DNA of 64,000 nt from Deltaproteobacteria bacterium (GCA_034670305.1 JAXMNT010000002.1:192001-256000), one strand, 5' to 3'; positions 1 through 64,000 are shown, numbered from the stretch's first letter. Made by a program: numbers and translations. Notes: generated by a model not told the origin, from the sequence alone.

Positions 1-927
1 GGCCTTCGCGCAGCGGACGACGATTTTGGCGCCCCGAAGTCTGTCGTGGTCGAAGCCGTGGATCGGATGACCGGTCTCGAGCAGGACGAGGTTCGTCGCG
101 TCGACCAGGTTCGAGATGGAACGCAGGCCGAGCACGTGAAGTCGGTGACGCAGCCAGAACGGCGACTTGCCCACCGTCACCCCCCGCACGAACGCCGCGC
201 CATAGCGCGGGCACCGCTCGGCGTCTTCGATCGCCAAGTCGAACGAGCCGTCCGCCGAGGACGAGGGCGCGGACCACAGCTCCGTCGCGCCGTCCCCGAC
301 GAGCGACGCGGGGCCGGCGGCGAGCCGAGTCGGTGGGGCCACCGCCGGCAGCTGGAACGCGACGCCGAGCCGCGCCGCGAGATCCCGCGCGATGCCGATG
401 TGTCCGAGCGCGTCGGGACGGTTGGGCGTGACGCCGATCTCGAAGACCACGTCTTCGACCGGCAGTGCGTCCGCGAGGCGCGTGCCGGCTGCGGGCGGGT
501 CCGACGCGAAGACGAAGATGCCGTCCGTGCCCGAACCGATGCCGAGCTCCGTCTCGCTGCACAACATGCCCGCGCTCGGGATGCCGCCGATCGCACGCTC
601 CGCGATCTCGAACGTGCCGCCGTCGGCGGTGGGGAGCACCGCACCAAGCCGCGCGAAGAGCACACCCGCACCTGCGTCCGGCACGTTGGGTGCGCCGCAG
701 ACGATCTCGTGTTCCCCCGCTCCGTCGTCGATGGTGACGAGCTGGAGTTTGTCGCGGTCTGGATGCGGACGTTTGCGCTTCACGATCGCGACCACCACAC
801 CGGGCGGCGCGGTGAAGCGGTGGAGTGCTTCGACCTCGAGGCCGAGGTCCGTCAGCGTCTCCGCGTAGGTCTCGGGCGAAGCATCGATGCCGGTGAGTTC
901 TTGGAGCCACTGGTAGCTGGCGAGCAT
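1..927 (-). CDS. pheT: Phenylalanine--tRNA ligase beta subunit, 5' part (runs off window edge)
   Basis: Manual translation from ATG at 927: MLASYQWLQELTG...HPDRDKL...IVCGAPNV...GMLCSETELG...VTPNRPDALGHIGIAR; directly follows pheS. Absent from the ORF track. Confidence 0.95.
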   Translation of the reverse strand, partial: MLASYQWLQELTGIDASPETYAETLTDLGLEVEALHRFTAPPGVVVAIVKRKRPHPDRDKLQLVTIDDGAGEHEIVCGAPNVPDAGAGVLFARLGAVLPTADGGTFEIAERAIGGIPSAGMLCSETELGIGSGTDGIFVFASDPPAAGTRLADALPVEDVVFEIGVTPNRPDALGHIGIARDLAARLGVAFQLPAVAPPTRLAAGPASLVGDGATELWSAPSSSADGSFDLAIEDAERCPRYGAAFVRGVTVGKSPFWLRHRLHVLGLRSISNLVDATNLVLLETGHPIHGFDHDRLRGAKIVVRCAKA

Positions 928-1000
928 GTTCGTTTTCCGTGAAGGCGCGGGTCCGGCGGCCGGACCAAAGAAGGGGGGTCGGGTTCGGTTCAGAGCGCGC

Positions 1001-2026
1001 TCAGAAGGAGCGAAGGAACCGGACGTCGTTGCCGAAGAGCAGGTTGATGTGTTCGATGCCGTGGCGGACCATCGCGATGCGATCGAGGCCGACCCCGAAC
1101 GCGAAGCCGCTGACTTCTTCGGGGTCGTAGCCGACGTGTTCGAAGACGACCGGATGGATCATGCCGCAGCCGAGGATCTCCATCCACGGTTGGCCGGGAC
1201 GGCGCACGTCCACCTCGGCGCCCGGCTCGACGAACGGGAAGTAGCTCGGCCGAAAGCGGACTTCGATCTCGCTTCCGAAGAGCCGCTCGAGGAAGAGCGT
1301 CAGCACGCCCTTGAGGTGCGCGAACGAGACCCCCTCGTCGACGAGGAACCCTTCGAGCTGATGGAACATCGGGGAGTGGCTCTTGTCGTCGTCGCGCCGG
1401 TACACCGCGCCGGGCGAGACCACCGCGAGCGGCGGCTTGCGCTTCTTCATCTCGCGGATCTGAACCGACGAGGTGTGGGTCCGCAGCAGCGTCGTGACCG
1501 GGTCGCCCTGGCTCTCGTGGGTGACGAAGAAGGTGTCCTGCATGTCGGTCGCCGGGTGGTCCTTCGGGAACCCGAGCCGGTCGAAACAGTTCGCATGCGT
1601 CTCGATCTCCGGACCGTCCGCGACGTCGAATCCAAGTGAGCCGAAGATGTCGAGCAGCTCGTGTTTGATCCGCGTGATGATGTGGAGGTTGCCCGCCATC
1701 GAGCCGCGCCCGGGCAAGGTCACGTCGATGGGCGGCGCGCTGAGCTCGGCGTCGCGCGCGGCCTGCAGAATCGCTTCGAGCCGCGCGTCGAACGCGGCGG
1801 AGATCTTCTGCTTCACCGCGTTGGCGGCCTGACCGACCTCGCGCTTCTGGTCCTTCGGGACCTCGCGCATGCGCTTCATCAAGGCGGTGAGCGCGCCACT
1901 CGGGCCGACGAACTTCGCGTTCACCTCCCGGAGCGCCTGCTCGGTGGTGGCGGCATCGAACCCATCGGCGAACTGGGTGGAGATGTCTTCGAGCCCATCG
2001 AGGAACTGCTTGGCTGCGTCGGTCAC
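1001..2026 (-). CDS. pheS: Phenylalanine--tRNA ligase alpha subunit
   Basis: HPATDMQDTF, LLRTHTSSVQIR, FHQLEG, FRPSYFPFVEP, GFAFGVGLDR motifs. Confidence 0.98.
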   Translation of the reverse strand: MTDAAKQFLDGLEDISTQFADGFDAATTEQALREVNAKFVGPSGALTALMKRMREVPKDQKREVGQAANAVKQKISAAFDARLEAILQAARDAELSAPPIDVTLPGRGSMAGNLHIITRIKHELLDIFGSLGFDVADGPEIETHANCFDRLGFPKDHPATDMQDTFFVTHESQGDPVTTLLRTHTSSVQIREMKKRKPPLAVVSPGAVYRRDDDKSHSPMFHQLEGFLVDEGVSFAHLKGVLTLFLERLFGSEIEVRFRPSYFPFVEPGAEVDVRRPGQPWMEILGCGMIHPVVFEHVGYDPEEVSGFAFGVGLDRIAMVRHGIEHINLLFGNDVRFLRSF

Positions 2027-2049
2027 TCGCCTCCCATAACCCCGAACAC

Positions 2050-2076
2050 AAAAACGCGCACCCGAAGGCGCGCGTT
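2050..2076 (-). terminator. Intrinsic terminator after rplT
   Basis: Minus strand AACGCGCGCC-TTCG-GGTGCGCGTT followed by a T run. Confidence 0.75.
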
Positions 2077-2098
2077 CTTGGTTGGAATCGACGTCCGC

Positions 2099-2440
2099 TT
2101 AGAGGGCGTCGACGACGGCCTTGAAGCCGCCCGGATCTTTGAGCGCGAGGTCCGCAAGGATCTTGCGGTCGAGCTCGATGCCGGCCCGCTTGAGACCGGC
2201 AGTCATCTTGCTGTAGGTCGTACCGTTGGCACGCGCCGCAGCGTTGATGCGGGTGATCCACAGACGACGGAACGCACGGCGGCGTTCGCGGCGATGGCGG
2301 TACGCATCTTCCCAGCTGTTGTGCAGCTGCTCGATGGCGGTGCGAAACAGTCGGCTCCGGGCACCGTAGTTGCCTCGAGCGAACTTCAGAACCTTCTTAC
2401 GACGACGACGGGCCTTAAAGCCTCTTCTTACGCGCGGCAT
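2099..2440 (-). CDS. rplT: 50S ribosomal protein L20
   Basis: MPRVRRG...[14 protein letters not shown]...[10 protein letters not shown]; position after rpmI. Confidence 0.98.
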
Positions 2441-2449
2441 TCGATGCTC

Positions 2450-2659
2450 CTAGAGGTACGGAATCAGCCGCATGATGCCGGGCTGATCGCACTTGGCAAC
2501 CATGTCGTTTTTGCGCAGCCGACGCAGACGCGCCGGAGACTTGTCACCCCGCATCATGCGGTGACTCTTGCCGGCCTTGCTGCGCCGGATCCGGCCGGAG
2601 CCGGTGATCTTGAAGCGTTTGGCCGCGGCCCGCTTCGTCTTCATCTTGGTTTTTGCCAT
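2450..2659 (-). CDS. rpmI: 50S ribosomal protein L35
   Basis: KMKTKRAAAKRFKITGSG motif. Confidence 0.98.
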   Translation of the reverse strand: MAKTKMKTKRAAAKRFKITGSGRIRRSKAGKSHRMMRGDKSPARLRRLRKNDMVAKCDQPGIMRLIPYL

Positions 2660-2721
2660 GACTTCCTCGTTGAGAGCTCCAAACCAGCGAGCAAACGCGG
2701 CGGGGAGCGGAAGAGCGGAGC

Positions 2722-2750
2722 GGTATGGGCCGCCCCTCAGGTGGTGTCAA
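2722..2750 (-). promoter_or_regulatory. Putative sigma70-type promoter for rpmI-rplT
   Basis: TTGACA-17 nt-CATACC on the minus strand upstream of rpmI; weak -10. Confidence 0.5.
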
Positions 2751-2928
2751 GCCACTGCCCTCGGGCAGGACAGCACTTGGCGCGAAGCGAAGTTCGTGAG
2801 GCGACCGGAAGGGCTTTGCCTGCAGGCCGGGGGATGCGCCATCCCCCGCGGACAACCAACGGTGCGCGCGCATTGCGGACGGTCTTCGCTGACAGCGCTC
2901 TCGACCGAAACGGATGCGCCAGGCCCCG

Positions 2929-3534
2929 TCAGTCGTCGGCTTCCTCGGCGCCCTCGTGGCCCTCTTCGCCCTTCTTGGGCTTGGGTTTGACCTTGGGCGC
3001 GAGGAGCGCGGTCATGGTCCGTCCCTCCATGCGACCGGAGCTCTCCACGATGGCGTACTCGCGTACGGCGTCGATGATGAGTTCGATCTGCCGGCGGGCC
3101 GTCTCGGGGTGCGTGATCTCGCGACCACGGAACCGGACGGTGAGCTTGACCTTGTTCCCCTCTTCCAAGAACCGGATCACATGTTTGATCTTGAACGCGA
3201 TGTCATGATCGTCCGTCTTGGGGCGGAGCTTGATTTCCTTGAGCTCGACCTGCGACTGCTTCTTGCGCGCCTCGGCCTGCTTCTTCTTTTCTTCGTACTT
3301 GAACTTGCCGAAGTCCATGATCTTGCAAACCGGAGGCACTGCCTTCGGGTTCACTTCGACCAGGTCCAAGTCTTGTTCTTTCGCCCGGTTCTTCGCCTCA
3401 TAGGTGCTCAGCACCCCCAGCATCGACCCATCGGCGTCGATGACGCGGACTTCGGGGACGCGGATGCGATCGTTGACACGGGGGCCGAAAGTACGGCGTT
3501 CACGGGGGTCGACACGACGACGGGGCCTTGCGAT
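2929..3534 (-). CDS. infC: Translation initiation factor IF-3 (non-canonical ATC start)
   Basis: IF3 motifs (VNDRIRVPEVRVID, PPVCKIMDFGKFKYE, KEIKLRPK); frame extends upstream of the ORF-track start to ATC at 3534, 8 nt after AGGAGG. Confidence 0.95.
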   Translation of the reverse strand: MARPRRRVDPRERRTFGPRVNDRIRVPEVRVIDADGSMLGVLSTYEAKNRAKEQDLDLVEVNPKAVPPVCKIMDFGKFKYEEKKKQAEARKKQSQVELKEIKLRPKTDDHDIAFKIKHVIRFLEEGNKVKLTVRFRGREITHPETARRQIELIIDAVREYAIVESSGRMEGRTMTALLAPKVKPKPKKGEEGHEGAEEADD

Positions 3535-3680
3535 GACTCATTCCTCCTGAGGTGGGGCAGCGCCCCGAAAATCTCTACAACAACCAGTAATAAACCACTG
3601 AGGCATTCCCCGAAAGGGGGGCCGCCTCCGCGGGACAATTCAGATCAGGGCAAATTCGCCCGGTTTGCGCGCTTCGTTCG

Positions 3681-5708
3681 TCATGCGGATCGAAGCGAAG
3701 GCGCCAGATGTTCGGCACCGAGCCGAGCGATGACCTCGTCCATGGCGACGAATCCGAGGTCCTTGTTCTCATCGCGACTGCGAAGCGCGAGCCCGTCGCC
3801 TTCGACCTCGTTGCTGCCGATGACGCCGATGTAAGGCACCCGAAGGTTCCGCGCGTTTCGAATCTTCGCGCCGAGCCGTTCGTTGGAGGTGTCCGCGCTC
3901 ACGCGGAAGCCAAGCTTGCGAAGGCGGTCGCGGGTCTTGATCGCGAACTCGTCGAAGTCGCTCGCGACGGTGACCAGCGTCAGCTGCTCCGGCGCGCACC
4001 AGGTCGGAAACGATCCGGCGACGTGTTCGATGAGCACGCCGTAGAAGCGCTCCACGCTGCCGAGGATCGCGCGGTGCAACATCACCGGCCGGTGCACGGT
4101 GTTGTCCGGGCCGACGTAACCGAGGTCGAAACGTTCCGGCAGGTTGAAGTCCGCCTGGATGGTGCCGAGTTGCCACGGACGGCCGAGCGCATCGCTCAGG
4201 TGGAACTCCACCTTGGGACCATAGAACGCGCCCTCGCCTTCGGCGATTTCGTACTCGAGGCCCTTGGCTTCGACCCCATCGATGAGCGCCTTCTCGGACC
4301 GGTCCCAGATTTCGTCGGTGCCGAGGCGTTCTTCCGGACGGGTCGCGATCACGATGCGCACTTCCGAGAAACCGAAGTCGGCGTACACGGTGTGCACCAG
4401 ATCGAGGAACGCGGTGATCTCGTCCTGGAGCTGTTCCATCGTGCAGAAGATGTGCGCGTCGTCCTGCGCGAAGGTCCGCACCCGGGTCAGCCCCTGCACG
4501 ACGCCGCTGCGCTCGTAGCGGTGCAGCCGTCCAAAGTCCGCCATGCGCATCGGCAGCTCGCGGTAGCTGCGGCGCGTCATGCCGAACATCAACGCGTGGC
4601 ACGGGCAGTTCATCGGCTTGATGCCGTAGCGCAGCTGATCCTGAAGCAGGTGCTCGCACGATTCGACCGATTCAGGCGGCTTGTCGACGATGAGCTTCGC
4701 CGCGGACTCGAGGTTCTCCTTCGAGCCGGCGACGAACATGTTCTCGAAGTACGCGGGCAAGTGACCGCTGGTCTCGAACAGCTCCTTGTCGAAGATCTGC
4801 GGCGTGATGACTTCTTCGTACCCATGGCGGTCGTAGAGCGCGCGCACGTAGTCGACGAGCAGGTTGTAGAGCCGCGCACCACGCGAGGTGAAGAAGGGCG
4901 AGGCCGGCGCCAGCGGGTGGAACGCGATGAGATCGAGTTCCTTGCCGACCTTGCGGTGGTCGCGCTTCTTTGCTTCTTCGATCTGCTTGAGGTGTTTGCG
5001 CAGCAGCTTCGGGTTCGCGAAGGCGGTGCCGTAGATGCGCTGCAGCATCGGGTTGCGTTCGTCGCCCCGCCAGTACGCGCCGGCCACGTGGGTGAGCTGG
5101 AACGCTTGCAGGAACCCCGTGCTCGGCACGTGCGGGCCTTCGCAGAGATCCACCCACCGGTCGTCACCGCCGTGGCGGTAGATGGTGAGTTCGCCCTGGA
5201 GACGCTCGAGGTGCTCGAGCTTGAACGGCTCGTCGAGGTCCGTGAGGATCGCGCGCAGCTCGTCCTTGGTCTTCACTTCGCGGACGAAGCTCGAGTTCTT
5301 CTCGATGATCTCCCGCATCGCTTCTTCGATGGCGCGCAGGTCGTCGTCCGAGAAGGAGCCGCCCTTGCGGTCGTAGTCGTAGTAGAAGCCCTGCGCGGTG
5401 GCCGGGCCGAAGGCGACCTTGGTGCCAGGGAAAAGCTTCTGCACTGCGTCCGCCATCACGTGCGCGGTGGAGTGGCGGATGATGGGGAGCGCGCGTGGGT
5501 CGTGCGCGGGCACCTGCGCGACCGGGGTGGTCGGCGGCACGTCGGGGAGCGGCGTGTGCAGATCGAAGACCTGGCCGTCGACAGCAATGGCGACGGTCTT
5601 CTTGGCCAGCAGACCACGCTCTTCGAGCACGTCTGTGCCGAGGCGGCCCGCAATGGGACCTTCCACGGGGGCCTTCGGTTCGTTCTCTGCTGCGGACTCT
5701 TCGCTCAT
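3681..5708 (-). CDS. thrS: Threonine--tRNA ligase
   Basis: IRHSTAHVMA, DLCEGPHV, GAYWRGD, KPMNCP, QDDAHIF, GAFYGPK motifs. Confidence 0.98.
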   Translation of the reverse strand: MSEESAAENEPKAPVEGPIAGRLGTDVLEERGLLAKKTVAIAVDGQVFDLHTPLPDVPPTTPVAQVPAHDPRALPIIRHSTAHVMADAVQKLFPGTKVAFGPATAQGFYYDYDRKGGSFSDDDLRAIEEAMREIIEKNSSFVREVKTKDELRAILTDLDEPFKLEHLERLQGELTIYRHGGDDRWVDLCEGPHVPSTGFLQAFQLTHVAGAYWRGDERNPMLQRIYGTAFANPKLLRKHLKQIEEAKKRDHRKVGKELDLIAFHPLAPASPFFTSRGARLYNLLVDYVRALYDRHGYEEVITPQIFDKELFETSGHLPAYFENMFVAGSKENLESAAKLIVDKPPESVESCEHLLQDQLRYGIKPMNCPCHALMFGMTRRSYRELPMRMADFGRLHRYERSGVVQGLTRVRTFAQDDAHIFCTMEQLQDEITAFLDLVHTVYADFGFSEVRIVIATRPEERLGTDEIWDRSEKALIDGVEAKGLEYEIAEGEGAFYGPKVEFHLSDALGRPWQLGTIQADFNLPERFDLGYVGPDNTVHRPVMLHRAILGSVERFYGVLIEHVAGSFPTWCAPEQLTLVTVASDFDEFAIKTRDRLRKLGFRVSADTSNERLGAKIRNARNLRVPYIGVIGSNEVEGDGLALRSRDENKDLGFVAMDEVIARLGAEHLAPSLRSA

Positions 5709-5927
5709 CTCAACTCACTCCTTGGGGGAACGAGCACGGACGGCCGACGACGAATGCGGCGAAGTTCGAACGACGAAGCGACACCGACCCACTCGGCCGA
5801 TGTGCTCCTCGTCTGACCCGGTTTCGAACCGACCTCGACGCGCAGCTCACCAGCACGGTGAACGCGTAGTCTTCGTGGTCGGTTCGGGGAAAATCATTCG
5901 GATGGGGGGTGTGCTTCGAGAAGCACC

Positions 5928-6002
5928 TGGTAGGCACGGGCGGGATTGAACCGCCGACCCCTGCCGTGTCAAGGCAGTGCTCTCCCACTGAGCTACGTGC
6001 CT
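5928..6002 (-). tRNA. tRNA-Val(GAC)
   Basis: AGGCACG acceptor stem, TAGCTCAGTGGGAGAGC D-arm, CTGCC-TTGACAC-GGCAG anticodon arm, GGTTCAATCC T-loop, encoded CCA end. Confidence 0.96.
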
Positions 6003-6015
6003 GAGAGAGGCCCCG

Positions 6016-6044
6016 GACTTAACGCCCGTCGGTGACGCCGTCAA
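6016..6044 (-). promoter_or_regulatory. Putative sigma70 promoter of tRNA-Val/thrS
   Basis: TTGACG-17 nt-TAAGTC just upstream of the tRNA 5' end. Confidence 0.5.
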
Positions 6045-6062
6045 GGAAGTTGTTGAGGGGCG

Positions 6063-6662
6063 TCAGCGATCGCGCAGGCCTTTGCCGGCCAGGATCCGCG
6101 GGGCGAGTTTGTCGACTCGGGCCGCGCGGGTCTTCGACTGCTTCGCGTCCGAGATGTGCAGGTGGTAGCCACGCTGGCGGCCCGGCGTGAGCGCTTCGAA
6201 CGCGGCCTTGAACGTCGGGTCCGCGTCGAGGCGCGCTTGCAGCTCCGCCACCAGCACCAGCGGCGCGCGTTCGGGCAGCGGCGTGCCGGCGTCTTCGACC
6301 GCCATCGCCTGGCGCACCAGATCCCGCAGCGTCGGCTCGAGTCGTTTTACGTCCTCGGTGCTGCGGAAGCACACCCGCCGCGACGAGTGGGTGTTCTTGC
6401 CCTGCGACTCGAGCACGCCCTCGGGCGCCTCGAGCAAGATCCCCTTCACGAAGAGCAGCGCGAGGAAGCCCTTGAACGACTGCACGATGCAGACGTTGTT
6501 CCCGTCGTGCCCGTAGCAGGGCTTGCCCCACTTCACCGCCTCGCTCAGCCCACAGTCGAGCAGGACCGGCCGCAGCGCCTTGGCTTCGTCCCGCCACCGC
6601 GGATTCGCGGCCAACCACTGGTCGACGTTCGCGTACTTCTCCATGACGTCAGGATTTAGCAT
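6063..6662 (-). CDS. YdeI/OmpD-associated family protein (DUF1801 + bacteriocin-protection domain)
   Basis: KWGKPCY, LLFVKG, FEALTPGRQRGY, AKQSKTRAARV motifs. Confidence 0.85.
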   Translation of the reverse strand: MLNPDVMEKYANVDQWLAANPRWRDEAKALRPVLLDCGLSEAVKWGKPCYGHDGNNVCIVQSFKGFLALLFVKGILLEAPEGVLESQGKNTHSSRRVCFRSTEDVKRLEPTLRDLVRQAMAVEDAGTPLPERAPLVLVAELQARLDADPTFKAAFEALTPGRQRGYHLHISDAKQSKTRAARVDKLAPRILAGKGLRDR

Positions 6663-6790
6663 CCGGTCGCGCGGCCGGTCGAGGGTCGGCTTGGCCTCCT
6701 TGAGGCGCCACCCCGCCGACCGCTACGCTGGACCATCCATCGGGCCAGCCAACCTCCACGGGTAGGGGCGCGAACTCGGATGAGGGCGAC

Positions 6791-6953
6791 TTCGGCGTCG
6801 GCTTCGGCGTCGGCGTCGGCATCGGCATCGGCGTCGGCATCGGCATCGGCTTCGGCGTCGGCTTCGGGATCGGCTTCGGCTTCGGCTTCGGCTTCGGCTT
6901 CGGCCCCGAACAGGGGCAGGGGCAAGGGCAAGGGCAGGGGCAAGGGTAGCGGG
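6791..6953. repeat. Composite hexamer tract 1: (NTCGGC)n then (GGGCAR)n
   Basis: About 19 NTCGGC units followed by GGGGCA/GGGCAA units; intergenic. Confidence 0.95.
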
Positions 6954-6964
6954 CCTTTGGCCCG

Positions 6965-7939
6965 CTAGGCGTCGTACATACCCAGCGCCCAGCGCAGGGT
7001 GTCTCGATCGATGTTCTGGCCGGTGTGCACGATGACCACCCGCTTGCCCGCGAGTTTGGTCTTGAGCTTCTCCGCCGCGGCGTAGGCCGCAGCAGCCGCG
7101 CCTTCGGCGACGTTGTGGGTGGTCTCGAGCGCGACGCGCACGCCCATCTTCATCTCTTCTTCGCTGACCTCGACGACTTCGTCGACTTGGTCTTTCACGA
7201 TCGAGAAGGGCAGCTCGAACGCGCGCCGAGTGGCGAGCCCTTCCGCGAAGGTGTCCGCGCTCTCGACCTCTTCGAGTTTGCCGCTCTTCAAACTCTTGGC
7301 GAGCGCGTTGGCGCGCTCGGACTGCACCGCGACGATGGTCACGTCGGGCCGCATCGTGCGCATCGTCGTGACCACGCCCGCGAGGCCGCTGCCACCACCG
7401 ACCGGCACGATGATCGCGTCGACGTCTGGAAGGTCCTCGACGATCTCCATCGCGTAGGTGCCCACGCCCGCGATCAAGTGCGGGTCGTTGGCCACGTGCA
7501 CGTAGCGGAGGTCGTCGTTCATCGCGCGGGCTTCGGCTTCCGCGCACGCGGCTTCGAAGTCGTTGCCGTGCACGAAGAGTTCACCGCCGAGCGCTTCGAT
7601 GTTCGCGTTGGTCTCGCGGTTGTTGCCCTTCGGTACGTAGATGACCGCGCGGGACCCGAACGCGCGCGCCGCCCATGCGAGTGAGAGCCCGTGCGAGCTG
7701 CGCGTCGCGGTGACGACGCCCCGGCGGCGCTGCTTGTCGCTCAAGCTCGCGAAGAGGTTCACGCCGCCGCGCACCTTGAACGCGCCGATCGGGAGATGGT
7801 TTTCGTGTTTGACGTACGCGTCCAGTCCCAGCCGCGCGCTCAAGAGCGGATGGCGGTAGAGCGGCGTGCGACGAACGTGTCGATGAACGATGGGCCAGGC
7901 GCGAAGGACGTCACGAAAGCCGACGATGGGTTCTGACAA
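6965..7939 (-). CDS. PLP-dependent threonine/serine dehydratase family enzyme
   Basis: KHENHLPIGAFKVRG (PLP lysine), VPVGGGSG, TFAEGLA. Confidence 0.88.
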   Translation of the reverse strand: MSEPIVGFRDVLRAWPIVHRHVRRTPLYRHPLLSARLGLDAYVKHENHLPIGAFKVRGGVNLFASLSDKQRRRGVVTATRSSHGLSLAWAARAFGSRAVIYVPKGNNRETNANIEALGGELFVHGNDFEAACAEAEARAMNDDLRYVHVANDPHLIAGVGTYAMEIVEDLPDVDAIIVPVGGGSGLAGVVTTMRTMRPDVTIVAVQSERANALAKSLKSGKLEEVESADTFAEGLATRRAFELPFSIVKDQVDEVVEVSEEEMKMGVRVALETTHNVAEGAAAAAYAAAEKLKTKLAGKRVVIVHTGQNIDRDTLRWALGMYDA

Positions 7940-8070
7940 CGAAAGTTTCTCCGAATGGGAAAGAGGGTCTGGGAGCGCACTCCGGGACAGCCCGTGAGTC
8001 TACAACGTCACGACCCCTCGATGGATCATGTTCTCGTGGAAGCGGGAAACCCAAGGGCAAGCGCATGCGC

Positions 8071-9621
8071 TCAGTCGAGGACTTCCTCGGACTCGGGTTC
8101 CGGCTCTTCTTCGAGCACTGGCGCGGGGCCTTCGAGTTCGATCTCGGCGAGCTCGCTCCGAAGCTCGCGCATCTGGCGCCGGTAGCGGCCGAGCGCGCCG
8201 GCGGGCAGGAGCAGGCCCGGCCCGTTGAGCACCGCCATGGGATCGACGAACCGGCTGTGGCGTTTGAGCCCGAAGTGTAGGTGCGGCCCGGTCGAGCGAC
8301 CGGTCGTGCCGACGGTCCCGATCGGGTCCCGTTGCTGTACTTCCGCTCCGACCCGGATGCCGCGCTGGATGCGGTGCAAGTGCGCGTAGTGGCTCTCGTA
8401 GCCGCTCGCGTGGCGGATCGAGACGAGGTTGCCGTTCGGTCCTTTGGGGCCCGCCCAGGTGATCACCCCGTCGGCCGCTGCCCAGACCGGCGTGCCGGTG
8501 GAGGCCGCGAAGTCGACGCCGTTGTGCGGCACGATCCGCCGGAGGATGGGGTGCATGCGACGCGGGTTGTAGGGAGAGCTCATGCGATCGTAGCGGCACG
8601 GCACCCGAAGCCAGCTCCCGCGGATCTGCCGGCCGTCTTCGTCGTACCACTCGCCGCGGCCCTCGTGCTCGAAGTGGAACGCGCGCAGCGTGCCGGCCCG
8701 CTGCCCGACGTACTCGACCGCGTGGACCTGGCCCCACTGGAGAAACTCCCCTTCGAGCCGCTCCTCATCGAGGATCACCCGAAACTGATCGCCCGCGCGC
8801 GCCTGGGTCGAGAAGTTCACCTTGCCGTCGAAGACCTCGACGAAGAGCCCGACGATGGTGCGGCCGAGCCCCGCGGAATCCACCGCGTCTCCGAGTGAGG
8901 AACGCACGGTGCCGCCCCTCGAGAGCCGGGTCCGCGTGACCTCCCGCTCGACGCGTTCCCCGACGATCGCGTCGCCTTCACCGCGCCGGAACACCGCGAA
9001 GCTGGTGGGTTGGTCGTGGTACTCGAACCGCACCAGGCGCCCCTCCGAATCCCGATCGTAGATCAGCGCGTGGTCGGGGCGGCAGCGGCGGAAGTCGAGC
9101 ACGCCCTCGGACGCACCTTCGATCGCAGCGGACTCCTCGTTGCTCAACCCTGCGGCGAGCAAGGCGGGGCGGAACCCGCGGGCCTGACCGAAGGTCGCGG
9201 TGAACCGTTGGTGTCCGGCGGCGGTCTCTTCGGGCTCGAGGACGGCGACCGGCGCGACCTCGTCCACATCGTCGACCTCCACCTCCTCGGGCGGCGCTTC
9301 TTTGTGGATGGCGCGCTTGAGCACCCCAGTGGCACCCGCCTGCGCCACGTCTTCCGCGTCGTCCTCGTCCAGGTCCGTGCCCATGGCGGCCAGGGAGGGG
9401 TCCTCGGCGGGCGCCTCCTCGCCGTCGAACCACCACGTCCAGCCGAGGTACAGCACGCCGAGCAACGCGCCGAGGGCCAGCACACCTTTGAACGCCGCGG
9501 CCCGCACCCGGGCAGCCCGCACCTGGCCCGGCAGGAGCGCCATGTCCACCGAGGGCAGCGGGCGCGAGAGCGGATCGGGCCCTTCGCCCGGTTCCGTTCC
9601 ACCGCTGAGTTCCGCCGCCAT
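8071..9621 (-). CDS. M23 family peptidoglycan DD-metalloendopeptidase with N-terminal TM
   Basis: HNGVDF, YAHL, GRSTGPHLHF motifs. Confidence 0.92.
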   Translation of the reverse strand: MAAELSGGTEPGEGPDPLSRPLPSVDMALLPGQVRAARVRAAAFKGVLALGALLGVLYLGWTWWFDGEEAPAEDPSLAAMGTDLDEDDAEDVAQAGATGVLKRAIHKEAPPEEVEVDDVDEVAPVAVLEPEETAAGHQRFTATFGQARGFRPALLAAGLSNEESAAIEGASEGVLDFRRCRPDHALIYDRDSEGRLVRFEYHDQPTSFAVFRRGEGDAIVGERVEREVTRTRLSRGGTVRSSLGDAVDSAGLGRTIVGLFVEVFDGKVNFSTQARAGDQFRVILDEERLEGEFLQWGQVHAVEYVGQRAGTLRAFHFEHEGRGEWYDEDGRQIRGSWLRVPCRYDRMSSPYNPRRMHPILRRIVPHNGVDFAASTGTPVWAAADGVITWAGPKGPNGNLVSIRHASGYESHYAHLHRIQRGIRVGAEVQQRDPIGTVGTTGRSTGPHLHFGLKRHSRFVDPMAVLNGPGLLLPAGALGRYRRQMRELRSELAEIELEGPAPVLEEEPEPESEEVLD

Positions 9622-9798
9622 GCCCCAGGGTTATCGCGCCCCCGAGACGGAGGCAACGGGACCCGTGGGACTGCAATCCGGTCGCCAGGCGTTCATGGTG
9701 CGAACCCGGTCGAGCCTGCTAGTCTCCGCCGCCGCGCCCCTGTGGGCGCAATTCTCCCTCTTTTCTTGCGCCCCCCACGGGTCACCACCCGCCTCCAC

Positions 9799-12249
9799 GT
9801 GCACTCACGACGTCGTCAGTTTTGGATCTTCACCGGCATCCTCTTCAGCGGGATCGCCGCGCTCCTCGTGGTCGGCATCGGCGGGTTCGGGATTTGGGAT
9901 CCCTGGGAGCTGAACGCCGCCGACGCGGCGCGGGATCTGCTGGACGGCGAGCTGGAGCAGACCGCCCCGCCGCTCAGCCGCTGGCTCATCGCGCTCGGGT
10001 TCTCGTCCTTCGGCGTCAGCGAGTGGTCGGGCCGGCTGCCGATCGCACTGGGCGGGCTGCTGGTCCTCGGCGCCGCGTTCTGGGGCGGCCGGAAGTTCTC
10101 GTCGGATCGGACCGCGCTCTACGCGGCCTTGATCGCCGGCAGCTCCCCGCTCTTCCTCTTCAACGCGCGCCAAATGCTCGGTACCGCCTGGGGCATGGGC
10201 GCGACCGGACTGCTCGGGGTGATCGCCGCGTCCGCAGCCCTCCTGCCGTGCACCTCCGAGGACGCGTCGGTGCGCATGCGCCACGCCGTGCTCCACGTCG
10301 CAGGACTCGCGGGCGCGTTCGCCCTCGCCCTGCTCGCGGCCGGTGGCCTCTCCGGCGCCGCGCCGCCCTTGCTCGCGGTCGCTGGTGTGCTGCTCCTGCG
10401 GCAGCGCATCCCCACCGACCGAGCGCAGCAGGTGCGCGCGCTCGCGGTCGTCGGCTTGGCCGTGGTGACCGCGGTGCTGGTCGGCTTCGCCATCTCCACG
10501 GACGCGGCCGAGTACAGCATGTGGCTGGGCGGTTCCCCGCGCGGCGGCGATCCCCCCACCTTCGAGGCGGCCCTCGAGGTCGTGTTCCACTCGTTCGCGC
10601 CGTGGAGCGCCTTGGTGCTCATCGCCTGCGCCCGCATGCTCGCCCCCGCCTCCGCGGAGGCGCCCACCGAAACGGCCGACGCGACCGATGTGGACGAAGA
10701 CGCCGATGCGGACGAAGACGACGCAGAGGACGAGGCACTCGGCGGCCTGGCCCTGAGCGAAGCGTTCGCGGACTTCCGGCTCGTGCTCGTACTCTGGGCA
10801 GCGTTCGGTTACGCGGCGCTCAACCTCTACACCGCCCGCTACGGCCCGACGACCTACCTGGCGATCGTGCCCCTGGCCCTCGCGGTCGCGCTCTTCCTAC
10901 GCGACATCGAACAGTCCAAGCGCGCCTGGTGGCCAGAAGCGGTCATCTCGATGCTCTTCGTGGGGCTGCTCATCCGCGACTTCGCCCTCTACCCCGAGAG
11001 CCCCGTCCGCGGACTGCCGATCTCTGGGCTGACGGTGCCGGAGATCTTCGACGCGAAGGCGGGCTGGGCTGGGGTGCTCGGCCTCTTCGGACTCGCGCTC
11101 CTCGTCGGCATGGGCGTGCGACCCAAGGGCGCGCGGCCAGACTTCCGCGCCCCCTACCGCTGGCTTCGCGATCGCTACCGGCGGGACATGGCCGGACGGA
11201 TTTGGATCGGGCTCGGCGCGACCCTCGCAGCCGCGATGCTCATCTTCGGCGCGGTGTGTTGGATCGGCGGCGACGCCCTCCCCTTCACCTCCATCGTGAC
11301 GCGGGTCGGCAAGAAGATCGCGCTCGTGCCGATCGTCATTCCGATCCTGGTCGCCGCGGTCCCGTGGGGCAGCGCACTCGCGAACCTGATCGGCCACTGG
11401 CGCATGGTGCCGCTGCTCGGCGCCGGCGCCGTGTTCGCGGTCTACGCTGCGCATGGCTACCTGCCGGAGCTCAGCCAGCACTTCTCTCCGCGCGAGGTCT
11501 ACGACAGCTACAACGAGCTCGCGGGCGAAGGCGAGCCGCTCGCGGAGTACGGCGTCGGCGGCCGGGCCGCGGCCTACTACGCCGACGGAGAGACGACGGA
11601 CCTCGACACCCAGCCGCAGTTGCAAGAGTGGCTGGCGCGCGAAGAGCGGGTGTGGGCGGTGGTGCCGGCGGATGATCTCGCCGCGATCAACCGGACCTTC
11701 CGCCAGGCGCACCAGCGCCACCTCTACGTCGCGGACGCGCGTTCGGCGCGGGTGCTGCTGGTGACCAACCAGAACATCGCTGGCCGCGAGAACCAGAACT
11801 TCATCGCGGGCGCGGTGCTCGACGAAGCGCCGCGGATTCAACACCGCGTGGGTGGCCGTTTCGACGACAAGATCGAACTCATCGGCTACGACCTCGACCT
11901 GCCGAACGAAGGCTACGTCGGCGCCGGGCAGGCGTTCACCGTGACCTGGTACTGGCGCGCGCTGACCCGGGTCGGCGGCTCCTACAAGATCTTCTTGCAC
12001 GTCGACGGCCACGGCAACCGGCTCAACGGCGACCACGACCCGGTCGACGAGCGCTACCCGGTGCGGCTCTGGGACGAAGGCGACATCGTCGTCGACCGCC
12101 AGACGTTGCGCGTGCCCGCGAACTACCGACCTGGCCCGTACACGTTCTGGATCGGCTTCTTCAGCGGCAACTCCCGCCTGAGCGTCCACCCCGAAGAACG
12201 CGACGACGGAGCCCAGCGCATGAACGCCGGCACCGTCATGGTCCGCTGA
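9799..12249 (+). CDS. Polytopic membrane glycosyltransferase, ArnT/PMT-like (GT-C fold), with C-terminal soluble domain
   Basis: GIWDPWE loop, PPLSRW, FGVSEWSGRLP, many TM segments; start re-assigned to GTG 9799 because the upstream ORF part overlaps the M23 gene. Confidence 0.75.
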   Translation: MHSRRRQFWIFTGILFSGIAALLVVGIGGFGIWDPWELNAADAARDLLDGELEQTAPPLSRWLIALGFSSFGVSEWSGRLPIALGGLLVLGAAFWGGRKFSSDRTALYAALIAGSSPLFLFNARQMLGTAWGMGATGLLGVIAASAALLPCTSEDASVRMRHAVLHVAGLAGAFALALLAAGGLSGAAPPLLAVAGVLLLRQRIPTDRAQQVRALAVVGLAVVTAVLVGFAISTDAAEYSMWLGGSPRGGDPPTFEAALEVVFHSFAPWSALVLIACARMLAPASAEAPTETADATDVDEDADADEDDAEDEALGGLALSEAFADFRLVLVLWAAFGYAALNLYTARYGPTTYLAIVPLALAVALFLRDIEQSKRAWWPEAVISMLFVGLLIRDFALYPESPVRGLPISGLTVPEIFDAKAGWAGVLGLFGLALLVGMGVRPKGARPDFRAPYRWLRDRYRRDMAGRIWIGLGATLAAAMLIFGAVCWIGGDALPFTSIVTRVGKKIALVPIVIPILVAAVPWGSALANLIGHWRMVPLLGAGAVFAVYAAHGYLPELSQHFSPREVYDSYNELAGEGEPLAEYGVGGRAAAYYADGETTDLDTQPQLQEWLAREERVWAVVPADDLAAINRTFRQAHQRHLYVADARSARVLLVTNQNIAGRENQNFIAGAVLDEAPRIQHRVGGRFDDKIELIGYDLDLPNEGYVGAGQAFTVTWYWRALTRVGGSYKIFLHVDGHGNRLNGDHDPVDERYPVRLWDEGDIVVDRQTLRVPANYRPGPYTFWIGFFSGNSRLSVHPEERDDGAQRMNAGTVMVR

Positions 12250-12308
12250 GCAGCGTTTCCAAACCCATCGGCCTTGTCCTCGGTCGGTCGTCGTGGTGCA
12301 GTGGCTCC

Positions 12309-12680
12309 ATGGCCAAGCTGGACGACGACGAACGGCGCGCGCACAGCCGCTTCGTCACGAAGCTGAAGGTCGACATCCGTTCGGACGATCACTTCCTCTT
12401 CGCGTACATCACGAACATCAGCGAGATGGGCATCTTCATCCGCTCGGACGAACCGATGGAGCTCGGCACCGAGGTGACGCTCGGGTTCGGCGGCGACGGC
12501 CCGGGCGACGTCTCGCTCGAACTCGATGGAGTGGTGGTCTGGGTCAACCCCGTGCGCCTCGGCGAGAACCTGAACCCCGGCATGGGCGTCCACTTCCCGT
12601 CCTTGACGCCCGAGCAACGCGAGACCCTGGTCGAGCTGATCCGCGCCATCGCGTACCTAGACGACCAGCCCACGAGCTGA
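12309..12680 (+). CDS. PilZ-domain protein (TIGR02266 type)
   Basis: RRAHSR (RxxxR) and NISEMG motifs, GVVVW, PGMGVHF. Confidence 0.9.
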   Translation: MAKLDDDERRAHSRFVTKLKVDIRSDDHFLFAYITNISEMGIFIRSDEPMELGTEVTLGFGGDGPGDVSLELDGVVVWVNPVRLGENLNPGMGVHFPSLTPEQRETLVELIRAIAYLDDQPTS

Positions 12681-12712
12681 GGTCGGGAGCGACACGCGGG
12701 ACGCGCGCGGAC

Positions 12713-13020
12713 GCGGCAGCGGTAGCGGTAGCGGTTTCGGAAGCGGTAGCGGACTCGGAAGCGGTTGCGGTTTCGGAAGCGGACTCGGAAGCGGCAGCGG
12801 CAGCGGTAGCGGTTTCGGAAGCGGTAGCGGACTCGGAAGCGGTTGCGGTTTCGGAAGCGGACTCGGAAGCGGTTGCGTTCGGAATCGGCGTCGGCGTCGG
12901 CGTCGGCTTCGGCATCGGCTTTCGGCCTCGGCGTCGGATCGGACCGAACCGCGGGCACGGGCACGGGCACGGGCACGGGCACGGGAACCGCACATCCTCT
13001 CCTTCGGATTCGGATTCGGC
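12713..13020. repeat. Composite hexamer tract 2 with a 78-bp higher-order duplication, a polarity switch and (GGGCAC)5
   Basis: GCGGTA/TCGGAA/GCGGAC units, then NTCGGC, then GGGCAC, then GGATTC; between two convergent PilZ genes. Confidence 0.95.
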
Positions 13021-13065
13021 GCCACCACCAGCCTCAGCGAGGGGGCGTGCCGCCCGCCCTTCCCC

Positions 13066-13599
13066 TCAGCCCACGAGCTGCGTCGCGCCTGGCCACCAGC
13101 GCATGCCGGCGGTCAGGAAGTACGAGCTGCTGGCTTGATCGATCGCGTCGGACAGCTCCGTGTCCTCGACATCGAGCGACTCGACCTCTTCGATCCAGAC
13201 CATCTCGCTCGGGCCGGTGCGCGGCTTCTCGGGCAAGGGCGGCGGCAGTCCGAGCAGGCTCGCGCGGAGCTCGTCTTCGGCTTCTGCCTGAACGCCGACG
13301 AAGCGCACGCCCATGCCCGAGCGTGCGCGGTCTCGGCGGCGGCGGCGCAGCACTGCGCGTTCGACCCGCGCCATCAGCGTGAGGGATCGGACGCGGCCCG
13401 GAGGCACGATGTCGAGCACCATCTCGGTGCCGGGCTCGAGCAGGAGCTGGCTCTCGATGAACGCGCCGCGTTCGCTCAGGTCACGGACCCGATGGAGTGC
13501 CGGCCCCGCCCAGCCTTCGGCGAGCACTTCCGCGCCCACGTCCACGGCACGACGGATCTCGTTGCGATGATGAACCAAGACTTCGACCGACTGCAGCAT
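13066..13599 (-). CDS. PilZ-domain protein
   Basis: RNEIR (RxxxR), DLSERG, GMGVRF. Confidence 0.8.
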   Translation of the reverse strand: MLQSVEVLVHHRNEIRRAVDVGAEVLAEGWAGPALHRVRDLSERGAFIESQLLLEPGTEMVLDIVPPGRVRSLTLMARVERAVLRRRRRDRARSGMGVRFVGVQAEAEDELRASLLGLPPPLPEKPRTGPSEMVWIEEVESLDVEDTELSDAIDQASSSYFLTAGMRWWPGATQLVG

Positions 13600-13714
13600 G
13601 AACACGCCCTCCACGAACGCCTGAACGACGTCCGACCCACAGTGTCCTACCTGGACCTACATGGATCCAGAAAGTGACCGCCGCGCCCAACCGGTGGATG
13701 GCGGAACCCGGGAC

Positions 13715-14614
13715 TTATGGAAGTCGTTCCATGAGTGGTTCGCGGGTGCTCTCGTCCAGCGTGTAGCGGCCGTCTTCGAACCGGCCGCGGGTCACGAAGC
13801 TCGCGCCCTCTTCGATGTCGTAGATCCACAGCCCTTCCCGGCCGCGCATCGTGGTGCTGCCGGCGCCGCAGAGCGGGATCTTCATCTCGGGGACCTGGAC
13901 CCGGTAACACTTGTGCACGTGGCCGTGCAGCAGCGCGCCCCACTCGATGGCGCTGCACACCTCGAGCAGGTCGTCCGCGTTCTCGAGGCCGTGCTCCTTG
14001 GTGTCCGGTTTGCCGCTGCTCAGCCGCGGCGCGTAGTGGGTCATCACGAAGACGAACTTGCCGGCCAGGCGTGGGTCCGCAAGCACGGTGCGCAGCCCCT
14101 CGAGTTGCGGCTCGGGCACGCGACCGCTCGAGCGGCGGATCGGCGGGTTCGGGCGGGTGGAGTCGATGCCGATCACCGCGACGTGGTCTCCGAAGAACCG
14201 GACGAGCGGCCACCGGCCGTGTACGGCGAGGTCGGGCGCGTCGCTGACGAGCAGGTCGTCGAAGATGCGTTCGAAGACGCCGATCCCGTCGTCGAGGTAG
14301 ACGTCGTGGTTGCCCGGCACCGTTGCGAACCCGTGCGGCGCCTTCGTGAGCGGGTCGACGACCTGCCGCGCGAGTTCGAGTTCCGGCACCGTGCCGAGTG
14401 CGGTGTAGTCGCCGGTGCAGAGCACGACGTCCACGTTCGCTTCTTCGACCAGGCTGCCGAGCGCCTGCATCTTCACGAACGCGTCCGCGTAGTACTTGCG
14501 GCGGCGCAGGAAGAGGTTCGCCCAGCCGACGAACCGCTTGTTGAAGAACTGCGAGAGCGCGACCTCCGAGAAGCCGGCCTCGAGGTGCACGTCGCTGATG
14601 TGGAGAAAGCGCAT
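13715..14614 (-). CDS. Metallophosphoesterase (calcineurin-like, Icc/CpdA-like)
   Basis: HISDVH, TGD, PGNHD, THY, HGHVH motifs; ATG overlaps argC stop (TGATG). Confidence 0.88.
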   Translation of the reverse strand: MRFLHISDVHLEAGFSEVALSQFFNKRFVGWANLFLRRRKYYADAFVKMQALGSLVEEANVDVVLCTGDYTALGTVPELELARQVVDPLTKAPHGFATVPGNHDVYLDDGIGVFERIFDDLLVSDAPDLAVHGRWPLVRFFGDHVAVIGIDSTRPNPPIRRSSGRVPEPQLEGLRTVLADPRLAGKFVFVMTHYAPRLSSGKPDTKEHGLENADDLLEVCSAIEWGALLHGHVHKCYRVQVPEMKIPLCGAGSTTMRGREGLWIYDIEEGASFVTRGRFEDGRYTLDESTREPLMERLP

Positions 14615-15663
14615 CAGGGCCAGCTTCCCGGGAGCGCGATGCCGGCGCCTTCGTCGAAGCCGAAGCGCAGGTTCACGCACTGGATGGCCTGACCAGCGGT
14701 GCCCTTGAGGAGGTTGTCGATCGCGCTCATCGCGACCACGCGGCCCGTGCGCGCATCGAACGCGTAGGAGACGTGCGCTCGGTTCGATCCGCGGACCCAG
14801 AGCGTGTCGGGCGGGCGGCCGTCTTCGAGCACCGCGACCGAAGGAGAGCCTTCGTAGAGCCGCGTGGCAGCGGCGCGGCAGGCGGCCGCGTCCGTGCCTT
14901 CTTTCGCCATCGCGTACGCGGTCACCAAGATGCCTCGGGTCATCGGGACGAGGTGCGGGGTGAAGGTGAGTGTGATGGCGCGTTTGGCGAGCGCGCCGAG
15001 TTCCTGTTCGATCTCCACCGTGTGGCGGTGGGTGCCGCCGACCTTGTAGGCCCGCACGCCCTCGGCGCTCTCGGGCAGGTGCGTGGCCGAGGAGACCGAC
15101 CGGCCGGCGCCCGAGACGCCGCTCTTGGCGTCGACGACCAGGCCTTCGGTGGAGATGAGATCGTTCGCGACCAGGGGCGCGAGCGCGAGCACCGCGGCGG
15201 TCGGATAACAGCCAGGCACCGCCACGAGATCCGCGGTGCGGAGTGCCTCGCGGTGCAGCTCGCACAACCCGTAGACCGATTCGTCGAAGCGATCGGGCGC
15301 GCCGTGTTCGCCGTACCAGGTCTCGTAGACCGACCGCGAGGTCAGCCGGAAGTCCGCGCTCAGATCGAACACCGGCAAACCGGCGGAGCGCAGCGCGTCC
15401 ACGACCTTGGCGCTCGCGCCGTGGGGCAGACCGCAGAACGCGAGATCGGCGCGCTGTGCGATCGACTTCGCGTCGAACGACTCCACCACTCCGTCCACGA
15501 GCCCGGTGAAACTCGGCAGCACGTCCGCGACCCGCTCGCCCGCTTTCGAGTGTCCGACGAGCGGACCGAGCTCGAGGTGGGGGTGTCCGAGCACGAGGCG
15601 CACCAGCTCCGCGCCGCCGTACCCGGTGGCGCCGACGATCGCCGCACGAAGACGTTTCGACAT
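14614..15663 (-). CDS. argC: N-acetyl-gamma-glutamyl-phosphate reductase
   Basis: GATGYGG, DLSADFRL, PGCYPT, KSGVSGAG, DNLLKG motifs. Confidence 0.97.
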   Translation of the reverse strand: MSKRLRAAIVGATGYGGAELVRLVLGHPHLELGPLVGHSKAGERVADVLPSFTGLVDGVVESFDAKSIAQRADLAFCGLPHGASAKVVDALRSAGLPVFDLSADFRLTSRSVYETWYGEHGAPDRFDESVYGLCELHREALRTADLVAVPGCYPTAAVLALAPLVANDLISTEGLVVDAKSGVSGAGRSVSSATHLPESAEGVRAYKVGGTHRHTVEIEQELGALAKRAITLTFTPHLVPMTRGILVTAYAMAKEGTDAAACRAAATRLYEGSPSVAVLEDGRPPDTLWVRGSNRAHVSYAFDARTGRVVAMSAIDNLLKGTAGQAIQCVNLRFGFDEGAGIALPGSWP

Positions 15664-15700
15664 GGTCTACGTGTTGGCGTCTGTGGCGAAGGAACGCAAA

Positions 15701-15845
15701 CCGCTTCCGCTTCAGCTTCCGCTTCCGGTTTCCGCTTCCGCTTCCGCTTCCGCTTCCGCTTCCGCTTCCGATTCCGCTTCCGCTTCCGCTTCCGCTTCCG
15801 CTTCTGCTTCTGCTTCTGCCGCCGCTGCCGGCTGCCGCTTCCGCG
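15701..15845. repeat. Hexamer tract 3: (CCGCTT)n/(CTGCTT)n
   Basis: Tandem hexamers between the rpsI terminator and argC. Confidence 0.95.
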
Positions 15846-15865
15846 CCGCCTCCGCTCCCAAACGC

Positions 15866-15900
15866 AGAAACGCCCGCGACCGTTTCCGGGGCGGGCGTCT
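15866..15900 (-). terminator. Intrinsic terminator after rpsI
   Basis: Minus strand ACGCCCGC...GCGGGCGT stem followed by T-rich tail. Confidence 0.65.
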
Positions 15901-15919
15901 GCTCAACCAAGCTCGAAGA

Positions 15920-16327
15920 TCAACGCTTCGAGTACTGGAACTTCTTGCGGGCGCCCGGCTGACCGGGCTTCTTGCGCTCCTTCTTGCGGGAGTCGCGGGT
16001 GAGAAGGCCTTCCTTCTTGAGCGCCGGCTTGAGGTCTTCGTCCATCGCGACGAGCGCGCGGGAGATGCCGTGGCGGACCGCTTCGGCCTGCGACGACACG
16101 CCGCCGCCATCCACGTTCACCGTGACGTCGTACTGACCACGCTTGGCGACCGCGTCGAAGGGCTGCTCGATGATCATGCGAAGCACCTCGCGCGGGAAGT
16201 AGTCCGCGAACGTGCGCTTGTTGATCGTGATGGTGCCGGTTCCGGTGCTGAGGAAGACGCGCGCGACCGCGTTCTTCCGTCGTCCGGTGCCGTAGAACTT
16301 ACCGTGAATCTCTTTGGGCCTGGCCAT
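15920..16327 (-). CDS. rpsI: 30S ribosomal protein S9
   Basis: GTGRRK, GGGVSSQA, ERKKPG...QYSKR. Confidence 0.98.
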   Translation of the reverse strand: MARPKEIHGKFYGTGRRKNAVARVFLSTGTGTITINKRTFADYFPREVLRMIIEQPFDAVAKRGQYDVTVNVDGGGVSSQAEAVRHGISRALVAMDEDLKPALKKEGLLTRDSRKKERKKPGQPGARKKFQYSKR

Positions 16328-16340
16328 GGTGATCTCTGCT

Positions 16341-16781
16341 TCAGTAGGTGAAGGGTTGCGGCTTCTGGGCCGCGTGGGGATGGGTCGGGCCTGCGTAGAC
16401 CTTGAGCTTGCGGAAACACTGACGGCCGAGGGAGGTCTTCGGGAGCATGCCCTTGACGGCCTTCTCGACGGCGAGCTCCGGTCGACGCTGCAGCAGGTCG
16501 CCGTAGGCTTCCGACTTCAGGCCACCCGGGTACCCACTGTGGTGGAACCAGCGCTTGGCGGTCAGCTTGCGTCCCGTCAGCTTCACCTTCTCCGCGTTGA
16601 CGACAACGACGAAGTCGCCGGTGTCCGCGTGGGGGGTGAACGTGGGACGGTGCTTGCCGCGCAAGACACTTGCGATGCGGGACGCGAGTCTACCCAAGGG
16701 GACATCGGTCGCATCGACGACCAGCCAGTGGCGGTCGATTTCGGAAGCTTTGGCGCTCTCGGTACGCATGGATTCGAACAT
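16341..16781 (-). CDS. rplM: 50S ribosomal protein L13
   Basis: [35 protein letters not shown]; start could be 16769. Confidence 0.98.
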
Positions 16782-16823
16782 TCCTTCTGCCCATGGGATC
16801 CCGAGGATCCACGAGGGGGCGGT

Positions 16824-16852
16824 GTGTTAGCCCCGTGATTCCGGGGTGTCAA
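16824..16852 (-). promoter_or_regulatory. Putative sigma70 promoter of rplM-rpsI
   Basis: TTGACA-17 nt-TAACAC; spacer contains a CCCCG/CGGGG inverted repeat. Confidence 0.55.
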
Positions 16853-17052
16853 GCCAGCCCCAGCACAACGCCGCCGAATCGGGACCAGAGTTGCTTGGCC
16901 CAGAGCAGGGGCAACAGGGCTGGCCCAGCGGTGGAACCGTGGGATCCGCCCCCTCTGGCCATCCTCTGGTCCGATCCTGCACCCCGAAGTCCAAGATCGC
17001 CCTCCTGCGTGCGCAGAAATCGGACAGCCGACCCTACCCATTTGGGTGACGT

Positions 17053-17976
17053 GTGTTAGTACGGGACGTGCCTTTCACATTGTCTCCAGGCGACGTTCTT
17101 GCCGAACGATACATCCTTCGGTGCCCTTTGGGCGCCGGTGGCATGGCGGACGTCTGGGCGGCTTATCACCAAGATTTGGGTCGTGAAGTCGCCATCAAGG
17201 TGATCAAACCCGAGCTGTGCGAAGAACCGACCTCGGTCGAGCGGTTTCTCACCGAAGCCCGGACCGTCTCCCGGATCAGCCACCCTTACATCGTCGAAGT
17301 CTTCGATCTGGGGAAGTTGCCCGATGGCCGGCCCTTCATGGTCATGCCCCGGCTGCTCGGGCAGTCCCTCGAGGAGCTGCGGGAGCGGGTGGGTCGATTG
17401 CCGCTCCGCGAAGTGGTGCTCTTGATGGAGGGGATCGCTCAGGCCATCGACACCTTGCACGAGAGCAACGTGATCCACCGGGACATCAAGCCGGACAACC
17501 TTTTCTCCAGCGTGGCCGACGACGGCTCGGAGCGGGTGATCCTCATCGACTTCGGGCTCGCCCGCACGTTGCACGGGGACAAGGTGACCGCCGAGAACAC
17601 CTTGCTCGGCACCCCGCACTACATGCCGCCCGAGCTCGTGACCTCAGGTTGGACCAAGGCCGGGGACGTGTACTCCTTCGCGGTCGTGCTCTGCGAGCTG
17701 TACACGGGCCAGCTGCCCTTCGATTACGGCACGCCGATGGAGCTGATGCAGCGCAAGATGTACAACGACGCGCCGTTGGTGAGCGAACTCGCGAGCGATC
17801 GGGTGCCGGCGCTGGTCGACGAACTGTTCCGCCAGTCGCTCTCGCGCAATCCAGACGACCGGCCGAAGACCTGTGGCGACCTGCTGGGGGCCCTTCGCAT
17901 GGTCTCCCACATCCGCGTGACACCCATCGGCGGGGTCCGACGCTCCGACGCGCCGCCGCGGTCGAAGACCGGCTGA
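17053..17976 (+). CDS. Hanks-type Ser/Thr protein kinase (kinase domain only)
   Basis: LGAGGMADV, VAIK, HRDIKPDN, DFGLA, GTPHYMPPE. Confidence 0.93.
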   Translation: MLVRDVPFTLSPGDVLAERYILRCPLGAGGMADVWAAYHQDLGREVAIKVIKPELCEEPTSVERFLTEARTVSRISHPYIVEVFDLGKLPDGRPFMVMPRLLGQSLEELRERVGRLPLREVVLLMEGIAQAIDTLHESNVIHRDIKPDNLFSSVADDGSERVILIDFGLARTLHGDKVTAENTLLGTPHYMPPELVTSGWTKAGDVYSFAVVLCELYTGQLPFDYGTPMELMQRKMYNDAPLVSELASDRVPALVDELFRQSLSRNPDDRPKTCGDLLGALRMVSHIRVTPIGGVRRSDAPPRSKTG

Positions 17977-18018
17977 GCCTGGATCGACACCGGGGCTGGC
18001 CGGAGTAGGGTCCGTCCG

Positions 18019-21000
18019 ATGGCGGAGGTGGAGGAGCCGGACGAGGAAGCACTGCGGGTGGGCGGCGAGGGATCGGTGCGCCCGGGGACCGACGCAGACA
18101 CAGAAGCAGAAGCAGAAGCAGAAGCCGATGCAGAAGCAGAAGCAGAAGCCGATGCAGAAGCAGAAGCAGAAGCAGAAGCAGAAGCAGAAGCAGAAGCAGA
18201 AGCAGAAGCAGAAGCAGATGCCGATGCCGATGCCGATGCCGATGCCGATGCCGATGCCGATGCTTTGGCCGTGGACGACCGGATGGACGGCGGGGAGGTG
18301 GTGGCGAAGCCGTACGAGCCGAACGCGATCTTGCGGTGGGTGTACGGGCGGTTCTTCAGCCACATCCATGTAGACGAGACGTGGAGTGGCGCGGTGCGGG
18401 AGTCGGCACGCAAGGGGGTGGTCGTGTACGTGATGCGCAGCATCTCCTTCCTCGACTTCTTGTGTCTCGACTTCCTCCTGAAACGGTTCGGCCTGCCGCT
18501 CGTGCGGTTCGTCAACGATCTGGGGCTGTGGATCCTCGAACCCTTTGGCAAGGGCGGGCGCCGGCTCCGACTCAAGCGGCAGATCCCGGAAGCGCAGGCG
18601 CTCACCGACGTGATGAGTGAGCACTACTCCGCCCTGCTCTTCTTGAGACGCGCGCCAAGATTTGGCCGGACCGCGCGCAAGGGCCAGAAGCTCGAGACCG
18701 ATCTCATCCGCACGCTCGTGGAAGCACAGCGGAAGATCTCCGAACCCATTCTCCTCGTGCCGCAGACCTTCGTCTGGTCGAAGCTGCCGCCGAAGCGGCG
18801 GCGCAGCATCGTCGACCTCTTCTTCGGACCGGTGGAGTGGCCAGGGAAGATCCGCGTGTTCTTCCAGTTCCTCTTCAACTACCGCAACGCGCTCTTGCGC
18901 ACCGGAGAGCCCTTCGACCTCGCCGCCTTCATCGAAGGGCATCAGGAGCTCACCGACGCCGAGATCGCCGACAAGGTGCGGTACGCCATGCTGCGGCGAA
19001 TCCAGCGCGAACGAACGCTGGTGCTCGGGCCGACGAAGAAGACGCCGGGCCGGATCCAAGAAGAACTTTTGCGCAGCCCCCGAGTGCGACGGCACATCCT
19101 CGCAGCCGCGCGCACGTCGAAGAAGAAGATCCCGAAGATCGAACGGGAGGCGCGCAAGGACCTCGACAAACTCTGCGCGCAGCAGACCCCGTACATGCTG
19201 GGGGTCCTCTCGCGGTTGCTCAACTGGGTGTTCAGCCGGATCTACGACGGCGTGGTGGTCGACCCCGAAGGCATCGAGCGGGTCCGGGAAGCTGCGCGCG
19301 AGGGAACGCTGATCTACCTGCCGAGCCACAAGAGCCACGTGGACTACCTGGTGCTCAGCCACGTGCTCTACCACCGCGCGTTGGCACCGCCGCTCATCGC
19401 CGCCGGCGAGAACCTGAGCTTCTTTCCACTCGGTCCCATCCTTCGCCGCGGCGGCGCCTTCTTCATCAAACGTTCCTTCCGTGGCAAGAAGCTCTACGCG
19501 GCGCTGGTGGACGCGTACCTGCGGAAGCTCATCGTCGAAGGGTTCCCGATCGAGTTCTTCATCGAAGGCGGACGCTCCCGGACAGGCAAGTTGCTCGCCC
19601 CGAAGTTCGGGCTGCTCTCCATGGTGGTGGACGCGGCGCTCCGGCTCCGGATGCGCAAGGTCTTCTTCGTCCCGATCTCGATCGGCTACGAGCGGGTGAT
19701 CGAAGAGCGCAGCTACGTGCACGAACTCGGTGGCGGAGAGAAGCAGGACGAGAACGTCGGCGGGCTCTTGAAGACGCCCGATGTGCTCCGCTCGAAGTAC
19801 GGGCGGCTCTACGTACAGTTCGGCAAGATCCTCTCGTTTCAGGACGCGCTCGACGAGGTGGTCGGCCAAGGCAAGTCGGACGACCGCGAGGCGATCACGC
19901 CGAAGCAGCGCCGCGCGCTCGTGCAGCGCATCGCGCACCGCGTCACGTACCGCATCGACCGGGTCACCGTCGTCACCCCAGCGGCGTTGGTGGCGTCGGC
20001 GCTTCTGGTGCACCGCCGCCGCGGCATCACCCAGCGCGCGCTCTTCGAACGGTGCCGGGTGTTGCTCGACTCCCTTCAGCGCCTCGGTGCCCGCATCGCC
20101 GACTCCCTGCTCACCGAGAGCGACGAGCTGCGTCTCGACACCCTGGAGGAAGCGCTCCAGCTCTTCGAAGACGCCAAGCTCATCAAACGCGCGGAGGCCG
20201 CCGAAGCGATCTTCCAGGTGCAGGACCAGCGGAGGCTCGCGCTCGAGTACTACAAGAACAACATCGTGCACTTCTTCGTGCCGTCCGCGCTGATCGGCGC
20301 CGTGTTGCAAGCGAGCGGCGACGTCCTGTTGACCGAAGACGAACTGCACCAGCGGGTTCAGGTGCTCTCGCGCCTGTTCAAGTATGAGTTCATGTTCCGC
20401 GCCGACGCGCCTTTCGACGACATCTTCGACGACGCGCTCGCGACCATGCTCGACGCGGGCGAGATCGAACGCGTCGAACCCCGCCGACGCCGAGACGACG
20501 ACAACCCACTTGCCGCGCTCGAAGGCGTCGCGCTCGAGGATGTGGATTCGGATGTGGATGGCGAAGCCGAAGCCGAAGCCGAAGCCGAAGCCGAAGCCGA
20601 AGCCGAAGCCGAGCCCGAATCCGAAGCCGGAGCCGGAGCCGATGCCGATGCCGATGCCGATGCCGATGCCGATGCCGATGCCGATGCCGATGCCGATGCC
20701 GATGCCGATGCCGATGCCGATGCCGATGCCGACGCCGAAGCCGACACCGACGCCGACACCGAAGCCGACACCGAAGCCGAAGCCGAAGCCGACACCGACG
20801 CCGACGCCGACGCCGACACCGAAGCCGACAGTGACGGGACGGTTTTGCGGCAGGGGGGTGGGGTCGCGGGGCGCCGGGTGGAGATGTACGCCGCGATGCT
20901 GCGCGCGTACATCGAGGCGTACCTGCTCGCGGTGCGTGCGGTGAGCGGACTGGACCCTGAAGGCGTGGACCGCAAGGGCTGGGTGAAGCGCACGCTCGCG

Positions 21001-21198
21001 CTCGGGCAGCGCAGTTACCTGGCCGGGGAACTCGAACACCGCGAAGCGCTCTCGAAGCCCAAACTCGAAGCCGCCCTCGCCTCATTGAAGGATCAGAAAC
21101 TGGTGCGGTTCGGACCGGACGAGACGTTGTTGCCCGGCGGCAAGGGATCCGAACTCGTGCAGCTCGAGCGCCGGCTCGCGTCCCTGTTGCGCGACTGA
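18019..21198 (+). CDS. plsB: Glycerol-3-phosphate acyltransferase (PlsB-like) with two acidic dipeptide-repeat tracts
   Basis: PSHKSHVD (HX4D), [24 protein letters not shown] motifs. Confidence 0.9.
18088..18263 (+). repeat. Hexamer tract 4: (GCAGAA)n(GCCGAT)n, reads (AE)n(AD)n at the PlsB N-terminus
   Basis: Tandem hexamers in frame with plsB. Confidence 0.95.
20563..20829 (+). repeat. Hexamer tract 5: (GAAGCC)n(GATGCC)n(GACACC) in frame inside plsB
   Basis: About 90-codon AE/AD/DT tract; normal protein sequence resumes after it. Confidence 0.95.
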
Positions 21199-21246
21199 CC
21201 GCGCAGAGCCCGCGCCAGCCCGGCAGCAGAGTGCGCAGCTTCGCAG

Positions 21247-22074
21247 CTACGTCCAGTGGCGGCAGACCGGTTGCATCACGCACCGCCCGCAGGCGTCGTC
21301 GTTGCGCGCGCTGGGACACGCCTTCGAGACGCCGAGGTGGCAGATCGCGAAGTCGTACTTCACCGGATCGGCCGCATCGAACCGGCGAAGCGAAGCGGTG
21401 ATCGACTCGGCCGTCTTCCACGACGCGTCACGCCGCTCGGTCAGCCCGAGGTTGAACGCGATGCGCTGTACGTGCGTGTCGACTGGGATGAGGAGGCTCG
21501 CTGGAGCGAGCGGCCACTGACCGAGGTCGATCCCATCGTCGGGCCGGATCATCCAGCGCAGCCAGAGCCAGAGCCGCTTGCACGCGCTGCCCGCCCGCGC
21601 GTTCGGCACGAGGTGTGCGAGGCCGCGGTCGACGTTCGGTCCCCGAAGCGCGTCCCCAAACCGGGCGAGCGCTTCCTGCGTGCCGTGGAATTGCAACGAC
21701 GCGAACGCCGCACCGAGCGTTCCATGTTGACGCCGCACGAGCGACGCGCGGTGCAGCAAGGTCGCCACGTGTTCGCCTCGGTAGACCCGGTGCTTGAACC
21801 CAGCGAGCCGACGAAGCAGCTTGGGTTTGCCCATCGCGATCGCTTGCGCGGGCGGCCCGTCGAGCGCCTCGAGCACCCGGGCGATGCTCCGGCGGATCGA
21901 GGTCACGTTCCCGAAGGCCAGGCTCGACGCGAGCAGCGCCACCACCTCGCGGTCGTCCGGATCCTCGTACGCACGCACGAGGCCCACCGGGTCGTCGTGG
22001 ATCTTCGCGGCGGGATCGAGGTCCGCCAGCAGCGCGTCGAGTCGAGACTTGAGCGCCCGGTCGCTCCGGTTCAT
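21247..22074 (-). CDS. TIGR02757 family protein (HhH-GPD-like) with C-terminal Cys cluster
   Basis: [34 protein letters not shown]-x8-C-x2-C-x5-C tail; start re-assigned to ATG 22074. Confidence 0.88.
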
Positions 22075-22095
22075 CTCGCTGCTATAGCGCACGCC

Positions 22096-23391
22096 GTGAG
22101 TCCCGGGTCCCACTTCCCACGCGCCCCCTCTGAACTCGTGCGTCGCACCGTCGCGGAACTCGTGCTCTGCATCGCGGTGGTCTGCGGTGCTTCCGCCGCG
22201 CGCGCACAACCGGCGACCGAAGACGCCATCCGCGAACCATCCGGCCCCTACTGGCTCGACGTCGGGGCCCGAAGCGCGCGTCTGCTCTACGAACACGGCG
22301 GAGACGCGCTCGACATCCAGAGCACCGCGGGCATCGTCGACGCCATCGCGCGGCCCGGCCCGGACGGTGGACGGCTGCACGAGATCCTGCTCGACGAACT
22401 GGAGCCCGGGCAGCGCTACGAGGTCACCCTCACCGGACCGGCGGGCGCGACGACGACCTCGATCCAGACTCCGCCGATCGGTGGGGATCTGTCGCTGCTC
22501 GTCTACGGCGACGTGCGCACGAACCACGCAGTCCACCGGCGCGTGGTCCGGCAGATGGCGACCCACGAAGACGCGCACGCGGTGCTGCACACCGGCGATT
22601 TCGTCGAGGTCGGCGGCCGGCCCGCCGACTGGCATACCTACTTCGAGATCGCCGCCCCCCTGCTCGAGACGCGGGCGCTCTTTCCGTGCCTCGGCAACCA
22701 CGAGATCTACGGGCCCGGAGGCCGCCGGCGGTTTCACCGCTACTTCATGCCGACCGCACAGACCGAGTACGCGGCGTGGACCTACGGACCGGTCCGAATC
22801 ATCAGCGTCGACTCGAACGACGAGTTCGGCGAAGACAGCCACCAACTCGAATGGCTGCAGAACGAACTCGAATCTGCCCGCGACCACGAGGGGGTCCGGT
22901 TCGTGGTCGTGCTCCTCCACCACGGACCCATCTCGAGCGGTCGCCACGGAGACCACCGGCGGCTGCGCCCCCTCGGGGTCGTGGACTGGTTGCGCGCGGC
23001 CAAGGTCGACCTCGTGATCAGTGGCCACGACCACATGTACGAGCGCGGGACCGAGGACGGGCTCAAGTACATCGTCACCGGTGGCGGGGGCGCGCCCCTT
23101 TACGACGTGAACCGTCACCACCCTGCCCAGCAAGCGTTCGCGATCCAGCACCACTTCTTGCGGCTCGACTTCGAAGGCGACGCCATGCGCCTGACCACGA
23201 TCGACGACGAGGGCGAGGACCTGGAGCGCTGCGAAGCGAACGGCCAAGCCGGACCCTGGCGGTGTGCCCTGGAGGTCGGCCGCGCCCAAGGCCAGCCGCC
23301 CCCGACCGGAATGCACTGGATCGTCTGGCTTGCGATCGGCCTCGTGCTCTTCGCCGCCGCCCTCTTCTGGCGCAGCCGACTCCGCCGGTAG
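22096..23391 (+). CDS. Exported metallophosphoesterase (purple acid phosphatase-like) with C-terminal membrane anchor
   Basis: Signal-like N-terminus, [26 protein letters not shown]-terminal TM plus Arg tail. Confidence 0.85.
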
Positions 23392-23395
23392 AAGG

Positions 23396-23679
23396 TCGGG
23401 CTTCGGCGTCGGCATCGGCGTCGGCTTCGGCTTCGGCTTCGGCTTCGGCTTCGGGGTCGGCGTCGGCATCGGCGTCGGCTTCGGCGTCGGCTTCGGCATC
23501 GGCGTCGGCTTCGGCATCGGCTTCGGCTTCGGCTTCGGCTTCGGCTTCGGCTTCGGCATCGGCATCGGCATCGGCATCGGCATCGGCGTCGGCGTCGGCT
23601 TCGGCTTCGGCTTCGGCGTCGGAGGAACCACAGGCACGGGCACGGGCACGGGCACGGGCACGGGCATGGGCGGGCGGGG
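23396..23679. repeat. Composite hexamer tract 6: (NTCGGC)n then (GGGCAC)n
   Basis: About 37 NTCGGC units, short spacer, GGGCAC units. Confidence 0.95.
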
Positions 23680-23728
23680 ACCATCATCTCCCAGAGCAGG
23701 CGTCGACGCGGGGTGCTACGGTCCGCGC

Positions 23729-24355
23729 GTGAGCGATTCGGAGCGAGACCTGACTGGGCGCTGCGGAACCTGTGGCTGGTTCAAACGCATGGGCGAAGAC
23801 GAGCGTGGGGCACACGGCGAGTGCAAACTCGGCATGGGGTTCCCGCCGCTGCGCGACACCGGCACCTGCCCCCGCCACAAAGCGATCGGTGCTTCGTTCG
23901 CAGGTTCCCTCAAAGTCAAAGCCGTCGCCGGCACGCCCAAGCGGCACCGGCCGGACACCGAGACCGTTCAAGAGCGTCCGACCATTCCCAAGGAGATAGG
24001 CATCGACATGGACCAAGACCAATTCCGTCAAGTGCTTCGGGAGGTGCTCCTCGACGAACTCGGCGTGCGCGACGTGCAGATGGGCGACCGCTGGGTAGAC
24101 GGGGAGCTCGTGCTCAAGCCGGGCAAAGAAGGCACCGCAGACAAGTCGATCCCGCTCGATGTCTTCTTCCGCAAGATCGTGGGCGTCCGAGAGAAGCTCC
24201 GAGTGCTCGAGCAGAAGGTCAACGGCAACAAGTCGCTCGGCAGCGCGGAGAAGCTGCAACTGCAGCAGTACATCACCGCCTGCTACGGCTCGCTGACTTC
24301 CTTCAACGTGCTCTTCAAGGACAAGAAGGATCATTTCGTCGGCCAGAAGAGCTGA
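23729..24355 (+). CDS. Hypothetical protein with N-terminal Cys motif (CxxC...C...CxxH)
   Basis: GTG 23729; gene-like codon usage; C-terminal LQQYITACYGSLTSFNVLF region. Confidence 0.7.
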   Translation: MSDSERDLTGRCGTCGWFKRMGEDERGAHGECKLGMGFPPLRDTGTCPRHKAIGASFAGSLKVKAVAGTPKRHRPDTETVQERPTIPKEIGIDMDQDQFRQVLREVLLDELGVRDVQMGDRWVDGELVLKPGKEGTADKSIPLDVFFRKIVGVREKLRVLEQKVNGNKSLGSAEKLQLQQYITACYGSLTSFNVLFKDKKDHFVGQKS

Positions 24356-24356
24356 C

Positions 24357-24920
24357 GTGCGTTGGCCTGCGCGACTCGGTGGGCTGCTCCTGGTGCTCTC
24401 CGCCTGCGGAACGACGAACCAGGCGGTGGTGGGCCAGTCGACGGGCGGCCCTCCCGAGACGCCCATCGAGCTCGCGCTTCGCCGGCCTGCAGGCGACTGG
24501 ATCCATGTCGGAGACCTGCGCGGGCGACCGGTGCTCCTGTTCGTCTTCGCGACCTACGACCCGGCCTGCCAGGCCGCGCTTCGACCCCTCTCGCGCTTCG
24601 CGCGCCACCATCCGGACGTGCATGTGATCGGTGTCGCTGCACAGCCGGACGCAGAGTTGCTGGTGGACGCCTACGAGTCCGCGCTCACCCCCGGCTTCCC
24701 GCTCACCTACGACCCCGAGCACGACCTCCGGTACGGCACGAGCCCGCTCGGGCGCATCGCCGGCATCCCGCTCTTCATCATGCTGGACGCCTCCGGCTTC
24801 GAAGTCGGCCGCTACCACGGCTTCCCGAGCTCCCGCTCGCTCGACATGCTGCTCGAGCGCGCCCGCGCCCGCGGCGGAGAACACGAGCCGGCCACGGACG
24901 TCCCGCTGCTCGCGGACTGA
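24357..24920 (+). CDS. TlpA/redoxin-like thioredoxin-fold lipoprotein
   Basis: LSAC lipobox, [18 protein letters not shown] (DxxC in place of CxxC), GIP cis-Pro motif. Confidence 0.7.
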
Positions 24921-24933
24921 GTCCGGGAGCCCC

Positions 24934-25298
<365 letters not shown>

Positions 25299-25350
25299 GC
25301 ACGGGCCGCTTCCGCTTCGATGAATGCCGGGGCGGGGGTATGCTGCGCGC

Positions 25351-26235
25351 ATGTCGGTTCAAGTGTTCGTCGTCACCGGGCTGAGCGGCGCGGGCCGAAG
25401 CACCGCGCTGCATGTCCTCGAGGACGTGGGGTTCTACTGTTGCGACAACCTCCCGCCCGAACTCGCGCCCCGGCTCGTGGAGATCGCCAAAGCCGGCGGA
25501 CTCGAACAACTCGGCCTCGGCGTGGATGTGCGGACCGGTGAGTTTCTGAGCGGCGCAGACGGCGTCATCTCGACGCTGCGCTCCGAAGGCAACCAGGTCG
25601 AAGTGCTCTTCTTCGACTGCGCCGACCGGGTGCTGATCCGACGCTACAGCGAGAGCCGCCGGCCCCATCCGCTTGCGCCCGGAGGCGACCTGACCGCCGC
25701 GATCCGATCGGAACGCGCGCGCTTGTCGCCGCTGCGCGCCGACGCGGCGCACGTCTTCGACACCACCGAGATGAGCGTGCACGATCTGAAGCGGGCGCTG
25801 CTCGATCACCTGGCCCGCGGGGGCGAAGCCCACACGATGGTCACACGCGTGCTCTCGTTCGGGTTCAAGTACGGTCTGCCCGCGGACGCGGACCTCGTCT
25901 TCGACCTCCGCTACCTGCCGAACCCGCACCATGTGCGTGCCCTGCGTCCGCAAACCGGCCTCGAAGAAGCGGTCTCCGAGTACGTGTTGCAGAACGAAGA
26001 AACCGAAGAGCTCCTTGGTGACCTCGAGCAGCTCTTCGCCCACACGCTCCCGAGGTACGAACGCGAAGGCAAGGCGTACCTCACCATCGCGATCGGTTGC
26101 ACCGGCGGGCGGCACCGCAGCGTGGCCGTCGCGGAAGAGCTCACCAAGCGGCTGCGGAAACACCGCGACGTCTCGATCTCCCACCGAGACGTCGAACGGG
26201 CCGGACCACGACCCAAACCCGACCCGACTTCGTGA
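25351..26235 (+). CDS. rapZ: RNase adapter / P-loop NTP-binding protein RapZ (YvcJ family)
   Basis: [35 protein letters not shown]. Confidence 0.95.
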
Positions 26236-26504
26236 CCACCGAGCGCAGCTTCGAGATCGTCAACAAGCTTGGGCTGCACGCACGCGCCGCCGCCAAACTG
26301 GTCCGCTGCGCCGGTGGTTTTCAGAGCCACGTCGAGGTCGAGAAGGACGGACAACGCGCCGACGCCAAGAGCATCATGGGCGTGCTCTTGCTCTGCGGTG
26401 AGTGCGGCTCCCGGCTCACAGTGCGTGCCGAGGGTGAAGACGCCGAAGAAGCGGTGACGGCCATCGGAGCCCTCATCGCGGGCCGGTTCGGCGAAGACTC
26501 GTGA
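26232..26504 (+). CDS. ptsH: Phosphocarrier protein HPr
   Basis: GLHARAA (His15) and DAKSIMG (Ser46); GTG overlaps rapZ stop. Confidence 0.95.
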   Translation: MTTERSFEIVNKLGLHARAAAKLVRCAGGFQSHVEVEKDGQRADAKSIMGVLLLCGECGSRLTVRAEGEDAEEAVTAIGALIAGRFGEDS

Positions 26505-28255
26505 CCGACGGCGACCTACCTGGGCCCATGCGGCTCGAAGCGCGCGGCATCGGTGCTTCGCCGGGCATCGCGGTCTCGACGTTGCACCTCGTGCCGCGGC
26601 CCGGACGCGCACGGCATCGCCGGGTTCGAGATCGAGCCAAAGAAGCCGAGCGGCTCCGCGGTGCGATCGACGCGAGCCGCGCCGAGATCGAAGACGCACG
26701 CGATGGGCTGACCGAAGAGATGGCGCTGGTGCTCGACGCGCAACTCTTGATGCACAGCGATGCCCTCCTGGTCGAAGCGGCCGTGCAGCACATCGTGACG
26801 GATGGGCTCGGCGCGGAGTGGGCCCTCGAACGTACCGTCGCCGCGCTCAAGAAGCCGCTGCTCGCCGCGTCGTCTCGCTACTTTCGAGAACGGGCGCACG
26901 ACATCGAACACGTCGGCCAACACATTCTTCGACACCTGCGCGGCGACGAGCGCCTCATGTTGCCCGACGGGGCGCGGGTCTTGGTGGCGAACGATCTCGC
27001 CGCGACCGATGCGGTGCGGGTGCTCGGCGACGCGCGGGTGCTCGGTCTCGTCACCGAACTCGGCAGCGCCACGAGCCACACAGCGCTCTTGGCGCGCGCC
27101 TTCGGCGTGCCTGCCGTGGTCGGCGTGCAGGGGCTGGCGATGCGGGCGCTCGCACCCGGGACGCCCATCGTGGTGGATGGCCTCAGCGGCCGGGTCGTGG
27201 TCTGTCCCACCGCGGCGGAGTCCACCGACGCCACCGAGCGGTCGACGCGCTACCGGTCCTTTGCGAGCGCGCTCCGAGCCAAAGCGGACGAGCCGGTGCA
27301 GACCGTGGACGGCGCCGCGGTCACGCTGCTGGCCAACATCGAACTCCCGGCCGAAGCGTCCTCGGCCTCGGTGCGCGGGGCCGCTGGCGTCGGCCTCTAC
27401 CGAACGGAGTACCTTTACGTCGAACGCGACGAGCCACCGGACGAGGAGACGCAGGTGGCGGTCTACCGCGAGGTCATCGAGGCGTGTGCCCCCGTCACCC
27501 TCCGGACGTTCGATCTGGGCGGCGACAAACTTCCTCGGCAACTTCGTTTTCCTCCCGGCGCCAACCCCGCGCTGGGCGTCCGCGCCACCCGGCTGTGGGC
27601 GCGCGAACCCGAACTCATGGAGACTCAGATCCGTGCCGTGCTGCGCGCCGCGAGCGCTGGTGAAGTGGAGCTGATGTTCCCGCTCGTCGAAGGCCCCGAA
27701 CACATGCGCACGTTGCGGGACCGGGTGCGCGCCTGCGCCGAGGCGTTGCGCGCCGATGGGACCGAGGTGCCAGAGATCCCGCTCGGCGCGATGGTCGAAC
27801 TGCCGAGCGCCGCGGTGATGGCGACCGCCCTGTGTGAGGTCGCGGACTTTCTCTCGGTCGGGACCAACGACCTCGTGCAGTACACGCTCGGGGTCGACCG
27901 GACGAACCCGGAGGTCGCCCACCTCGCGGACCCGCTGCACCCCGCGGTCCTGCATCTGCTCTCGCAGACCGTGGAGGCCGCGGATGCGAGCGGCACGCCG
28001 CTGACGATGTGCGGCGACATGGCGACGGATCTTGTCGCGTTGCCGGTCGCGCTCGGGCTCGGGTTCCGGTGCTTCTCGGTACCGGTCTCCATGCTGCCGT
28101 TTGTCCAGGAGCTCATCCGGCGTGTCGACTTGGCTGCGCTCACGGCACTGGGTGGGCAGGCGCTGCGGGAGACCTCGACCGCGGCGGTGCGGGCGCTCGT
28201 TCGGGAGGCGCTCGAGGGGACGTTGGGTGGACTGTGGGTGGAGCTGCAGGCGTGA
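26501..28255 (+). CDS. ptsI: PEP-protein phosphotransferase (PTS enzyme I)
   Basis: TSHTA phospho-His, GLYRTE, RTFDLGGDK, SVGTNDL, MCG. Confidence 0.95.
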   Translation: MTDGDLPGPMRLEARGIGASPGIAVSTLHLVPRPGRARHRRVRDRAKEAERLRGAIDASRAEIEDARDGLTEEMALVLDAQLLMHSDALLVEAAVQHIVTDGLGAEWALERTVAALKKPLLAASSRYFRERAHDIEHVGQHILRHLRGDERLMLPDGARVLVANDLAATDAVRVLGDARVLGLVTELGSATSHTALLARAFGVPAVVGVQGLAMRALAPGTPIVVDGLSGRVVVCPTAAESTDATERSTRYRSFASALRAKADEPVQTVDGAAVTLLANIELPAEASSASVRGAAGVGLYRTEYLYVERDEPPDEETQVAVYREVIEACAPVTLRTFDLGGDKLPRQLRFPPGANPALGVRATRLWAREPELMETQIRAVLRAASAGEVELMFPLVEGPEHMRTLRDRVRACAEALRADGTEVPEIPLGAMVELPSAAVMATALCEVADFLSVGTNDLVQYTLGVDRTNPEVAHLADPLHPAVLHLLSQTVEAADASGTPLTMCGDMATDLVALPVALGLGFRCFSVPVSMLPFVQELIRRVDLAALTALGGQALRETSTAAVRALVREALEGTLGGLWVELQA

Positions 28256-29316
28256 GTGCCACGCAGCGGTGGCTGCTGGGCGTGTGGGTCGCGGGGGCGT
28301 TGGCGGGGTGTGGTGGGGCTGCTTCGGAAGCGGTGGCCGCGCAGGCGGAAGCCGAAGCCGAAGCGGAAGCCGAAGCCGCAGTTGAAGGCGACTCCGAAGG
28401 CGACTCCGAAGCCGACTCCGAAGGCGACTCCGAAGCCGAAGCCGAAGCCGACTCCGAAGCCGACTCCGAAGCCGAAGCCGAAGCCGAAGCCGAAGCCGAA
28501 GCCGATGCCGATGCCGACTCCGAAGCCGACTCCGATGCCGACTCCGCCGAATCCGAAGCCGGTTCCGAATCCGGCTCCGCCCTCTCCTTCTCGCTTCGGG
28601 AGGTGCAGGTGGAGCGGGGGTCGCATCGGGTGCCGGGGGATGCACCGCATGCGGTGGTGATCGAAGCGGGGGCGCCTCGGTGGATCGTGGTCTTCTTGCA
28701 CGGGTGGAGTGGGTGCGTGCGGGTGTTGGCGCATCCGGGGTTCGTGACCTGTCGACCGTCGGATCCGTCGCGGGCGCGGCGGGCGGGGTGGGATCTGCGG
28801 GGCACGTTCGAGTCCGCCGGCGTGCCAGCCGTGTTCGTACTGGCGCAGCTCTCGTTCAACCGCCGGGAGGGGGGCGCGGGGCGGTTTCTCGAAGAGGGGT
28901 TTGCGCGCGACTACTTGGCGGCGCTCGGGCTGCCGGACGATCTCCCCATCGCACTGGTCGCCCACAGCGCGGGGTTCGAGACCGCGCTGGCGTGGATTCG
29001 ACGAGGCGGGCTCGACGGGCGCATTCGCTCGATTGCGCTGATGGACGCGCTCTACGCGGGGACGGAACCGTTCGCCGATTGGGTCGCCGACGACGAGGCC
29101 CGGACGCTCGTCAGCTGGCACACCGGCCGGGGCAGCACCGCCCGGCAGAACGCCCGGCTCGTGGGGCTGCTCGCGGGACGATCGGTGGCGGTGTCCGAGA
29201 CCCTCGGACCAAGCCGCGCCATGGTCGCCCTCACCGAGGCCCCGCATGGGGAGGTGCCGACCGAACACCTCGTCGAGTACCTGCAATGGCTCGACGCACG
29301 CCGGGAGGCGCGCTAA
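28252..29316 (+). CDS. Lipoprotein with acidic repeat linker and alpha/beta-hydrolase-like domain
   Basis: LAGC lipobox, VFLHGW, AHSAG nucleophile elbow, LMDALY, terminal PHG; GTG overlaps ptsI stop. Confidence 0.65.
28345..28578 (+). repeat. Hexamer tract 8: (GCCGAA)/(GACTCC) in frame in the hydrolase lipoprotein
   Basis: Encodes AEAEADSE... Confidence 0.9.
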
Positions 29317-29325
29317 ACGCCGGCC

Positions 29326-29784
29326 ATGCCGCGCCCCAACCTCACGCAACTCATCGAAGAGTCGCGGGTCAGGCTGCGCCTCGAGACGGCCGAGAAAAGC
29401 GACCTGCTTCGGGAGCTCGCGATGATCTTCGCACTGGACGACCCGCAGCTCGACCTGGACGCGATCACCGAGCGCCTGCTGGCGCGCGAAGCGCTCGGCA
29501 CAACGGGGCTCGGAAGCGGCGTCGCCATCCCGCACGGCCGCATCCCGGGGCTCGATTCGTTTCGGATCGCTTTGGCGATCGAGCCCTCCGGCATCCCGTT
29601 CGACGCGGTCGACGGGGAACCGGTGTCGATCTTCGTCGCGATCCTCGCGCCTGCCAGTCAAGACGGCGCCCACCTGCGGCTCCTCGCCGAGGTCTCGCGG
29701 GTGCTTCGACCGAACTCGATGCGGGAAGCCCTGCTCGCAGCGAAGTCTCCAGCCGAAGTGGTCGCGCTCTTCGACCAGCACTAG
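29326..29784 (+). CDS. ptsN: PTS IIA-like nitrogen-regulatory protein
   Basis: REALGTTGLGSGVAIPHGR, FDAVDGEPV, HLRLLA. Confidence 0.9.
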   Translation: MPRPNLTQLIEESRVRLRLETAEKSDLLRELAMIFALDDPQLDLDAITERLLAREALGTTGLGSGVAIPHGRIPGLDSFRIALAIEPSGIPFDAVDGEPVSIFVAILAPASQDGAHLRLLAEVSRVLRPNSMREALLAAKSPAEVVALFDQH

Positions 29785-29822
29785 CCCCTGAGCGCACTCA
29801 GCCGCTGCGGTACACTGGCGCC

Positions 29823-30788
29823 ATGCGCGACATTCCCTCGGCCCCGCCCAACGGACGCACCACCGCGCGGGGCCTGCTCAACGAGCCGACCATCGCACCG
29901 CTCGTGCGGCTCGTGTCGGGTGCCGACGCGCTCGACCGGGCCATCGATCACCCACGCATCCAGAAGTCGGGGCTGAGTCTGGCCGGGCACCTCCACGGCA
30001 TCGTGCCGACCCGGGTGCAGATCCTCGGCGAGACGGAGATCAGTTTTCTCGAGAGCCTCGACGCCGACACCCGCCGGTCGAGATGCCGCGGGCTCTTTGC
30101 ACTGGAACTCTCGCTCGTGCTGGTGACCCGCGGGGTGGACCCACCGCTGGAGATGATCGAAGAGGCCCGCGCTCGGAACACGCCGCTCGGGGTGGCGTCT
30201 CCCCGGTCGAGCCGAACGATCGCGATCCTCCATTCGGTGCTCGATCGATTGCTCGCACCCACGGAGACCCGGCACGGCGTCCTCATCGACGTACACGGCA
30301 TCGGGGCGTTGCTCCTCGGACCGAGCGGCATCGGCAAAAGCGAGTGCGCGCTCTTCCTGGTGGAGCGCGGCCACCGGCTGGTGGCGGACGATCAAGTCGT
30401 GCTCACCCGATCTCCGTCCGACGAGATCCTGGGGAGCGCGCCGCCCCTGCTGCGCCACCACTTGGAACTTCGCGGCATCGGCATCATCCAGGTGCGTGAG
30501 CTCTTCGGCGCCACGGCGGTGCGGGATGAGAAGGCCGTGAACTTGGTGGTCGAGCTGTGTCCGTTCGACCCAGCGCAGGAGTTCGACCGGCTCGGGCTCG
30601 ACGACCTCGCGCACGACGTGCTCGGCGTGCCGCTCCCGATGTACCGTATCCCGGTTCAACCCGGCCGCAACATGGCCGTCATTCTCGAGGTCGCCGCGCG
30701 ACAGCACATGCTGCGAAGCGCCGGACGTCATCCGGCGAAAGAACTGGTCGACCGGCTGCACGCCTCGCTCGGCGTCACGAAGATGTAG
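29823..30788 (+). CDS. hprK: HPr kinase/phosphorylase
   Basis: RVQILGETE, HGVL, GPSGIGKSE, LVADD, ELRGIGII, PGRN. Confidence 0.95.
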   Translation: MRDIPSAPPNGRTTARGLLNEPTIAPLVRLVSGADALDRAIDHPRIQKSGLSLAGHLHGIVPTRVQILGETEISFLESLDADTRRSRCRGLFALELSLVLVTRGVDPPLEMIEEARARNTPLGVASPRSSRTIAILHSVLDRLLAPTETRHGVLIDVHGIGALLLGPSGIGKSECALFLVERGHRLVADDQVVLTRSPSDEILGSAPPLLRHHLELRGIGIIQVRELFGATAVRDEKAVNLVVELCPFDPAQEFDRLGLDDLAHDVLGVPLPMYRIPVQPGRNMAVILEVAARQHMLRSAGRHPAKELVDRLHASLGVTKM

Positions 30789-30823
30789 CGAACACCTCTC
30801 TGGTGTGCATCAGCAGCAAACGT

Positions 30824-30839
30824 TGGCACCGTCTGTGCT
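30824..30839 (+). promoter_or_regulatory. Putative sigma54 (-24/-12) promoter
   Basis: TGGCACCGTCTGTGCT: GG and GC separated by 10 nt, upstream of the Cys-rich lipoprotein. Confidence 0.6.
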
Positions 30840-30851
30840 GGATGGGGTGAC

Positions 30852-31883
30852 ATGGGATCCACTCGTGCCAACGTGCGCCAGCTCGTGCTCGCCCTCGCGG
30901 TCTTCGCGTCGGGCTGTTTTCGCACTCAATCCGAGACGAGCTGCGAGTGCTGTGGCACCACCGTCTCCATCTCGCCGGGCGAATCCTGCTCGAGCGGGGT
31001 GTGCGATGGCCACTGCGGTTTCGTGCCCGATGCGGGCCCCGACGGCAGCGAGATGGTCTGTGATTGCTGCGGCACGAGCGTCACCACGACCGGCGACTCG
31101 TGCTGGACCGGCGTCTGCGATCCGTACTGCGGCTTCGTTCCGGACGCGGGCGTGGACGTGGGCCCCGACGCGGGCGCCTGCGAACCGCTGGCGCCGGAGA
31201 TCACGGCGTTCGATCACATCCCCGCCCACACCGCGACCAGTGTGCAGGTCCGTAAGCCGGGGTGTTACTGCGCTGAGACGCTCCACTGCGACGTCGCGCT
31301 CTCGGGCGGCCGGACGATCGACCTGACCACGACGATGTGTACGCCCGACCTGCTCTGCGACGGCTGCAACGAACTTCAGACCCTGTGCGACTTGCCACCG
31401 CTCGAGGAGGGCACGTGGACGGTCCGGGTCAACGGCCTCGTGGCCCACGAACTCACCGTCGTGCCAGAAGACATCCGGCCCGAAAGGGCCGACGTCTTCG
31501 TGACCCACGCCGACCGGGACCGGTGCGGCCTGCGCTGGCCGCCCGAAGACTACGTCCCGTACGGGGCCTGTGTGGATCCGGAGGTGCACGCCCGCGTGCC
31601 GTTCGCGATTCGGGTCTTCGACGAGTGCGCCAGCGAGGTCTGTGGCAACCGCATGGGCAGCTGCGAGGTCACCGTGTTCGACCGGGTCGTCCGAGTCCGG
31701 GCTCGGCGCACCTTCACCGAATGCGACATCGCCGCGTGTCCGCCCGTCTGCGAGCCGCGGACCGACGTGTGCTGGGTGCCCCCGCTGGCGAACGGTCGGT
31801 GGACGCTGCAGTTCGGGGACGTCTCGATGCCGTTCGAGGCGGTGGACGACCCCGCCCCAGCCGAGGCCTGCGGCCCGCCCTAG
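30852..31883 (+). CDS. Cysteine-rich lipoprotein with internal repeats
   Basis: ASGC lipobox; two CxCCG...CGFVPDAG modules; two CxxPPLxxGxWT modules. Confidence 0.75.
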   Translation: MGSTRANVRQLVLALAVFASGCFRTQSETSCECCGTTVSISPGESCSSGVCDGHCGFVPDAGPDGSEMVCDCCGTSVTTTGDSCWTGVCDPYCGFVPDAGVDVGPDAGACEPLAPEITAFDHIPAHTATSVQVRKPGCYCAETLHCDVALSGGRTIDLTTTMCTPDLLCDGCNELQTLCDLPPLEEGTWTVRVNGLVAHELTVVPEDIRPERADVFVTHADRDRCGLRWPPEDYVPYGACVDPEVHARVPFAIRVFDECASEVCGNRMGSCEVTVFDRVVRVRARRTFTECDIAACPPVCEPRTDVCWVPPLANGRWTLQFGDVSMPFEAVDDPAPAEACGPP

Positions 31884-31939
31884 TCATCCATGTTCGGGAC
31901 GGTAGGGCCCGCGAGCTCGCCAAACGAGCCGCCTGCCAG

Positions 31940-32260
31940 TCAGCTCTCGATGGCGGGAGGCGGCGCGCCGCGCTTCCGGGTCGTCTGCAGCCCCTTCGCC
32001 TTGCGGACCTGACGATCGATCTTGTCGATGCAGAGGTCGAGCGACGCGTAGGTGTCGTCGGACTCCTCGCTCCCCTCGTAGTGCATCCCGTCTGCGGACA
32101 GAGAGATGTGCACGCAGTGGAGGTGTCGCTCCATGGTGATTCGGACGTCGGCCGTGAGCGGTGCGCGCAAGTACTTCTGTAGACGCCGAATCTTATCGGA
32201 GGCGTAGTTCTTGACGGCATCGGAAGGATCGACGTGGCGGAAGCTGAAGTTGATCTGCAT
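31940..32260 (-). CDS. hpf: Ribosome hibernation promoting factor (HPF/RaiA)
   Basis: INFSFRHVDPSDAVKNY, YASLD...KIDRQVRK; downstream of rpoN. Confidence 0.93.
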   Translation of the reverse strand: MQINFSFRHVDPSDAVKNYASDKIRRLQKYLRAPLTADVRITMERHLHCVHISLSADGMHYEGSEESDDTYASLDLCIDKIDRQVRKAKGLQTTRKRGAPPPAIES

Positions 32261-32318
32261 CGGATCTCCTGGCGTTCTCAGCGCCTGATGGCCCGGCCGT
32301 CTGTACGAGGGTCGGGAT

Positions 32319-33782
32319 TCAGAAGTACTTCTTTCGTTTCGAGGAGCTCAACAGTCCAAGCATTTCACGATATTTGGCGACTGTCCGCCGTGCAATCTTG
32401 ATGTCGTGCGTCTCGTGGAGCAATTCCACGAGCTTCTGATCCGACAGCGGATTCATCGGGTCCTCTTCACCGATGAGTTTCCTGATCGCCTGCTTCACGC
32501 TTTCTGACGCGATGTCTCCTCTTCCATCTCGTTTGATCGCGCTGTTGAAGAAGAACTTCAACTCGAAGATGCCTCGGGGCGTGTGCACGTACTTGTTGCT
32601 CGTGACACGCGAAATGGTGCTCTCGTGCATGCCGACCGTCTCGGCGACGTCGCGCAGGATCATCGGTTTGAGGTACTCGATGCCCTTCTCGAAGAAGTCT
32701 TTCTGCTTCTCCACGATGCACTCGGTGACCTTGATGATCGTCTTGCGGCGCTGGTCGATGCTGCGGATCAACCACTGGGCGCTCCGGAGCTTCCCCTGGA
32801 TGTATTCCTTGGCCTTCGGGTTGTCCGCCATCGCCGCGCGGTAGAACCCGCTGATCTTGAGCTTCGGCATGCCGTCGTCGTTGGCCATGACGAAGTACTC
32901 GTCGCCCACCCGGTGCACGTAGACATCGGGCGTGATGTAGCGAGGCTCCTCGGAGACGAAGTTGCGCCCGGGACGCGGCTCCAGCTCGCCGATCACCTGC
33001 GCGATGTCGTAGACCTCTTCGACCGCCACCTCGAGCGCCTTGGCGATCGCGTTGTAGTTGCGCTTCTCCATATGGCGCAGGTGGTTGGAGATGACCCGCA
33101 TGACGAGCTCGTCCATGCCGAAGTGCTCGGCCTGGATGAGCAGGCACTCCTTGAGCGAGCGCGAGCAGACCCCGATCGGGTCGAAGCGCTGCATCATCTT
33201 GAGAACTTCTTCGGCGTCTTCGGGGTGCAACCCCGCCTCTTCGGCGAGTTTGGGCACCACCTCGTCCGGGTCGAGCCCGTCGATCTTGAGGTAGCCGGCG
33301 TCGTTCAGGTTGCCGATGACCAGCGCACCGAAACGCTGCTCGTCCTCGACGAAGTCGCCCATGCGCAGCTGCCACAGCAGGTGCTGGGAGAGATCCTCCG
33401 CCCGGCTGAGCGTCTGGTCGACACCCGGCATCTCGTCGTCCGGCCCCTTGCGGAAGCCACTTGGCACCGGCGCCTGGAGCGCATGGTTCTCGAGGTAGCG
33501 CTCCCAGTCGATGTCGTCGGACTTGTCGGCGTTGGGATCCTTCGCGGCTTCTTGGTCGTCGCTCGCGATCTGCTTGTCGATCGTGGAGGTTTCTTCGGGA
33601 TACTGCTCTTCGCGGGCATCCCGGCCGTCCATCGTGTCCTCGAGGACGGGGTTCTCGAGCAACTCTTCTTGCACGAGCTCCGCGAGTTCCATCCGCGACA
33701 TCTGAAGCAGCTTGATGGCCTGCTGCAGCTGCGGCGTCATGACGAGCTGCTGCGATAGGCGTAGCTGTTGCTTGATCTCCAT
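32319..33782 (-). CDS. rpoN: RNA polymerase sigma-54 factor
   Basis: MTPQLQQAIKLLQ, HESTISR, RpoN box ARRTVAKYRE. Confidence 0.98.
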   Translation of the reverse strand: MEIKQQLRLSQQLVMTPQLQQAIKLLQMSRMELAELVQEELLENPVLEDTMDGRDAREEQYPEETSTIDKQIASDDQEAAKDPNADKSDDIDWERYLENHALQAPVPSGFRKGPDDEMPGVDQTLSRAEDLSQHLLWQLRMGDFVEDEQRFGALVIGNLNDAGYLKIDGLDPDEVVPKLAEEAGLHPEDAEEVLKMMQRFDPIGVCSRSLKECLLIQAEHFGMDELVMRVISNHLRHMEKRNYNAIAKALEVAVEEVYDIAQVIGELEPRPGRNFVSEEPRYITPDVYVHRVGDEYFVMANDDGMPKLKISGFYRAAMADNPKAKEYIQGKLRSAQWLIRSIDQRRKTIIKVTECIVEKQKDFFEKGIEYLKPMILRDVAETVGMHESTISRVTSNKYVHTPRGIFELKFFFNSAIKRDGRGDIASESVKQAIRKLIGEEDPMNPLSDQKLVELLHETHDIKIARRTVAKYREMLGLLSSSKRKKYF

Positions 33783-33880
33783 CAGGTCCTGATCTGTCCG
33801 CGATCACGCGGTACGGGCCCAGTCTACACCCCGCAGCGAACGAAACGAAAGAGGAACTGCCCGACAAGCCCCTGGCCCGA

Positions 33881-34975
33881 TCAGAGCACCACGCGCACAG
33901 GGGTCCGCCGGAGCAGACGGGTGACCAGCATGCACAGCACGATCGTCACCGCGGTGCCGGCAACCGGCGCCTGCTCGAGTGGCAGGAAACGATCCACGAC
34001 CGTGTACGCCACCAGTGGATGCAGGAGGTACACGCCCAACAGGAGCGGTTCGAGCGCCTTGGTCACGGGGTCGGGCCGGTCGGGCAGGCTCGCGCCGAGA
34101 AACAGAAGTCCGAACGCGAGCGCGAACCGAAGCAGCACGTCGCCCGCCCAGTGGTCGACCGCGTAGAGGATGCCGGCCGCGATCCCGAGCGCGAGCGCGA
34201 ACGGTCCGAGGGAACCCGGGCCGCGGTCGCGGAGCAGGCGCCCGAGTCCGAGTGAGAGCGGGATGCCGATGATGCCGAAGCGCCACTGCGTCCACGGCTC
34301 CCGGTAGGGCATGTGGCCGGCGAGCTCTGCAAGCCCGATCGCGACGACCAGGCTGCCGACGACGACTGCACGCATCGGGAGGGGGCGCGTGCGTCGGCCG
34401 AGCTCCCACACCACCGCACCGGTCACCGCGACGAAGGGCAGGTACCAGAGATGGATCTCTGGGCCTGAGAGAATGAGGGTCGGCTCGAACCAGCCGAAGA
34501 TCGGCTGGCCCGCGCGGTGGGCGCGGACGCAGTAGAGCCCCGCAAACACGAACCACCAGAACACCCAGGGAAGGAGGATGCGCTGAACGCGGCGCCGGTA
34601 GACGACCTTGCGTGGCGCGGGTTCGGGGTTCGACGCGATGAGGCCGAGCGAGAGCAGCAAGAAGAGTGGGAGTCCCACGCCAAAGAAGCCATGCGACCCG
34701 GTGAGATGAAACGTCGTGACGTCCACCAGCGCCAGCAGCCGCAGCCGGTTCCAGTGGTGGACGTGGGCGCGCTTCGGCGTCGGCTGCGCGGAGACCAACC
34801 CGCCCGGGATGCGCGGGGGACGTTCCGCAGCGGACTCGGGGTCGCGCCGCTTGAGAAGCCACCAAGTCCGAACCGAGGTCCGCGGCGCCGAAGGGTTGTC
34901 GATGCCGGAGCTGTACTGTTTCCGGGTGCCGGAGCAATCCGAACTTCGCGGCCTACGAGACCACGGCTGCCCCAT
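33881..34975 (-). CDS. Membrane acyltransferase (acyltransferase-3/OafA-like)
   Basis: LR...H near N-terminus, RRVQRILLPW, HLWYLPF, GVYLLHP; about 10 TMs; start uncertain. Confidence 0.7.
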   Translation of the reverse strand: MGQPWSRRPRSSDCSGTRKQYSSGIDNPSAPRTSVRTWWLLKRRDPESAAERPPRIPGGLVSAQPTPKRAHVHHWNRLRLLALVDVTTFHLTGSHGFFGVGLPLFLLLSLGLIASNPEPAPRKVVYRRRVQRILLPWVFWWFVFAGLYCVRAHRAGQPIFGWFEPTLILSGPEIHLWYLPFVAVTGAVVWELGRRTRPLPMRAVVVGSLVVAIGLAELAGHMPYREPWTQWRFGIIGIPLSLGLGRLLRDRGPGSLGPFALALGIAAGILYAVDHWAGDVLLRFALAFGLLFLGASLPDRPDPVTKALEPLLLGVYLLHPLVAYTVVDRFLPLEQAPVAGTAVTIVLCMLVTRLLRRTPVRVVL

Positions 34976-34989
34976 GGTAGACATCGGTC

Positions 34990-35532
34990 GTGTCCGAATC
35001 CGATCCGACCGAGTCACGGGACCTCGCCGGCTCCCGAACGCCGGGCCCGAGCGACAAGAAGGTCATCGTCTTCGCCGTCGGATGCGGCGTGTTGCTGTTG
35101 CTGCTGCTGGTGTGCTCGGCCATCGCGATCCCCGCCTTCCTCAACTACACGAAGCGCGCGAAGGCTTCCGAGGCGCAGGCGCAGCTGCGTCGGCTGCGCA
35201 TGGGGTTCCAGGACGCGTGCCGGGCGCGCATTCAAGTGGGGGGATCGATCGGCGACCTCCGGGCAGCACCGACGCCGCCGATTCCGGGCGAGCTGCGGCA
35301 GACGGGTGACTGGGCCGCCGACCCGGGCTTCGTGGAGCTGGGTTTCGCCCCCACGGACTCCGTCTACTACAGCTACTCGGTCGGCCCCTCTCCCGTCGAA
35401 CCCGCGAACATGGTGCTCCAAGCGCGGGGAGACCTGGACGGCGATGGGGAACAATCGCTCTACGAGTACAGCTGCAGCCCGACGACCTGCGACTGCAGCG
35501 CTCACCTGTTCGTTGAGAACGAGCTGGAGTGA
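34990..35532 (+). CDS. Pilin-like membrane protein
   Basis: AIAIPAFLNYTKRAKASEA helix and ARGDLDGDG motif typical of deltaproteobacterial pilins. Confidence 0.6.
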   Translation: MSESDPTESRDLAGSRTPGPSDKKVIVFAVGCGVLLLLLLVCSAIAIPAFLNYTKRAKASEAQAQLRRLRMGFQDACRARIQVGGSIGDLRAAPTPPIPGELRQTGDWAADPGFVELGFAPTDSVYYSYSVGPSPVEPANMVLQARGDLDGDGEQSLYEYSCSPTTCDCSAHLFVENELE

Positions 35533-35541
35533 CTCGGGCCC

Positions 35542-38325
35542 TTAGCTGACCACCGCGTCTCGCAGCGCAGCGAGGGGCGCATAGAGGTTCTCGGCAGCGT
35601 CGCGGCGCGCCTCCGACAGCGCCGTGCTCTGCTGATCGTGGGCTTCGAGCCAGCGGTCGTGGAGCGCTTCGACCGCTTCGGTGAGCGGGGCCCGGAGTTC
35701 GGCGCCGGGATCGGCCCGGCCGCGCGAGAGGGCCGGCGCGAGCGCGTCGAGGCTGAGATCCGCGCGCGGCAGAACCTCGTCGAAGAAGCGCCGCAGCGTG
35801 CCGCCAGCGAGCAGCCCGCGCTGAAACCCGCGGAAGGCCGCGAGCGGGACCCGGACCGCGGTCCGCGTGGACGCGTCGAGGTCGCCGCGGTCGAACTCGG
35901 CGGCTTCCTTCATCGCGATCTCGAGCGTCCCGCGCAGCCGCGCGACCAGGCGCCGCTCGCATGCGTCGAGCGCAGACCGAACCTTCACTTCGAGCATCTC
36001 CGCGAGGAACGCGCGGTCCTCTTTGTGGACGCCGTGGCGCGAGAGCTGGTTCGCGCGCGGCCGGACGAACGCCAGCACCTCGCGACCGGCTTGGTCGAAC
36101 GCGGTGTCGAGTTCCGCATCCAAGGCCCGGAGGGCATCGTCGACCGCCACGAGCAGGTCCTTGCGCGCGGCTTCGATCTGTTCTCGGATGGTCGTGCGCC
36201 GCTCGAGCCGCTCGAGGTGTTCGGCCGCGGCATGGGCCTCGGCCTCGAGCGCCGTGTCGAGCAGCTCGACCAGTCGGCCGGCACACGCGCTGCGTTTGAG
36301 GACGCGGGACTGGCTGAACACCTCGTCCTCGAGCCGACGCAAGAGCGGCCCGAAGCTCTCTTGGTACCCCGCCTCGTCGCCCTCGAGCCGAGCTTTCAAT
36401 GCCTTGCGCGCGCTGATCGCCACCGGCGGCGAACCGAAGCCCGCTTCGACCACCGCGGACACCTTCTCCAACTCGCCAGGCTTGAGGCGATCCACCTTGT
36501 TGAGCGCCGGAACCAAGTGCCGACCCCGCGCGCGAAGATCCTCGAGGATGCGGGTCTCGGTGAGCTTGCCGGCCTGGGCCGCGTCGAACACCCAGAGCAC
36601 CGCATCGGCGCGGCGCGCCGCCTCCCGCGCCAGCCGTTCGTGGTTCTCGTCGAGCGCGTTCGTCCCCGGCGCGTCGAGGATCCATACCCGCTCGAGGGTC
36701 TCGCTCGGGAGGATGATCTCGACGCGGTCGACCGACGCGGCGCCGCTCGAATCCACGCCGAGCGCTTCGGCTTCTTGAAGCATGGTCTTGAGCGACGCGT
36801 GGTCGCCTTCGACGGTGCTGCCGTCCCGGCGGATGAGCCGAACCCGTTGCTGGTCGCCGCCTCGGAGCACGTTGAGCGTCGCGGTGGTCGGCACGATGCC
36901 CATCGGTGCGACCGCGCCTCCGATGAACGCGTTGATGAGGGTCGACTTGCCGGCGTTGAACTCGCCGAGCACCGCCAAGAGCAGCGGCCGGTCGAGTTCG
37001 TCCCGCAACGAGGTCGCGCCACGTTCGACGTCGAGCAGCCCGTGGGTCTGTGCGAACACCCGCACCGCGTCGAGCGCGGCCGGCAAGTCCAGGGTGTCGT
37101 CTTCGCCGAGCCACAGCGACCGAAGCGCCGAAGCCCGCAGTTCGCCAGCCTCCGCCGCATCGGTGGGATGCAAGGGCGCTTCGGCACCGATCGACAACCA
37201 CCGCAGCGCGCTGGCTGGATCCTGCTTCGCCAGGGCCGCGCGAGCGAACGCGAGCCGGCCGCGCACTTCGCCGGTGGCACTGTCTTCGAGAGCCACGTCG
37301 ACCGCCGACGCATCGTCTTTCCACGCGAGGATCAAGTCCGGCAAGGGATCGTCCGCCACCCGCGCCCGCAACGCCGCCACGTACCGCTCGAGTTCCGCGT
37401 GGTCGCGGGGTGCGGTTCGCAGCGCCTCTCGCAGGAGCCGCGCGGCGTCGACCTCGTTCGATCCATCGGCGGCGGCCGCGAATGCTTCGGCGGCCTCATT
37501 CACTCGGCCGCGGGCCCGCAGCACCTCGGCCAGCACTTCGAGCGCCATCGGTCCCGCACCCGAGACCAGCGCACTGCGCGCCCGATCCTCGGCTTGTTCG
37601 AGTTGGCCCGCGCGCAACAACCGCCGCGCGATCGCGCAGCGGGCAGAGGCATCGCCCGCTTCCGCCGCGTGTTCGAGGAATGCGCCCGCCTCTGCCGCAC
37701 CGAGCAGTTCCAATGCCACCCCGACGCGGGCGGCGACCGCGGTCTCCAGGTCGCCCGGGTCCACTTGGGCGGCGGCAGCTTTCGCGGCGCTGCCCTGCCC
37801 TGCGGCCGCGAGCGCTTCGACGAGCGCCGCGCGCAAGTCGGGCCGGTCCGGGTCCGCGCTGAGCGCCTTGCGCAGTTCGCGCGCGGCACGATCCGCGCGC
37901 CCGCGTCCCCATTCGGCCCACGCGGCGACCGCGCACGCCTCGGCCAGCGCGGGTCCGCCTTCGCCCGCGCGCGCCCGCGCCGCATCGCCGGCGGCTTTCG
38001 CAGCCAGCTCGTACCGCTTCAGTGAGAGCGCGAGCCGGCCGGTCCAGAGCGCGAGTTCGGGATCTTCGGGCAGGATGTCGCGCGCATCGACCAGCGCTGC
38101 GAGCGTGCCTTCGTCGTCGCCGAGTCCCTGGCGCGCGTGGGCCAATCCCACCGCGGCACGCGCGAGCCGCGGCCGGTCGGCGAGGATCTCCACGAAGATG
38201 CGTTCGGCGTCTTCGTAGAGTTCGGCTTCCACGGCCGCTTCTCCGTGGGCCAACGACTCGCGCACTTCGTCCGGGAGGAGAAGCACGTCGTCGATGAAAC
38301 GTCCTACGCGGTCGAAGATGCCCAT
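35542..38325 (-). CDS. TPR-repeat plus dynamin-like GTPase
   Basis: GEFNAGKST (G1), PTT (G2), DAPG (G3), NKVD (G4); Ala-rich TPR-like N-terminal half. Confidence 0.85.
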   Translation of the reverse strand: MGIFDRVGRFIDDVLLLPDEVRESLAHGEAAVEAELYEDAERIFVEILADRPRLARAAVGLAHARQGLGDDEGTLAALVDARDILPEDPELALWTGRLALSLKRYELAAKAAGDAARARAGEGGPALAEACAVAAWAEWGRGRADRAARELRKALSADPDRPDLRAALVEALAAAGQGSAAKAAAAQVDPGDLETAVAARVGVALELLGAAEAGAFLEHAAEAGDASARCAIARRLLRAGQLEQAEDRARSALVSGAGPMALEVLAEVLRARGRVNEAAEAFAAAADGSNEVDAARLLREALRTAPRDHAELERYVAALRARVADDPLPDLILAWKDDASAVDVALEDSATGEVRGRLAFARAALAKQDPASALRWLSIGAEAPLHPTDAAEAGELRASALRSLWLGEDDTLDLPAALDAVRVFAQTHGLLDVERGATSLRDELDRPLLLAVLGEFNAGKSTLINAFIGGAVAPMGIVPTTATLNVLRGGDQQRVRLIRRDGSTVEGDHASLKTMLQEAEALGVDSSGAASVDRVEIILPSETLERVWILDAPGTNALDENHERLAREAARRADAVLWVFDAAQAGKLTETRILEDLRARGRHLVPALNKVDRLKPGELEKVSAVVEAGFGSPPVAISARKALKARLEGDEAGYQESFGPLLRRLEDEVFSQSRVLKRSACAGRLVELLDTALEAEAHAAAEHLERLERRTTIREQIEAARKDLLVAVDDALRALDAELDTAFDQAGREVLAFVRPRANQLSRHGVHKEDRAFLAEMLEVKVRSALDACERRLVARLRGTLEIAMKEAAEFDRGDLDASTRTAVRVPLAAFRGFQRGLLAGGTLRRFFDEVLPRADLSLDALAPALSRGRADPGAELRAPLTEAVEALHDRWLEAHDQQSTALSEARRDAAENLYAPLAALRDAVVS

Positions 38326-38401
38326 GCGATTCGAGTTCCGAGACGGTGGAGTCGGTCGAGAAGCGAGAAGACCGTCCGGCCTGGGTGGTTTACCATGCGT
38401 C

Positions 38402-39391
38402 GTGCCCTCCGAGACGCCCGCTTCGACCGAACCCGCTGAAGAAGCGCTCGCGCCGCTGATCGTGGTCGCCGAAGACGATCACATCACAAGGGAATACGTC
38501 GGCGGGTTGCTGCGCGGACACGGGTACCGGGTGGAGCTCCACGAGAGCGCCAGCGGCGCCGTGCAGCGGGCGGCGCAAGGGGACGCGTCGTTGATGCTGC
38601 TCGACGTGCTCATGCCCGGGATGACCGGACTCGAGGCGTGCCGTCTCATCAAGGCGATGGACGCGGAGACGTTTCTCCCGGTCGTGCTCGTCACCGGACG
38701 GAGCGACGCCGACAGCCGGGTCGAGGGGCTGCGCATCGGCGCGGACGACTACGTCTGCAAACCCTTCGACGAGCGCGAGCTGCTCGCCCGGCTCTCGGGG
38801 CTGCTGCGCATCAAGAAGATGCACGACGAGATCCGAGCCGCCAAAGAGCGGCTCGAGGCGCTGGCGATCACCGACGAGCTCACTGGGCTCTACAACTTCC
38901 GGTACCTGCACACCCGGCTTCACGAAGAGTTCAAACGCGCCGAGCGGCACCGCGACCCACTCGGGTGCGCGATGATCGACGTGGACCGGTTCAAAGAGGT
39001 GAACGACACCCACGGGCACGACGTCGGCGACATGGTGCTCAAGACCGTGGCGGCGCGCGTGACCGAAGCGGTGCGGGAGATCGACGTGGTCACCCGCTAT
39101 GGGGGCGACGAGCTGCTTCTGGTGTTGCCGAGCACGCACTTCTCGGGCGCCGTGACGGTGGCCGAGCGCATCTGGTCTTCCATCCGCGCCGAGCCGATGC
39201 CGATCGGGGAGGGTCGCACCCTCGACCTGACCGTCTCGATCGGGGTGGCGCTGTACCCCAGCCGTGATGTGTCTTCGAAGAAGGAGCTGCTGCGCGCTGC
39301 GGACCAAGCGCTCTACCAGGCCAAGGGAGACGGGCGCGATCGCATCTGCGTCTTCCAGCACCAGGGCTACATCTACCGCCCTGGCGCCTGA
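38402..39391 (+). CDS. Response-regulator diguanylate cyclase (REC-GGDEF)
   Basis: AEDD, LLDVLMPG, KPF; DELTGL, NDTHGHDVGD, REID I-site, YGGDEL. Confidence 0.92.
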   Translation: MPSETPASTEPAEEALAPLIVVAEDDHITREYVGGLLRGHGYRVELHESASGAVQRAAQGDASLMLLDVLMPGMTGLEACRLIKAMDAETFLPVVLVTGRSDADSRVEGLRIGADDYVCKPFDERELLARLSGLLRIKKMHDEIRAAKERLEALAITDELTGLYNFRYLHTRLHEEFKRAERHRDPLGCAMIDVDRFKEVNDTHGHDVGDMVLKTVAARVTEAVREIDVVTRYGGDELLLVLPSTHFSGAVTVAERIWSSIRAEPMPIGEGRTLDLTVSIGVALYPSRDVSSKKELLRAADQALYQAKGDGRDRICVFQHQGYIYRPGA

Positions 39392-39395
39392 CCAC

Positions 39396-39941
39396 GTGGG
39401 CCTCGCCGACCGGGTCGAGTCTCGCGCACCGCTCGCCAGCGTCGTGCGCCAAGTGCCAGGCCGCTCGCCGAACGCGCCCTCGCACGGGCTGAGTGTACTC
39501 ATCGTGCAGGCCGCCCACCCGACGGTCGCGTACGTCGAGATGTTGGTCCCCGACGACTTTCGGATGCCGGCGGTGGCCGAAGTCGCGCTGCTGCATCCGG
39601 CACGCAATGGATGGACGCCGGCGGACGCGCGTCAGTTCGGGCAGCAGGGGTACCGGACCTCGGGCGGACACGACGCCCCGGCGGAGGCACCCGGCTACCC
39701 GCTGGACGAGACGGTGCGAAACCACTTCTTCCGCGGTCTGGCCATCGCCCAGAAACAAGCGATGCGCGTCGTGGCGTGGAGCTGGCCACTGCTCGTGCTC
39801 GATGGGTTCGCGCGGCACGCGTCGCGCCGCATGCTCTACGTCGATCCTTCGGGCACGCACCGCTTGGTGCCCCTCACACCCCACGAGCGGCCGGATGTGC
39901 CGCTCACCGATCCGTTCGCGCGCCGCGACCGCTGGTCCTGA
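39396..39941 (+). CDS. Hypothetical protein
   Basis: Open frame filling the gap after the DGC with gene-like codon bias; no recognised motif. Confidence 0.5.
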   Translation: MGLADRVESRAPLASVVRQVPGRSPNAPSHGLSVLIVQAAHPTVAYVEMLVPDDFRMPAVAEVALLHPARNGWTPADARQFGQQGYRTSGGHDAPAEAPGYPLDETVRNHFFRGLAIAQKQAMRVVAWSWPLLVLDGFARHASRRMLYVDPSGTHRLVPLTPHERPDVPLTDPFARRDRWS

Positions 39942-39966
39942 AGAAGCTGTCCTGAGAGACAGCCGC

Positions 39967-40620
39967 TCAATCGACCCGGTAGCGCGGAGGTTGCACGGGC
40001 GGTGGGGTGCCGAGGCGCAGCCCAGCCACCACCGCGGCCACGAGTCCTGCGGCCATCAGCCAGGCGCCCCAACGGACCTGCACTTCGACTTCGAGGCCGT
40101 AGAGTTGCTCACCGCGCGTGGCGCCCGCGTGGACGCGGTAGATGGTGTAACCGAGGCTCGTGAGGCCGAGCAGCGCCAAGGCCGCCACCGCGAGCCGGCT
40201 TCCCCGCATCGCGCGCGGGGTGCGCCGCCGCATGAGGATCGACAGGAACGTGAAGGCGACCGCCGGCACGACCCAGAGGTTGGCCGCGACCGACGACGCG
40301 GCTTGAAAGCCGGTCGCGAAGGAGTCGCCGTCCGGGTAGCGAATGGTCAACATCGGAAAGAAGAACGCGACCATGGTCAACATGGAGGTCAGCGCGAGCG
40401 GCCAGCGGCCGAACCGAGGCTCGTGAAAACTCACCGGCTCATCGTCTCCCACGACATCGCCGGGACGGCCCTTGTGGAGCTGCTGAAACTCGACCAGTGC
40501 CAGGTCGTGCTCGGGGCAGCGGGACTCGCCTTCGAACGACTCGTGGCAGAACGGGCAGAACAGGACGAGATCGTCGTCGGGTCGTGCGGTGGCCGCGCGC
40601 GCTTCGTCCGCGGGGTCCAC
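39967..40620 (-). CDS. Membrane protein with N-terminal zinc-ribbon (CPFC...CPEH)
   Basis: About four TM segments; start re-assigned to GTG 40620, next to the upstream gene's stop. Confidence 0.65.
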   Translation of the reverse strand: MDPADEARAATARPDDDLVLFCPFCHESFEGESRCPEHDLALVEFQQLHKGRPGDVVGDDEPVSFHEPRFGRWPLALTSMLTMVAFFFPMLTIRYPDGDSFATGFQAASSVAANLWVVPAVAFTFLSILMRRRTPRAMRGSRLAVAALALLGLTSLGYTIYRVHAGATRGEQLYGLEVEVQVRWGAWLMAAGLVAAVVAGLRLGTPPPVQPPRYRVD

Positions 40621-40621
40621 G

Positions 40622-41746
40622 CTAGGCACTCGGCGGGGCGCTGGGCGCGGATTCGGCGTGGGGCGCACCGCAGTGCGGGCAGGCCTGAAGTTCGCGCGCA
40701 AACGGCCCGCCGCAATAGGCGCAGAACACTCGGCCGGGCAGTCCACCGGTGATCTGAGCGAGTTCCGGGTAGAGCACTTCGAGCTCCGCGGTGCTCATGC
40801 GGTCGGTCTCTTCGGCCGGGCTCCAGATGACTTCCATCGCCGCGAGGCTGTGCTGGTCGAGACCCACGAGTTGCTGCAAGAGGCGTCGCAGCGCCTCCGC
40901 GTCCTGCACTTGGCTCACATCCAGGAGCTCCCGCCAGGCGGCGACCACGATCGTCACCACGACCACGCCCTCGCCTTCTTCCGCTTTGGGTTTGGTGCCG
41001 GGCGCATCGCCGACCCGCGTCGATCCATCCGCGTTGCGAATGAGCTCGTGCCGGAAACGCGAGCGTGCGTCGCTGCCGGCCGCGCGAAACGTGTGTTCGG
41101 CTTGTTGAGGGCTGCCTGGTTTGTGGTTCTCGACGCCCGCGTAGAGCCAACCGGTTTCCACCCGGCGGAGGATCATCGCCACCTGTCGCAGCAAGGCCGC
41201 CAACCCCGCCGCGGAGCTTGTGTCGCCGGTGCGTGCGAGCCGGTGCAGTTCTTCCTGCACGTACTTCCGGGCGCGCCAATCGATCCCGAGCTTGAGAACC
41301 GTGACGTCCATGGTGCGAAGCCGGGGGCCCCCGCTGTACTCGCTGTACCCCCGATGGGACGGCCCCCCCTTGGACTTCACCGCAGCGGAGATGCCGTAGA
41401 AGACGAAGAGAAAGATGAGCATCACGACCAGCTGGCCACCGCTCAGCGAACCACCCCTGCCACCCGAACTGGAGCTCCAACTGCTGCTCGACGAGGATCC
41501 CCAGCTGCTCGATCCGCCGGAGTAACCGCCGCCCCCGGAGTACCCCCCACCGCCGCCCCCGCCGGAGAAGCTGCCTCCACCGAAACTGCCCCCGCTGATC
41601 TGTGCTTCGGCGGGCGCCGCAATCGAGAGGATGGGCGCGCACGCGATCAGGACCGCCAGCATCCGCGGCAGGATCGCCGGGACCCGCGGCAGCCAGGGTC
41701 GGCCCGCGCGCACACGGGTGAGGTCGAGAGCAGGCCGGCGCGGCAT
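40622..41746 (-). CDS. DUF1517-domain protein with C-terminal zinc ribbon
   Basis: SGGSFGGGSF Gly-rich N-terminus, VVVTIVVA, EVIWSP...ELEVLYPEL, CAYC...CPHC; start 41746 or 41662. Confidence 0.8.
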   Translation of the reverse strand: MPRRPALDLTRVRAGRPWLPRVPAILPRMLAVLIACAPILSIAAPAEAQISGGSFGGGSFSGGGGGGGYSGGGGYSGGSSSWGSSSSSSWSSSSGGRGGSLSGGQLVVMLIFLFVFYGISAAVKSKGGPSHRGYSEYSGGPRLRTMDVTVLKLGIDWRARKYVQEELHRLARTGDTSSAAGLAALLRQVAMILRRVETGWLYAGVENHKPGSPQQAEHTFRAAGSDARSRFRHELIRNADGSTRVGDAPGTKPKAEEGEGVVVVTIVVAAWRELLDVSQVQDAEALRRLLQQLVGLDQHSLAAMEVIWSPAEETDRMSTAELEVLYPELAQITGGLPGRVFCAYCGGPFARELQACPHCGAPHAESAPSAPPSA

Positions 41747-41843
41747 GCGGCCAAGACTCGCACAGTCACCGAACGATGGCGACGCAGAGTTCTGTTGGCT
41801 TCCGCTTCTCACCCGGCGCCGTCGCCTGCTAGGGTCCCGCGCG

Positions 41844-42764
41844 ATGGCGCTCATCGAGCTGCAGAACGTCGAGAAGCGGTACGGCGAACTCGCCGCGCTC
41901 AAAGACGTGACCTTGAACCTCGAGGCCGGACGCATTGGGCTGCTGGGACCCAACGGCGCGGGCAAGAGCACGCTGCTCAAGACCCTGCTCGGTCTCGTAC
42001 GACACGACAGCGGCATGGTGAAAGTGTTCGGGGAAGACGTGGCCGACGACCCGTTCGGGGTGCGTGCCCGGATCGGCTACATGCCCGAAGGCGACTCGGT
42101 CCTCCCAGAGCTGAGCGCGCTCAAGTTCGCGACCTTCGCCGCCGAGCTGTGTGGGCTGCCCAAGAACGAAGCCCGCGGACGGGCCCACCAGGTGCTGCAC
42201 TACGTCGGCCTGGGCGAAGCCCGGTACCGGAGGCTCGGGAGTTTCTCGACCGGCATGAAGCAGCGCGCGCGGCTGGCGCAGGCGCTCGTCGGCGACCCGC
42301 GACTGCTCTTGCTCGACGAGCCGACCAGCGGCCTCGACCCGCGTGGCCGCGACGAGATGCTGGCCCTGGTGCGGGACATCCCGGAGCGCACCGGCGCGAG
42401 CGTGATCCTCTCGACCCACATTCTTCCCGACGTGGAGAAGGTCTGTGACCAGGTCGTGCTCCTTGCGGGAGGCGAAATCCTCTACGCGGGGGCCCTGGAG
42501 CCGCTCATCGCCCCCGAGAGCGGCGTCTACGAGGTGCGCGCCAAGGGCGATCCCGACGTCCTCCGCCGGGCCCTAGAAGCCGAGCGCTGCCTCGTGAAAC
42601 GGGTGGGTGCCAACCTCGAAGTACGCGTCCCAGAAGGGGAAACGCCGAGGTTCATCCTCAAGACCGCCCTCGCCCAGGGCCTGCAGGTCCGCCACCTCGC
42701 GCCCCTCGTCAAGACGCTCGAGCGCGCGTTCATGCAGACTTTGCGTGATGCGGGCAAAGTCTGA
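41844..42764 (+). CDS. ABC transporter ATP-binding protein (ABC-2 type)
   Basis: GPNGAGKST, FSTGMKQR, LLLDEPT, STH. Confidence 0.93.
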   Translation: MALIELQNVEKRYGELAALKDVTLNLEAGRIGLLGPNGAGKSTLLKTLLGLVRHDSGMVKVFGEDVADDPFGVRARIGYMPEGDSVLPELSALKFATFAAELCGLPKNEARGRAHQVLHYVGLGEARYRRLGSFSTGMKQRARLAQALVGDPRLLLLDEPTSGLDPRGRDEMLALVRDIPERTGASVILSTHILPDVEKVCDQVVLLAGGEILYAGALEPLIAPESGVYEVRAKGDPDVLRRALEAERCLVKRVGANLEVRVPEGETPRFILKTALAQGLQVRHLAPLVKTLERAFMQTLRDAGKV

Positions 42765-42869
42765 GCGCCCATCCCCGACAAACGTGGTGGATGACCACTC
42801 CTGGGCCGGCGGGGGCGCAGGAGGACGCGGGCGCTGGATAGTGGCCGGCGACTGTGGTAACCGCGCCCG

Positions 42870-43319
42870 GTGACGCAGGGGGACATCGGCATCCGGAGGC
42901 TCGAGAAGGCCGACTACGACTACGTCGTCTCGGTGCTCGATCGCTGGTGGGGCGGGCCTTCGGGTCAGCGCGCCGACCCAATGTACCTCTACGAATTCGG
43001 GGAACACGCGCTCGTCGCCGAGTCCGATGGGCAGGTGATCGGGTTCTTGCTCGGATTCGTCGTGCACGCGCTCGGGTTCATCCACCTCGTGGGCATCGAC
43101 CCGACCCATCGGCGCCGCCACGTCGGCCAAGCGTTGTACGAGCGGTTCACCACCAAATGCGCCGCAGCCGGCGTGCAAGAACTCAAGGCCATCGCGGCGG
43201 TTGGCAACGAAGCCTCGGTGGCGTTTCACGTGGCCCTCGGGTTCTCGGCCGAAGAGGTCGACGACTACGCGGGACCCGGCCGCGCGCGTTTGGTCTTCAG
43301 CAAGCGACTGACGGAATGA
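42870..43319 (+). CDS. GNAT-family N-acetyltransferase
   Basis: IHLVGIDPTHRRRHVG, N..SVAFH..LGF. Confidence 0.85.
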   Translation: MTQGDIGIRRLEKADYDYVVSVLDRWWGGPSGQRADPMYLYEFGEHALVAESDGQVIGFLLGFVVHALGFIHLVGIDPTHRRRHVGQALYERFTTKCAAAGVQELKAIAAVGNEASVAFHVALGFSAEEVDDYAGPGRARLVFSKRLTE

Positions 43320-43530
43320 AGCCGACCGGGCGAAGCGGAGCGCAGCGAAGCGAGTCTCACCGGACGGGTTTTGGGGGCCGCCAAAGGAATCAGGATGAAG
43401 CTTTGATTCCCAAAGCCTGGCCGATCTATGCTCGCGCCGCTGAGGTGGGCATGTCAGGTCAAATGACCGAGTGTGAGTTCCTCCTGCAGACGTTGATTCA
43501 GACGTGCGCGGGCCTGGGACGGAGGAAGCT

Positions 43531-44298
43531 ATGAGCTATTCGGGGGCCGAGCAGGCCCGTGCGGCACGTGAGTCTCTCGGGCAGGCGCTTCAAGCCCTGC
43601 AGCAAGACCCCAACATCCCGGAGGATGTGATGGCGGTTGCGCAGAACATCGCCCAGTCGGTGGGTGCGCTCTTCGAGGCGGAGAAGGCGACTTCCGAACC
43701 GGACGGGAAGTCCTGCGTGAAGAACGCACTCGGCTCGCTCAGCCAAACGCTGGCCCTGCTCCAAGACGTGCGAAGCAAACACGCCGGCATCGGTGTGGCG
43801 ACGGAGGTCATCGCGAAGACGATGAGCGTCCTGTACCCGCTGACCACGGTGCCTTCGAAGGCACCGCCGGCGATGGGCGATGGGGCGCAGACGGTGAAGG
43901 ATCCGAAGCCGCCAGTGCAACCGCATGCGCCGCCTTCGATGATGCCGCCCTCCGCACCGGCCTCCACCGGTCCCCGCGTCGACCTGGAAGCGAACATCGG
44001 GGCGACGACCGAGTCGAACTTCTACGTCGGATTCTCGGGCGAGATCGCCGATGGTGGTGTGTTCGTGAGCACCTACGAGGTGCTGGCCAAGAACACGAGC
44101 GTGAAGGTCCTCGTCACCCTTCCCGGCAACTTCGAGTTCCACGCGATGGGCTGGGTGCGGTTCGTGCGCGATCCGTTCGACATGAACAGCGAAGCCGAGC
44201 CGGGCATGGGCGTGCAGTTCGAGTCGCTCGACGCCAAGGCGCGGGAACTGGTGCTGCGGTTCGTGCGCAAGCGCCCGCCGATGTTCTACGAAGACTGA
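43531..44298 (+). CDS. Helical N-terminal domain plus TIGR02266-type PilZ domain
   Basis: ESNFYVGFSGEIADGGVFV, VRFVR, PGMGVQF, FVRKRPPMFY. Confidence 0.8.
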   Translation: MSYSGAEQARAARESLGQALQALQQDPNIPEDVMAVAQNIAQSVGALFEAEKATSEPDGKSCVKNALGSLSQTLALLQDVRSKHAGIGVATEVIAKTMSVLYPLTTVPSKAPPAMGDGAQTVKDPKPPVQPHAPPSMMPPSAPASTGPRVDLEANIGATTESNFYVGFSGEIADGGVFVSTYEVLAKNTSVKVLVTLPGNFEFHAMGWVRFVRDPFDMNSEAEPGMGVQFESLDAKARELVLRFVRKRPPMFYED

Positions 44299-44321
44299 CG
44301 ACCGGTTCGGCGCTGGCTGCG

Positions 44322-44426
44322 GGAACCGCAGTGCTGGCCTCCGGAACCGCAGTGCTGGCCTCCGGAACCGCAGTGCTGGCCTCCGGAACCGCAGTGCTGG
44401 CCTCCGGAACCGCAGTGCTGGCTCTG
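44322..44426. repeat. 21-bp tandem repeat GGAACCGCAGTGCTGGCCTCC x4 plus one degenerate copy
   Basis: Head-to-tail copies, no spacers; intergenic. Confidence 0.95.
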
Positions 44427-44453
44427 GAAGGCACAGCGCGCTACCGTCCCTCG

Positions 44454-45035
44454 GTGATCATTCGCAAGGCTGCGTTGCGGCCGGTGCCGAAATGGGCGGT
44501 GGTGGAAGCGCACACCATTCATGCGGTCGAGTCGGAACTCGACGAGGGCGACGACTCCCTGCAGGACACCCTCGACCGCGCCTTCTCGGAGCTGGATCGA
44601 CGGCAGCCGATCGTCGCCGAATGGCTGGCGGATCAACTCGCGCAAACCCGCGACGAGCTCGTTCAGTCCCTGGGCTACTTCCTCTCGGTCACCGTCTACC
44701 TCGCGTTCCGCGACGCGTTCCCGACCCGCCTGCACGGGGTGGACGAATCGGGCCTGCGCATGGCGCGCGAGACGCTCTCGGCCGACGAAGAGATCCGCGC
44801 CGCCGACCCGACCGAGATCCTCGACAGCGACGACATCCTCGCGATGAGTCAGCCCGCGCTCATCGCGTTCGTGCAGCATCACGTCGACGAAGCGCTCGAA
44901 CAAGGCGAAGGCGAGATCGATCTCGACGAACTCGAGCGCGTGTACCGGTCGATCTTGGTTCAAGTGATCGCCATGAGCCATTCGGTGGCCTCGCCGAGCG
45001 GACAACTCGGTCCGTCCCGGGACATGCTCGCGTGA
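44454..45035 (+). CDS. Hypothetical acidic helical protein
   Basis: Gene-like codon usage; duplicated QP motif (RRQP, MSQP); start re-assigned downstream of the 21-bp repeat. Confidence 0.65.
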   Translation: MIIRKAALRPVPKWAVVEAHTIHAVESELDEGDDSLQDTLDRAFSELDRRQPIVAEWLADQLAQTRDELVQSLGYFLSVTVYLAFRDAFPTRLHGVDESGLRMARETLSADEEIRAADPTEILDSDDILAMSQPALIAFVQHHVDEALEQGEGEIDLDELERVYRSILVQVIAMSHSVASPSGQLGPSRDMLA

Positions 45036-45976
45036 ACACGCGCGCCACCGGTTGGGCGCTGGCCCTTCTGTTGGCGACCGGGTGTGTGGTCGAAGAGACC
45101 GGCCGCATCCAGCAGCCCATCGCGGCGTACTGCGTCGCGGAGGTGCGGGGCGTGGGACCGGTCGACGTGGAGACGGACTACCTGCCCAACGTCGTGAACT
45201 GCGAGAACGGGGGCGCGGCGTTCGAGGCGCTCAAAGCCCAGGCGATCGCGGCGCGCACGTACCTCTACTACAAACTGGATTCCGCTGGTTCGATCGCCGA
45301 CGGCACCAGCGACCAGGTCTACTCGTGCGGTCGCACGCCACGCGAAGAACACTACGAAGCGGTGCGACAGACGGCAGGCATCGTGCTGCAGTACACCGGC
45401 GAGACCATCGCCGGGTTCTTCGTCGCCGGGTCGCGTCAGATGGGCCCGAGCTGCCGCGGGGGCATGGACGACCCGACCAACACCGAGCGCTACGTGACCT
45501 ACAACGAAGGCCGCAGCGGCGACGACGTCGAGCAGACCACGCTCGGCTGGGTGAACCCGCGCAACATCTACAACCGCGGTTGTTTCTCCCAGAATGGCTC
45601 CCACTGTTTGGCGGGATCCGGCTGGGAAGCGCTCGACATGGTGCGGTTCTACTACGGCGACGACATCGAGATTGAAATCGCCGAAGGCGCATGCGTCGAT
45701 CCACCGGTCCTCGATGCGGGCGTCGACGCGGGCGTCGATGCGGGGCTTGTCCCAACCGATGCTGGAACGAACGAAGACACCGGGGCCGCCGAAGATGCGG
45801 GAACCGAAGTGGACGCGGCGGCCAGCGACGCGGCGACCGTCGGCGTCATCGAACCGCGGCCTGGCGCGCGACCGATCGCGTCCGGTGGCTGCGCGGTCGG
45901 ATCCGATTCTGCCGGTTCCGAGAGCGGCGCCCTACTCTTCTTCGCGGTGCTGCTCTTCGGTCGTCGACGCCGGTAG
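45032..45976 (+). CDS. SpoIID/LytB-domain lipoprotein with MYXO-CTERM-like tail
   Basis: YLPNVVNCE, EALKAQAIAARTY, DQVY, FYY; ATGC lipobox; SGGC...TM...RRRR C-terminus. Confidence 0.8.
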   Translation: MNTRATGWALALLLATGCVVEETGRIQQPIAAYCVAEVRGVGPVDVETDYLPNVVNCENGGAAFEALKAQAIAARTYLYYKLDSAGSIADGTSDQVYSCGRTPREEHYEAVRQTAGIVLQYTGETIAGFFVAGSRQMGPSCRGGMDDPTNTERYVTYNEGRSGDDVEQTTLGWVNPRNIYNRGCFSQNGSHCLAGSGWEALDMVRFYYGDDIEIEIAEGACVDPPVLDAGVDAGVDAGLVPTDAGTNEDTGAAEDAGTEVDAAASDAATVGVIEPRPGARPIASGGCAVGSDSAGSESGALLFFAVLLFGRRRR

Positions 45977-47224
45977 ACGTTTGGTCGGAAGGTCGAGTGG
46001 CTTTCCGAAGAACAGTCCGCGTTTCATGCCGGCCATGGTCTGGACCATCAGCCGACGCGCGCCAGGGATGAACCGCGCCATCGGAAACGCGAAGTCCCGA
46101 ACCCATCCGGTGACGGCCGAGCTGCTCTGGAAGAACGGCGTGATCGCGCGGTTGATCCAGCCGTAGTACCCGAGGTGTTCGGAGCGCGCTTTCTGATACG
46201 CCGCGAGCGCCGTGCCGACGTCGACGTCCCGCGCGAGTTCCTGGGCGAGCACTTCGGCGTCGATGAGCGCGAGGTTGCTGCCCTGCCCGAGCTGTGGACT
46301 CATCGCGTGCGCTGCGTCGCCGATGAACACCACGTGTGCGCCATCGTACTCGTGCCAGTAGGACGCCATGCGCACGTCGCGGTACGCCGCGAAGAGCACT
46401 TGCTGGTGGTCGTGAATCTGGGCGAGCAAGGGCTCTGCGCGCGGCTCGAAACGGAGGATGGTGTCCTTCCATGGCTGCAAGCCGCGTCGCCGAACCTCGT
46501 TGCGCCACTCGGCTTCTCGATCGACGCGCGTGCTCCAGAACATGCTGGTGAGCGGCGGGTCGTCGGTGGGGTCGTCGTCGCGAATCGGCCCGCGGCCGCT
46601 GGGGAGAAACCCGAGCATGTGGTCGGCCCCCTGAACGACCTGTTCGAGCGTGTCGGGAAACGCGCCGCCAGGATCTTCGGCGACGAACCACAACGCGCCC
46701 CACGGGTACGGTTTGTCGAGACGGCCCGGGAACCGCGCGGTGCGGATCTGAGAGCGCGCGCCATCGGCGACCACGAGCAAATCGTGAGGACCGTGCGTGC
46801 GTCCCTTGGCATCGACCAGCCGGCCACCGGGCAGCGCATCGACCACCGCGACACCGAGTTTCACGTCGATCGCCGTGCGCAGTTGAACCTCATCGAAGAG
46901 CGCTTGAAAGAGCACGCCGCGGTGCAGTCCGAGCCCCGTGAGATCTTCCCGCTCGAGCGCGTAGGGAAGTTCGAACAGGAACTCGCCGGTGGAACGTCGA
47001 CCGCGCAGCCCACGGACCGGCGCACCGCGGCTCTGCACGAAGTCGTACACGCCGAGCCGCTGAAGCACCGCGGCACCGGTCGGTTGCAGCAGGATGCCCG
47101 CACCCACCGGACCGGGTTTCTCCACCGCTTCGTAGAGCGTGACCTGCGCGCCATCGCGCGCGAGCCCGAGCGCCGCCGCACACCCCGCGAAGCCCGCACC
47201 CACGATCCCAACACTCAACCCCAT
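45932..47224 (-). CDS. FAD-dependent monooxygenase
   Basis: VGAGFAG, ADGARS, IGDAAHAMSPQLGQGSN. Confidence 0.9.
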   Translation of the reverse strand: MGLSVGIVGAGFAGCAAALGLARDGAQVTLYEAVEKPGPVGAGILLQPTGAAVLQRLGVYDFVQSRGAPVRGLRGRRSTGEFLFELPYALEREDLTGLGLHRGVLFQALFDEVQLRTAIDVKLGVAVVDALPGGRLVDAKGRTHGPHDLLVVADGARSQIRTARFPGRLDKPYPWGALWFVAEDPGGAFPDTLEQVVQGADHMLGFLPSGRGPIRDDDPTDDPPLTSMFWSTRVDREAEWRNEVRRRGLQPWKDTILRFEPRAEPLLAQIHDHQQVLFAAYRDVRMASYWHEYDGAHVVFIGDAAHAMSPQLGQGSNLALIDAEVLAQELARDVDVGTALAAYQKARSEHLGYYGWINRAITPFFQSSSAVTGWVRDFAFPMARFIPGARRLMVQTMAGMKRGLFFGKPLDLPTKRLPASTTEEQHREEE

Positions 47225-47285
47225 GATGCCGTGCTCGTTTTCTCCGGCGCGCCGGTTCCGGTTGTGGGCAGCCGCGTGGTCGCGT

Positions 47286-48149
47286 TCATGCGTCGGGATC
47301 CGACTTCAGCATCGCCTCCACCTCGGCATGTGCTTCGGCCAGTTCTTCCGACATCTCGGCCGGCGCGCCGGTCGGCTCGGCCTCCGCTTCGACGCGTGCG
47401 CGGACCCGCGGTTCCGGCTGCCCCTTGGCGCGCAACTCCCGGAAGACGTACTTCACGAAGCCGTCCGTCGTGAGTTCGGCCGAGATGCGGGAGCCGTCGG
47501 TCATTGCGCCGAGCGCTGCTTCCGCTTGCTGGGCGGAGATGCCGAGTCCCCGCGACACATCGGTCACCGTGAGCACCCCCTCGGACTTCTCGGCGAGCGC
47601 GAGGATCGCCAGCTCCGTGGAGGCGGCGACCGAATGATCGGCGTTCTCCTGTGCGCGCGCCGCCGCCCGCAGCGAGAGCGCGCCCACGCCGGCACCGCTG
47701 CCGCCCAGCGCAGCGGCGACGAGGAACCCGCCCACGCCTGGAATGAGAATCGCCGCCGCGGCAGCCGCGAGCACACCACCCGCGATCGCAAAGATGCCCA
47801 GCGCTCGGTAGCCGGTCCCGGCGGATCGGGACACGGCCCGCGGCGGGACGTGTTGCGGGGTCGCGGCCGCACCGCTGGCGGCAGCCGCTTGGCCCACGAC
47901 CTGAGGCGCGGCCCGCGTGCGCGGGGTGATGAGCGGCGCCGGGTCGTCGACGATGGTGGTGCCATCCACCAGCTGGCGCGGTTTGTTGCACGCCATGCAC
48001 ACGTACCCCGTGTTGCTGGCGCGGACCGCCGCGATCGCATGGCAGTGCGGGCACCGGTTCGCTTCGCCGAACACCGAGCCGCAGCCGGGACATCGTGCGG
48101 CACCCGGCGGCACCTTGGTTCCGCACGTGGAGCAGGTCGACGCCGACAC
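47286..48149 (-). CDS. Zinc-ribbon membrane protein
   Basis: Four CxxC pairs, two TM helices, small C-terminal HTH-like domain. Confidence 0.65.
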   Translation of the reverse strand: MSASTCSTCGTKVPPGAARCPGCGSVFGEANRCPHCHAIAAVRASNTGYVCMACNKPRQLVDGTTIVDDPAPLITPRTRAAPQVVGQAAAASGAAATPQHVPPRAVSRSAGTGYRALGIFAIAGGVLAAAAAAILIPGVGGFLVAAALGGSGAGVGALSLRAAARAQENADHSVAASTELAILALAEKSEGVLTVTDVSRGLGISAQQAEAALGAMTDGSRISAELTTDGFVKYVFRELRAKGQPEPRVRARVEAEAEPTGAPAEMSEELAEAHAEVEAMLKSDPDA

Positions 48150-48152
48150 GGG

Positions 48153-48563
48153 TCAGTCCTCGCCGAGGAGCTGATTCATGGACGCCTCATCGGCAGGCGT
48201 GAACGGGTACCGGTCGAACTCGTCGCTCGTGACCCATCGGTAGTCCTGAACGGCCTTGCACTCGATGGACGCTTCGGGATCGACCAGCACGCACTGATAG
48301 AGGTACAGGTCGACCGTGTACTTCTCGTAGGGGTGGCTGACGAAGCTGATGAGCTCGCCCACCTCGACCGCGACACGCAGCCGCTCTTCGAGCTCGCGGG
48401 CCAGCGCCTCCGCGTCGGACTCGCGGTCCTCGACCCGGCCCCCCGGGAACTCCCAGAGGTTGGGGAGAACGGCATTCTCCCTCCGCTGAGTGATGAGGTA
48501 TCGACCGTCTCGCTCCACCACTGCGGCGACCACACGAATCGTCTTCCGCGGCTGTTCCGACAC
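48153..48563 (-). CDS. NUDIX hydrolase (MutT/NudG-like)
   Basis: WEFPGGRVEDRESDAEALARELEE Nudix box; PAD. Confidence 0.9.
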   Translation of the reverse strand: MSEQPRKTIRVVAAVVERDGRYLITQRRENAVLPNLWEFPGGRVEDRESDAEALARELEERLRVAVEVGELISFVSHPYEKYTVDLYLYQCVLVDPEASIECKAVQDYRWVTSDEFDRYPFTPADEASMNQLLGED

Positions 48564-48646
48564 GACGGCGACGTATACACCATCCAGACAACCTGCTTCT
48601 ACCTGCTTCGAGAAATTCGGCCGACCTGCGACACTGCGGTCCGAGC

Positions 48647-49537
48647 ATGGACCTGCGCATCCTCTACTTTGGCGTGCCTTTGGGCGCGCGGGTTCTCACG
48701 GACGCCGGGTACCCACCCACCGCCGCGTGTTTTGGCCCTCTGGACCTGCCCGGTCGCAGATGGGCTCGGCGACGGCTCGCGGGGCGGTTGATCCTGGGTC
48801 TTCCCGATCTCCGGGACCCTGTGGTGCACCGGACGTTGCTGACCGCCGGCGGTTTCGACGCGATCCTGTCGTTCTTCTGGCCGACCCGGATCCCGCCGCA
48901 CATCCTGGGCATGGCCCCCGCGTACGGCACCCACCCAAGCCTCTTGCCTAGACACCGCGGACCCGATCCCTACTTCTGGACGATCCGCGCCGGCGACGAA
49001 GAGACCGGCGTCACGCTGCATCGGCTCGACGCCACCTACGACACGGGCGCCATCGTCGCGGCGCGGCGTGTGCCGGTGGCGCCCGACGACACCGCCTGGT
49101 CCCTGGCGCGCAAACTCGATCGGCCCGCCCTGGCGCTGCTCGTCGAACTCGTCGCGCAACTTGCGACCGGCCGCCGGCCGTCCGAGACCCCTCAACCGAC
49201 CGAAGGGGTGACGGAAGCCCCGCGCCCGAGCGAACAAGACCTGGCCATCGACTGGTCGCAGTCCGCCGAAGCGGTCGTCGCGCTGGTCCGGGCGGCCGCG
49301 CCACACCCAGGCGCGGGGGCCGACTTCGATGGCCACTTCGTCGAAGTCTTCGACGCGTCGGTGGCGGGCGTGAAACCGCCGCCGGGACTCGACGTCGCCG
49401 AGGCGTGGACCGCCGACGGATCCTGGTACGTCCGCTGTGGCCGCGGCGCGGTCCGGCTCGACGGAGTCCGAGGAGAAGACGGAGAACCGGCCGCCCTGCG
49501 CACATGGCTGGGGCGGCCTGGGTCCGGTCGTTCCTAG
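48647..49537 (+). CDS. Formyltransferase (Fmt/ArnA-N-like)
   Basis: HPSLLPRHRGPDP, TGVTLHRL, DTG, IDW C-domain. Confidence 0.85.
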   Translation: MDLRILYFGVPLGARVLTDAGYPPTAACFGPLDLPGRRWARRRLAGRLILGLPDLRDPVVHRTLLTAGGFDAILSFFWPTRIPPHILGMAPAYGTHPSLLPRHRGPDPYFWTIRAGDEETGVTLHRLDATYDTGAIVAARRVPVAPDDTAWSLARKLDRPALALLVELVAQLATGRRPSETPQPTEGVTEAPRPSEQDLAIDWSQSAEAVVALVRAAAPHPGAGADFDGHFVEVFDASVAGVKPPPGLDVAEAWTADGSWYVRCGRGAVRLDGVRGEDGEPAALRTWLGRPGSGRS

Positions 49538-49848
49538 TGGATGTAGGTCGTGACGATGGCGCGCTCAGGGCGCTCGATCGCGACGACGGGGCTGGTCACG
49601 AGGTCGCGGCCGTCCGCGCAGAAGAACAGGGACTCGCCGATCACGGGCGTGCCTTCGTTCGGACGGACTCCGCCGTTCTCGTGGAACCTGAGCCCGCCGC
49701 TCACGCGGGAGCGCACGGCGAGGTGCCCTTTGACCCACCGCCCGGTGCGGCGGTCCCGTACCCCGACGCAGAGTGCTTTGCGTACGTGGTATTCGGTGTT
49801 GCGGGTGACGTAGACCTTGTGGATGCGGCGTTCGCTGGAATGGGCCAT
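49534..49848 (-). CDS. Hypothetical protein
   Basis: Compact ORF (TRNTEYH...CVGVRDRRTG...TSPV) with a GGAGG RBS. Confidence 0.7.
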   Translation of the reverse strand: MAHSSERRIHKVYVTRNTEYHVRKALCVGVRDRRTGRWVKGHLAVRSRVSGGLRFHENGGVRPNEGTPVIGESLFFCADGRDLVTSPVVAIERPERAIVTTYIH

Positions 49849-49875
49849 GATGCCTCCTGTCGTAGGTGAACCTAC

Positions 49876-50916
49876 ATGTCCTCCTCACTCCCACCAAAAA
49901 AACGACCACTCCGGCTCCGACCGGACAACTTCACGCCCCGCACTCGGACCCCGTGGGGCGGCGCCCGGATCACCGAGACCTACAAACGCGGCCTCGCGCC
50001 CGCCCAAGTCGTGGGCGAATCGTGGGAGTTCAGCGTGGAACCGGACTTTCCGAGCCAGACCGAATCGGACGGCCCACTCCCGGCGCTGATCGCCGCCGAC
50101 CCCGACGGGTTGGTCGGCCGAGGCCACGACTCCACGGCGTTGCTGGTGAAGCTCCTCGACGCGGCGGCACCGCTCTCAGTGCAGATCCACCCCTCGGACC
50201 GAGACCCGGCGCTTGCCGAAGACGAGAGCGGCAAACCCGAGACCTGGTACGTGCTCGACGCCGACGAGGACGCCGCGCTCTACCTGGGCTTTCTCCCGGG
50301 CGTCACCGAAGCGGAAGTGCGGGGCTGCATCGAAGCGGGCGGTGCGCTCGACGCGTTGCTGCAGCGGGTGGTGGTCGAGCCAGGGGACTTCTTCGTCATC
50401 GAAGCGGGAACGCCCCACGCGGTGGGCGCGGGCCTGACGCTGGTGGAACCCCAGCGGGTCTTGCCGGGCAAGCGCGGCCTCACCTACCGATACTGGGACT
50501 GGAACCGCCGCTACGACGATCAGGGCGTGCAGCACCCGAGCGGCGCCCCGCGAACCTTGCACCTCGAGCGGGCCCTCGCGGTCACGGATTGGAGCGGCGC
50601 GTCGAGTGCGCTCGACACCGCACGCACCCATCGAGGGGTGCCCGACACAGCCGGCGCGCCCTCGCGAGTCGCGCTCTCGGGCGCCTTTCCTTGGGTGGCG
50701 GTCGAACGGCTGGCGGGCACCGGCGCGCTCTCGCTCGACCTCCCCGACCATCTTCACGCCCTCACCGTCGTCGGCGGGTCGTTGCGCCTCGAAGGCCCCG
50801 ACTTCGACGTCCGAGCTCGAATGGGAGAAACGGTCGCGCTTCCAGCCGCCTTGCCGGGACTGCGGGTGCACCTGGAGGGGGCGCTCGCCCTGCTCTGTTC
50901 GACCGAGGGTGCCTGA
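49876..50916 (+). CDS. manA: Mannose-6-phosphate isomerase, class I (cupin)
   Basis: PWGG, GESWE, LVKLLDA, LSVQIHP, GKPETW, GTPHA. Confidence 0.85.
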   Translation: MSSSLPPKKRPLRLRPDNFTPRTRTPWGGARITETYKRGLAPAQVVGESWEFSVEPDFPSQTESDGPLPALIAADPDGLVGRGHDSTALLVKLLDAAAPLSVQIHPSDRDPALAEDESGKPETWYVLDADEDAALYLGFLPGVTEAEVRGCIEAGGALDALLQRVVVEPGDFFVIEAGTPHAVGAGLTLVEPQRVLPGKRGLTYRYWDWNRRYDDQGVQHPSGAPRTLHLERALAVTDWSGASSALDTARTHRGVPDTAGAPSRVALSGAFPWVAVERLAGTGALSLDLPDHLHALTVVGGSLRLEGPDFDVRARMGETVALPAALPGLRVHLEGALALLCSTEGA

Positions 50917-50962
50917 CGCCCGCTTGACGTCGCGGGGCCGTTGAACAATCACCAGCCCTACC

Positions 50963-51706
50963 TTGGCCTCTGACTCCTCCTCCGCTTCGGCGCGTCCCGT
51001 TCAGCCGCGCGTGTCGATCATCATCCCGATCTACAACGAAGAAGCGATTCTTCAGACGGCCGTCGTCGACCTGGTCGACCGGCTCTCCGAGTTCGACTGG
51101 CCCTACGAGCTGATCCTCGCCGAGAACGGTTCCACCGACCGCACTGTCGAGATCGCGAACCAGATGGCCGAACGGTTCCCGCAGGTCCACAGCGCGAGCG
51201 TCGGCGAGCCGAACTACGGCCGTGCGCTCAAAGAAGCGATCCTCCGCGCGAGTGGTGAGTTCGTCATCTGCGACGAGATCGATCTCTGCGACACCGACTT
51301 CTACCGCCGCGCGATGGCGGTGCTTGAGACCGGCGCCGCCGATCTGGTCGTCGGGTCCAAAGTCATGGGCGGCGCAAGCGACGAACGTCCGGTGATGCGG
51401 CACGCCGCGACCATCGTGCTCAACGGCATGCTCCGGGTCGCGCTGGGTTTCACCGGCACCGACACCCACGGACTCAAAGCCTTCCGCCGCGCGCCGCTCG
51501 TCGAGGTCGCCCGCCAGTGTCTGGTGGACAAGGATCTGTTCGCGAGCGAGTTCGTGATTCGCGCCGAGCGGGCGAGCATCCGCATCGAAGAGATCCCGAT
51601 TCGGGTGCTCGAAAAGCGCCCGCCCTCGATCGGTCTGCTCCGGCGTGTGCCGAACGTGCTCAAGGGCATGGCGCGCCTCTTCGTCGCGATCCGCATCAAG
51701 GGATAG
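50963..51706 (+). CDS. Glycosyltransferase family 2 (polyprenol-phosphate glycosyltransferase-like)
   Basis: [33 protein letters not shown]. Confidence 0.88.
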
Positions 51707-51734
51707 CGCGCGCAGCGCGCGGCGAAGGAACACG

Positions 51735-52667
51735 ATGGGAGAGAGACTCGCCGCGGTGTCGATCGACCTCGACGAGATCCCCTGTTACGCCGCCATTCAT
51801 GGCATCGAACTCGACGACGCCTCGTCGCACGCCATCTACCGTCACGCCCTTGCCCGCTTCGAACGTCTGTTCGACGACCTCGATCTGCGCGCGACCTTTT
51901 TCGCGATCGGTCAGGACATCGACGACGAGAACGCGCCGAAACTCCGGCGCCTCTCGGACGCCGGGCACGAGGTGGCCAACCACAGCCTCTCGCATCTGTA
52001 CGACTTGAGCCGCCGGACCGAAGACGAAGTCCGCTACGAGATCCGGGCCGGCGCAGACCTCATCGAAACCGCCACTGGGATCCGGCCCGTCGGCTTCCGC
52101 GCCCCCGGCTACACGATCACCCGGACGGTGTTCGACGCGCTGGAGATCGAAGGGGTCGCGTACGACTCGAGCGTCTTCCCCTGCCCGGCGTACTACGGCG
52201 CGAAGGCCGCTGCGATCGGCGCCTACGCGGTCCGCGCGAAACTCGGCCGCGGACGCCCGAGCCACAGCGTGATCGACGACCCCCGGGTCTTGCGTGCGCC
52301 GGCAAACCCCTACCGCATCGGTCGCCCCTACTGGACGCGCGGCGCGGGTCTCTTGGAGCTCCCCATCGGCGTCACCCGCGGCGTCCGCCTGCCCTTCATC
52401 GGCACGAGCGTCGCCCTCGCCGGCGCCCGCGGCGCCGACTGGCTCGCGCGCGCCATGGTCGGCCGCCCCCTCGTCAGTCTGGAACTGCACGGCATCGATC
52501 TCGCCGACGCGGATCGAGACGGGCTGCAGCAACTCCGCCCTCACCAACCGGACCTGCGCCGCACCGCCGAGTTCAAAGAAGCGAGCCTCCGCGCCGCCAT
52601 CCTCCGGCTGCGCCGCGCCGGCTACACCTTCGCAACCTGCGCCCAAGCCGCCGACCACTTCGCGTAG
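51735..52667 (+). CDS. Polysaccharide deacetylase family protein
   Basis: [29 protein letters not shown]. Confidence 0.88.
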
Positions 52668-52695
52668 ACAGCCGTCGCGACAACGAACTCGCCCC

Positions 52696-53008
52696 CGGCT
52701 TCGGCTTCGGCTTCGGCGTCGCCTTCGGCCTCGGTTTCGGCGTCGGCTTCGGCGTCGGATTCGGATTCGGATTCGGATTCGGATTCGGCTTCGGATTCGG
52801 CGTCGGCTTCGGCTTCGGCGTCGGCTTCGGCTTCGGCTTCGGCTTCGGCTTCGGCCTCGGCGTCGGCCTCGGTTTCGGCGTCGGCTTCGGCGTCGGCGTC
52901 TGCGTCTGCGTCGGCTTCGGCGTCTTCGGCTTCGGCGTCGGCTTCGGCTTCGGCTTCGGCGTCGGCTTCGGCTTCGGCTTCCGAGTCGGAGTCGGAGTCG
53001 GCTTCGGG
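52696..53008. repeat. Hexamer tract 9: (NTCGGN)n
   Basis: About 50 units (TTCGGC, GTCGGC, TTCGGA, GTCTGC, GTCGGA) between convergent genes. Confidence 0.95.
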
Positions 53009-53030
53009 CTGTCGCCGCTGGAACGGCCCC

Positions 53031-54548
53031 CTAGCCGACTTGCTCTTCCGCCTCCGCCCGCAGCCGGTCCCGAAACGTCGACCGAGGGATCCCCAGCGAT
53101 CGCGCGGCCGCGCTCAGGTTGCCTTGGTGCCGGTCGAGCACCTGGTAGAGCTGCGCCGGCGCCTCCGGTCGCCACTTCGGTCCAAGGATGCGGTCAAATG
53201 CCTTGCGCACTTCCGCGCAGGTCACGGTCGGCCCGCTGGAGAGCGCCGCGGCCTGCATCACCACGTTGCGAAGCGAGCGCACGTTGCCCGGCCAGTGATG
53301 GCCATGCAGCAGCCGCATCGCGTCCTCGGAGAGTTCGCGCCGCCCCAGTTGCACACCCGCGAGCTCGAGAAAGTGCGCGACAAGCGGCTCGATGTCTTCC
53401 GGACGCTCCCGCAACGGAGGCACGACGATCACCAGCCGCAACAATCGAAACAACAGGTCGGTTCGGAACGTACCGAGGGCGGTCATCGCCCGAAGATCCC
53501 GATGGGTCGCGCAAACGAGACGCACCTCGACAGGGCGTTCGGTCTCCGAGCCCACCCGGCGGACGCGCCAGGTCTCGAGCACCCGAAGCAGACGGGCCTG
53601 AAGCGCCAGCGGCAGTTCGCCGACCTCGTCCAGAAACAACGTGCCGCCGTGGGCCTGCTCGAACACACCGCGGTGTTGTTCGACCGCACCACTGAACGCG
53701 CCGCGGTCGTGTCCGAAGAGCTCCGACTCGACGAGCGACGCCGTCAGCGCGCCCGCGTTGAGTGCCACGAACGGCTGGTTCCGGCGCGGGCCGCGGTCGT
53801 GCAGCGCACGCGCGATGCCTTCTTTGCCCGCGCCGGTTTCGCCCAGCACGAGCACTGGCCACTCGAGCGCGGCGTACCGTTCGACCTCCGCCAGGGTGCC
53901 GAGCATCCGGGGACTCGCCGCCACGAACTGCGCGCGCCCGTCCCCGCGATCCCCGCGCGCCACCAGTCGCAGCGCGGTGCGACCGACATGAACCACCGCG
54001 CCAGCCCCGAGCTTCGCCTTCGAGATCCGGCGCGCTTCGACCCAGGTCCCGTTCCGACTCTCGAGATCCCGAACCACCGCGCCACCGAGGGGACACGGCT
54101 CGATCACGCAATGCTGGCGGCTCACGGTCTTGTCGAGCAGCCGCAGGTCGCACTCTGGGTGGGAACCGACGGTGAGGGGCAGGTCGAGTGGATGCACCGT
54201 GGCGCCCGGTCCGTCCCCGACCAGCACCGAGAGCCGAGTCTCCAAATCGGGGACGGTCATCGGGTGCGTCGACCGATCGGGCGCTTTCGACGTCGTGCGC
54301 ACCCGAACGAGTTCGTAGGCTCCGAACGAAACGCCCATGCCGATGCCGATCGGTCGGGCACCGGTGGCCACCCCTTCGAAGTACACGCCTCCGTCGCGGC
54401 GGAAGAAGCGGCCCGCCATGAGAGGCACGTCCGCGTCGTGCACCACCACATCGCAGTAGGCGCCTCGTCCAACGGCGACCGAACCACGGATCGGGAACTC
54501 ACGGAGCGGTTCGCCACGAAACCGAAGGAGAAGCGTGTCTTGGAACAT
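53031..54548 (-). CDS. FHA-domain sigma54-dependent transcriptional activator
   Basis: Two FHA-like domains (VSRQH, SRNGT), [32 protein letters not shown]-terminal HTH. Confidence 0.92.
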
Positions 54549-54667
54549 GGCGCTTCCTCGACCGCCCACCCCCCTGGTTGCCCCTCCTCGACCTCTGGGC
54601 CGCCAGTCTCGCGAAGCGAGCCAGGCCCGTAGCGGCAAGCAATAACGTGTACTAGGGTGCGCCGCCC

Positions 54668-56044
54668 ATGCATGTTTCTTTTGTTACCGCGGAGGTCGCT
54701 CCGTACAGCGGCTCCAGTCCCTCGGCCGAAGTTGCCGGCGCGCTCCCCAAGGGGCTGCGTGCCCACGACACCTCGGTCACCGTGATCTCGCCGCTCTACC
54801 GCAGCATCGATCCAGCGCAGCACGCGCTCGCCCGGCGACTCAGCAAGGTCGAGGTCGAAGTCGGCGGGGAGACGCTGGCGTTCGAGATGTACACCGGCCG
54901 AAACGTCAGCGGAGTGCAGCTCATCTTTCTCGGCCACGAAGACGTGTTCGCCGAGGTCGACTCGTTCTTCGAAGGAGCGCCGGAAGCCGTCGCCCGACGA
55001 CTCGCCGCATTCGCCCGCGCCGCCGCCAAGACCATCGCGGACCACGACGAGCCGTTCGACGTCGTGCACGCGCAGGGTTCGCTCGGCGCCGCGGTCGTCC
55101 CGCTCGTGTCCGTGCCCACGGTGCTCTCGGTGCACGGCACCGACGCACCGACGTTCGCGCCCGGCCTCGCTTCGATCCTTGGCGACAGCGCCATCCAGGT
55201 CGGCGGGTTGTGCTCACCGCTGCACGCGGGCATCGCCGCGGCTTCTCGGGTGACGAGTGCGTCCCGTTCCCACGCGGACGAGCTGATGAAACGCCACGAC
55301 ATCTCCGAAGAGCGCATGACCGCCATTCCGCGCGGCATCGATGCGTCGGTCTGGAACCCGCTCACGGACGCCCACCTTCCCTCGCGCTTCGACCCCGTCG
55401 ATCTCTCGGGCAAGGCGAAGTGCAAGTCCGACCTCCAACGCGACCTGGATCTGCCAGTTCGCGACGACCTCCCGCTCATCGGCGTGGATGCGGTCGACGA
55501 CACCAGCGGTCCCGCACTCTTCACCAAGGTCGCGTCCCAGCTCCTGCGCAACGACGTGCAGGTGGTCGTGGTCTTCGGAGCCGACGCCGACGGCGCGTTG
55601 GTCGCAACGTTCGAAGAACTCTGGGACCGATGGCCCGACCGGATCGCGGTCCGGACCGGTGCGAGCGATGAACTTCGCCACCAACTCTACGGCGGCGCGG
55701 ACTTGATGATCGTGGCACCGGAGCATGCCCCGGCCGGTGGCGGCGACAAACGCGCGCACCGCTACGGCGCACTGCCCATCGTGCACCGCACCGGCGCGCT
55801 GGCCGACACCGTCGTGGACTGCGACGCCAAGCTCGAGACCGGCACTGGGTTCGCCTTCGACGGGCACGACGCCGACGCACTCCTCGGCACCGTGCAGCGG
55901 GCCATCGCGGGCTACGGCCTGGACGGCTTCGCCGACCTCCGCGCGCGGGTGATGCGCATCGATCACAGCTGGGAACGCAGCGCGCGCATGCTTGCGACGC
56001 TCTACGTCGATTTGATCACGCCGCCTCAGATCGACGCGGCCTAG
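54668..56044 (+). CDS. Glycogen synthase-like GT5 protein with degenerate catalytic motifs
   Basis: GlgA scaffold (E..P...VAGALPK, GID..VWNP..D, GKAKCK..LQ, YG..PIV..TGALADTV, GF.F) but KTGGL and EPCGL absent. Confidence 0.8.
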   Translation: MHVSFVTAEVAPYSGSSPSAEVAGALPKGLRAHDTSVTVISPLYRSIDPAQHALARRLSKVEVEVGGETLAFEMYTGRNVSGVQLIFLGHEDVFAEVDSFFEGAPEAVARRLAAFARAAAKTIADHDEPFDVVHAQGSLGAAVVPLVSVPTVLSVHGTDAPTFAPGLASILGDSAIQVGGLCSPLHAGIAAASRVTSASRSHADELMKRHDISEERMTAIPRGIDASVWNPLTDAHLPSRFDPVDLSGKAKCKSDLQRDLDLPVRDDLPLIGVDAVDDTSGPALFTKVASQLLRNDVQVVVVFGADADGALVATFEELWDRWPDRIAVRTGASDELRHQLYGGADLMIVAPEHAPAGGGDKRAHRYGALPIVHRTGALADTVVDCDAKLETGTGFAFDGHDADALLGTVQRAIAGYGLDGFADLRARVMRIDHSWERSARMLATLYVDLITPPQIDAA

Positions 56045-56047
56045 AGC

Positions 56048-56746
56048 CTAGGCGCTCGGAAGTTTGGCGTTGCTCGAGCGCACGTACATCGGTTCGAGCG
56101 CGGCCAGCTGTTCGGCGTCGTAGGCCCCTCCGCGGCGCCACCGGACCGCGGCCTCGCGGGCGACCTCGAGTCCACTCGGCAGGTCCGCGACGAGGTCGCC
56201 GTTGGGCGCCGGGCCACGCTCCGACCCAAGCCCGTCCCGTGCCACGATCACCACCCGGGCCGCGCGGCCATCCAGACAGACCGCTCGGGCGCCGAGCCGC
56301 ACCGGGCCCACCAATGCGGCGCCAGCGTCGTCCGCTTGGACAAGGGCTCCGTAGAACTCGCCCCGGCCGGCGTCGAGCAGGACGTTTCGGTCGGTGCGGT
56401 CCGCGTCCGTCCAGGTCGCCCGGGCCACCGCGACGAGAGAACAGACCCCGACGATCGAAACGCCCGAGTTCAGATGAAGCGCCTTGGCGGTGGCGAGTCC
56501 CACGCGGGTGCCGGTGAACACCCCCGGTCCGAGGCCGACGCCGATGCCGTCGAGGTCTGCGAGTCCGAGCCCGGCTTCGGCGAGGGCGGCGTCCAGACAG
56601 TCGAACAGACACTCGTCGGGCTTGCCCGATCCGAGCTGCCGGCTGAGGCAGCGCTGACCTTCTGCGATCGCGAGCGAGACCCGCATCGCGGAGGTGTCGA
56701 AGCCGAGGATCCGAGGTTCCAGGCGGGGGGCGGGGGACTTGACCAT
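56048..56746 (-). CDS. tsaB: tRNA t6A biosynthesis protein TsaB
   Basis: ILGFDTS, GLGPGVFTGTRVG, LDAGRGEFY, LEPMYVR. Confidence 0.88.
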   Translation of the reverse strand: MVKSPAPRLEPRILGFDTSAMRVSLAIAEGQRCLSRQLGSGKPDECLFDCLDAALAEAGLGLADLDGIGVGLGPGVFTGTRVGLATAKALHLNSGVSIVGVCSLVAVARATWTDADRTDRNVLLDAGRGEFYGALVQADDAGAALVGPVRLGARAVCLDGRAARVVIVARDGLGSERGPAPNGDLVADLPSGLEVAREAAVRWRRGGAYDAEQLAALEPMYVRSSNAKLPSA

Positions 56747-56808
56747 ACTCGGAGCGGAAGCTATCGCCGCGTGGGGTGTTGCGCTACCGCTGTGGCCCCG
56801 CCGACCCG

Positions 56809-57522
56809 ATGCTTCACCTCCTCCAGCCGACGGATCCGACCTGGGTCGATGCCGCCGCTGCGGACCTCGGAGCGCTCCTCTCGGACCACGCCCACTGCGA
56901 GCTCAAGGCGGCCCAGAGCGCGCTCGCCATCGTGGGGCGTTTCGCGGACGATGCGCCCGAGATGGTGGAGCCCCTGTGCGACCTGGCGCGCGAAGAGACC
57001 GAACACTTCCGACAGGTCTACGGACACCTTCGCGCCCGTGCCACGACCAGCACTGCGATTCCCGAACCCAGCACTGCGACTCCCGAAGCCAGCACTGCGG
57101 TTCTCACAGCCAGCACTGCGACCCCCGAAGCCAGCACCGCAGGCAACGGCGAGACCCCCGCGTCCGAAGTCGTCGCGGGGCTGGGCAAGCCCGAGCCGGA
57201 CGCCTACGTCAACGCGTTGCGCAAAGCGGCCCGCGCCGACGGACCCGCCGCACCGATCCTCCTCGACCGTTTGATCGTGAGCGCACTCATCGAAGCCCGA
57301 TCCTGCGAGCGGTTCAAGTTGCTCGCGGACCACTTGCCGAACCCAGAGCTGCAGACCTTCTACCGGGGTTTGATGGAATCCGAGGCGCGGCACTTCTCGC
57401 TCTTCCGCGGCCTGGCAGAGCATCGGTTCGGCGCCGACGCTCGCCGCAGGCTGGAGAAGCTCGCGGAGCGTGAAGCGGCGATCGCAGAACAGCTGCCGCT
57501 CGGCCCGACGGTGCACGGATGA
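56809..57522 (+). CDS. miaE: tRNA-(ms2io6A37) hydroxylase MiaE with repeat insertion
   Basis: DHAHCELKAA, EETEHF, IEARSCERF, SEARH di-iron ligands. Confidence 0.9.
   Translation: MLHLLQPTDPTWVDAAAADLGALLSDHAHCELKAAQSALAIVGRFADDAPEMVEPLCDLAREETEHFRQVYGHLRARATTSTAIPEPSTATPEASTAVLTASTATPEASTAGNGETPASEVVAGLGKPEPDAYVNALRKAARADGPAAPILLDRLIVSALIEARSCERFKLLADHLPNPELQTFYRGLMESEARHFSLFRGLAEHRFGADARRRLEKLAEREAAIAEQLPLGPTVHG
57047..57141 (+). repeat. Degenerate 21-bp tandem repeat (core CCAGCACTGCG) x5 in frame inside miaE
   Basis: Encodes TSTAIPE-PSTATPE-ASTAVLT-ASTATPE-ASTA. Confidence 0.85.
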
Positions 57523-58259
57523 GCGATTCCGATCCCATCGCCAAGACGCGACCGCCGGTCGAAGAAGAGTCGAGCTGGGAACGCATCAAGGCGAACGTTC
57601 GGACCATCGGTGGGGCTGTGCTGCTGGCGGTGTTCATCCGCATCGTGCTCTTCGAAGCGTTCGAGATCGATGGGCCCTCCATGGAGCCCACGCTCCAGCA
57701 CGGCGACCGCGTCGTCGTGGCCAAGATGCTCTACGGCCTGTTCCTGCCGAAGATGCACGAAGCGGTGCTCTCGTGGGGCGAGCCGCACGTCGGAGACGTC
57801 GTCATCGTCAACAGCCCCGCGGACGATGTGGACATCGTGAAACGAGTCATCGGTGTACCGGGCGACACCATCGAACTGCGCGATGGGTTGATCATCCGCA
57901 ACGGCGAGCCCCTCGAGCGCACCGAGGTGGCCGAGTGCGAACTCGACATGCAGCTGAACGAGTCGGCCGGCTGCTGGGTCTACGAAGAGACCGTGGGCGA
58001 CGTGACGTACCGCATCAGCCAGTTGCGTGGACACGAAGACATGGACACGCCCGTGCGCCGCGTCCCCGAAGGCCACATCTACATCCGCGGCGACCACCGC
58101 GACCGGTCGAACGACAGCACCAACCCCCTCATCGGCTTCGTGCCGATCAGCCGGGTCAAAGGCAAAGCGCTCTTCATCTACCTCAGCTGCGACGAGGAAG
58201 AAGAGGGTTGGCTCTGCCCGTCCCCCCGCTGGGACCGTTTCTTCGAAGCCGTCGACTGA
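57519..58259 (+). CDS. lepB: Signal peptidase I
   Basis: SMEPTL (catalytic Ser), VKRVIGVPGD (Lys), GDHRDRSNDS. Confidence 0.93.
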   Translation: MSDSDPIAKTRPPVEEESSWERIKANVRTIGGAVLLAVFIRIVLFEAFEIDGPSMEPTLQHGDRVVVAKMLYGLFLPKMHEAVLSWGEPHVGDVVIVNSPADDVDIVKRVIGVPGDTIELRDGLIIRNGEPLERTEVAECELDMQLNESAGCWVYEETVGDVTYRISQLRGHEDMDTPVRRVPEGHIYIRGDHRDRSNDSTNPLIGFVPISRVKGKALFIYLSCDEEEEGWLCPSPRWDRFFEAVD

Positions 58260-58282
58260 CTGGCCGCGGCTTCTGCTTTCCG

Positions 58283-58339
58283 TCGGGCACGGGCGCGGGC
58301 AGGGCAAGGGCACGGGCAAGGGCACGGGCAAGGGCACGG
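58283..58339. repeat. Tract 10: (GGGCAC/GGGCAA)n
   Basis: Alternating GGGCAC/GGGCAA hexamers between lepB and the radical SAM gene. Confidence 0.9.
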
Positions 58340-58391
58340 AGGCGAACGCCCTCGGGGGGCGTGCGCTCCGTGGGCAGGGTATAGACAAGGC

Positions 58392-59918
58392 GTGTCGAAA
58401 CTCGATCCGCGGGACGAAGTGCGTGAGCGCATGGCCGATGAGATCGGGACCATCGTCAAAGACGCGCCCGAGTCCATCTGCATGCTCTACCCGAGCCCGT
58501 ACCGGGTGGGCATGAGTTCGCTCGGCATGCAGACCCTCTACCGCACCATCAACAACATGCCGTCGCGGGCCGCACACCGGGCGTTCTTGCCCGACGACGT
58601 GGACGCGTTCCGCGAGAGCCGCATCCCGCTCTTCACCTACGAAGGCCAGCGACCCGTCGCGGACTATCCGATCGTCGGGCTCAGCGTCGCGTACGAGCTC
58701 GAGATCGCGGGGCTGATCCAGGCGCTCGAACTCGCCGGGATCCCGCCGCTTCGAGAAGACCGAGACGCGGGTCACCCATTCATTCTCGCGGGCGGTCCGT
58801 TGACCTTCAGCAACCCCCTCCCCCTCGGCCCCTACGTGGACGCGGTGCTCATGGGAGAAGCCGACGAGACGATGCCGCAGGCGATCGACATCCTCTTCGA
58901 GGTGCGTTCGGTCGATGCCGCTCGATCCGCGATCGCGCGCGAGATCCCGAGCGCCTACGTGCCGAGTCTGCATGGCGACACGATGCCGCCGATCGCGGCG
59001 TGCGCGGACGAACTCTTGCCCGCCTACTCGCAGATCATGACCCCGCACACCGAGTTGCGGGACATGTTCCTCATCGAGCCAGAACGTGGGTGTCACCGCG
59101 GCTGCACGTACTGCGTGATGCGACGTTCGACGAACGGTGGCATGCGGCTCGTCGAGCCCGAGCGCATCCTCTCGCTGATTCCGGACGAGGCCAAACGCGT
59201 GGGCCTCGTCGGCGCTGCGACCACCGACCATCCGCGCATCGCGGAGATCGTGGAGTCCATCGTTGACACCGGCCGCGAGGTCGGCCTCTCGTCTTTGCGC
59301 GCCGGCCGGCTCGACGACCGGTTCATGGCGGCGCTCAAACGCGGCGGCCACCGGGTGCTCACCACGGCCGCAGATGGCGCCTCGCAGCGGCTGCGCGACA
59401 AGATCCAGCGCAAGGCCCGCACCGAGGTGCTGGTCCGCGCGGCGGAGCTGTCGCGCAAACACGGCATGAAGCGCATGAAGCTCTACATGATGGTCGGGCT
59501 TCCCACCGAGACCGACGACGACATCGACGAGCTGATCGATCTCTCGACCAGCCTCTCCAAGATCATCCCGCTCTCGCTTGGCATCTCCCCGTTCTGCGCG
59601 AAACGAAACACCCCGATGGACGGCACCGAGTTCGCAGGCATCCGCGTGGTGGAGAACCGCCTCGCGCGACTCCGGAAGGGCGTGCGGGGACGGGTCGACC
59701 TCCGCGCGACCAGCGCGCGCTGGACCTGGATCGAATACGTGCTGGCTCAGGGCGGACAGGCGGAAGGCCGAGCGGTGATGGACGCGGTCCACGCGGGCGG
59801 CCGGTTCCGCGATTGGAAGAACGCGTTCGACGCCCTGCCTGAGGATCGACCGAAGCGCACCCTGGTCATTCCTGGCAACCGCCTCTCCAAACGGCAGCTC
59901 CCGGTCACCTCGGCCTGA
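58392..59918 (+). CDS. Radical SAM protein with B12-binding-like N-terminal domain
   Basis: Y.VGMSSLG, AGGP, IEPERGCHRGCTYC (CxxxCxxC), SSLR, YMMVGLPTE. Confidence 0.88.
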   Translation: MSKLDPRDEVRERMADEIGTIVKDAPESICMLYPSPYRVGMSSLGMQTLYRTINNMPSRAAHRAFLPDDVDAFRESRIPLFTYEGQRPVADYPIVGLSVAYELEIAGLIQALELAGIPPLREDRDAGHPFILAGGPLTFSNPLPLGPYVDAVLMGEADETMPQAIDILFEVRSVDAARSAIAREIPSAYVPSLHGDTMPPIAACADELLPAYSQIMTPHTELRDMFLIEPERGCHRGCTYCVMRRSTNGGMRLVEPERILSLIPDEAKRVGLVGAATTDHPRIAEIVESIVDTGREVGLSSLRAGRLDDRFMAALKRGGHRVLTTAADGASQRLRDKIQRKARTEVLVRAAELSRKHGMKRMKLYMMVGLPTETDDDIDELIDLSTSLSKIIPLSLGISPFCAKRNTPMDGTEFAGIRVVENRLARLRKGVRGRVDLRATSARWTWIEYVLAQGGQAEGRAVMDAVHAGGRFRDWKNAFDALPEDRPKRTLVIPGNRLSKRQLPVTSA

Positions 59919-59943
59919 CGCTCGGCCTGACGCTCCGCCCGGC

Positions 59944-60816
59944 TCAGCCGGTCGCTTCGGGGTGCACCACGACGTCGACGACGCCGGGGAACTCGCTGCG
60001 AATCGCTTCGCTCGCGCGGCGCACCACGACGCCCACGTCGAGCAGACTCAGGTGCGCCGGCAGCTTCAACCGCAGGTCCATGAAGATGGCGCCGGGCGTG
60101 CCGCGCGTGCGGACCCGCTCCACGCCGACGACCGGCGGGATGGAGAACACCACGCGCTCCACGTCCCGCTCTGCGACCAGCGCCACGTCGGTGAGGTAGC
60201 CGGCATTCTCGCGGATCACGTCGACTCCGGCCTTGCCGATGAAGACCGCAACCACCACCGCGGCCGCCAGGTCGAGGCCGGGCTGCCCAAGATGCGTCAG
60301 CGCCGTGGCCGCGAGCACCCCGAGGGTGACGTAGCAGTCGGAGCGCGTGTGTTTCGCATCCGTGGCGAGCAGGTGGCTGCCGAGTTCTTGGGCGCGACGC
60401 GCCTGGTAGCTCGAGATCCCGAAGTTGATGGCGAGGGTGATGAGCAGGACCACGATCGCCGCCGGTCCGACATCAGGCAGCGACGCCCTTCCCTCCTCGA
60501 GCCGCACGACCGCCTCGCCCACGACCTGCGCGGCGACGAGCAGGAGCGAGACACCGATGCAGAGCGCCGCGACGACTTCGTACTTGCGGTGCCCGTAGGG
60601 ATGGGTCGTGCTCGGCGGACGGCGCGCGATCGCGAGCCCGACGATCGCCACGAACGAACCGAGTCCATCGGTCAGGCTGTGGTAGCCGTCCGCTTCGATG
60701 GCGAGCAATCCGCCGGAGCGGCCGTAGAGAATCTTCGCCGCGGCCACCACCAGGTTCAGACCGAGCGCGATCCACAGCACCCGGCGCACCCCATCGTCTC
60801 GTTGTTCCGATCCCAT
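59944..60816 (-). CDS. Cation diffusion facilitator (CDF) transporter
   Basis: ADGYHSLTD, HPYGHRKYE, DAKHTRSD, VVVHPE; ATG overlaps upstream stop (TGATG). Confidence 0.92.
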   Translation of the reverse strand: MGSEQRDDGVRRVLWIALGLNLVVAAAKILYGRSGGLLAIEADGYHSLTDGLGSFVAIVGLAIARRPPSTTHPYGHRKYEVVAALCIGVSLLLVAAQVVGEAVVRLEEGRASLPDVGPAAIVVLLITLAINFGISSYQARRAQELGSHLLATDAKHTRSDCYVTLGVLAATALTHLGQPGLDLAAAVVVAVFIGKAGVDVIRENAGYLTDVALVAERDVERVVFSIPPVVGVERVRTRGTPGAIFMDLRLKLPAHLSLLDVGVVVRRASEAIRSEFPGVVDVVVHPEATG

Positions 60817-62144
60817 CACACCACCCCCATGCTTCGCGACTGCGTCGCCACCGGCGCGCTCGTCGAGAGCACCGAACCCTTGGAAGACAACTTCGAGGTC
60901 GCGGAAAACGCGCTTGCCAGCACCGGCAGGCGGCGACGCGAGACCGTCGGGACGGCGGTGCGAAGACGCTGGAGTCTCTGGCCGAGCACCACCAACGAGA
61001 CCGCCGGCGCCAGCACCCACATCACCTCGGACGCTCCCGGCACAAGCCGCAACGTGGGCGCACCCGCGAAGAGGTAGAACACGTTGAACGCAACGAACGA
61101 CGCCAGCGCGAGCATCGTGGCGCGCACTCGGGTGAACGGCGCAGTGCCCACGATTCTCCACCCAGACTCGACCGCCAAGAAACACAGAAACGACACGCCG
61201 CCGCAGACGACGAGCGTTGCAGCGGCGGCGAACACGGCAGGCACCGAGGGTGCGAAGAAGAACCCGGCGCCAAACCAGGTCTCGTAGGTCGCCGGTTGCG
61301 CGGTCCACGCTCCGTCGAAGTACGCCGACCAGCTGCCCCCGCGAAGCAAGTAGTAGAGGTAGAACCCGAAGACGACGCCCGGGAACGCATAGACCACCGC
61401 TCGGCGACTCGAGTCGGTCCGGGTCTTCTTCGATGCCCGGGGCTGATCGATGTCGGGGCAACTGGAGGCGCAACCGGTACACCGCCCGCACTGCGAGTTG
61501 TCGTCCGACGCGGCTGGACGAACCGGCGCGCCGCCGTCCGTGTAGATGCGTTCGACCACGCCGACCGGGCACACGTAGTGGCAGAACGCGCGCCCGCCGA
61601 ACCGGCGGTTGACCACGTAGGCAGCGAGCGGCAACGCGCACAGGAAGGCGCCCAGCGCGAGCCCGTCCCCGTTGGTGGCGACAAGGCGACCCGTCAGCAC
61701 GATCAGCAGAACGACCATCGGGACCCAGAACATCCGGAGGCGCCATGCTGGACTCACGCGGGCAGACCTCGGGGCCGCGGATGCCCCGAGGGCGCCGGCG
61801 GCACCGATTGGACAGACCCGTCGCCACGCATGGAACCCGAACCAGACGAAGCCGATCGGCACCAGCGGGACCACGAGGGTCCAGAACGCCCGCGGCGCGA
61901 GCTGCACGCCGGAAAGACACAGGACGACCAGCGCCGCGAACCCGGCGGCGAGCACACCCCTGGTGCGTCGAACCGCCACGGAATCGGCGCTCGCGTTCCC
62001 GCGCGCGGCGGCATGTTGTTGTCTCATCGTACGCACCCGTGCCTCCTTGCGGAGGTCGAATGGAACCTCCGCGCCAGCGCCGCCGATGGCCCGCACCACA
62101 CCTGTCCGGCCTCTGGTCGGAGGCTCGGGCGGGCGCGGGGTCAT
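60816..62144 (-). CDS. 4Fe-4S-binding polytopic membrane protein
   Basis: WRRVCPIG, FCHYVCPVG, CxxCxxCxxxCP ferredoxin motif; multiple TMs; start uncertain. Confidence 0.75.
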   Translation of the reverse strand: MTPRPPEPPTRGRTGVVRAIGGAGAEVPFDLRKEARVRTMRQQHAAARGNASADSVAVRRTRGVLAAGFAALVVLCLSGVQLAPRAFWTLVVPLVPIGFVWFGFHAWRRVCPIGAAGALGASAAPRSARVSPAWRLRMFWVPMVVLLIVLTGRLVATNGDGLALGAFLCALPLAAYVVNRRFGGRAFCHYVCPVGVVERIYTDGGAPVRPAASDDNSQCGRCTGCASSCPDIDQPRASKKTRTDSSRRAVVYAFPGVVFGFYLYYLLRGGSWSAYFDGAWTAQPATYETWFGAGFFFAPSVPAVFAAAATLVVCGGVSFLCFLAVESGWRIVGTAPFTRVRATMLALASFVAFNVFYLFAGAPTLRLVPGASEVMWVLAPAVSLVVLGQRLQRLRTAVPTVSRRRLPVLASAFSATSKLSSKGSVLSTSAPVATQSRSMGVV

Positions 62145-62507
62145 GCCGCGTCGAAGGTTCGACGCACCGGTCGCGCTTTCGATCTGTTCTGAGCGAACAC
62201 GTGCCCGCTCATGTTTCCGTCCCACCTCCGACACCGACGCGAGGGCGGTGTTCCGGAGGAGCGTTCGTTACGGAACCCCCAGCGCCCGACTTCTTGGACG
62301 CATCCACAAAGAGCACAGGACGTGCCGAGCACAAATCCCGAGGAACCCCCACCAGTGCAGTCGGGCTGTGGGTCGTGGAAGACGGCGAGCGTGGCAGTGG
62401 TGCCACGTCATTCGAACGTAGAAGCCGACCGACTTGAACTCAGACGCGGATGCCGACGCGCAGGGTGCAGAGATGCCGACTCGGGTCCCGATGCCGACGA
62501 CGGCGCT

Positions 62508-62813
62508 CTAGCTGGGGAGGCTCGCGAGGTGTTCACCGACCGAGCGGGCGTAGGTCAGGCCGAGCGAGAGAGGAAAGTGCGCCAAGCCGTCCGCGCGCAG
62601 ACGCGGGGCATGGTCGCGCTCGTAGGCGTCGAACACCTCTCGGCTGGGGAAGAGGTAGCGCGATTCGGCGTGAAGGGGCCCGAAGCGCACGAGCTCGGCG
62701 CGCACAGCACCCGCGTCGAGCAAGTCCGCGTAGTGCGCGTCGATCATCCAGGCGCACCATTGGTCGCACACCGCCTCGTCGGTGAACGTGCACGCAACCG
62801 TGTAGGCGATCAC
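62508..62813 (-). CDS. DUF4286-like small protein
   Basis: YTV...W..WM...H...Y...HAPRLRADG..HF pattern. Confidence 0.65.
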   Translation of the reverse strand: MIAYTVACTFTDEAVCDQWCAWMIDAHYADLLDAGAVRAELVRFGPLHAESRYLFPSREVFDAYERDHAPRLRADGLAHFPLSLGLTYARSVGEHLASLPS

Positions 62814-62821
62814 GATCACGA

Positions 62822-63304
62822 TCAACAGCCCGAGACGGACACGGTGCCTTCGCCGTTTCCGAAACTCATGATCGGCGGGTCGAGCGGGTCGTCGGGTTGT
62901 TCCTCTGCTTGCCAGCCGAGGATCACCGTCGCGCTGTCCGAACCGCACAGACGCGTGCGCGATGCGGGTGGGAGATCGGTCGTGCCCCGGAAGGTGACCG
63001 TGACGGATTCGCCGGGTTCGAGTCGCCCACGAAACTCCGCTGGGCGCTCCAGGTTCACGTCCACGACCGGTTCGCCGCCCGAGAACAGAGAGGCGCGCGG
63101 CACGATGAAGCTGTCGCCGCCAAGGGCGTGTTCACCCACCCGCAGCTCGGCGCGGACTTCGATCGTGACCGTCGTGGCGTCTGCCGTCGCGGCCCCACCC
63201 TCCACGGTCAGCACGAGACCAAGGGCGGTGTCGATGCATCCGCCCACCAACGCGCCCAGCAAGAGGCCCACGGCCACGGCCTGGTTGCGGATGCGGGTGC
63301 GCAT
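62822..63304 (-). CDS. Hypothetical lipoprotein
   Basis: MRTRIRN + hydrophobic stretch + VGGC lipobox; coupled to upstream gene. Confidence 0.65.
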   Translation of the reverse strand: MRTRIRNQAVAVGLLLGALVGGCIDTALGLVLTVEGGAATADATTVTIEVRAELRVGEHALGGDSFIVPRASLFSGGEPVVDVNLERPAEFRGRLEPGESVTVTFRGTTDLPPASRTRLCGSDSATVILGWQAEEQPDDPLDPPIMSFGNGEGTVSVSGC

Positions 63305-63861
63305 CAGGCCTTCTTTGCGCGCGCCAAGAGCGACTTCCGAATGTGGTCCGCGCCCTTGATCTCGCGCGCCACGTCGTCTTCGTCGATCTCGAGCTTCGTC
63401 ACCAGCGTCACGTGCACCGTGTCGTAGAGCCACTTCGAATCGTCGACGTCCGTCACGCATTCCTTCGGCTCGTGCCCCTGATGGTTCATCGCCGGGAGCG
63501 ACGTCACAACCGCCTCGAGCAGCGAGATGCCCTCGCCGAGGAACGCCCGGGCCACTTGGAGCTCCTCTTCCAGGTTGGGGAAGAACTCAGCCGTATGCGC
63601 CCCCATGGGTTCCGGGGATCGCTTGACCGCATCCTCGAGCGTCAGCCGGAGCACGATGACCGACCCGACGTGCTGCAGCACACCGCGCACACCAGGGATC
63701 GCCGTCTCCATAGAAATGACGTGCAGGAGCGCGCCAGCTAGCGCGATGCGGCTCTCGTCGTCGACCTCAGGGTCTTCCACGATGCGCAACGCCGATTTCA
63801 GATCTCGGGGAAGACCGATCACGGCCTCACCCATCAACTCCACGAACCGCTCCCGAGACAT
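63304..63861 (-). CDS. Hypothetical protein (weak DUF1232/YkvA-like resemblance)
   Basis: ATG 63861 after an AG-rich RBS-like stretch; LAGALLHVIS...IPG segment. Confidence 0.55.
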   Translation of the reverse strand: MSRERFVELMGEAVIGLPRDLKSALRIVEDPEVDDESRIALAGALLHVISMETAIPGVRGVLQHVGSVIVLRLTLEDAVKRSPEPMGAHTAEFFPNLEEELQVARAFLGEGISLLEAVVTSLPAMNHQGHEPKECVTDVDDSKWLYDTVHVTLVTKLEIDEDDVAREIKGADHIRKSLLARAKKA

Positions 63862-63928
63862 TCCTTCTCTCGCTGTTGAGTGGGCGAGGGCTTGTTCGCG
63901 TGAACCGCGTTGGCCCGACCCCACCGAG

Positions 63929-63956
63929 AGCATACGGGCTTGGCCCCCCCCTTCAA
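63929..63956 (-). promoter_or_regulatory. Putative sigma70 promoter with G8 run
   Basis: TTGAAG-16 nt-TATGCT on the minus strand. Confidence 0.4.
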
Positions 63957-64000
63957 AGGGTTTCCAGCGATTCGTCCGCTGTCGGTGCCCCAATGAGAAA

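Follow-up and report, generated by a model that had tools for sequence, protein, structure and literature searches.

Hexamer tracts in the window

The 64,000-nt stretch of DNA analysed here (the window) comes from a soil-type myxobacterium (Polyangiales) and carries about ten tracts of tandemly repeated hexamers. In an earlier note, made from the sequence alone, the units of nearly all tracts had been read as variants of one pattern, NCNGWN. This raises the question whether the tracts are ordinary microsatellites or whether they belong to a family that is copied, synthesised or maintained by selection.

Tandem Repeats Finder (TRF) returned period-6 arrays at every one of the ten positions, and the repeat units had been named correctly. 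Merged into ten loci, the arrays cover 2,265 bp or 3.5% of the window, in line with the earlier estimate of roughly 2.3 kb and 3-4%. The arrays match at 71-100% over 5-51 copies and thus show the near-perfect head-to-tail iteration of microsatellites. A further short array, absent from the first list, lies within a gene at 10685-20.

The first locus begins with a (GCCGAN)n tract of 19 units on the minus strand (6790-6904), in which 19 of 26 hexamers fit NCNGWN. It is followed by a 33-nt block, (GGGCAR)5GGG (6914-6946), which is G-rich on the plus strand and for which the G-quadruplex option of ViennaRNA predicts a quadruplex at -13.9 kcal/mol. Such arrays are called G-blocks here or, read from the other strand, C-blocks. 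Adjacent to it a minus-strand hairpin is predicted (6947-6967; -17.5 kcal/mol, z -3.2), the base of which includes the TAG stop codon of a Pfam-confirmed PALP-enzyme gene (6965-7939, minus strand). One of 200 shuffles was equally good.

The second locus (12707-12985) is composite. A plus-strand (GCGGWA/GCGGAA/TCGGAA)n tract with a 78-nt higher-order repeat (12707-12877) starts 26 nt past the stop codon of a PilZ gene (12309-12680, plus strand; Pfam). It is followed by a (GCCGAN)n tract of opposite polarity (12885-12937, minus strand), the G-block (GGGCAC)5GGG (12952-12985, plus strand) and a conserved linker (12986-13020, plus strand), in which a word containing GGAGAGGATG on the minus strand precedes (ATTCGG)n. 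The linker motif occurs at about 15-30 loci genome-wide and lies within 70 nt 3' of 15 tracts.

A minus-strand (GCGGAA)n tract (15701-15856) lies 63 nt past the stop codon of rpsI (15920-16327, minus strand; Pfam). A minus-strand (GCCGAN)n tract of 37 units (23399-23622) is followed by a plus-strand G-block, (GGGCAC)n (23629-23671). The locus at 24931-25300 starts with the C-block (CCCGTG)5 (24931-24962, plus strand), 10 nt past the stop codon of gene 24357-24920 (plus strand), and continues as (GCTGTT/GCGGTT)n and then (GCCGAN/CCCGAN)n (24963-25300, plus strand), including a frame-shifting 5-nt unit. The order (NTCGGC)n followed by (GGGCAM)n, which had been ascribed to four tracts, was found at 6790, 12885 and 23399, and as its reverse complement at 24931. 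A plus-strand (GCCGAA/TCCGAA/GCCGAC)n tract (28348-28579) lies 92 nt past the stop codon of ptsI (Pfam). A minus-strand (GCCGAN/TCCGAA)n tract of 51 units (52696-53007) lies between convergent genes, at a distance of 23 nt from the stop codon of a sigma-54 activator gene (53031-54569, minus strand; Pfam). The last locus (58284-58339), 24 nt past the stop codon of a signal-peptidase gene (Pfam), is a plus-strand array of G-block units, (GGGCAM)9.5, which no long tract adjoins.

Two findings could point to an artefact of the metagenome-assembled genome. First, a tract is found no more than 240 bp from 164 of the 210 contig ends; second, in four runs that belong to one study and possibly include the source of the genome, public contigs break at every tract. 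In all four runs, however, these contigs agree with the unique segments without a single difference and enter each tract for 35-58 nt from both sides before they end there, and the depth of repeat words is about 900 times that of unique sequence. The tracts are therefore not an invention of the assembly. The raw data, which the earlier note had named as a possible refutation, support their existence, whereas their lengths, as assembled, are putative. Tracts of this kind are also present in a relative whose genome is a single contig, and we regard an artefact as extremely improbable.

Abundance, grammar and lineage specificity

Genome-wide, TRF reported 1,375 period-6 rows, and 1,169 hexamer-tract loci make up 2.1% of the 7.9-Mb genome. 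A median of 60% of the hexamers per locus fits NCNGWN on one strand; the opposite strand gives 3%, and random segments of equal length give 12.5%. The positions of the unit differ in their constraint. Among the GCCGAA units of 231 tracts, bases 2, 4 and 5 vary in 40, 22 and 57 units, whereas bases 6, 1 and 3 vary freely, with 2,066, 637 and 217 variant units, respectively. The strict pattern of the tracts is N-C-N-G-A-N. Both the fit to NCNGWN and this positional constraint uphold the idea of a non-random family with a single grammar.

A pattern search for (GCCGAA)5 with up to two mismatches gave 3,601 matches in this genome, 265 in one relative and at most 9 in each of 39 other genomes searched. 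The abundance of the tracts is therefore neither due to chance nor common to the relatives. Empty orthologous sites, another check proposed beforehand, do exist: 20 of 27 syntenic loci of relatives are without a period-6 array, and the other seven have one or two. Judged from these genome comparisons, the tract expansion is lineage-specific.

Placement near genes and coding status

Most of the tracts had been described as starting shortly after stop codons, in sense orientation. Gene context was taken genome-wide from a crude custom gene caller, with the Pfam check made within the window. On this basis the enrichment at 3' ends was borne out. Tracts are present in 25.6% of the convergent and 10.3% of the divergent gaps, and per kb of spacer there are 1.64 tract-bearing gaps for convergent, 0.89 for tandem and 0.37 for divergent genes. 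The median distance of a tract is 22 nt from the stop codon and 75 nt from the next start. The sense orientation was not borne out, as the tracts show no gene polarity in tandem gaps (139 versus 138).

The codon-like N-C-N-G-W-N grammar would be explained if the tracts were translated as (Ala/Ser/Pro/Thr)-(Asp/Glu/Val) peptides. The variable bases are indeed both wobble positions and the first base of the NCN codon, and two tracts of the window are open in frame with a gene for a PlsB-like acyltransferase. The (GCAGAA)n(GCCGAT)n tract at 18101-18263 (plus strand) is open in frame from the ATG at 18019 into this gene and, if translated, would read (AE)n(AD)n. Residues 28-82 have no counterpart in the PlsB proteins of relatives, apart from a partial match in one of them (L010). 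At 20562-20828 (plus strand) translation gives an in-frame insertion of 89 codons, (EA)n(DA)n, in the GPAT_C domain of PlsB, with positions 1-266 of the Pfam profile before and 263-342 after the tract. This insertion is absent in all 14 PlsB proteins listed for relatives, among 27 loci searched.

Genome-wide, flank scoring showed that the frame is kept through the array into the flanks at 54 of 995 testable loci, which mostly read AE, AD, SD, TE, PE and similar dipeptides. The other 941 loci lie outside coding frames. Phase shifts within tracts break the frame in 117 cases and keep it in 23, the phase between a C-block and the following tract is uniform modulo 6, tract orientation to the genes is random in tandem gaps, and GAA is used, not the GC-rich GAG. 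The tracts are mostly not coding, and hidden coding repeats are a very improbable explanation. Phase is kept neither from block to block nor within a tract.

MITE-like remnants, G-blocks and hairpins

Some of the G-blocks belong to a mobile element. About 140 CTAG-flanked, near-identical MITE-like copies are present genome-wide, which are internally deleted derivatives of a DDE-transposase IS (113 exact-core copies; BLAST depth 125-144 over about 190 nt). At both ends CTAG precedes a terminus of 16-18 nt, and the two termini are similar and form terminal inverted repeats. These features, together with C-terminal remnants of the transposase, are those of DDE-IS MITEs. Unlike usual MITEs of this type, the copies have hexamer arrays of a fixed length, namely G-blocks, as their subterminal inverted repeats. 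Some copies also hold the remnant of a four-helix-bundle gene. The DDE_Tnp_1 remnants are C-terminal fragments only (3 Pfam matches, 32 protein-fragment matches, longest open frame 279 aa), and no intact cognate transposase was found in the assembly, which is 96% complete and broken at repeats. With its CTAG-type target the IS is presumably IS5-like, the Pfam DDE_Tnp_1 match being the one feature tested for this label. The remark that no enzyme for the repeats is encoded here thus holds for the window, whereas the genome contains the 32 DDE fragments and 47 four-helix-bundle genes.

Another possibility is that the hairpin with the C/G-block, and possibly the tract, is a selected 3'-end element, which would serve as terminators, convergent-gene insulators, template-strand G-quadruplex roadblocks or RNA/protein platforms. 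The anatomy of the G-block is consistent with such a role. It has the form (GGGCAN)5GGG with a length of 33 nt and six G-triplets, a G-quadruplex is predicted at about -14 kcal/mol (ViennaRNA), and it adjoins a hairpin and a stop codon. Its size has a mode of five units (300 of 458 overall; 179 of 331 outside the MITE-like family and 121 of 127 within it). Of the non-MITE G-blocks, 149 of 327 face a stop codon at a distance of at most 60 nt (median 26 nt), and so do 81 of 127 MITE G-blocks. TAG accounts for 58% and 91% of these stops, respectively, compared with 29% genome-wide, and CTAG is found at 66 of the 81 stops adjoining MITE G-blocks. A strong hairpin (-15 kcal/mol or lower) is situated on the stop side of 36% of the G-blocks, on the other side of 9% and at 20% of random stops. 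The G-block pattern also has matches in several genera (304 in G017, 242 in G004 and 40 in G033). The enrichment in convergent gaps fits as well, and the positional constraint within the tracts suggests some selection.

The closest published case also points in this direction. The repeats described from Xanthomonas and Nostoc by Rehm et al. (2015; PMC4692102), with the units GGGNATC and GGGGA(C/T)T, are non-coding, under-represented between divergent genes and at most about 50 bp away from stop codons; they form G-quadruplexes, have a preferred copy number and generally show no association with mobile elements. The G-blocks resemble them in their G3 unit, with at least four G3 runs and short loops, in their preferred copy number and in their placement near stops. 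They differ in that the unit is the hexamer GGGCAN and not a heptamer (GGGNATC / GGGGAYT), that the preferred size is six G-runs instead of four, that many of them are IS/MITE ends, and that their quadruplex is predicted only.

Several observations argue against the 3'-end explanation. The long tracts lack gene polarity in tandem gaps, the orthologous gaps of relatives do without tracts, and in the window no hairpin other than that at 6947-6967 is better than shuffles. Moreover, 127 of the 458 G-blocks are ends of the one MITE family, which explains their copying, their fixed size and their TAG/CTAG preference. Taken together, selected 3'-end elements are an unlikely explanation of the repeats.

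Hairpins just past stop codons, some of which have GTAG...CTAC at the stem base, and 11 Y1_Tnp genes in the genome are reminiscent of REP/RAYT systems. Unlike in such systems, the inverted repeats on either side of the Y1 genes are distinct and peculiar to these genes, and the sequence of the hairpins described here varies by locus. No G-block/hairpin module was found at the 11 Y1_Tnp genes, save one MITE upstream of one copy. Since the flanking expected of RAYT-cognate repeats was missing at 11 of 11 genes, a REP/RAYT system was rejected.

Growth of the tract bodies

The notion of a copied family proved right for the 33-nt G-block, the MITE-like family and the four-helix-bundle cassettes described below, but not for the tract bodies. 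Genome-wide, none of 1,764 complex 8-unit words was common to different loci. Words of six units were common to loci in 126 cases versus a mean of 63 in shuffles, about twofold. Adjacent units are identical in 34% of cases versus 14% expected, and 7,576 of 11,710 differing neighbours differ by a single base. By word sharing and neighbour identity the tracts thus evolve locus by locus, as microsatellites do, and not by transposition of whole arrays.

Of 452 tracts, 299 have NCNGAN on the strand that is locally richer in G (299 versus 153, about 2:1; Fisher p 8e-12), the sign of GC skew being only a proxy for replication direction in an assembly of 105 contigs. The NCNGAN strand has no relation to the local gene-strand majority (p 0.45). 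Tract polarity follows GC skew, and slippage during replication accounts for this better than a platform in the 3' UTR does. Both MutS and MutL are encoded without interruption, so that the expansion is not caused by a loss of mismatch repair.

The tracts could also be ordinary microsatellites, in which case the association with cassettes and IS ends would merely reflect shared permissive spacers. The tract bodies are locus-specific, and 533 of 748 NCNGAN tracts (71%) are without any identified partner module nearby. Long SSRs with 5-11-nt units are known from prokaryotes, where they are reportedly mostly non-coding (surveys by Mrazek, Guo and Shah, 2007). Like these, the tracts consist of short head-to-tail units, are mostly non-coding and lineage-specific, and have no transposase of their own. 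Unlike these, they reach 1,169 loci and 2.1% of the genome, nearly all units follow one grammar, and they display positional constraint, GC-skew polarity and physical linkage to cassettes and IS ends.

Four-helix-bundle cassettes

[quoted passage not shown] The genome has 47 PF05635 matches, 39 of them above the cut-off; TIGR02436 was above the cut-off in 4/4 proteins tested, and a PDB match was found with 2GSC (E 1.5e-5). A tract of at least 48 bp lies within 400 nt of 36 of the 47 genes (77%), compared with 1,329 of 5,910 genes overall and 21-22% of other genes, small ones included. In 15/15 copies the cassette leader has a sense tract at most 80 nt upstream, always in the same orientation. 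Between the upstream tract and the leader a boundary module of about 80 nt is situated. Within the window no cassette gene was found; the one relic is an orphan boundary module without a cassette gene after it (6693-6771, minus strand; alignment, invariant columns 30-108). As C2:198693-198760 it is 96% identical to cassette positions 4-74.

The pairing of cassettes and repeats was also found in other genomes, namely for 18 of 20 cassettes in G012 and, with repeats of period 6, 12 or 18, for 6/6 in G002, 7/7 in G036 and three of seven in G013. The other four loci of G013 have 7-, 13- or 14-nt arrays nearby. The pairing, with a unit that differs by genome, holds in these four further genomes. 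For instance, (CAGTGC)5 has 186 matches in G002 and 0 in the others of the five genomes. One unit family dominates each genome examined; it is genome-specific and common to the cassette arms and the orphan tracts. In the myxobacterium the orphan tracts outnumber the cassettes about 15:1.

The strength of this association, its recurrence with other units, and the tract abutting the leader in one orientation would not be expected of ordinary microsatellites, nor would the dominance of one unit family per genome. The same applies to the polarised block order, which had been noticed in the window and was confirmed genome-wide: 124 sense tracts lie 3' of a C-block versus 23-25 in other arrangements. 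It is therefore unlikely that the tracts are ordinary microsatellites unconnected with mobile elements.

The cassettes also differ from ORF-bearing 23S rRNA intervening sequences, which have inverted stem arms flanking the ORF. The cassettes examined lie between protein genes. In a duplex test of 77 units from five genomes 23 had direct and 11 inverted arms, 12 were unclear and 31 had one or no arm; the figures for the genome of the myxobacterium alone (G000) are 12, 6, 5 and 15. Direct arms thus prevail over inverted ones, and a stem for RNase III, as pictured for rRNA intervening sequences, does not in general apply to the cassettes.

According to PMC10053308, PF05635 is similar to Avd, which serves the reverse transcriptases of diversity-generating retroelements (DGRs) as an accessory protein. 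A further alternative is sequence-specific synthesis. Units with a C-N-G-A core would be added by a templated or nick-dependent enzyme activity, in which the Avd-like protein might act together with a polymerase or a reverse transcriptase; this would explain why only such units are amplified. The 50- to 100-fold difference in constraint between unit positions is not predicted by neutral slippage, and the unit family shared by arms and orphan tracts as well as the number of four-helix-bundle genes are compatible with such an enzyme. On the other hand, none of the 3 reverse-transcriptase (RVT_1) genes is beside a four-helix-bundle gene, the nearest being about 5 kb away, variation is confined to a single one of the unit's two adenines, in contrast to adenine-specific DGR mutagenesis, and GC-skew polarity and block homogeneity fit slippage. 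Such synthesis seems quite unlikely, more so than the two alternatives of selection and ordinary microsatellites.

Proposed origin of the tracts

From their anatomy, statistics and associations, the tracts appear to be neither ordinary microsatellites nor a single mobile element. The explanation that we favour, as somewhat more likely than not, is that they are slippage-grown CCGA-core repeats tied to, and seeded or targeted by, selfish elements. They would constitute a lineage-specific runaway family of (CCGANN)n SSRs with a CCGA core and two free bases. Each tract would lengthen, shorten and diversify in place by replication slippage, which we infer as the growth process, and by point mutation. 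Tracts would persist where they do little harm, that is, just past stop codons and above all between convergent genes, and, within genes, only where the frame yields linkers of small and acidic residues. The tracts would not be autonomous mobile elements. G-blocks, MITE-like remnants and cassettes would either seed tracts or use them as landing sites, so that the causal direction between cassette and tract could run either way. With 533 of 748 tracts lacking a partner module, element seeding is an extrapolation for most of them.

Plain slippage does not explain the near-invariance of bases 2, 4 and 5 of the GCCGAA unit. A bolder explanation, which we offer as an outside chance, is that Avd-like cassettes are a widespread selfish element with tandem repeats as working ends. 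A sequence-specific process dependent on the C-N-G-A core, and no blind slippage, would then lay down or extend the repeats, and the cassettes would move among hundreds of tracts by recombination within them. If this is true, the repeat-making side of the system would have run away in this myxobacterium, where it would have filled 2% of the genome and invaded proteins as acidic linkers.

Abundance and distribution of the hexamer tracts

The earlier note had named about ten sites in the window with hexamer tracts, nearly all of whose units follow the grammar NCNGWN on one strand, here called the sense strand; NCNGAN denotes the stricter form of this pattern. Tandem Repeats Finder returned period-6 arrays at all ten sites, and the sequences are as described there. 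The merged tracts take up 3.5% of the window (2,265 bp, lengths as assembled). A genome-wide period-6 scan, as suggested in the same note, was carried out on the genome that carries the window (7,933,502 bases in 105 contigs, 61–72% G+C). It gave 1,375 period-6 rows among 4,321 tandem-repeat rows, covering 150,815 bp. The unit GCCGAA accounted for 430 rows (74,630 bp) and GGGCAA for 406 rows (14,725 bp); GGGCAC, GCGGAA, GCCGAT, and GCCGAC were found in 86, 82, 78, and 59 rows, respectively. After merging, 1,169 composite loci with 169,922 bp were obtained, corresponding to 2.1% of the genome. The tracts disrupt short-read assembly, as 164 of the 210 contig ends are situated at most 240 bp from a composite locus.

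For comparison with raw data, four public runs of one study were used, and the source of the assembly is possibly among them. Contigs from these runs showed no differences to the unique DNA, extended 35–58 nt into each tract and then ended; no contig bridging any tract was found in the four runs. The depth of the repeat words was about 900 times that of unique sequence. The tracts, which are entered by these contigs and whose repeat words reach such a depth, are therefore real (lengths as assembled).

The sequence (GCCGAA)5 with at most two mismatches matched 3,601 times in this genome, 265 times in G012, a member of the same family but of a different genus, and at most nine times in each of 39 other genomes. 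The nearest matches of the PlsB gene of the window stem from metagenome-assembled Myxococcota/Polyangiales genomes (best identity 76%). In the comparison of orthologous loci 20 of the 27 syntenic PlsB loci of relatives were without a period-6 array, and the remaining seven contained one or two. The pattern of the G-block, a 33-nt (GGGCAN)5GGG sequence, was matched in other genera as well (304 matches in G017, 242 in G004, 40 in G033, 33 in G013, and 31 in G019). The control pattern GGGNAC x5, which reads backwards, gave 301 matches in G036, a genome from another family of the same order. Because of these matches and the (GGGAAC)n-type arrays that flank its four-helix-bundle genes, G036 seems to have a large hexamer family of its own.

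The window also contains two arrays with a 21-nt period at 44322–44429 (5.2 copies) and 57047–57137 (4.3 copies), whose units are approximately reverse complements of each other, so that a further small family of dispersed repeats seems to be present. The sole match at gathering score in an Rfam search of the window was a tRNA gene (5931–6002, minus strand).

Tract growth and unit constraint

Adjacent units of a tract are identical in 34% of the cases versus 14% expected. None of the 1,764 8-unit words with at least five different units was common to two loci, and 126 6-unit words were common to loci versus a shuffled mean of 63. Phase shifts within tracts broke the frame in 117 cases and kept it in 23. 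In 299 of 452 tracts (p = 8e-12) the NCNGAN pattern is on the strand that is locally richer in G, GC skew serving as a proxy for the direction of replication; no relation to the gene-strand majority was seen. Identical neighbors, locus-specific words, phase shifts, and the bias to the G-rich strand fit a local growth of the tract bodies through replication slippage. Neither copying of entire tracts nor their translation is favored by these data, which argue against both. Coding across blocks was considered as well and rejected, the phases between blocks being uniform. Loss of mismatch repair could be discarded as a cause, since MutS and MutL are both present and uninterrupted.

Slippage alone does not predict the constraint on the repeat unit. 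In the 231 tracts with GCCGAA as the commonest unit we counted the units with a single mismatch. The variant units pile up at position 6 (2,066 units) and position 1 (637 units), with 217, 57, 40, and 22 variant units at positions 3, 5, 2, and 4, respectively. The hexamer grammar proposed in the earlier note is thus a real constraint, consisting of a CCGA core and two free bases. This core is codon-like in look, yet reading frames are not kept.

Position of the tracts relative to genes

The gene context was derived with a crude gene caller of our own (5,910 genes, 87% coding), with a Pfam check in the window only. Only 54 of 995 testable loci are tracts lying in frame inside genes, mostly encoding AE, AD, SD, TE, PE, SA, or GS repeats. 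In PlsB the tract 20562–20828 interrupts the GPAT_C domain, with Pfam profile positions 266 and 263 on either side; its translation is (EA)n(DA)n, and it is absent from PlsB of the 14 relatives compared.

Extragenic tracts prefer the 3' ends of genes. Of the convergent gaps 25.6% carry a tract, versus 13.1% of the tandem and 10.3% of the divergent gaps, and per kb of spacer there are 1.64, 0.89, and 0.37 tract-bearing gaps, respectively. The median distance is 22 nt to the stop and 75 nt to the next start. The sense-strand polarity relative to genes that had been noticed in the window did not hold at the scale of the genome, where the NCNGWN strand of tracts in tandem gaps agrees with the genes in 139 cases and opposes them in 138.

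An 18-nt/9-nt repeat of the type GACGAAGAC at 10685–10733, outside the ten tracts listed before, lies in a coding frame and translates into an acidic stretch. A cluster of rapZ, a small ORF, ptsI, and the HPr kinase gene occupies 25351–30788. The HPr kinase ORF (28680–30788, 702 aa) directly follows the tract 28348–28579, and about 410 residues precede its kinase domains.

G-blocks, hairpins, and the MITE family

Free-running microsatellites would not describe the (GGGCAN)n blocks. A length of exactly five units plus GGG is shared by 300 of 458 blocks, namely by 179 of 331 blocks outside and 121 of 127 blocks inside MITEs (short CTAG-flanked IS derivatives). For 149 of 327 non-MITE and 81 of 127 MITE blocks, the stop codon of a gene faces the block at a distance of at most 60 nt, on the 3' side as read on the G-rich strand. 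TAG makes up 58% and 91% of these stops, respectively, versus 29% genome-wide. A strong hairpin accompanies 36% of the G-blocks on the stop side; the share is 9% on the opposite side, and 20% of control stops have one. In the window, only the hairpin 6947–6967 (–17.5 kcal/mol, z –3.2) folded better than shuffled sequences; the composites 6905–6975, 23625–23695, 12940–13070, and 12695–13025 did not. The G-block is predicted to form a quadruplex. Blocks followed by a sense tract occur 124 times versus 23–25 times for the other arrangements, and the phase between block and tract is not fixed. The nearest published case in the open-access literature is that of the G-rich repeats of Xanthomonas/Nostoc (PMC4692102). 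For 12-nt repeat words, the papers listed from open-access PMC and bioRxiv text were all unrelated.

A REP/RAYT origin of the hairpin–block modules was rejected, as the flanks of the 11 Y1_Tnp genes are unrelated. These IS200-like Y1 transposase genes (PF01797, about 232 aa; eleven copies, on contigs C20, C31, C38, C68, C1, C11, C59, C14, C55, C15, and C63) are each bracketed by a long inverted repeat pair of their own that bears no relation to the hexamer tracts.

The MITE family comprises about 140 near-identical copies of 135–640 bp with CTAG on the flanks, and each end consists of a hairpin and a G-block or its reverse complement, the C-block. The longer copies and two contig starts have kept the C-terminus of a DDE_Tnp_1 transposase. 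We counted 32 such C-terminal fragments and no intact gene in the assembly. A full-length transposase was found neither there nor, with a 52-aa query, in G004, G012, G013, and G017, and the PF13359 profile gave no match. One of the longer IS derivatives (contig C5, 239450–240045) contains an antisense remnant of a four-helix-bundle gene and the transposase C-terminus between C- and G-blocks. Both selfish components therefore sometimes travel together.

Association with four-helix-bundle genes

The earlier note had asked which gene families co-occur with the tracts. The genome contains 47 matches to PF05635, which were confirmed as TIGR02436 (4 of 4 proteins tested) and are related to PDB 2GSC; according to PMC10053308, the family resembles Avd, a retroelement accessory protein. 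A tract of at least 48 bp lies within 400 nt of 36 of these 47 genes, against a background of 22.5% for all genes and 21% for genes of 90–150 aa. The copies of the cassette share a leader of about 250–400 nt, the gene, and a hairpin. All 15 copies of the leader border on a sense tract. The window has, at 6693–6771 and directly after the tract at 6790, an orphan of approximately the initial 80 leader nt (96% identity).

The pairing of cassette and repeat recurs in four other genomes with other units: at 18 of 20 loci in G012, at 6 of 6 in G002 with (CAGTGC)n-type units, and at 7 of 7 in G036 with (GGGAAC)n-type units. In G013 it was found at 3 of 7 loci by periods of 6, 12, or 18, the remaining loci having 7-, 13-, or 14-nt arrays. 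(CAGTGC)5 matched 186 times in G002 and not at all in four other genomes tested. These observations confirm the association of the four-helix-bundle gene with tandem repeats. For 533 of 748 NCNGAN tracts, none of the identified partners lies nearby. In G002, G012, and G013 the genes often form convergent pairs with a spacing of about 45–130 nt, and the repeat arrays flank such a pair on the outside (loci L043, L044, L049, L071–L073, and L076–L081).

A cassette build with inverted arms, resembling rRNA intervening sequences, was not retained after a mixed result of 23 direct versus 11 inverted arms. A reverse transcriptase beside the cassettes was likewise dismissed, none of the three RT genes of the genome being adjacent. 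Among the papers on the four-helix-bundle family listed from open-access PMC and bioRxiv, none deals with repeats flanking these genes, as judged from titles and the opening of abstracts; no paper in open-access PMC and bioRxiv combines "23S rRNA-intervening sequence" with "tandem repeat".

Implications

If our reading is true, the microsatellite load of this genome is among the densest observed in a bacterium, and a single lineage can acquire such a load while its mismatch repair is intact. The tracts would create variable acidic linkers in enzymes, PlsB being an example, and would offer ready-made markers for strain variation. A link would be established between small selfish cassettes, simple repeats, and the G-quadruplex-type blocks at the ends of genes, which are usually treated separately, and an uncharacterized, very widespread four-helix-bundle family would gain a concrete and testable partner in a tandem repeat whose core is conserved.
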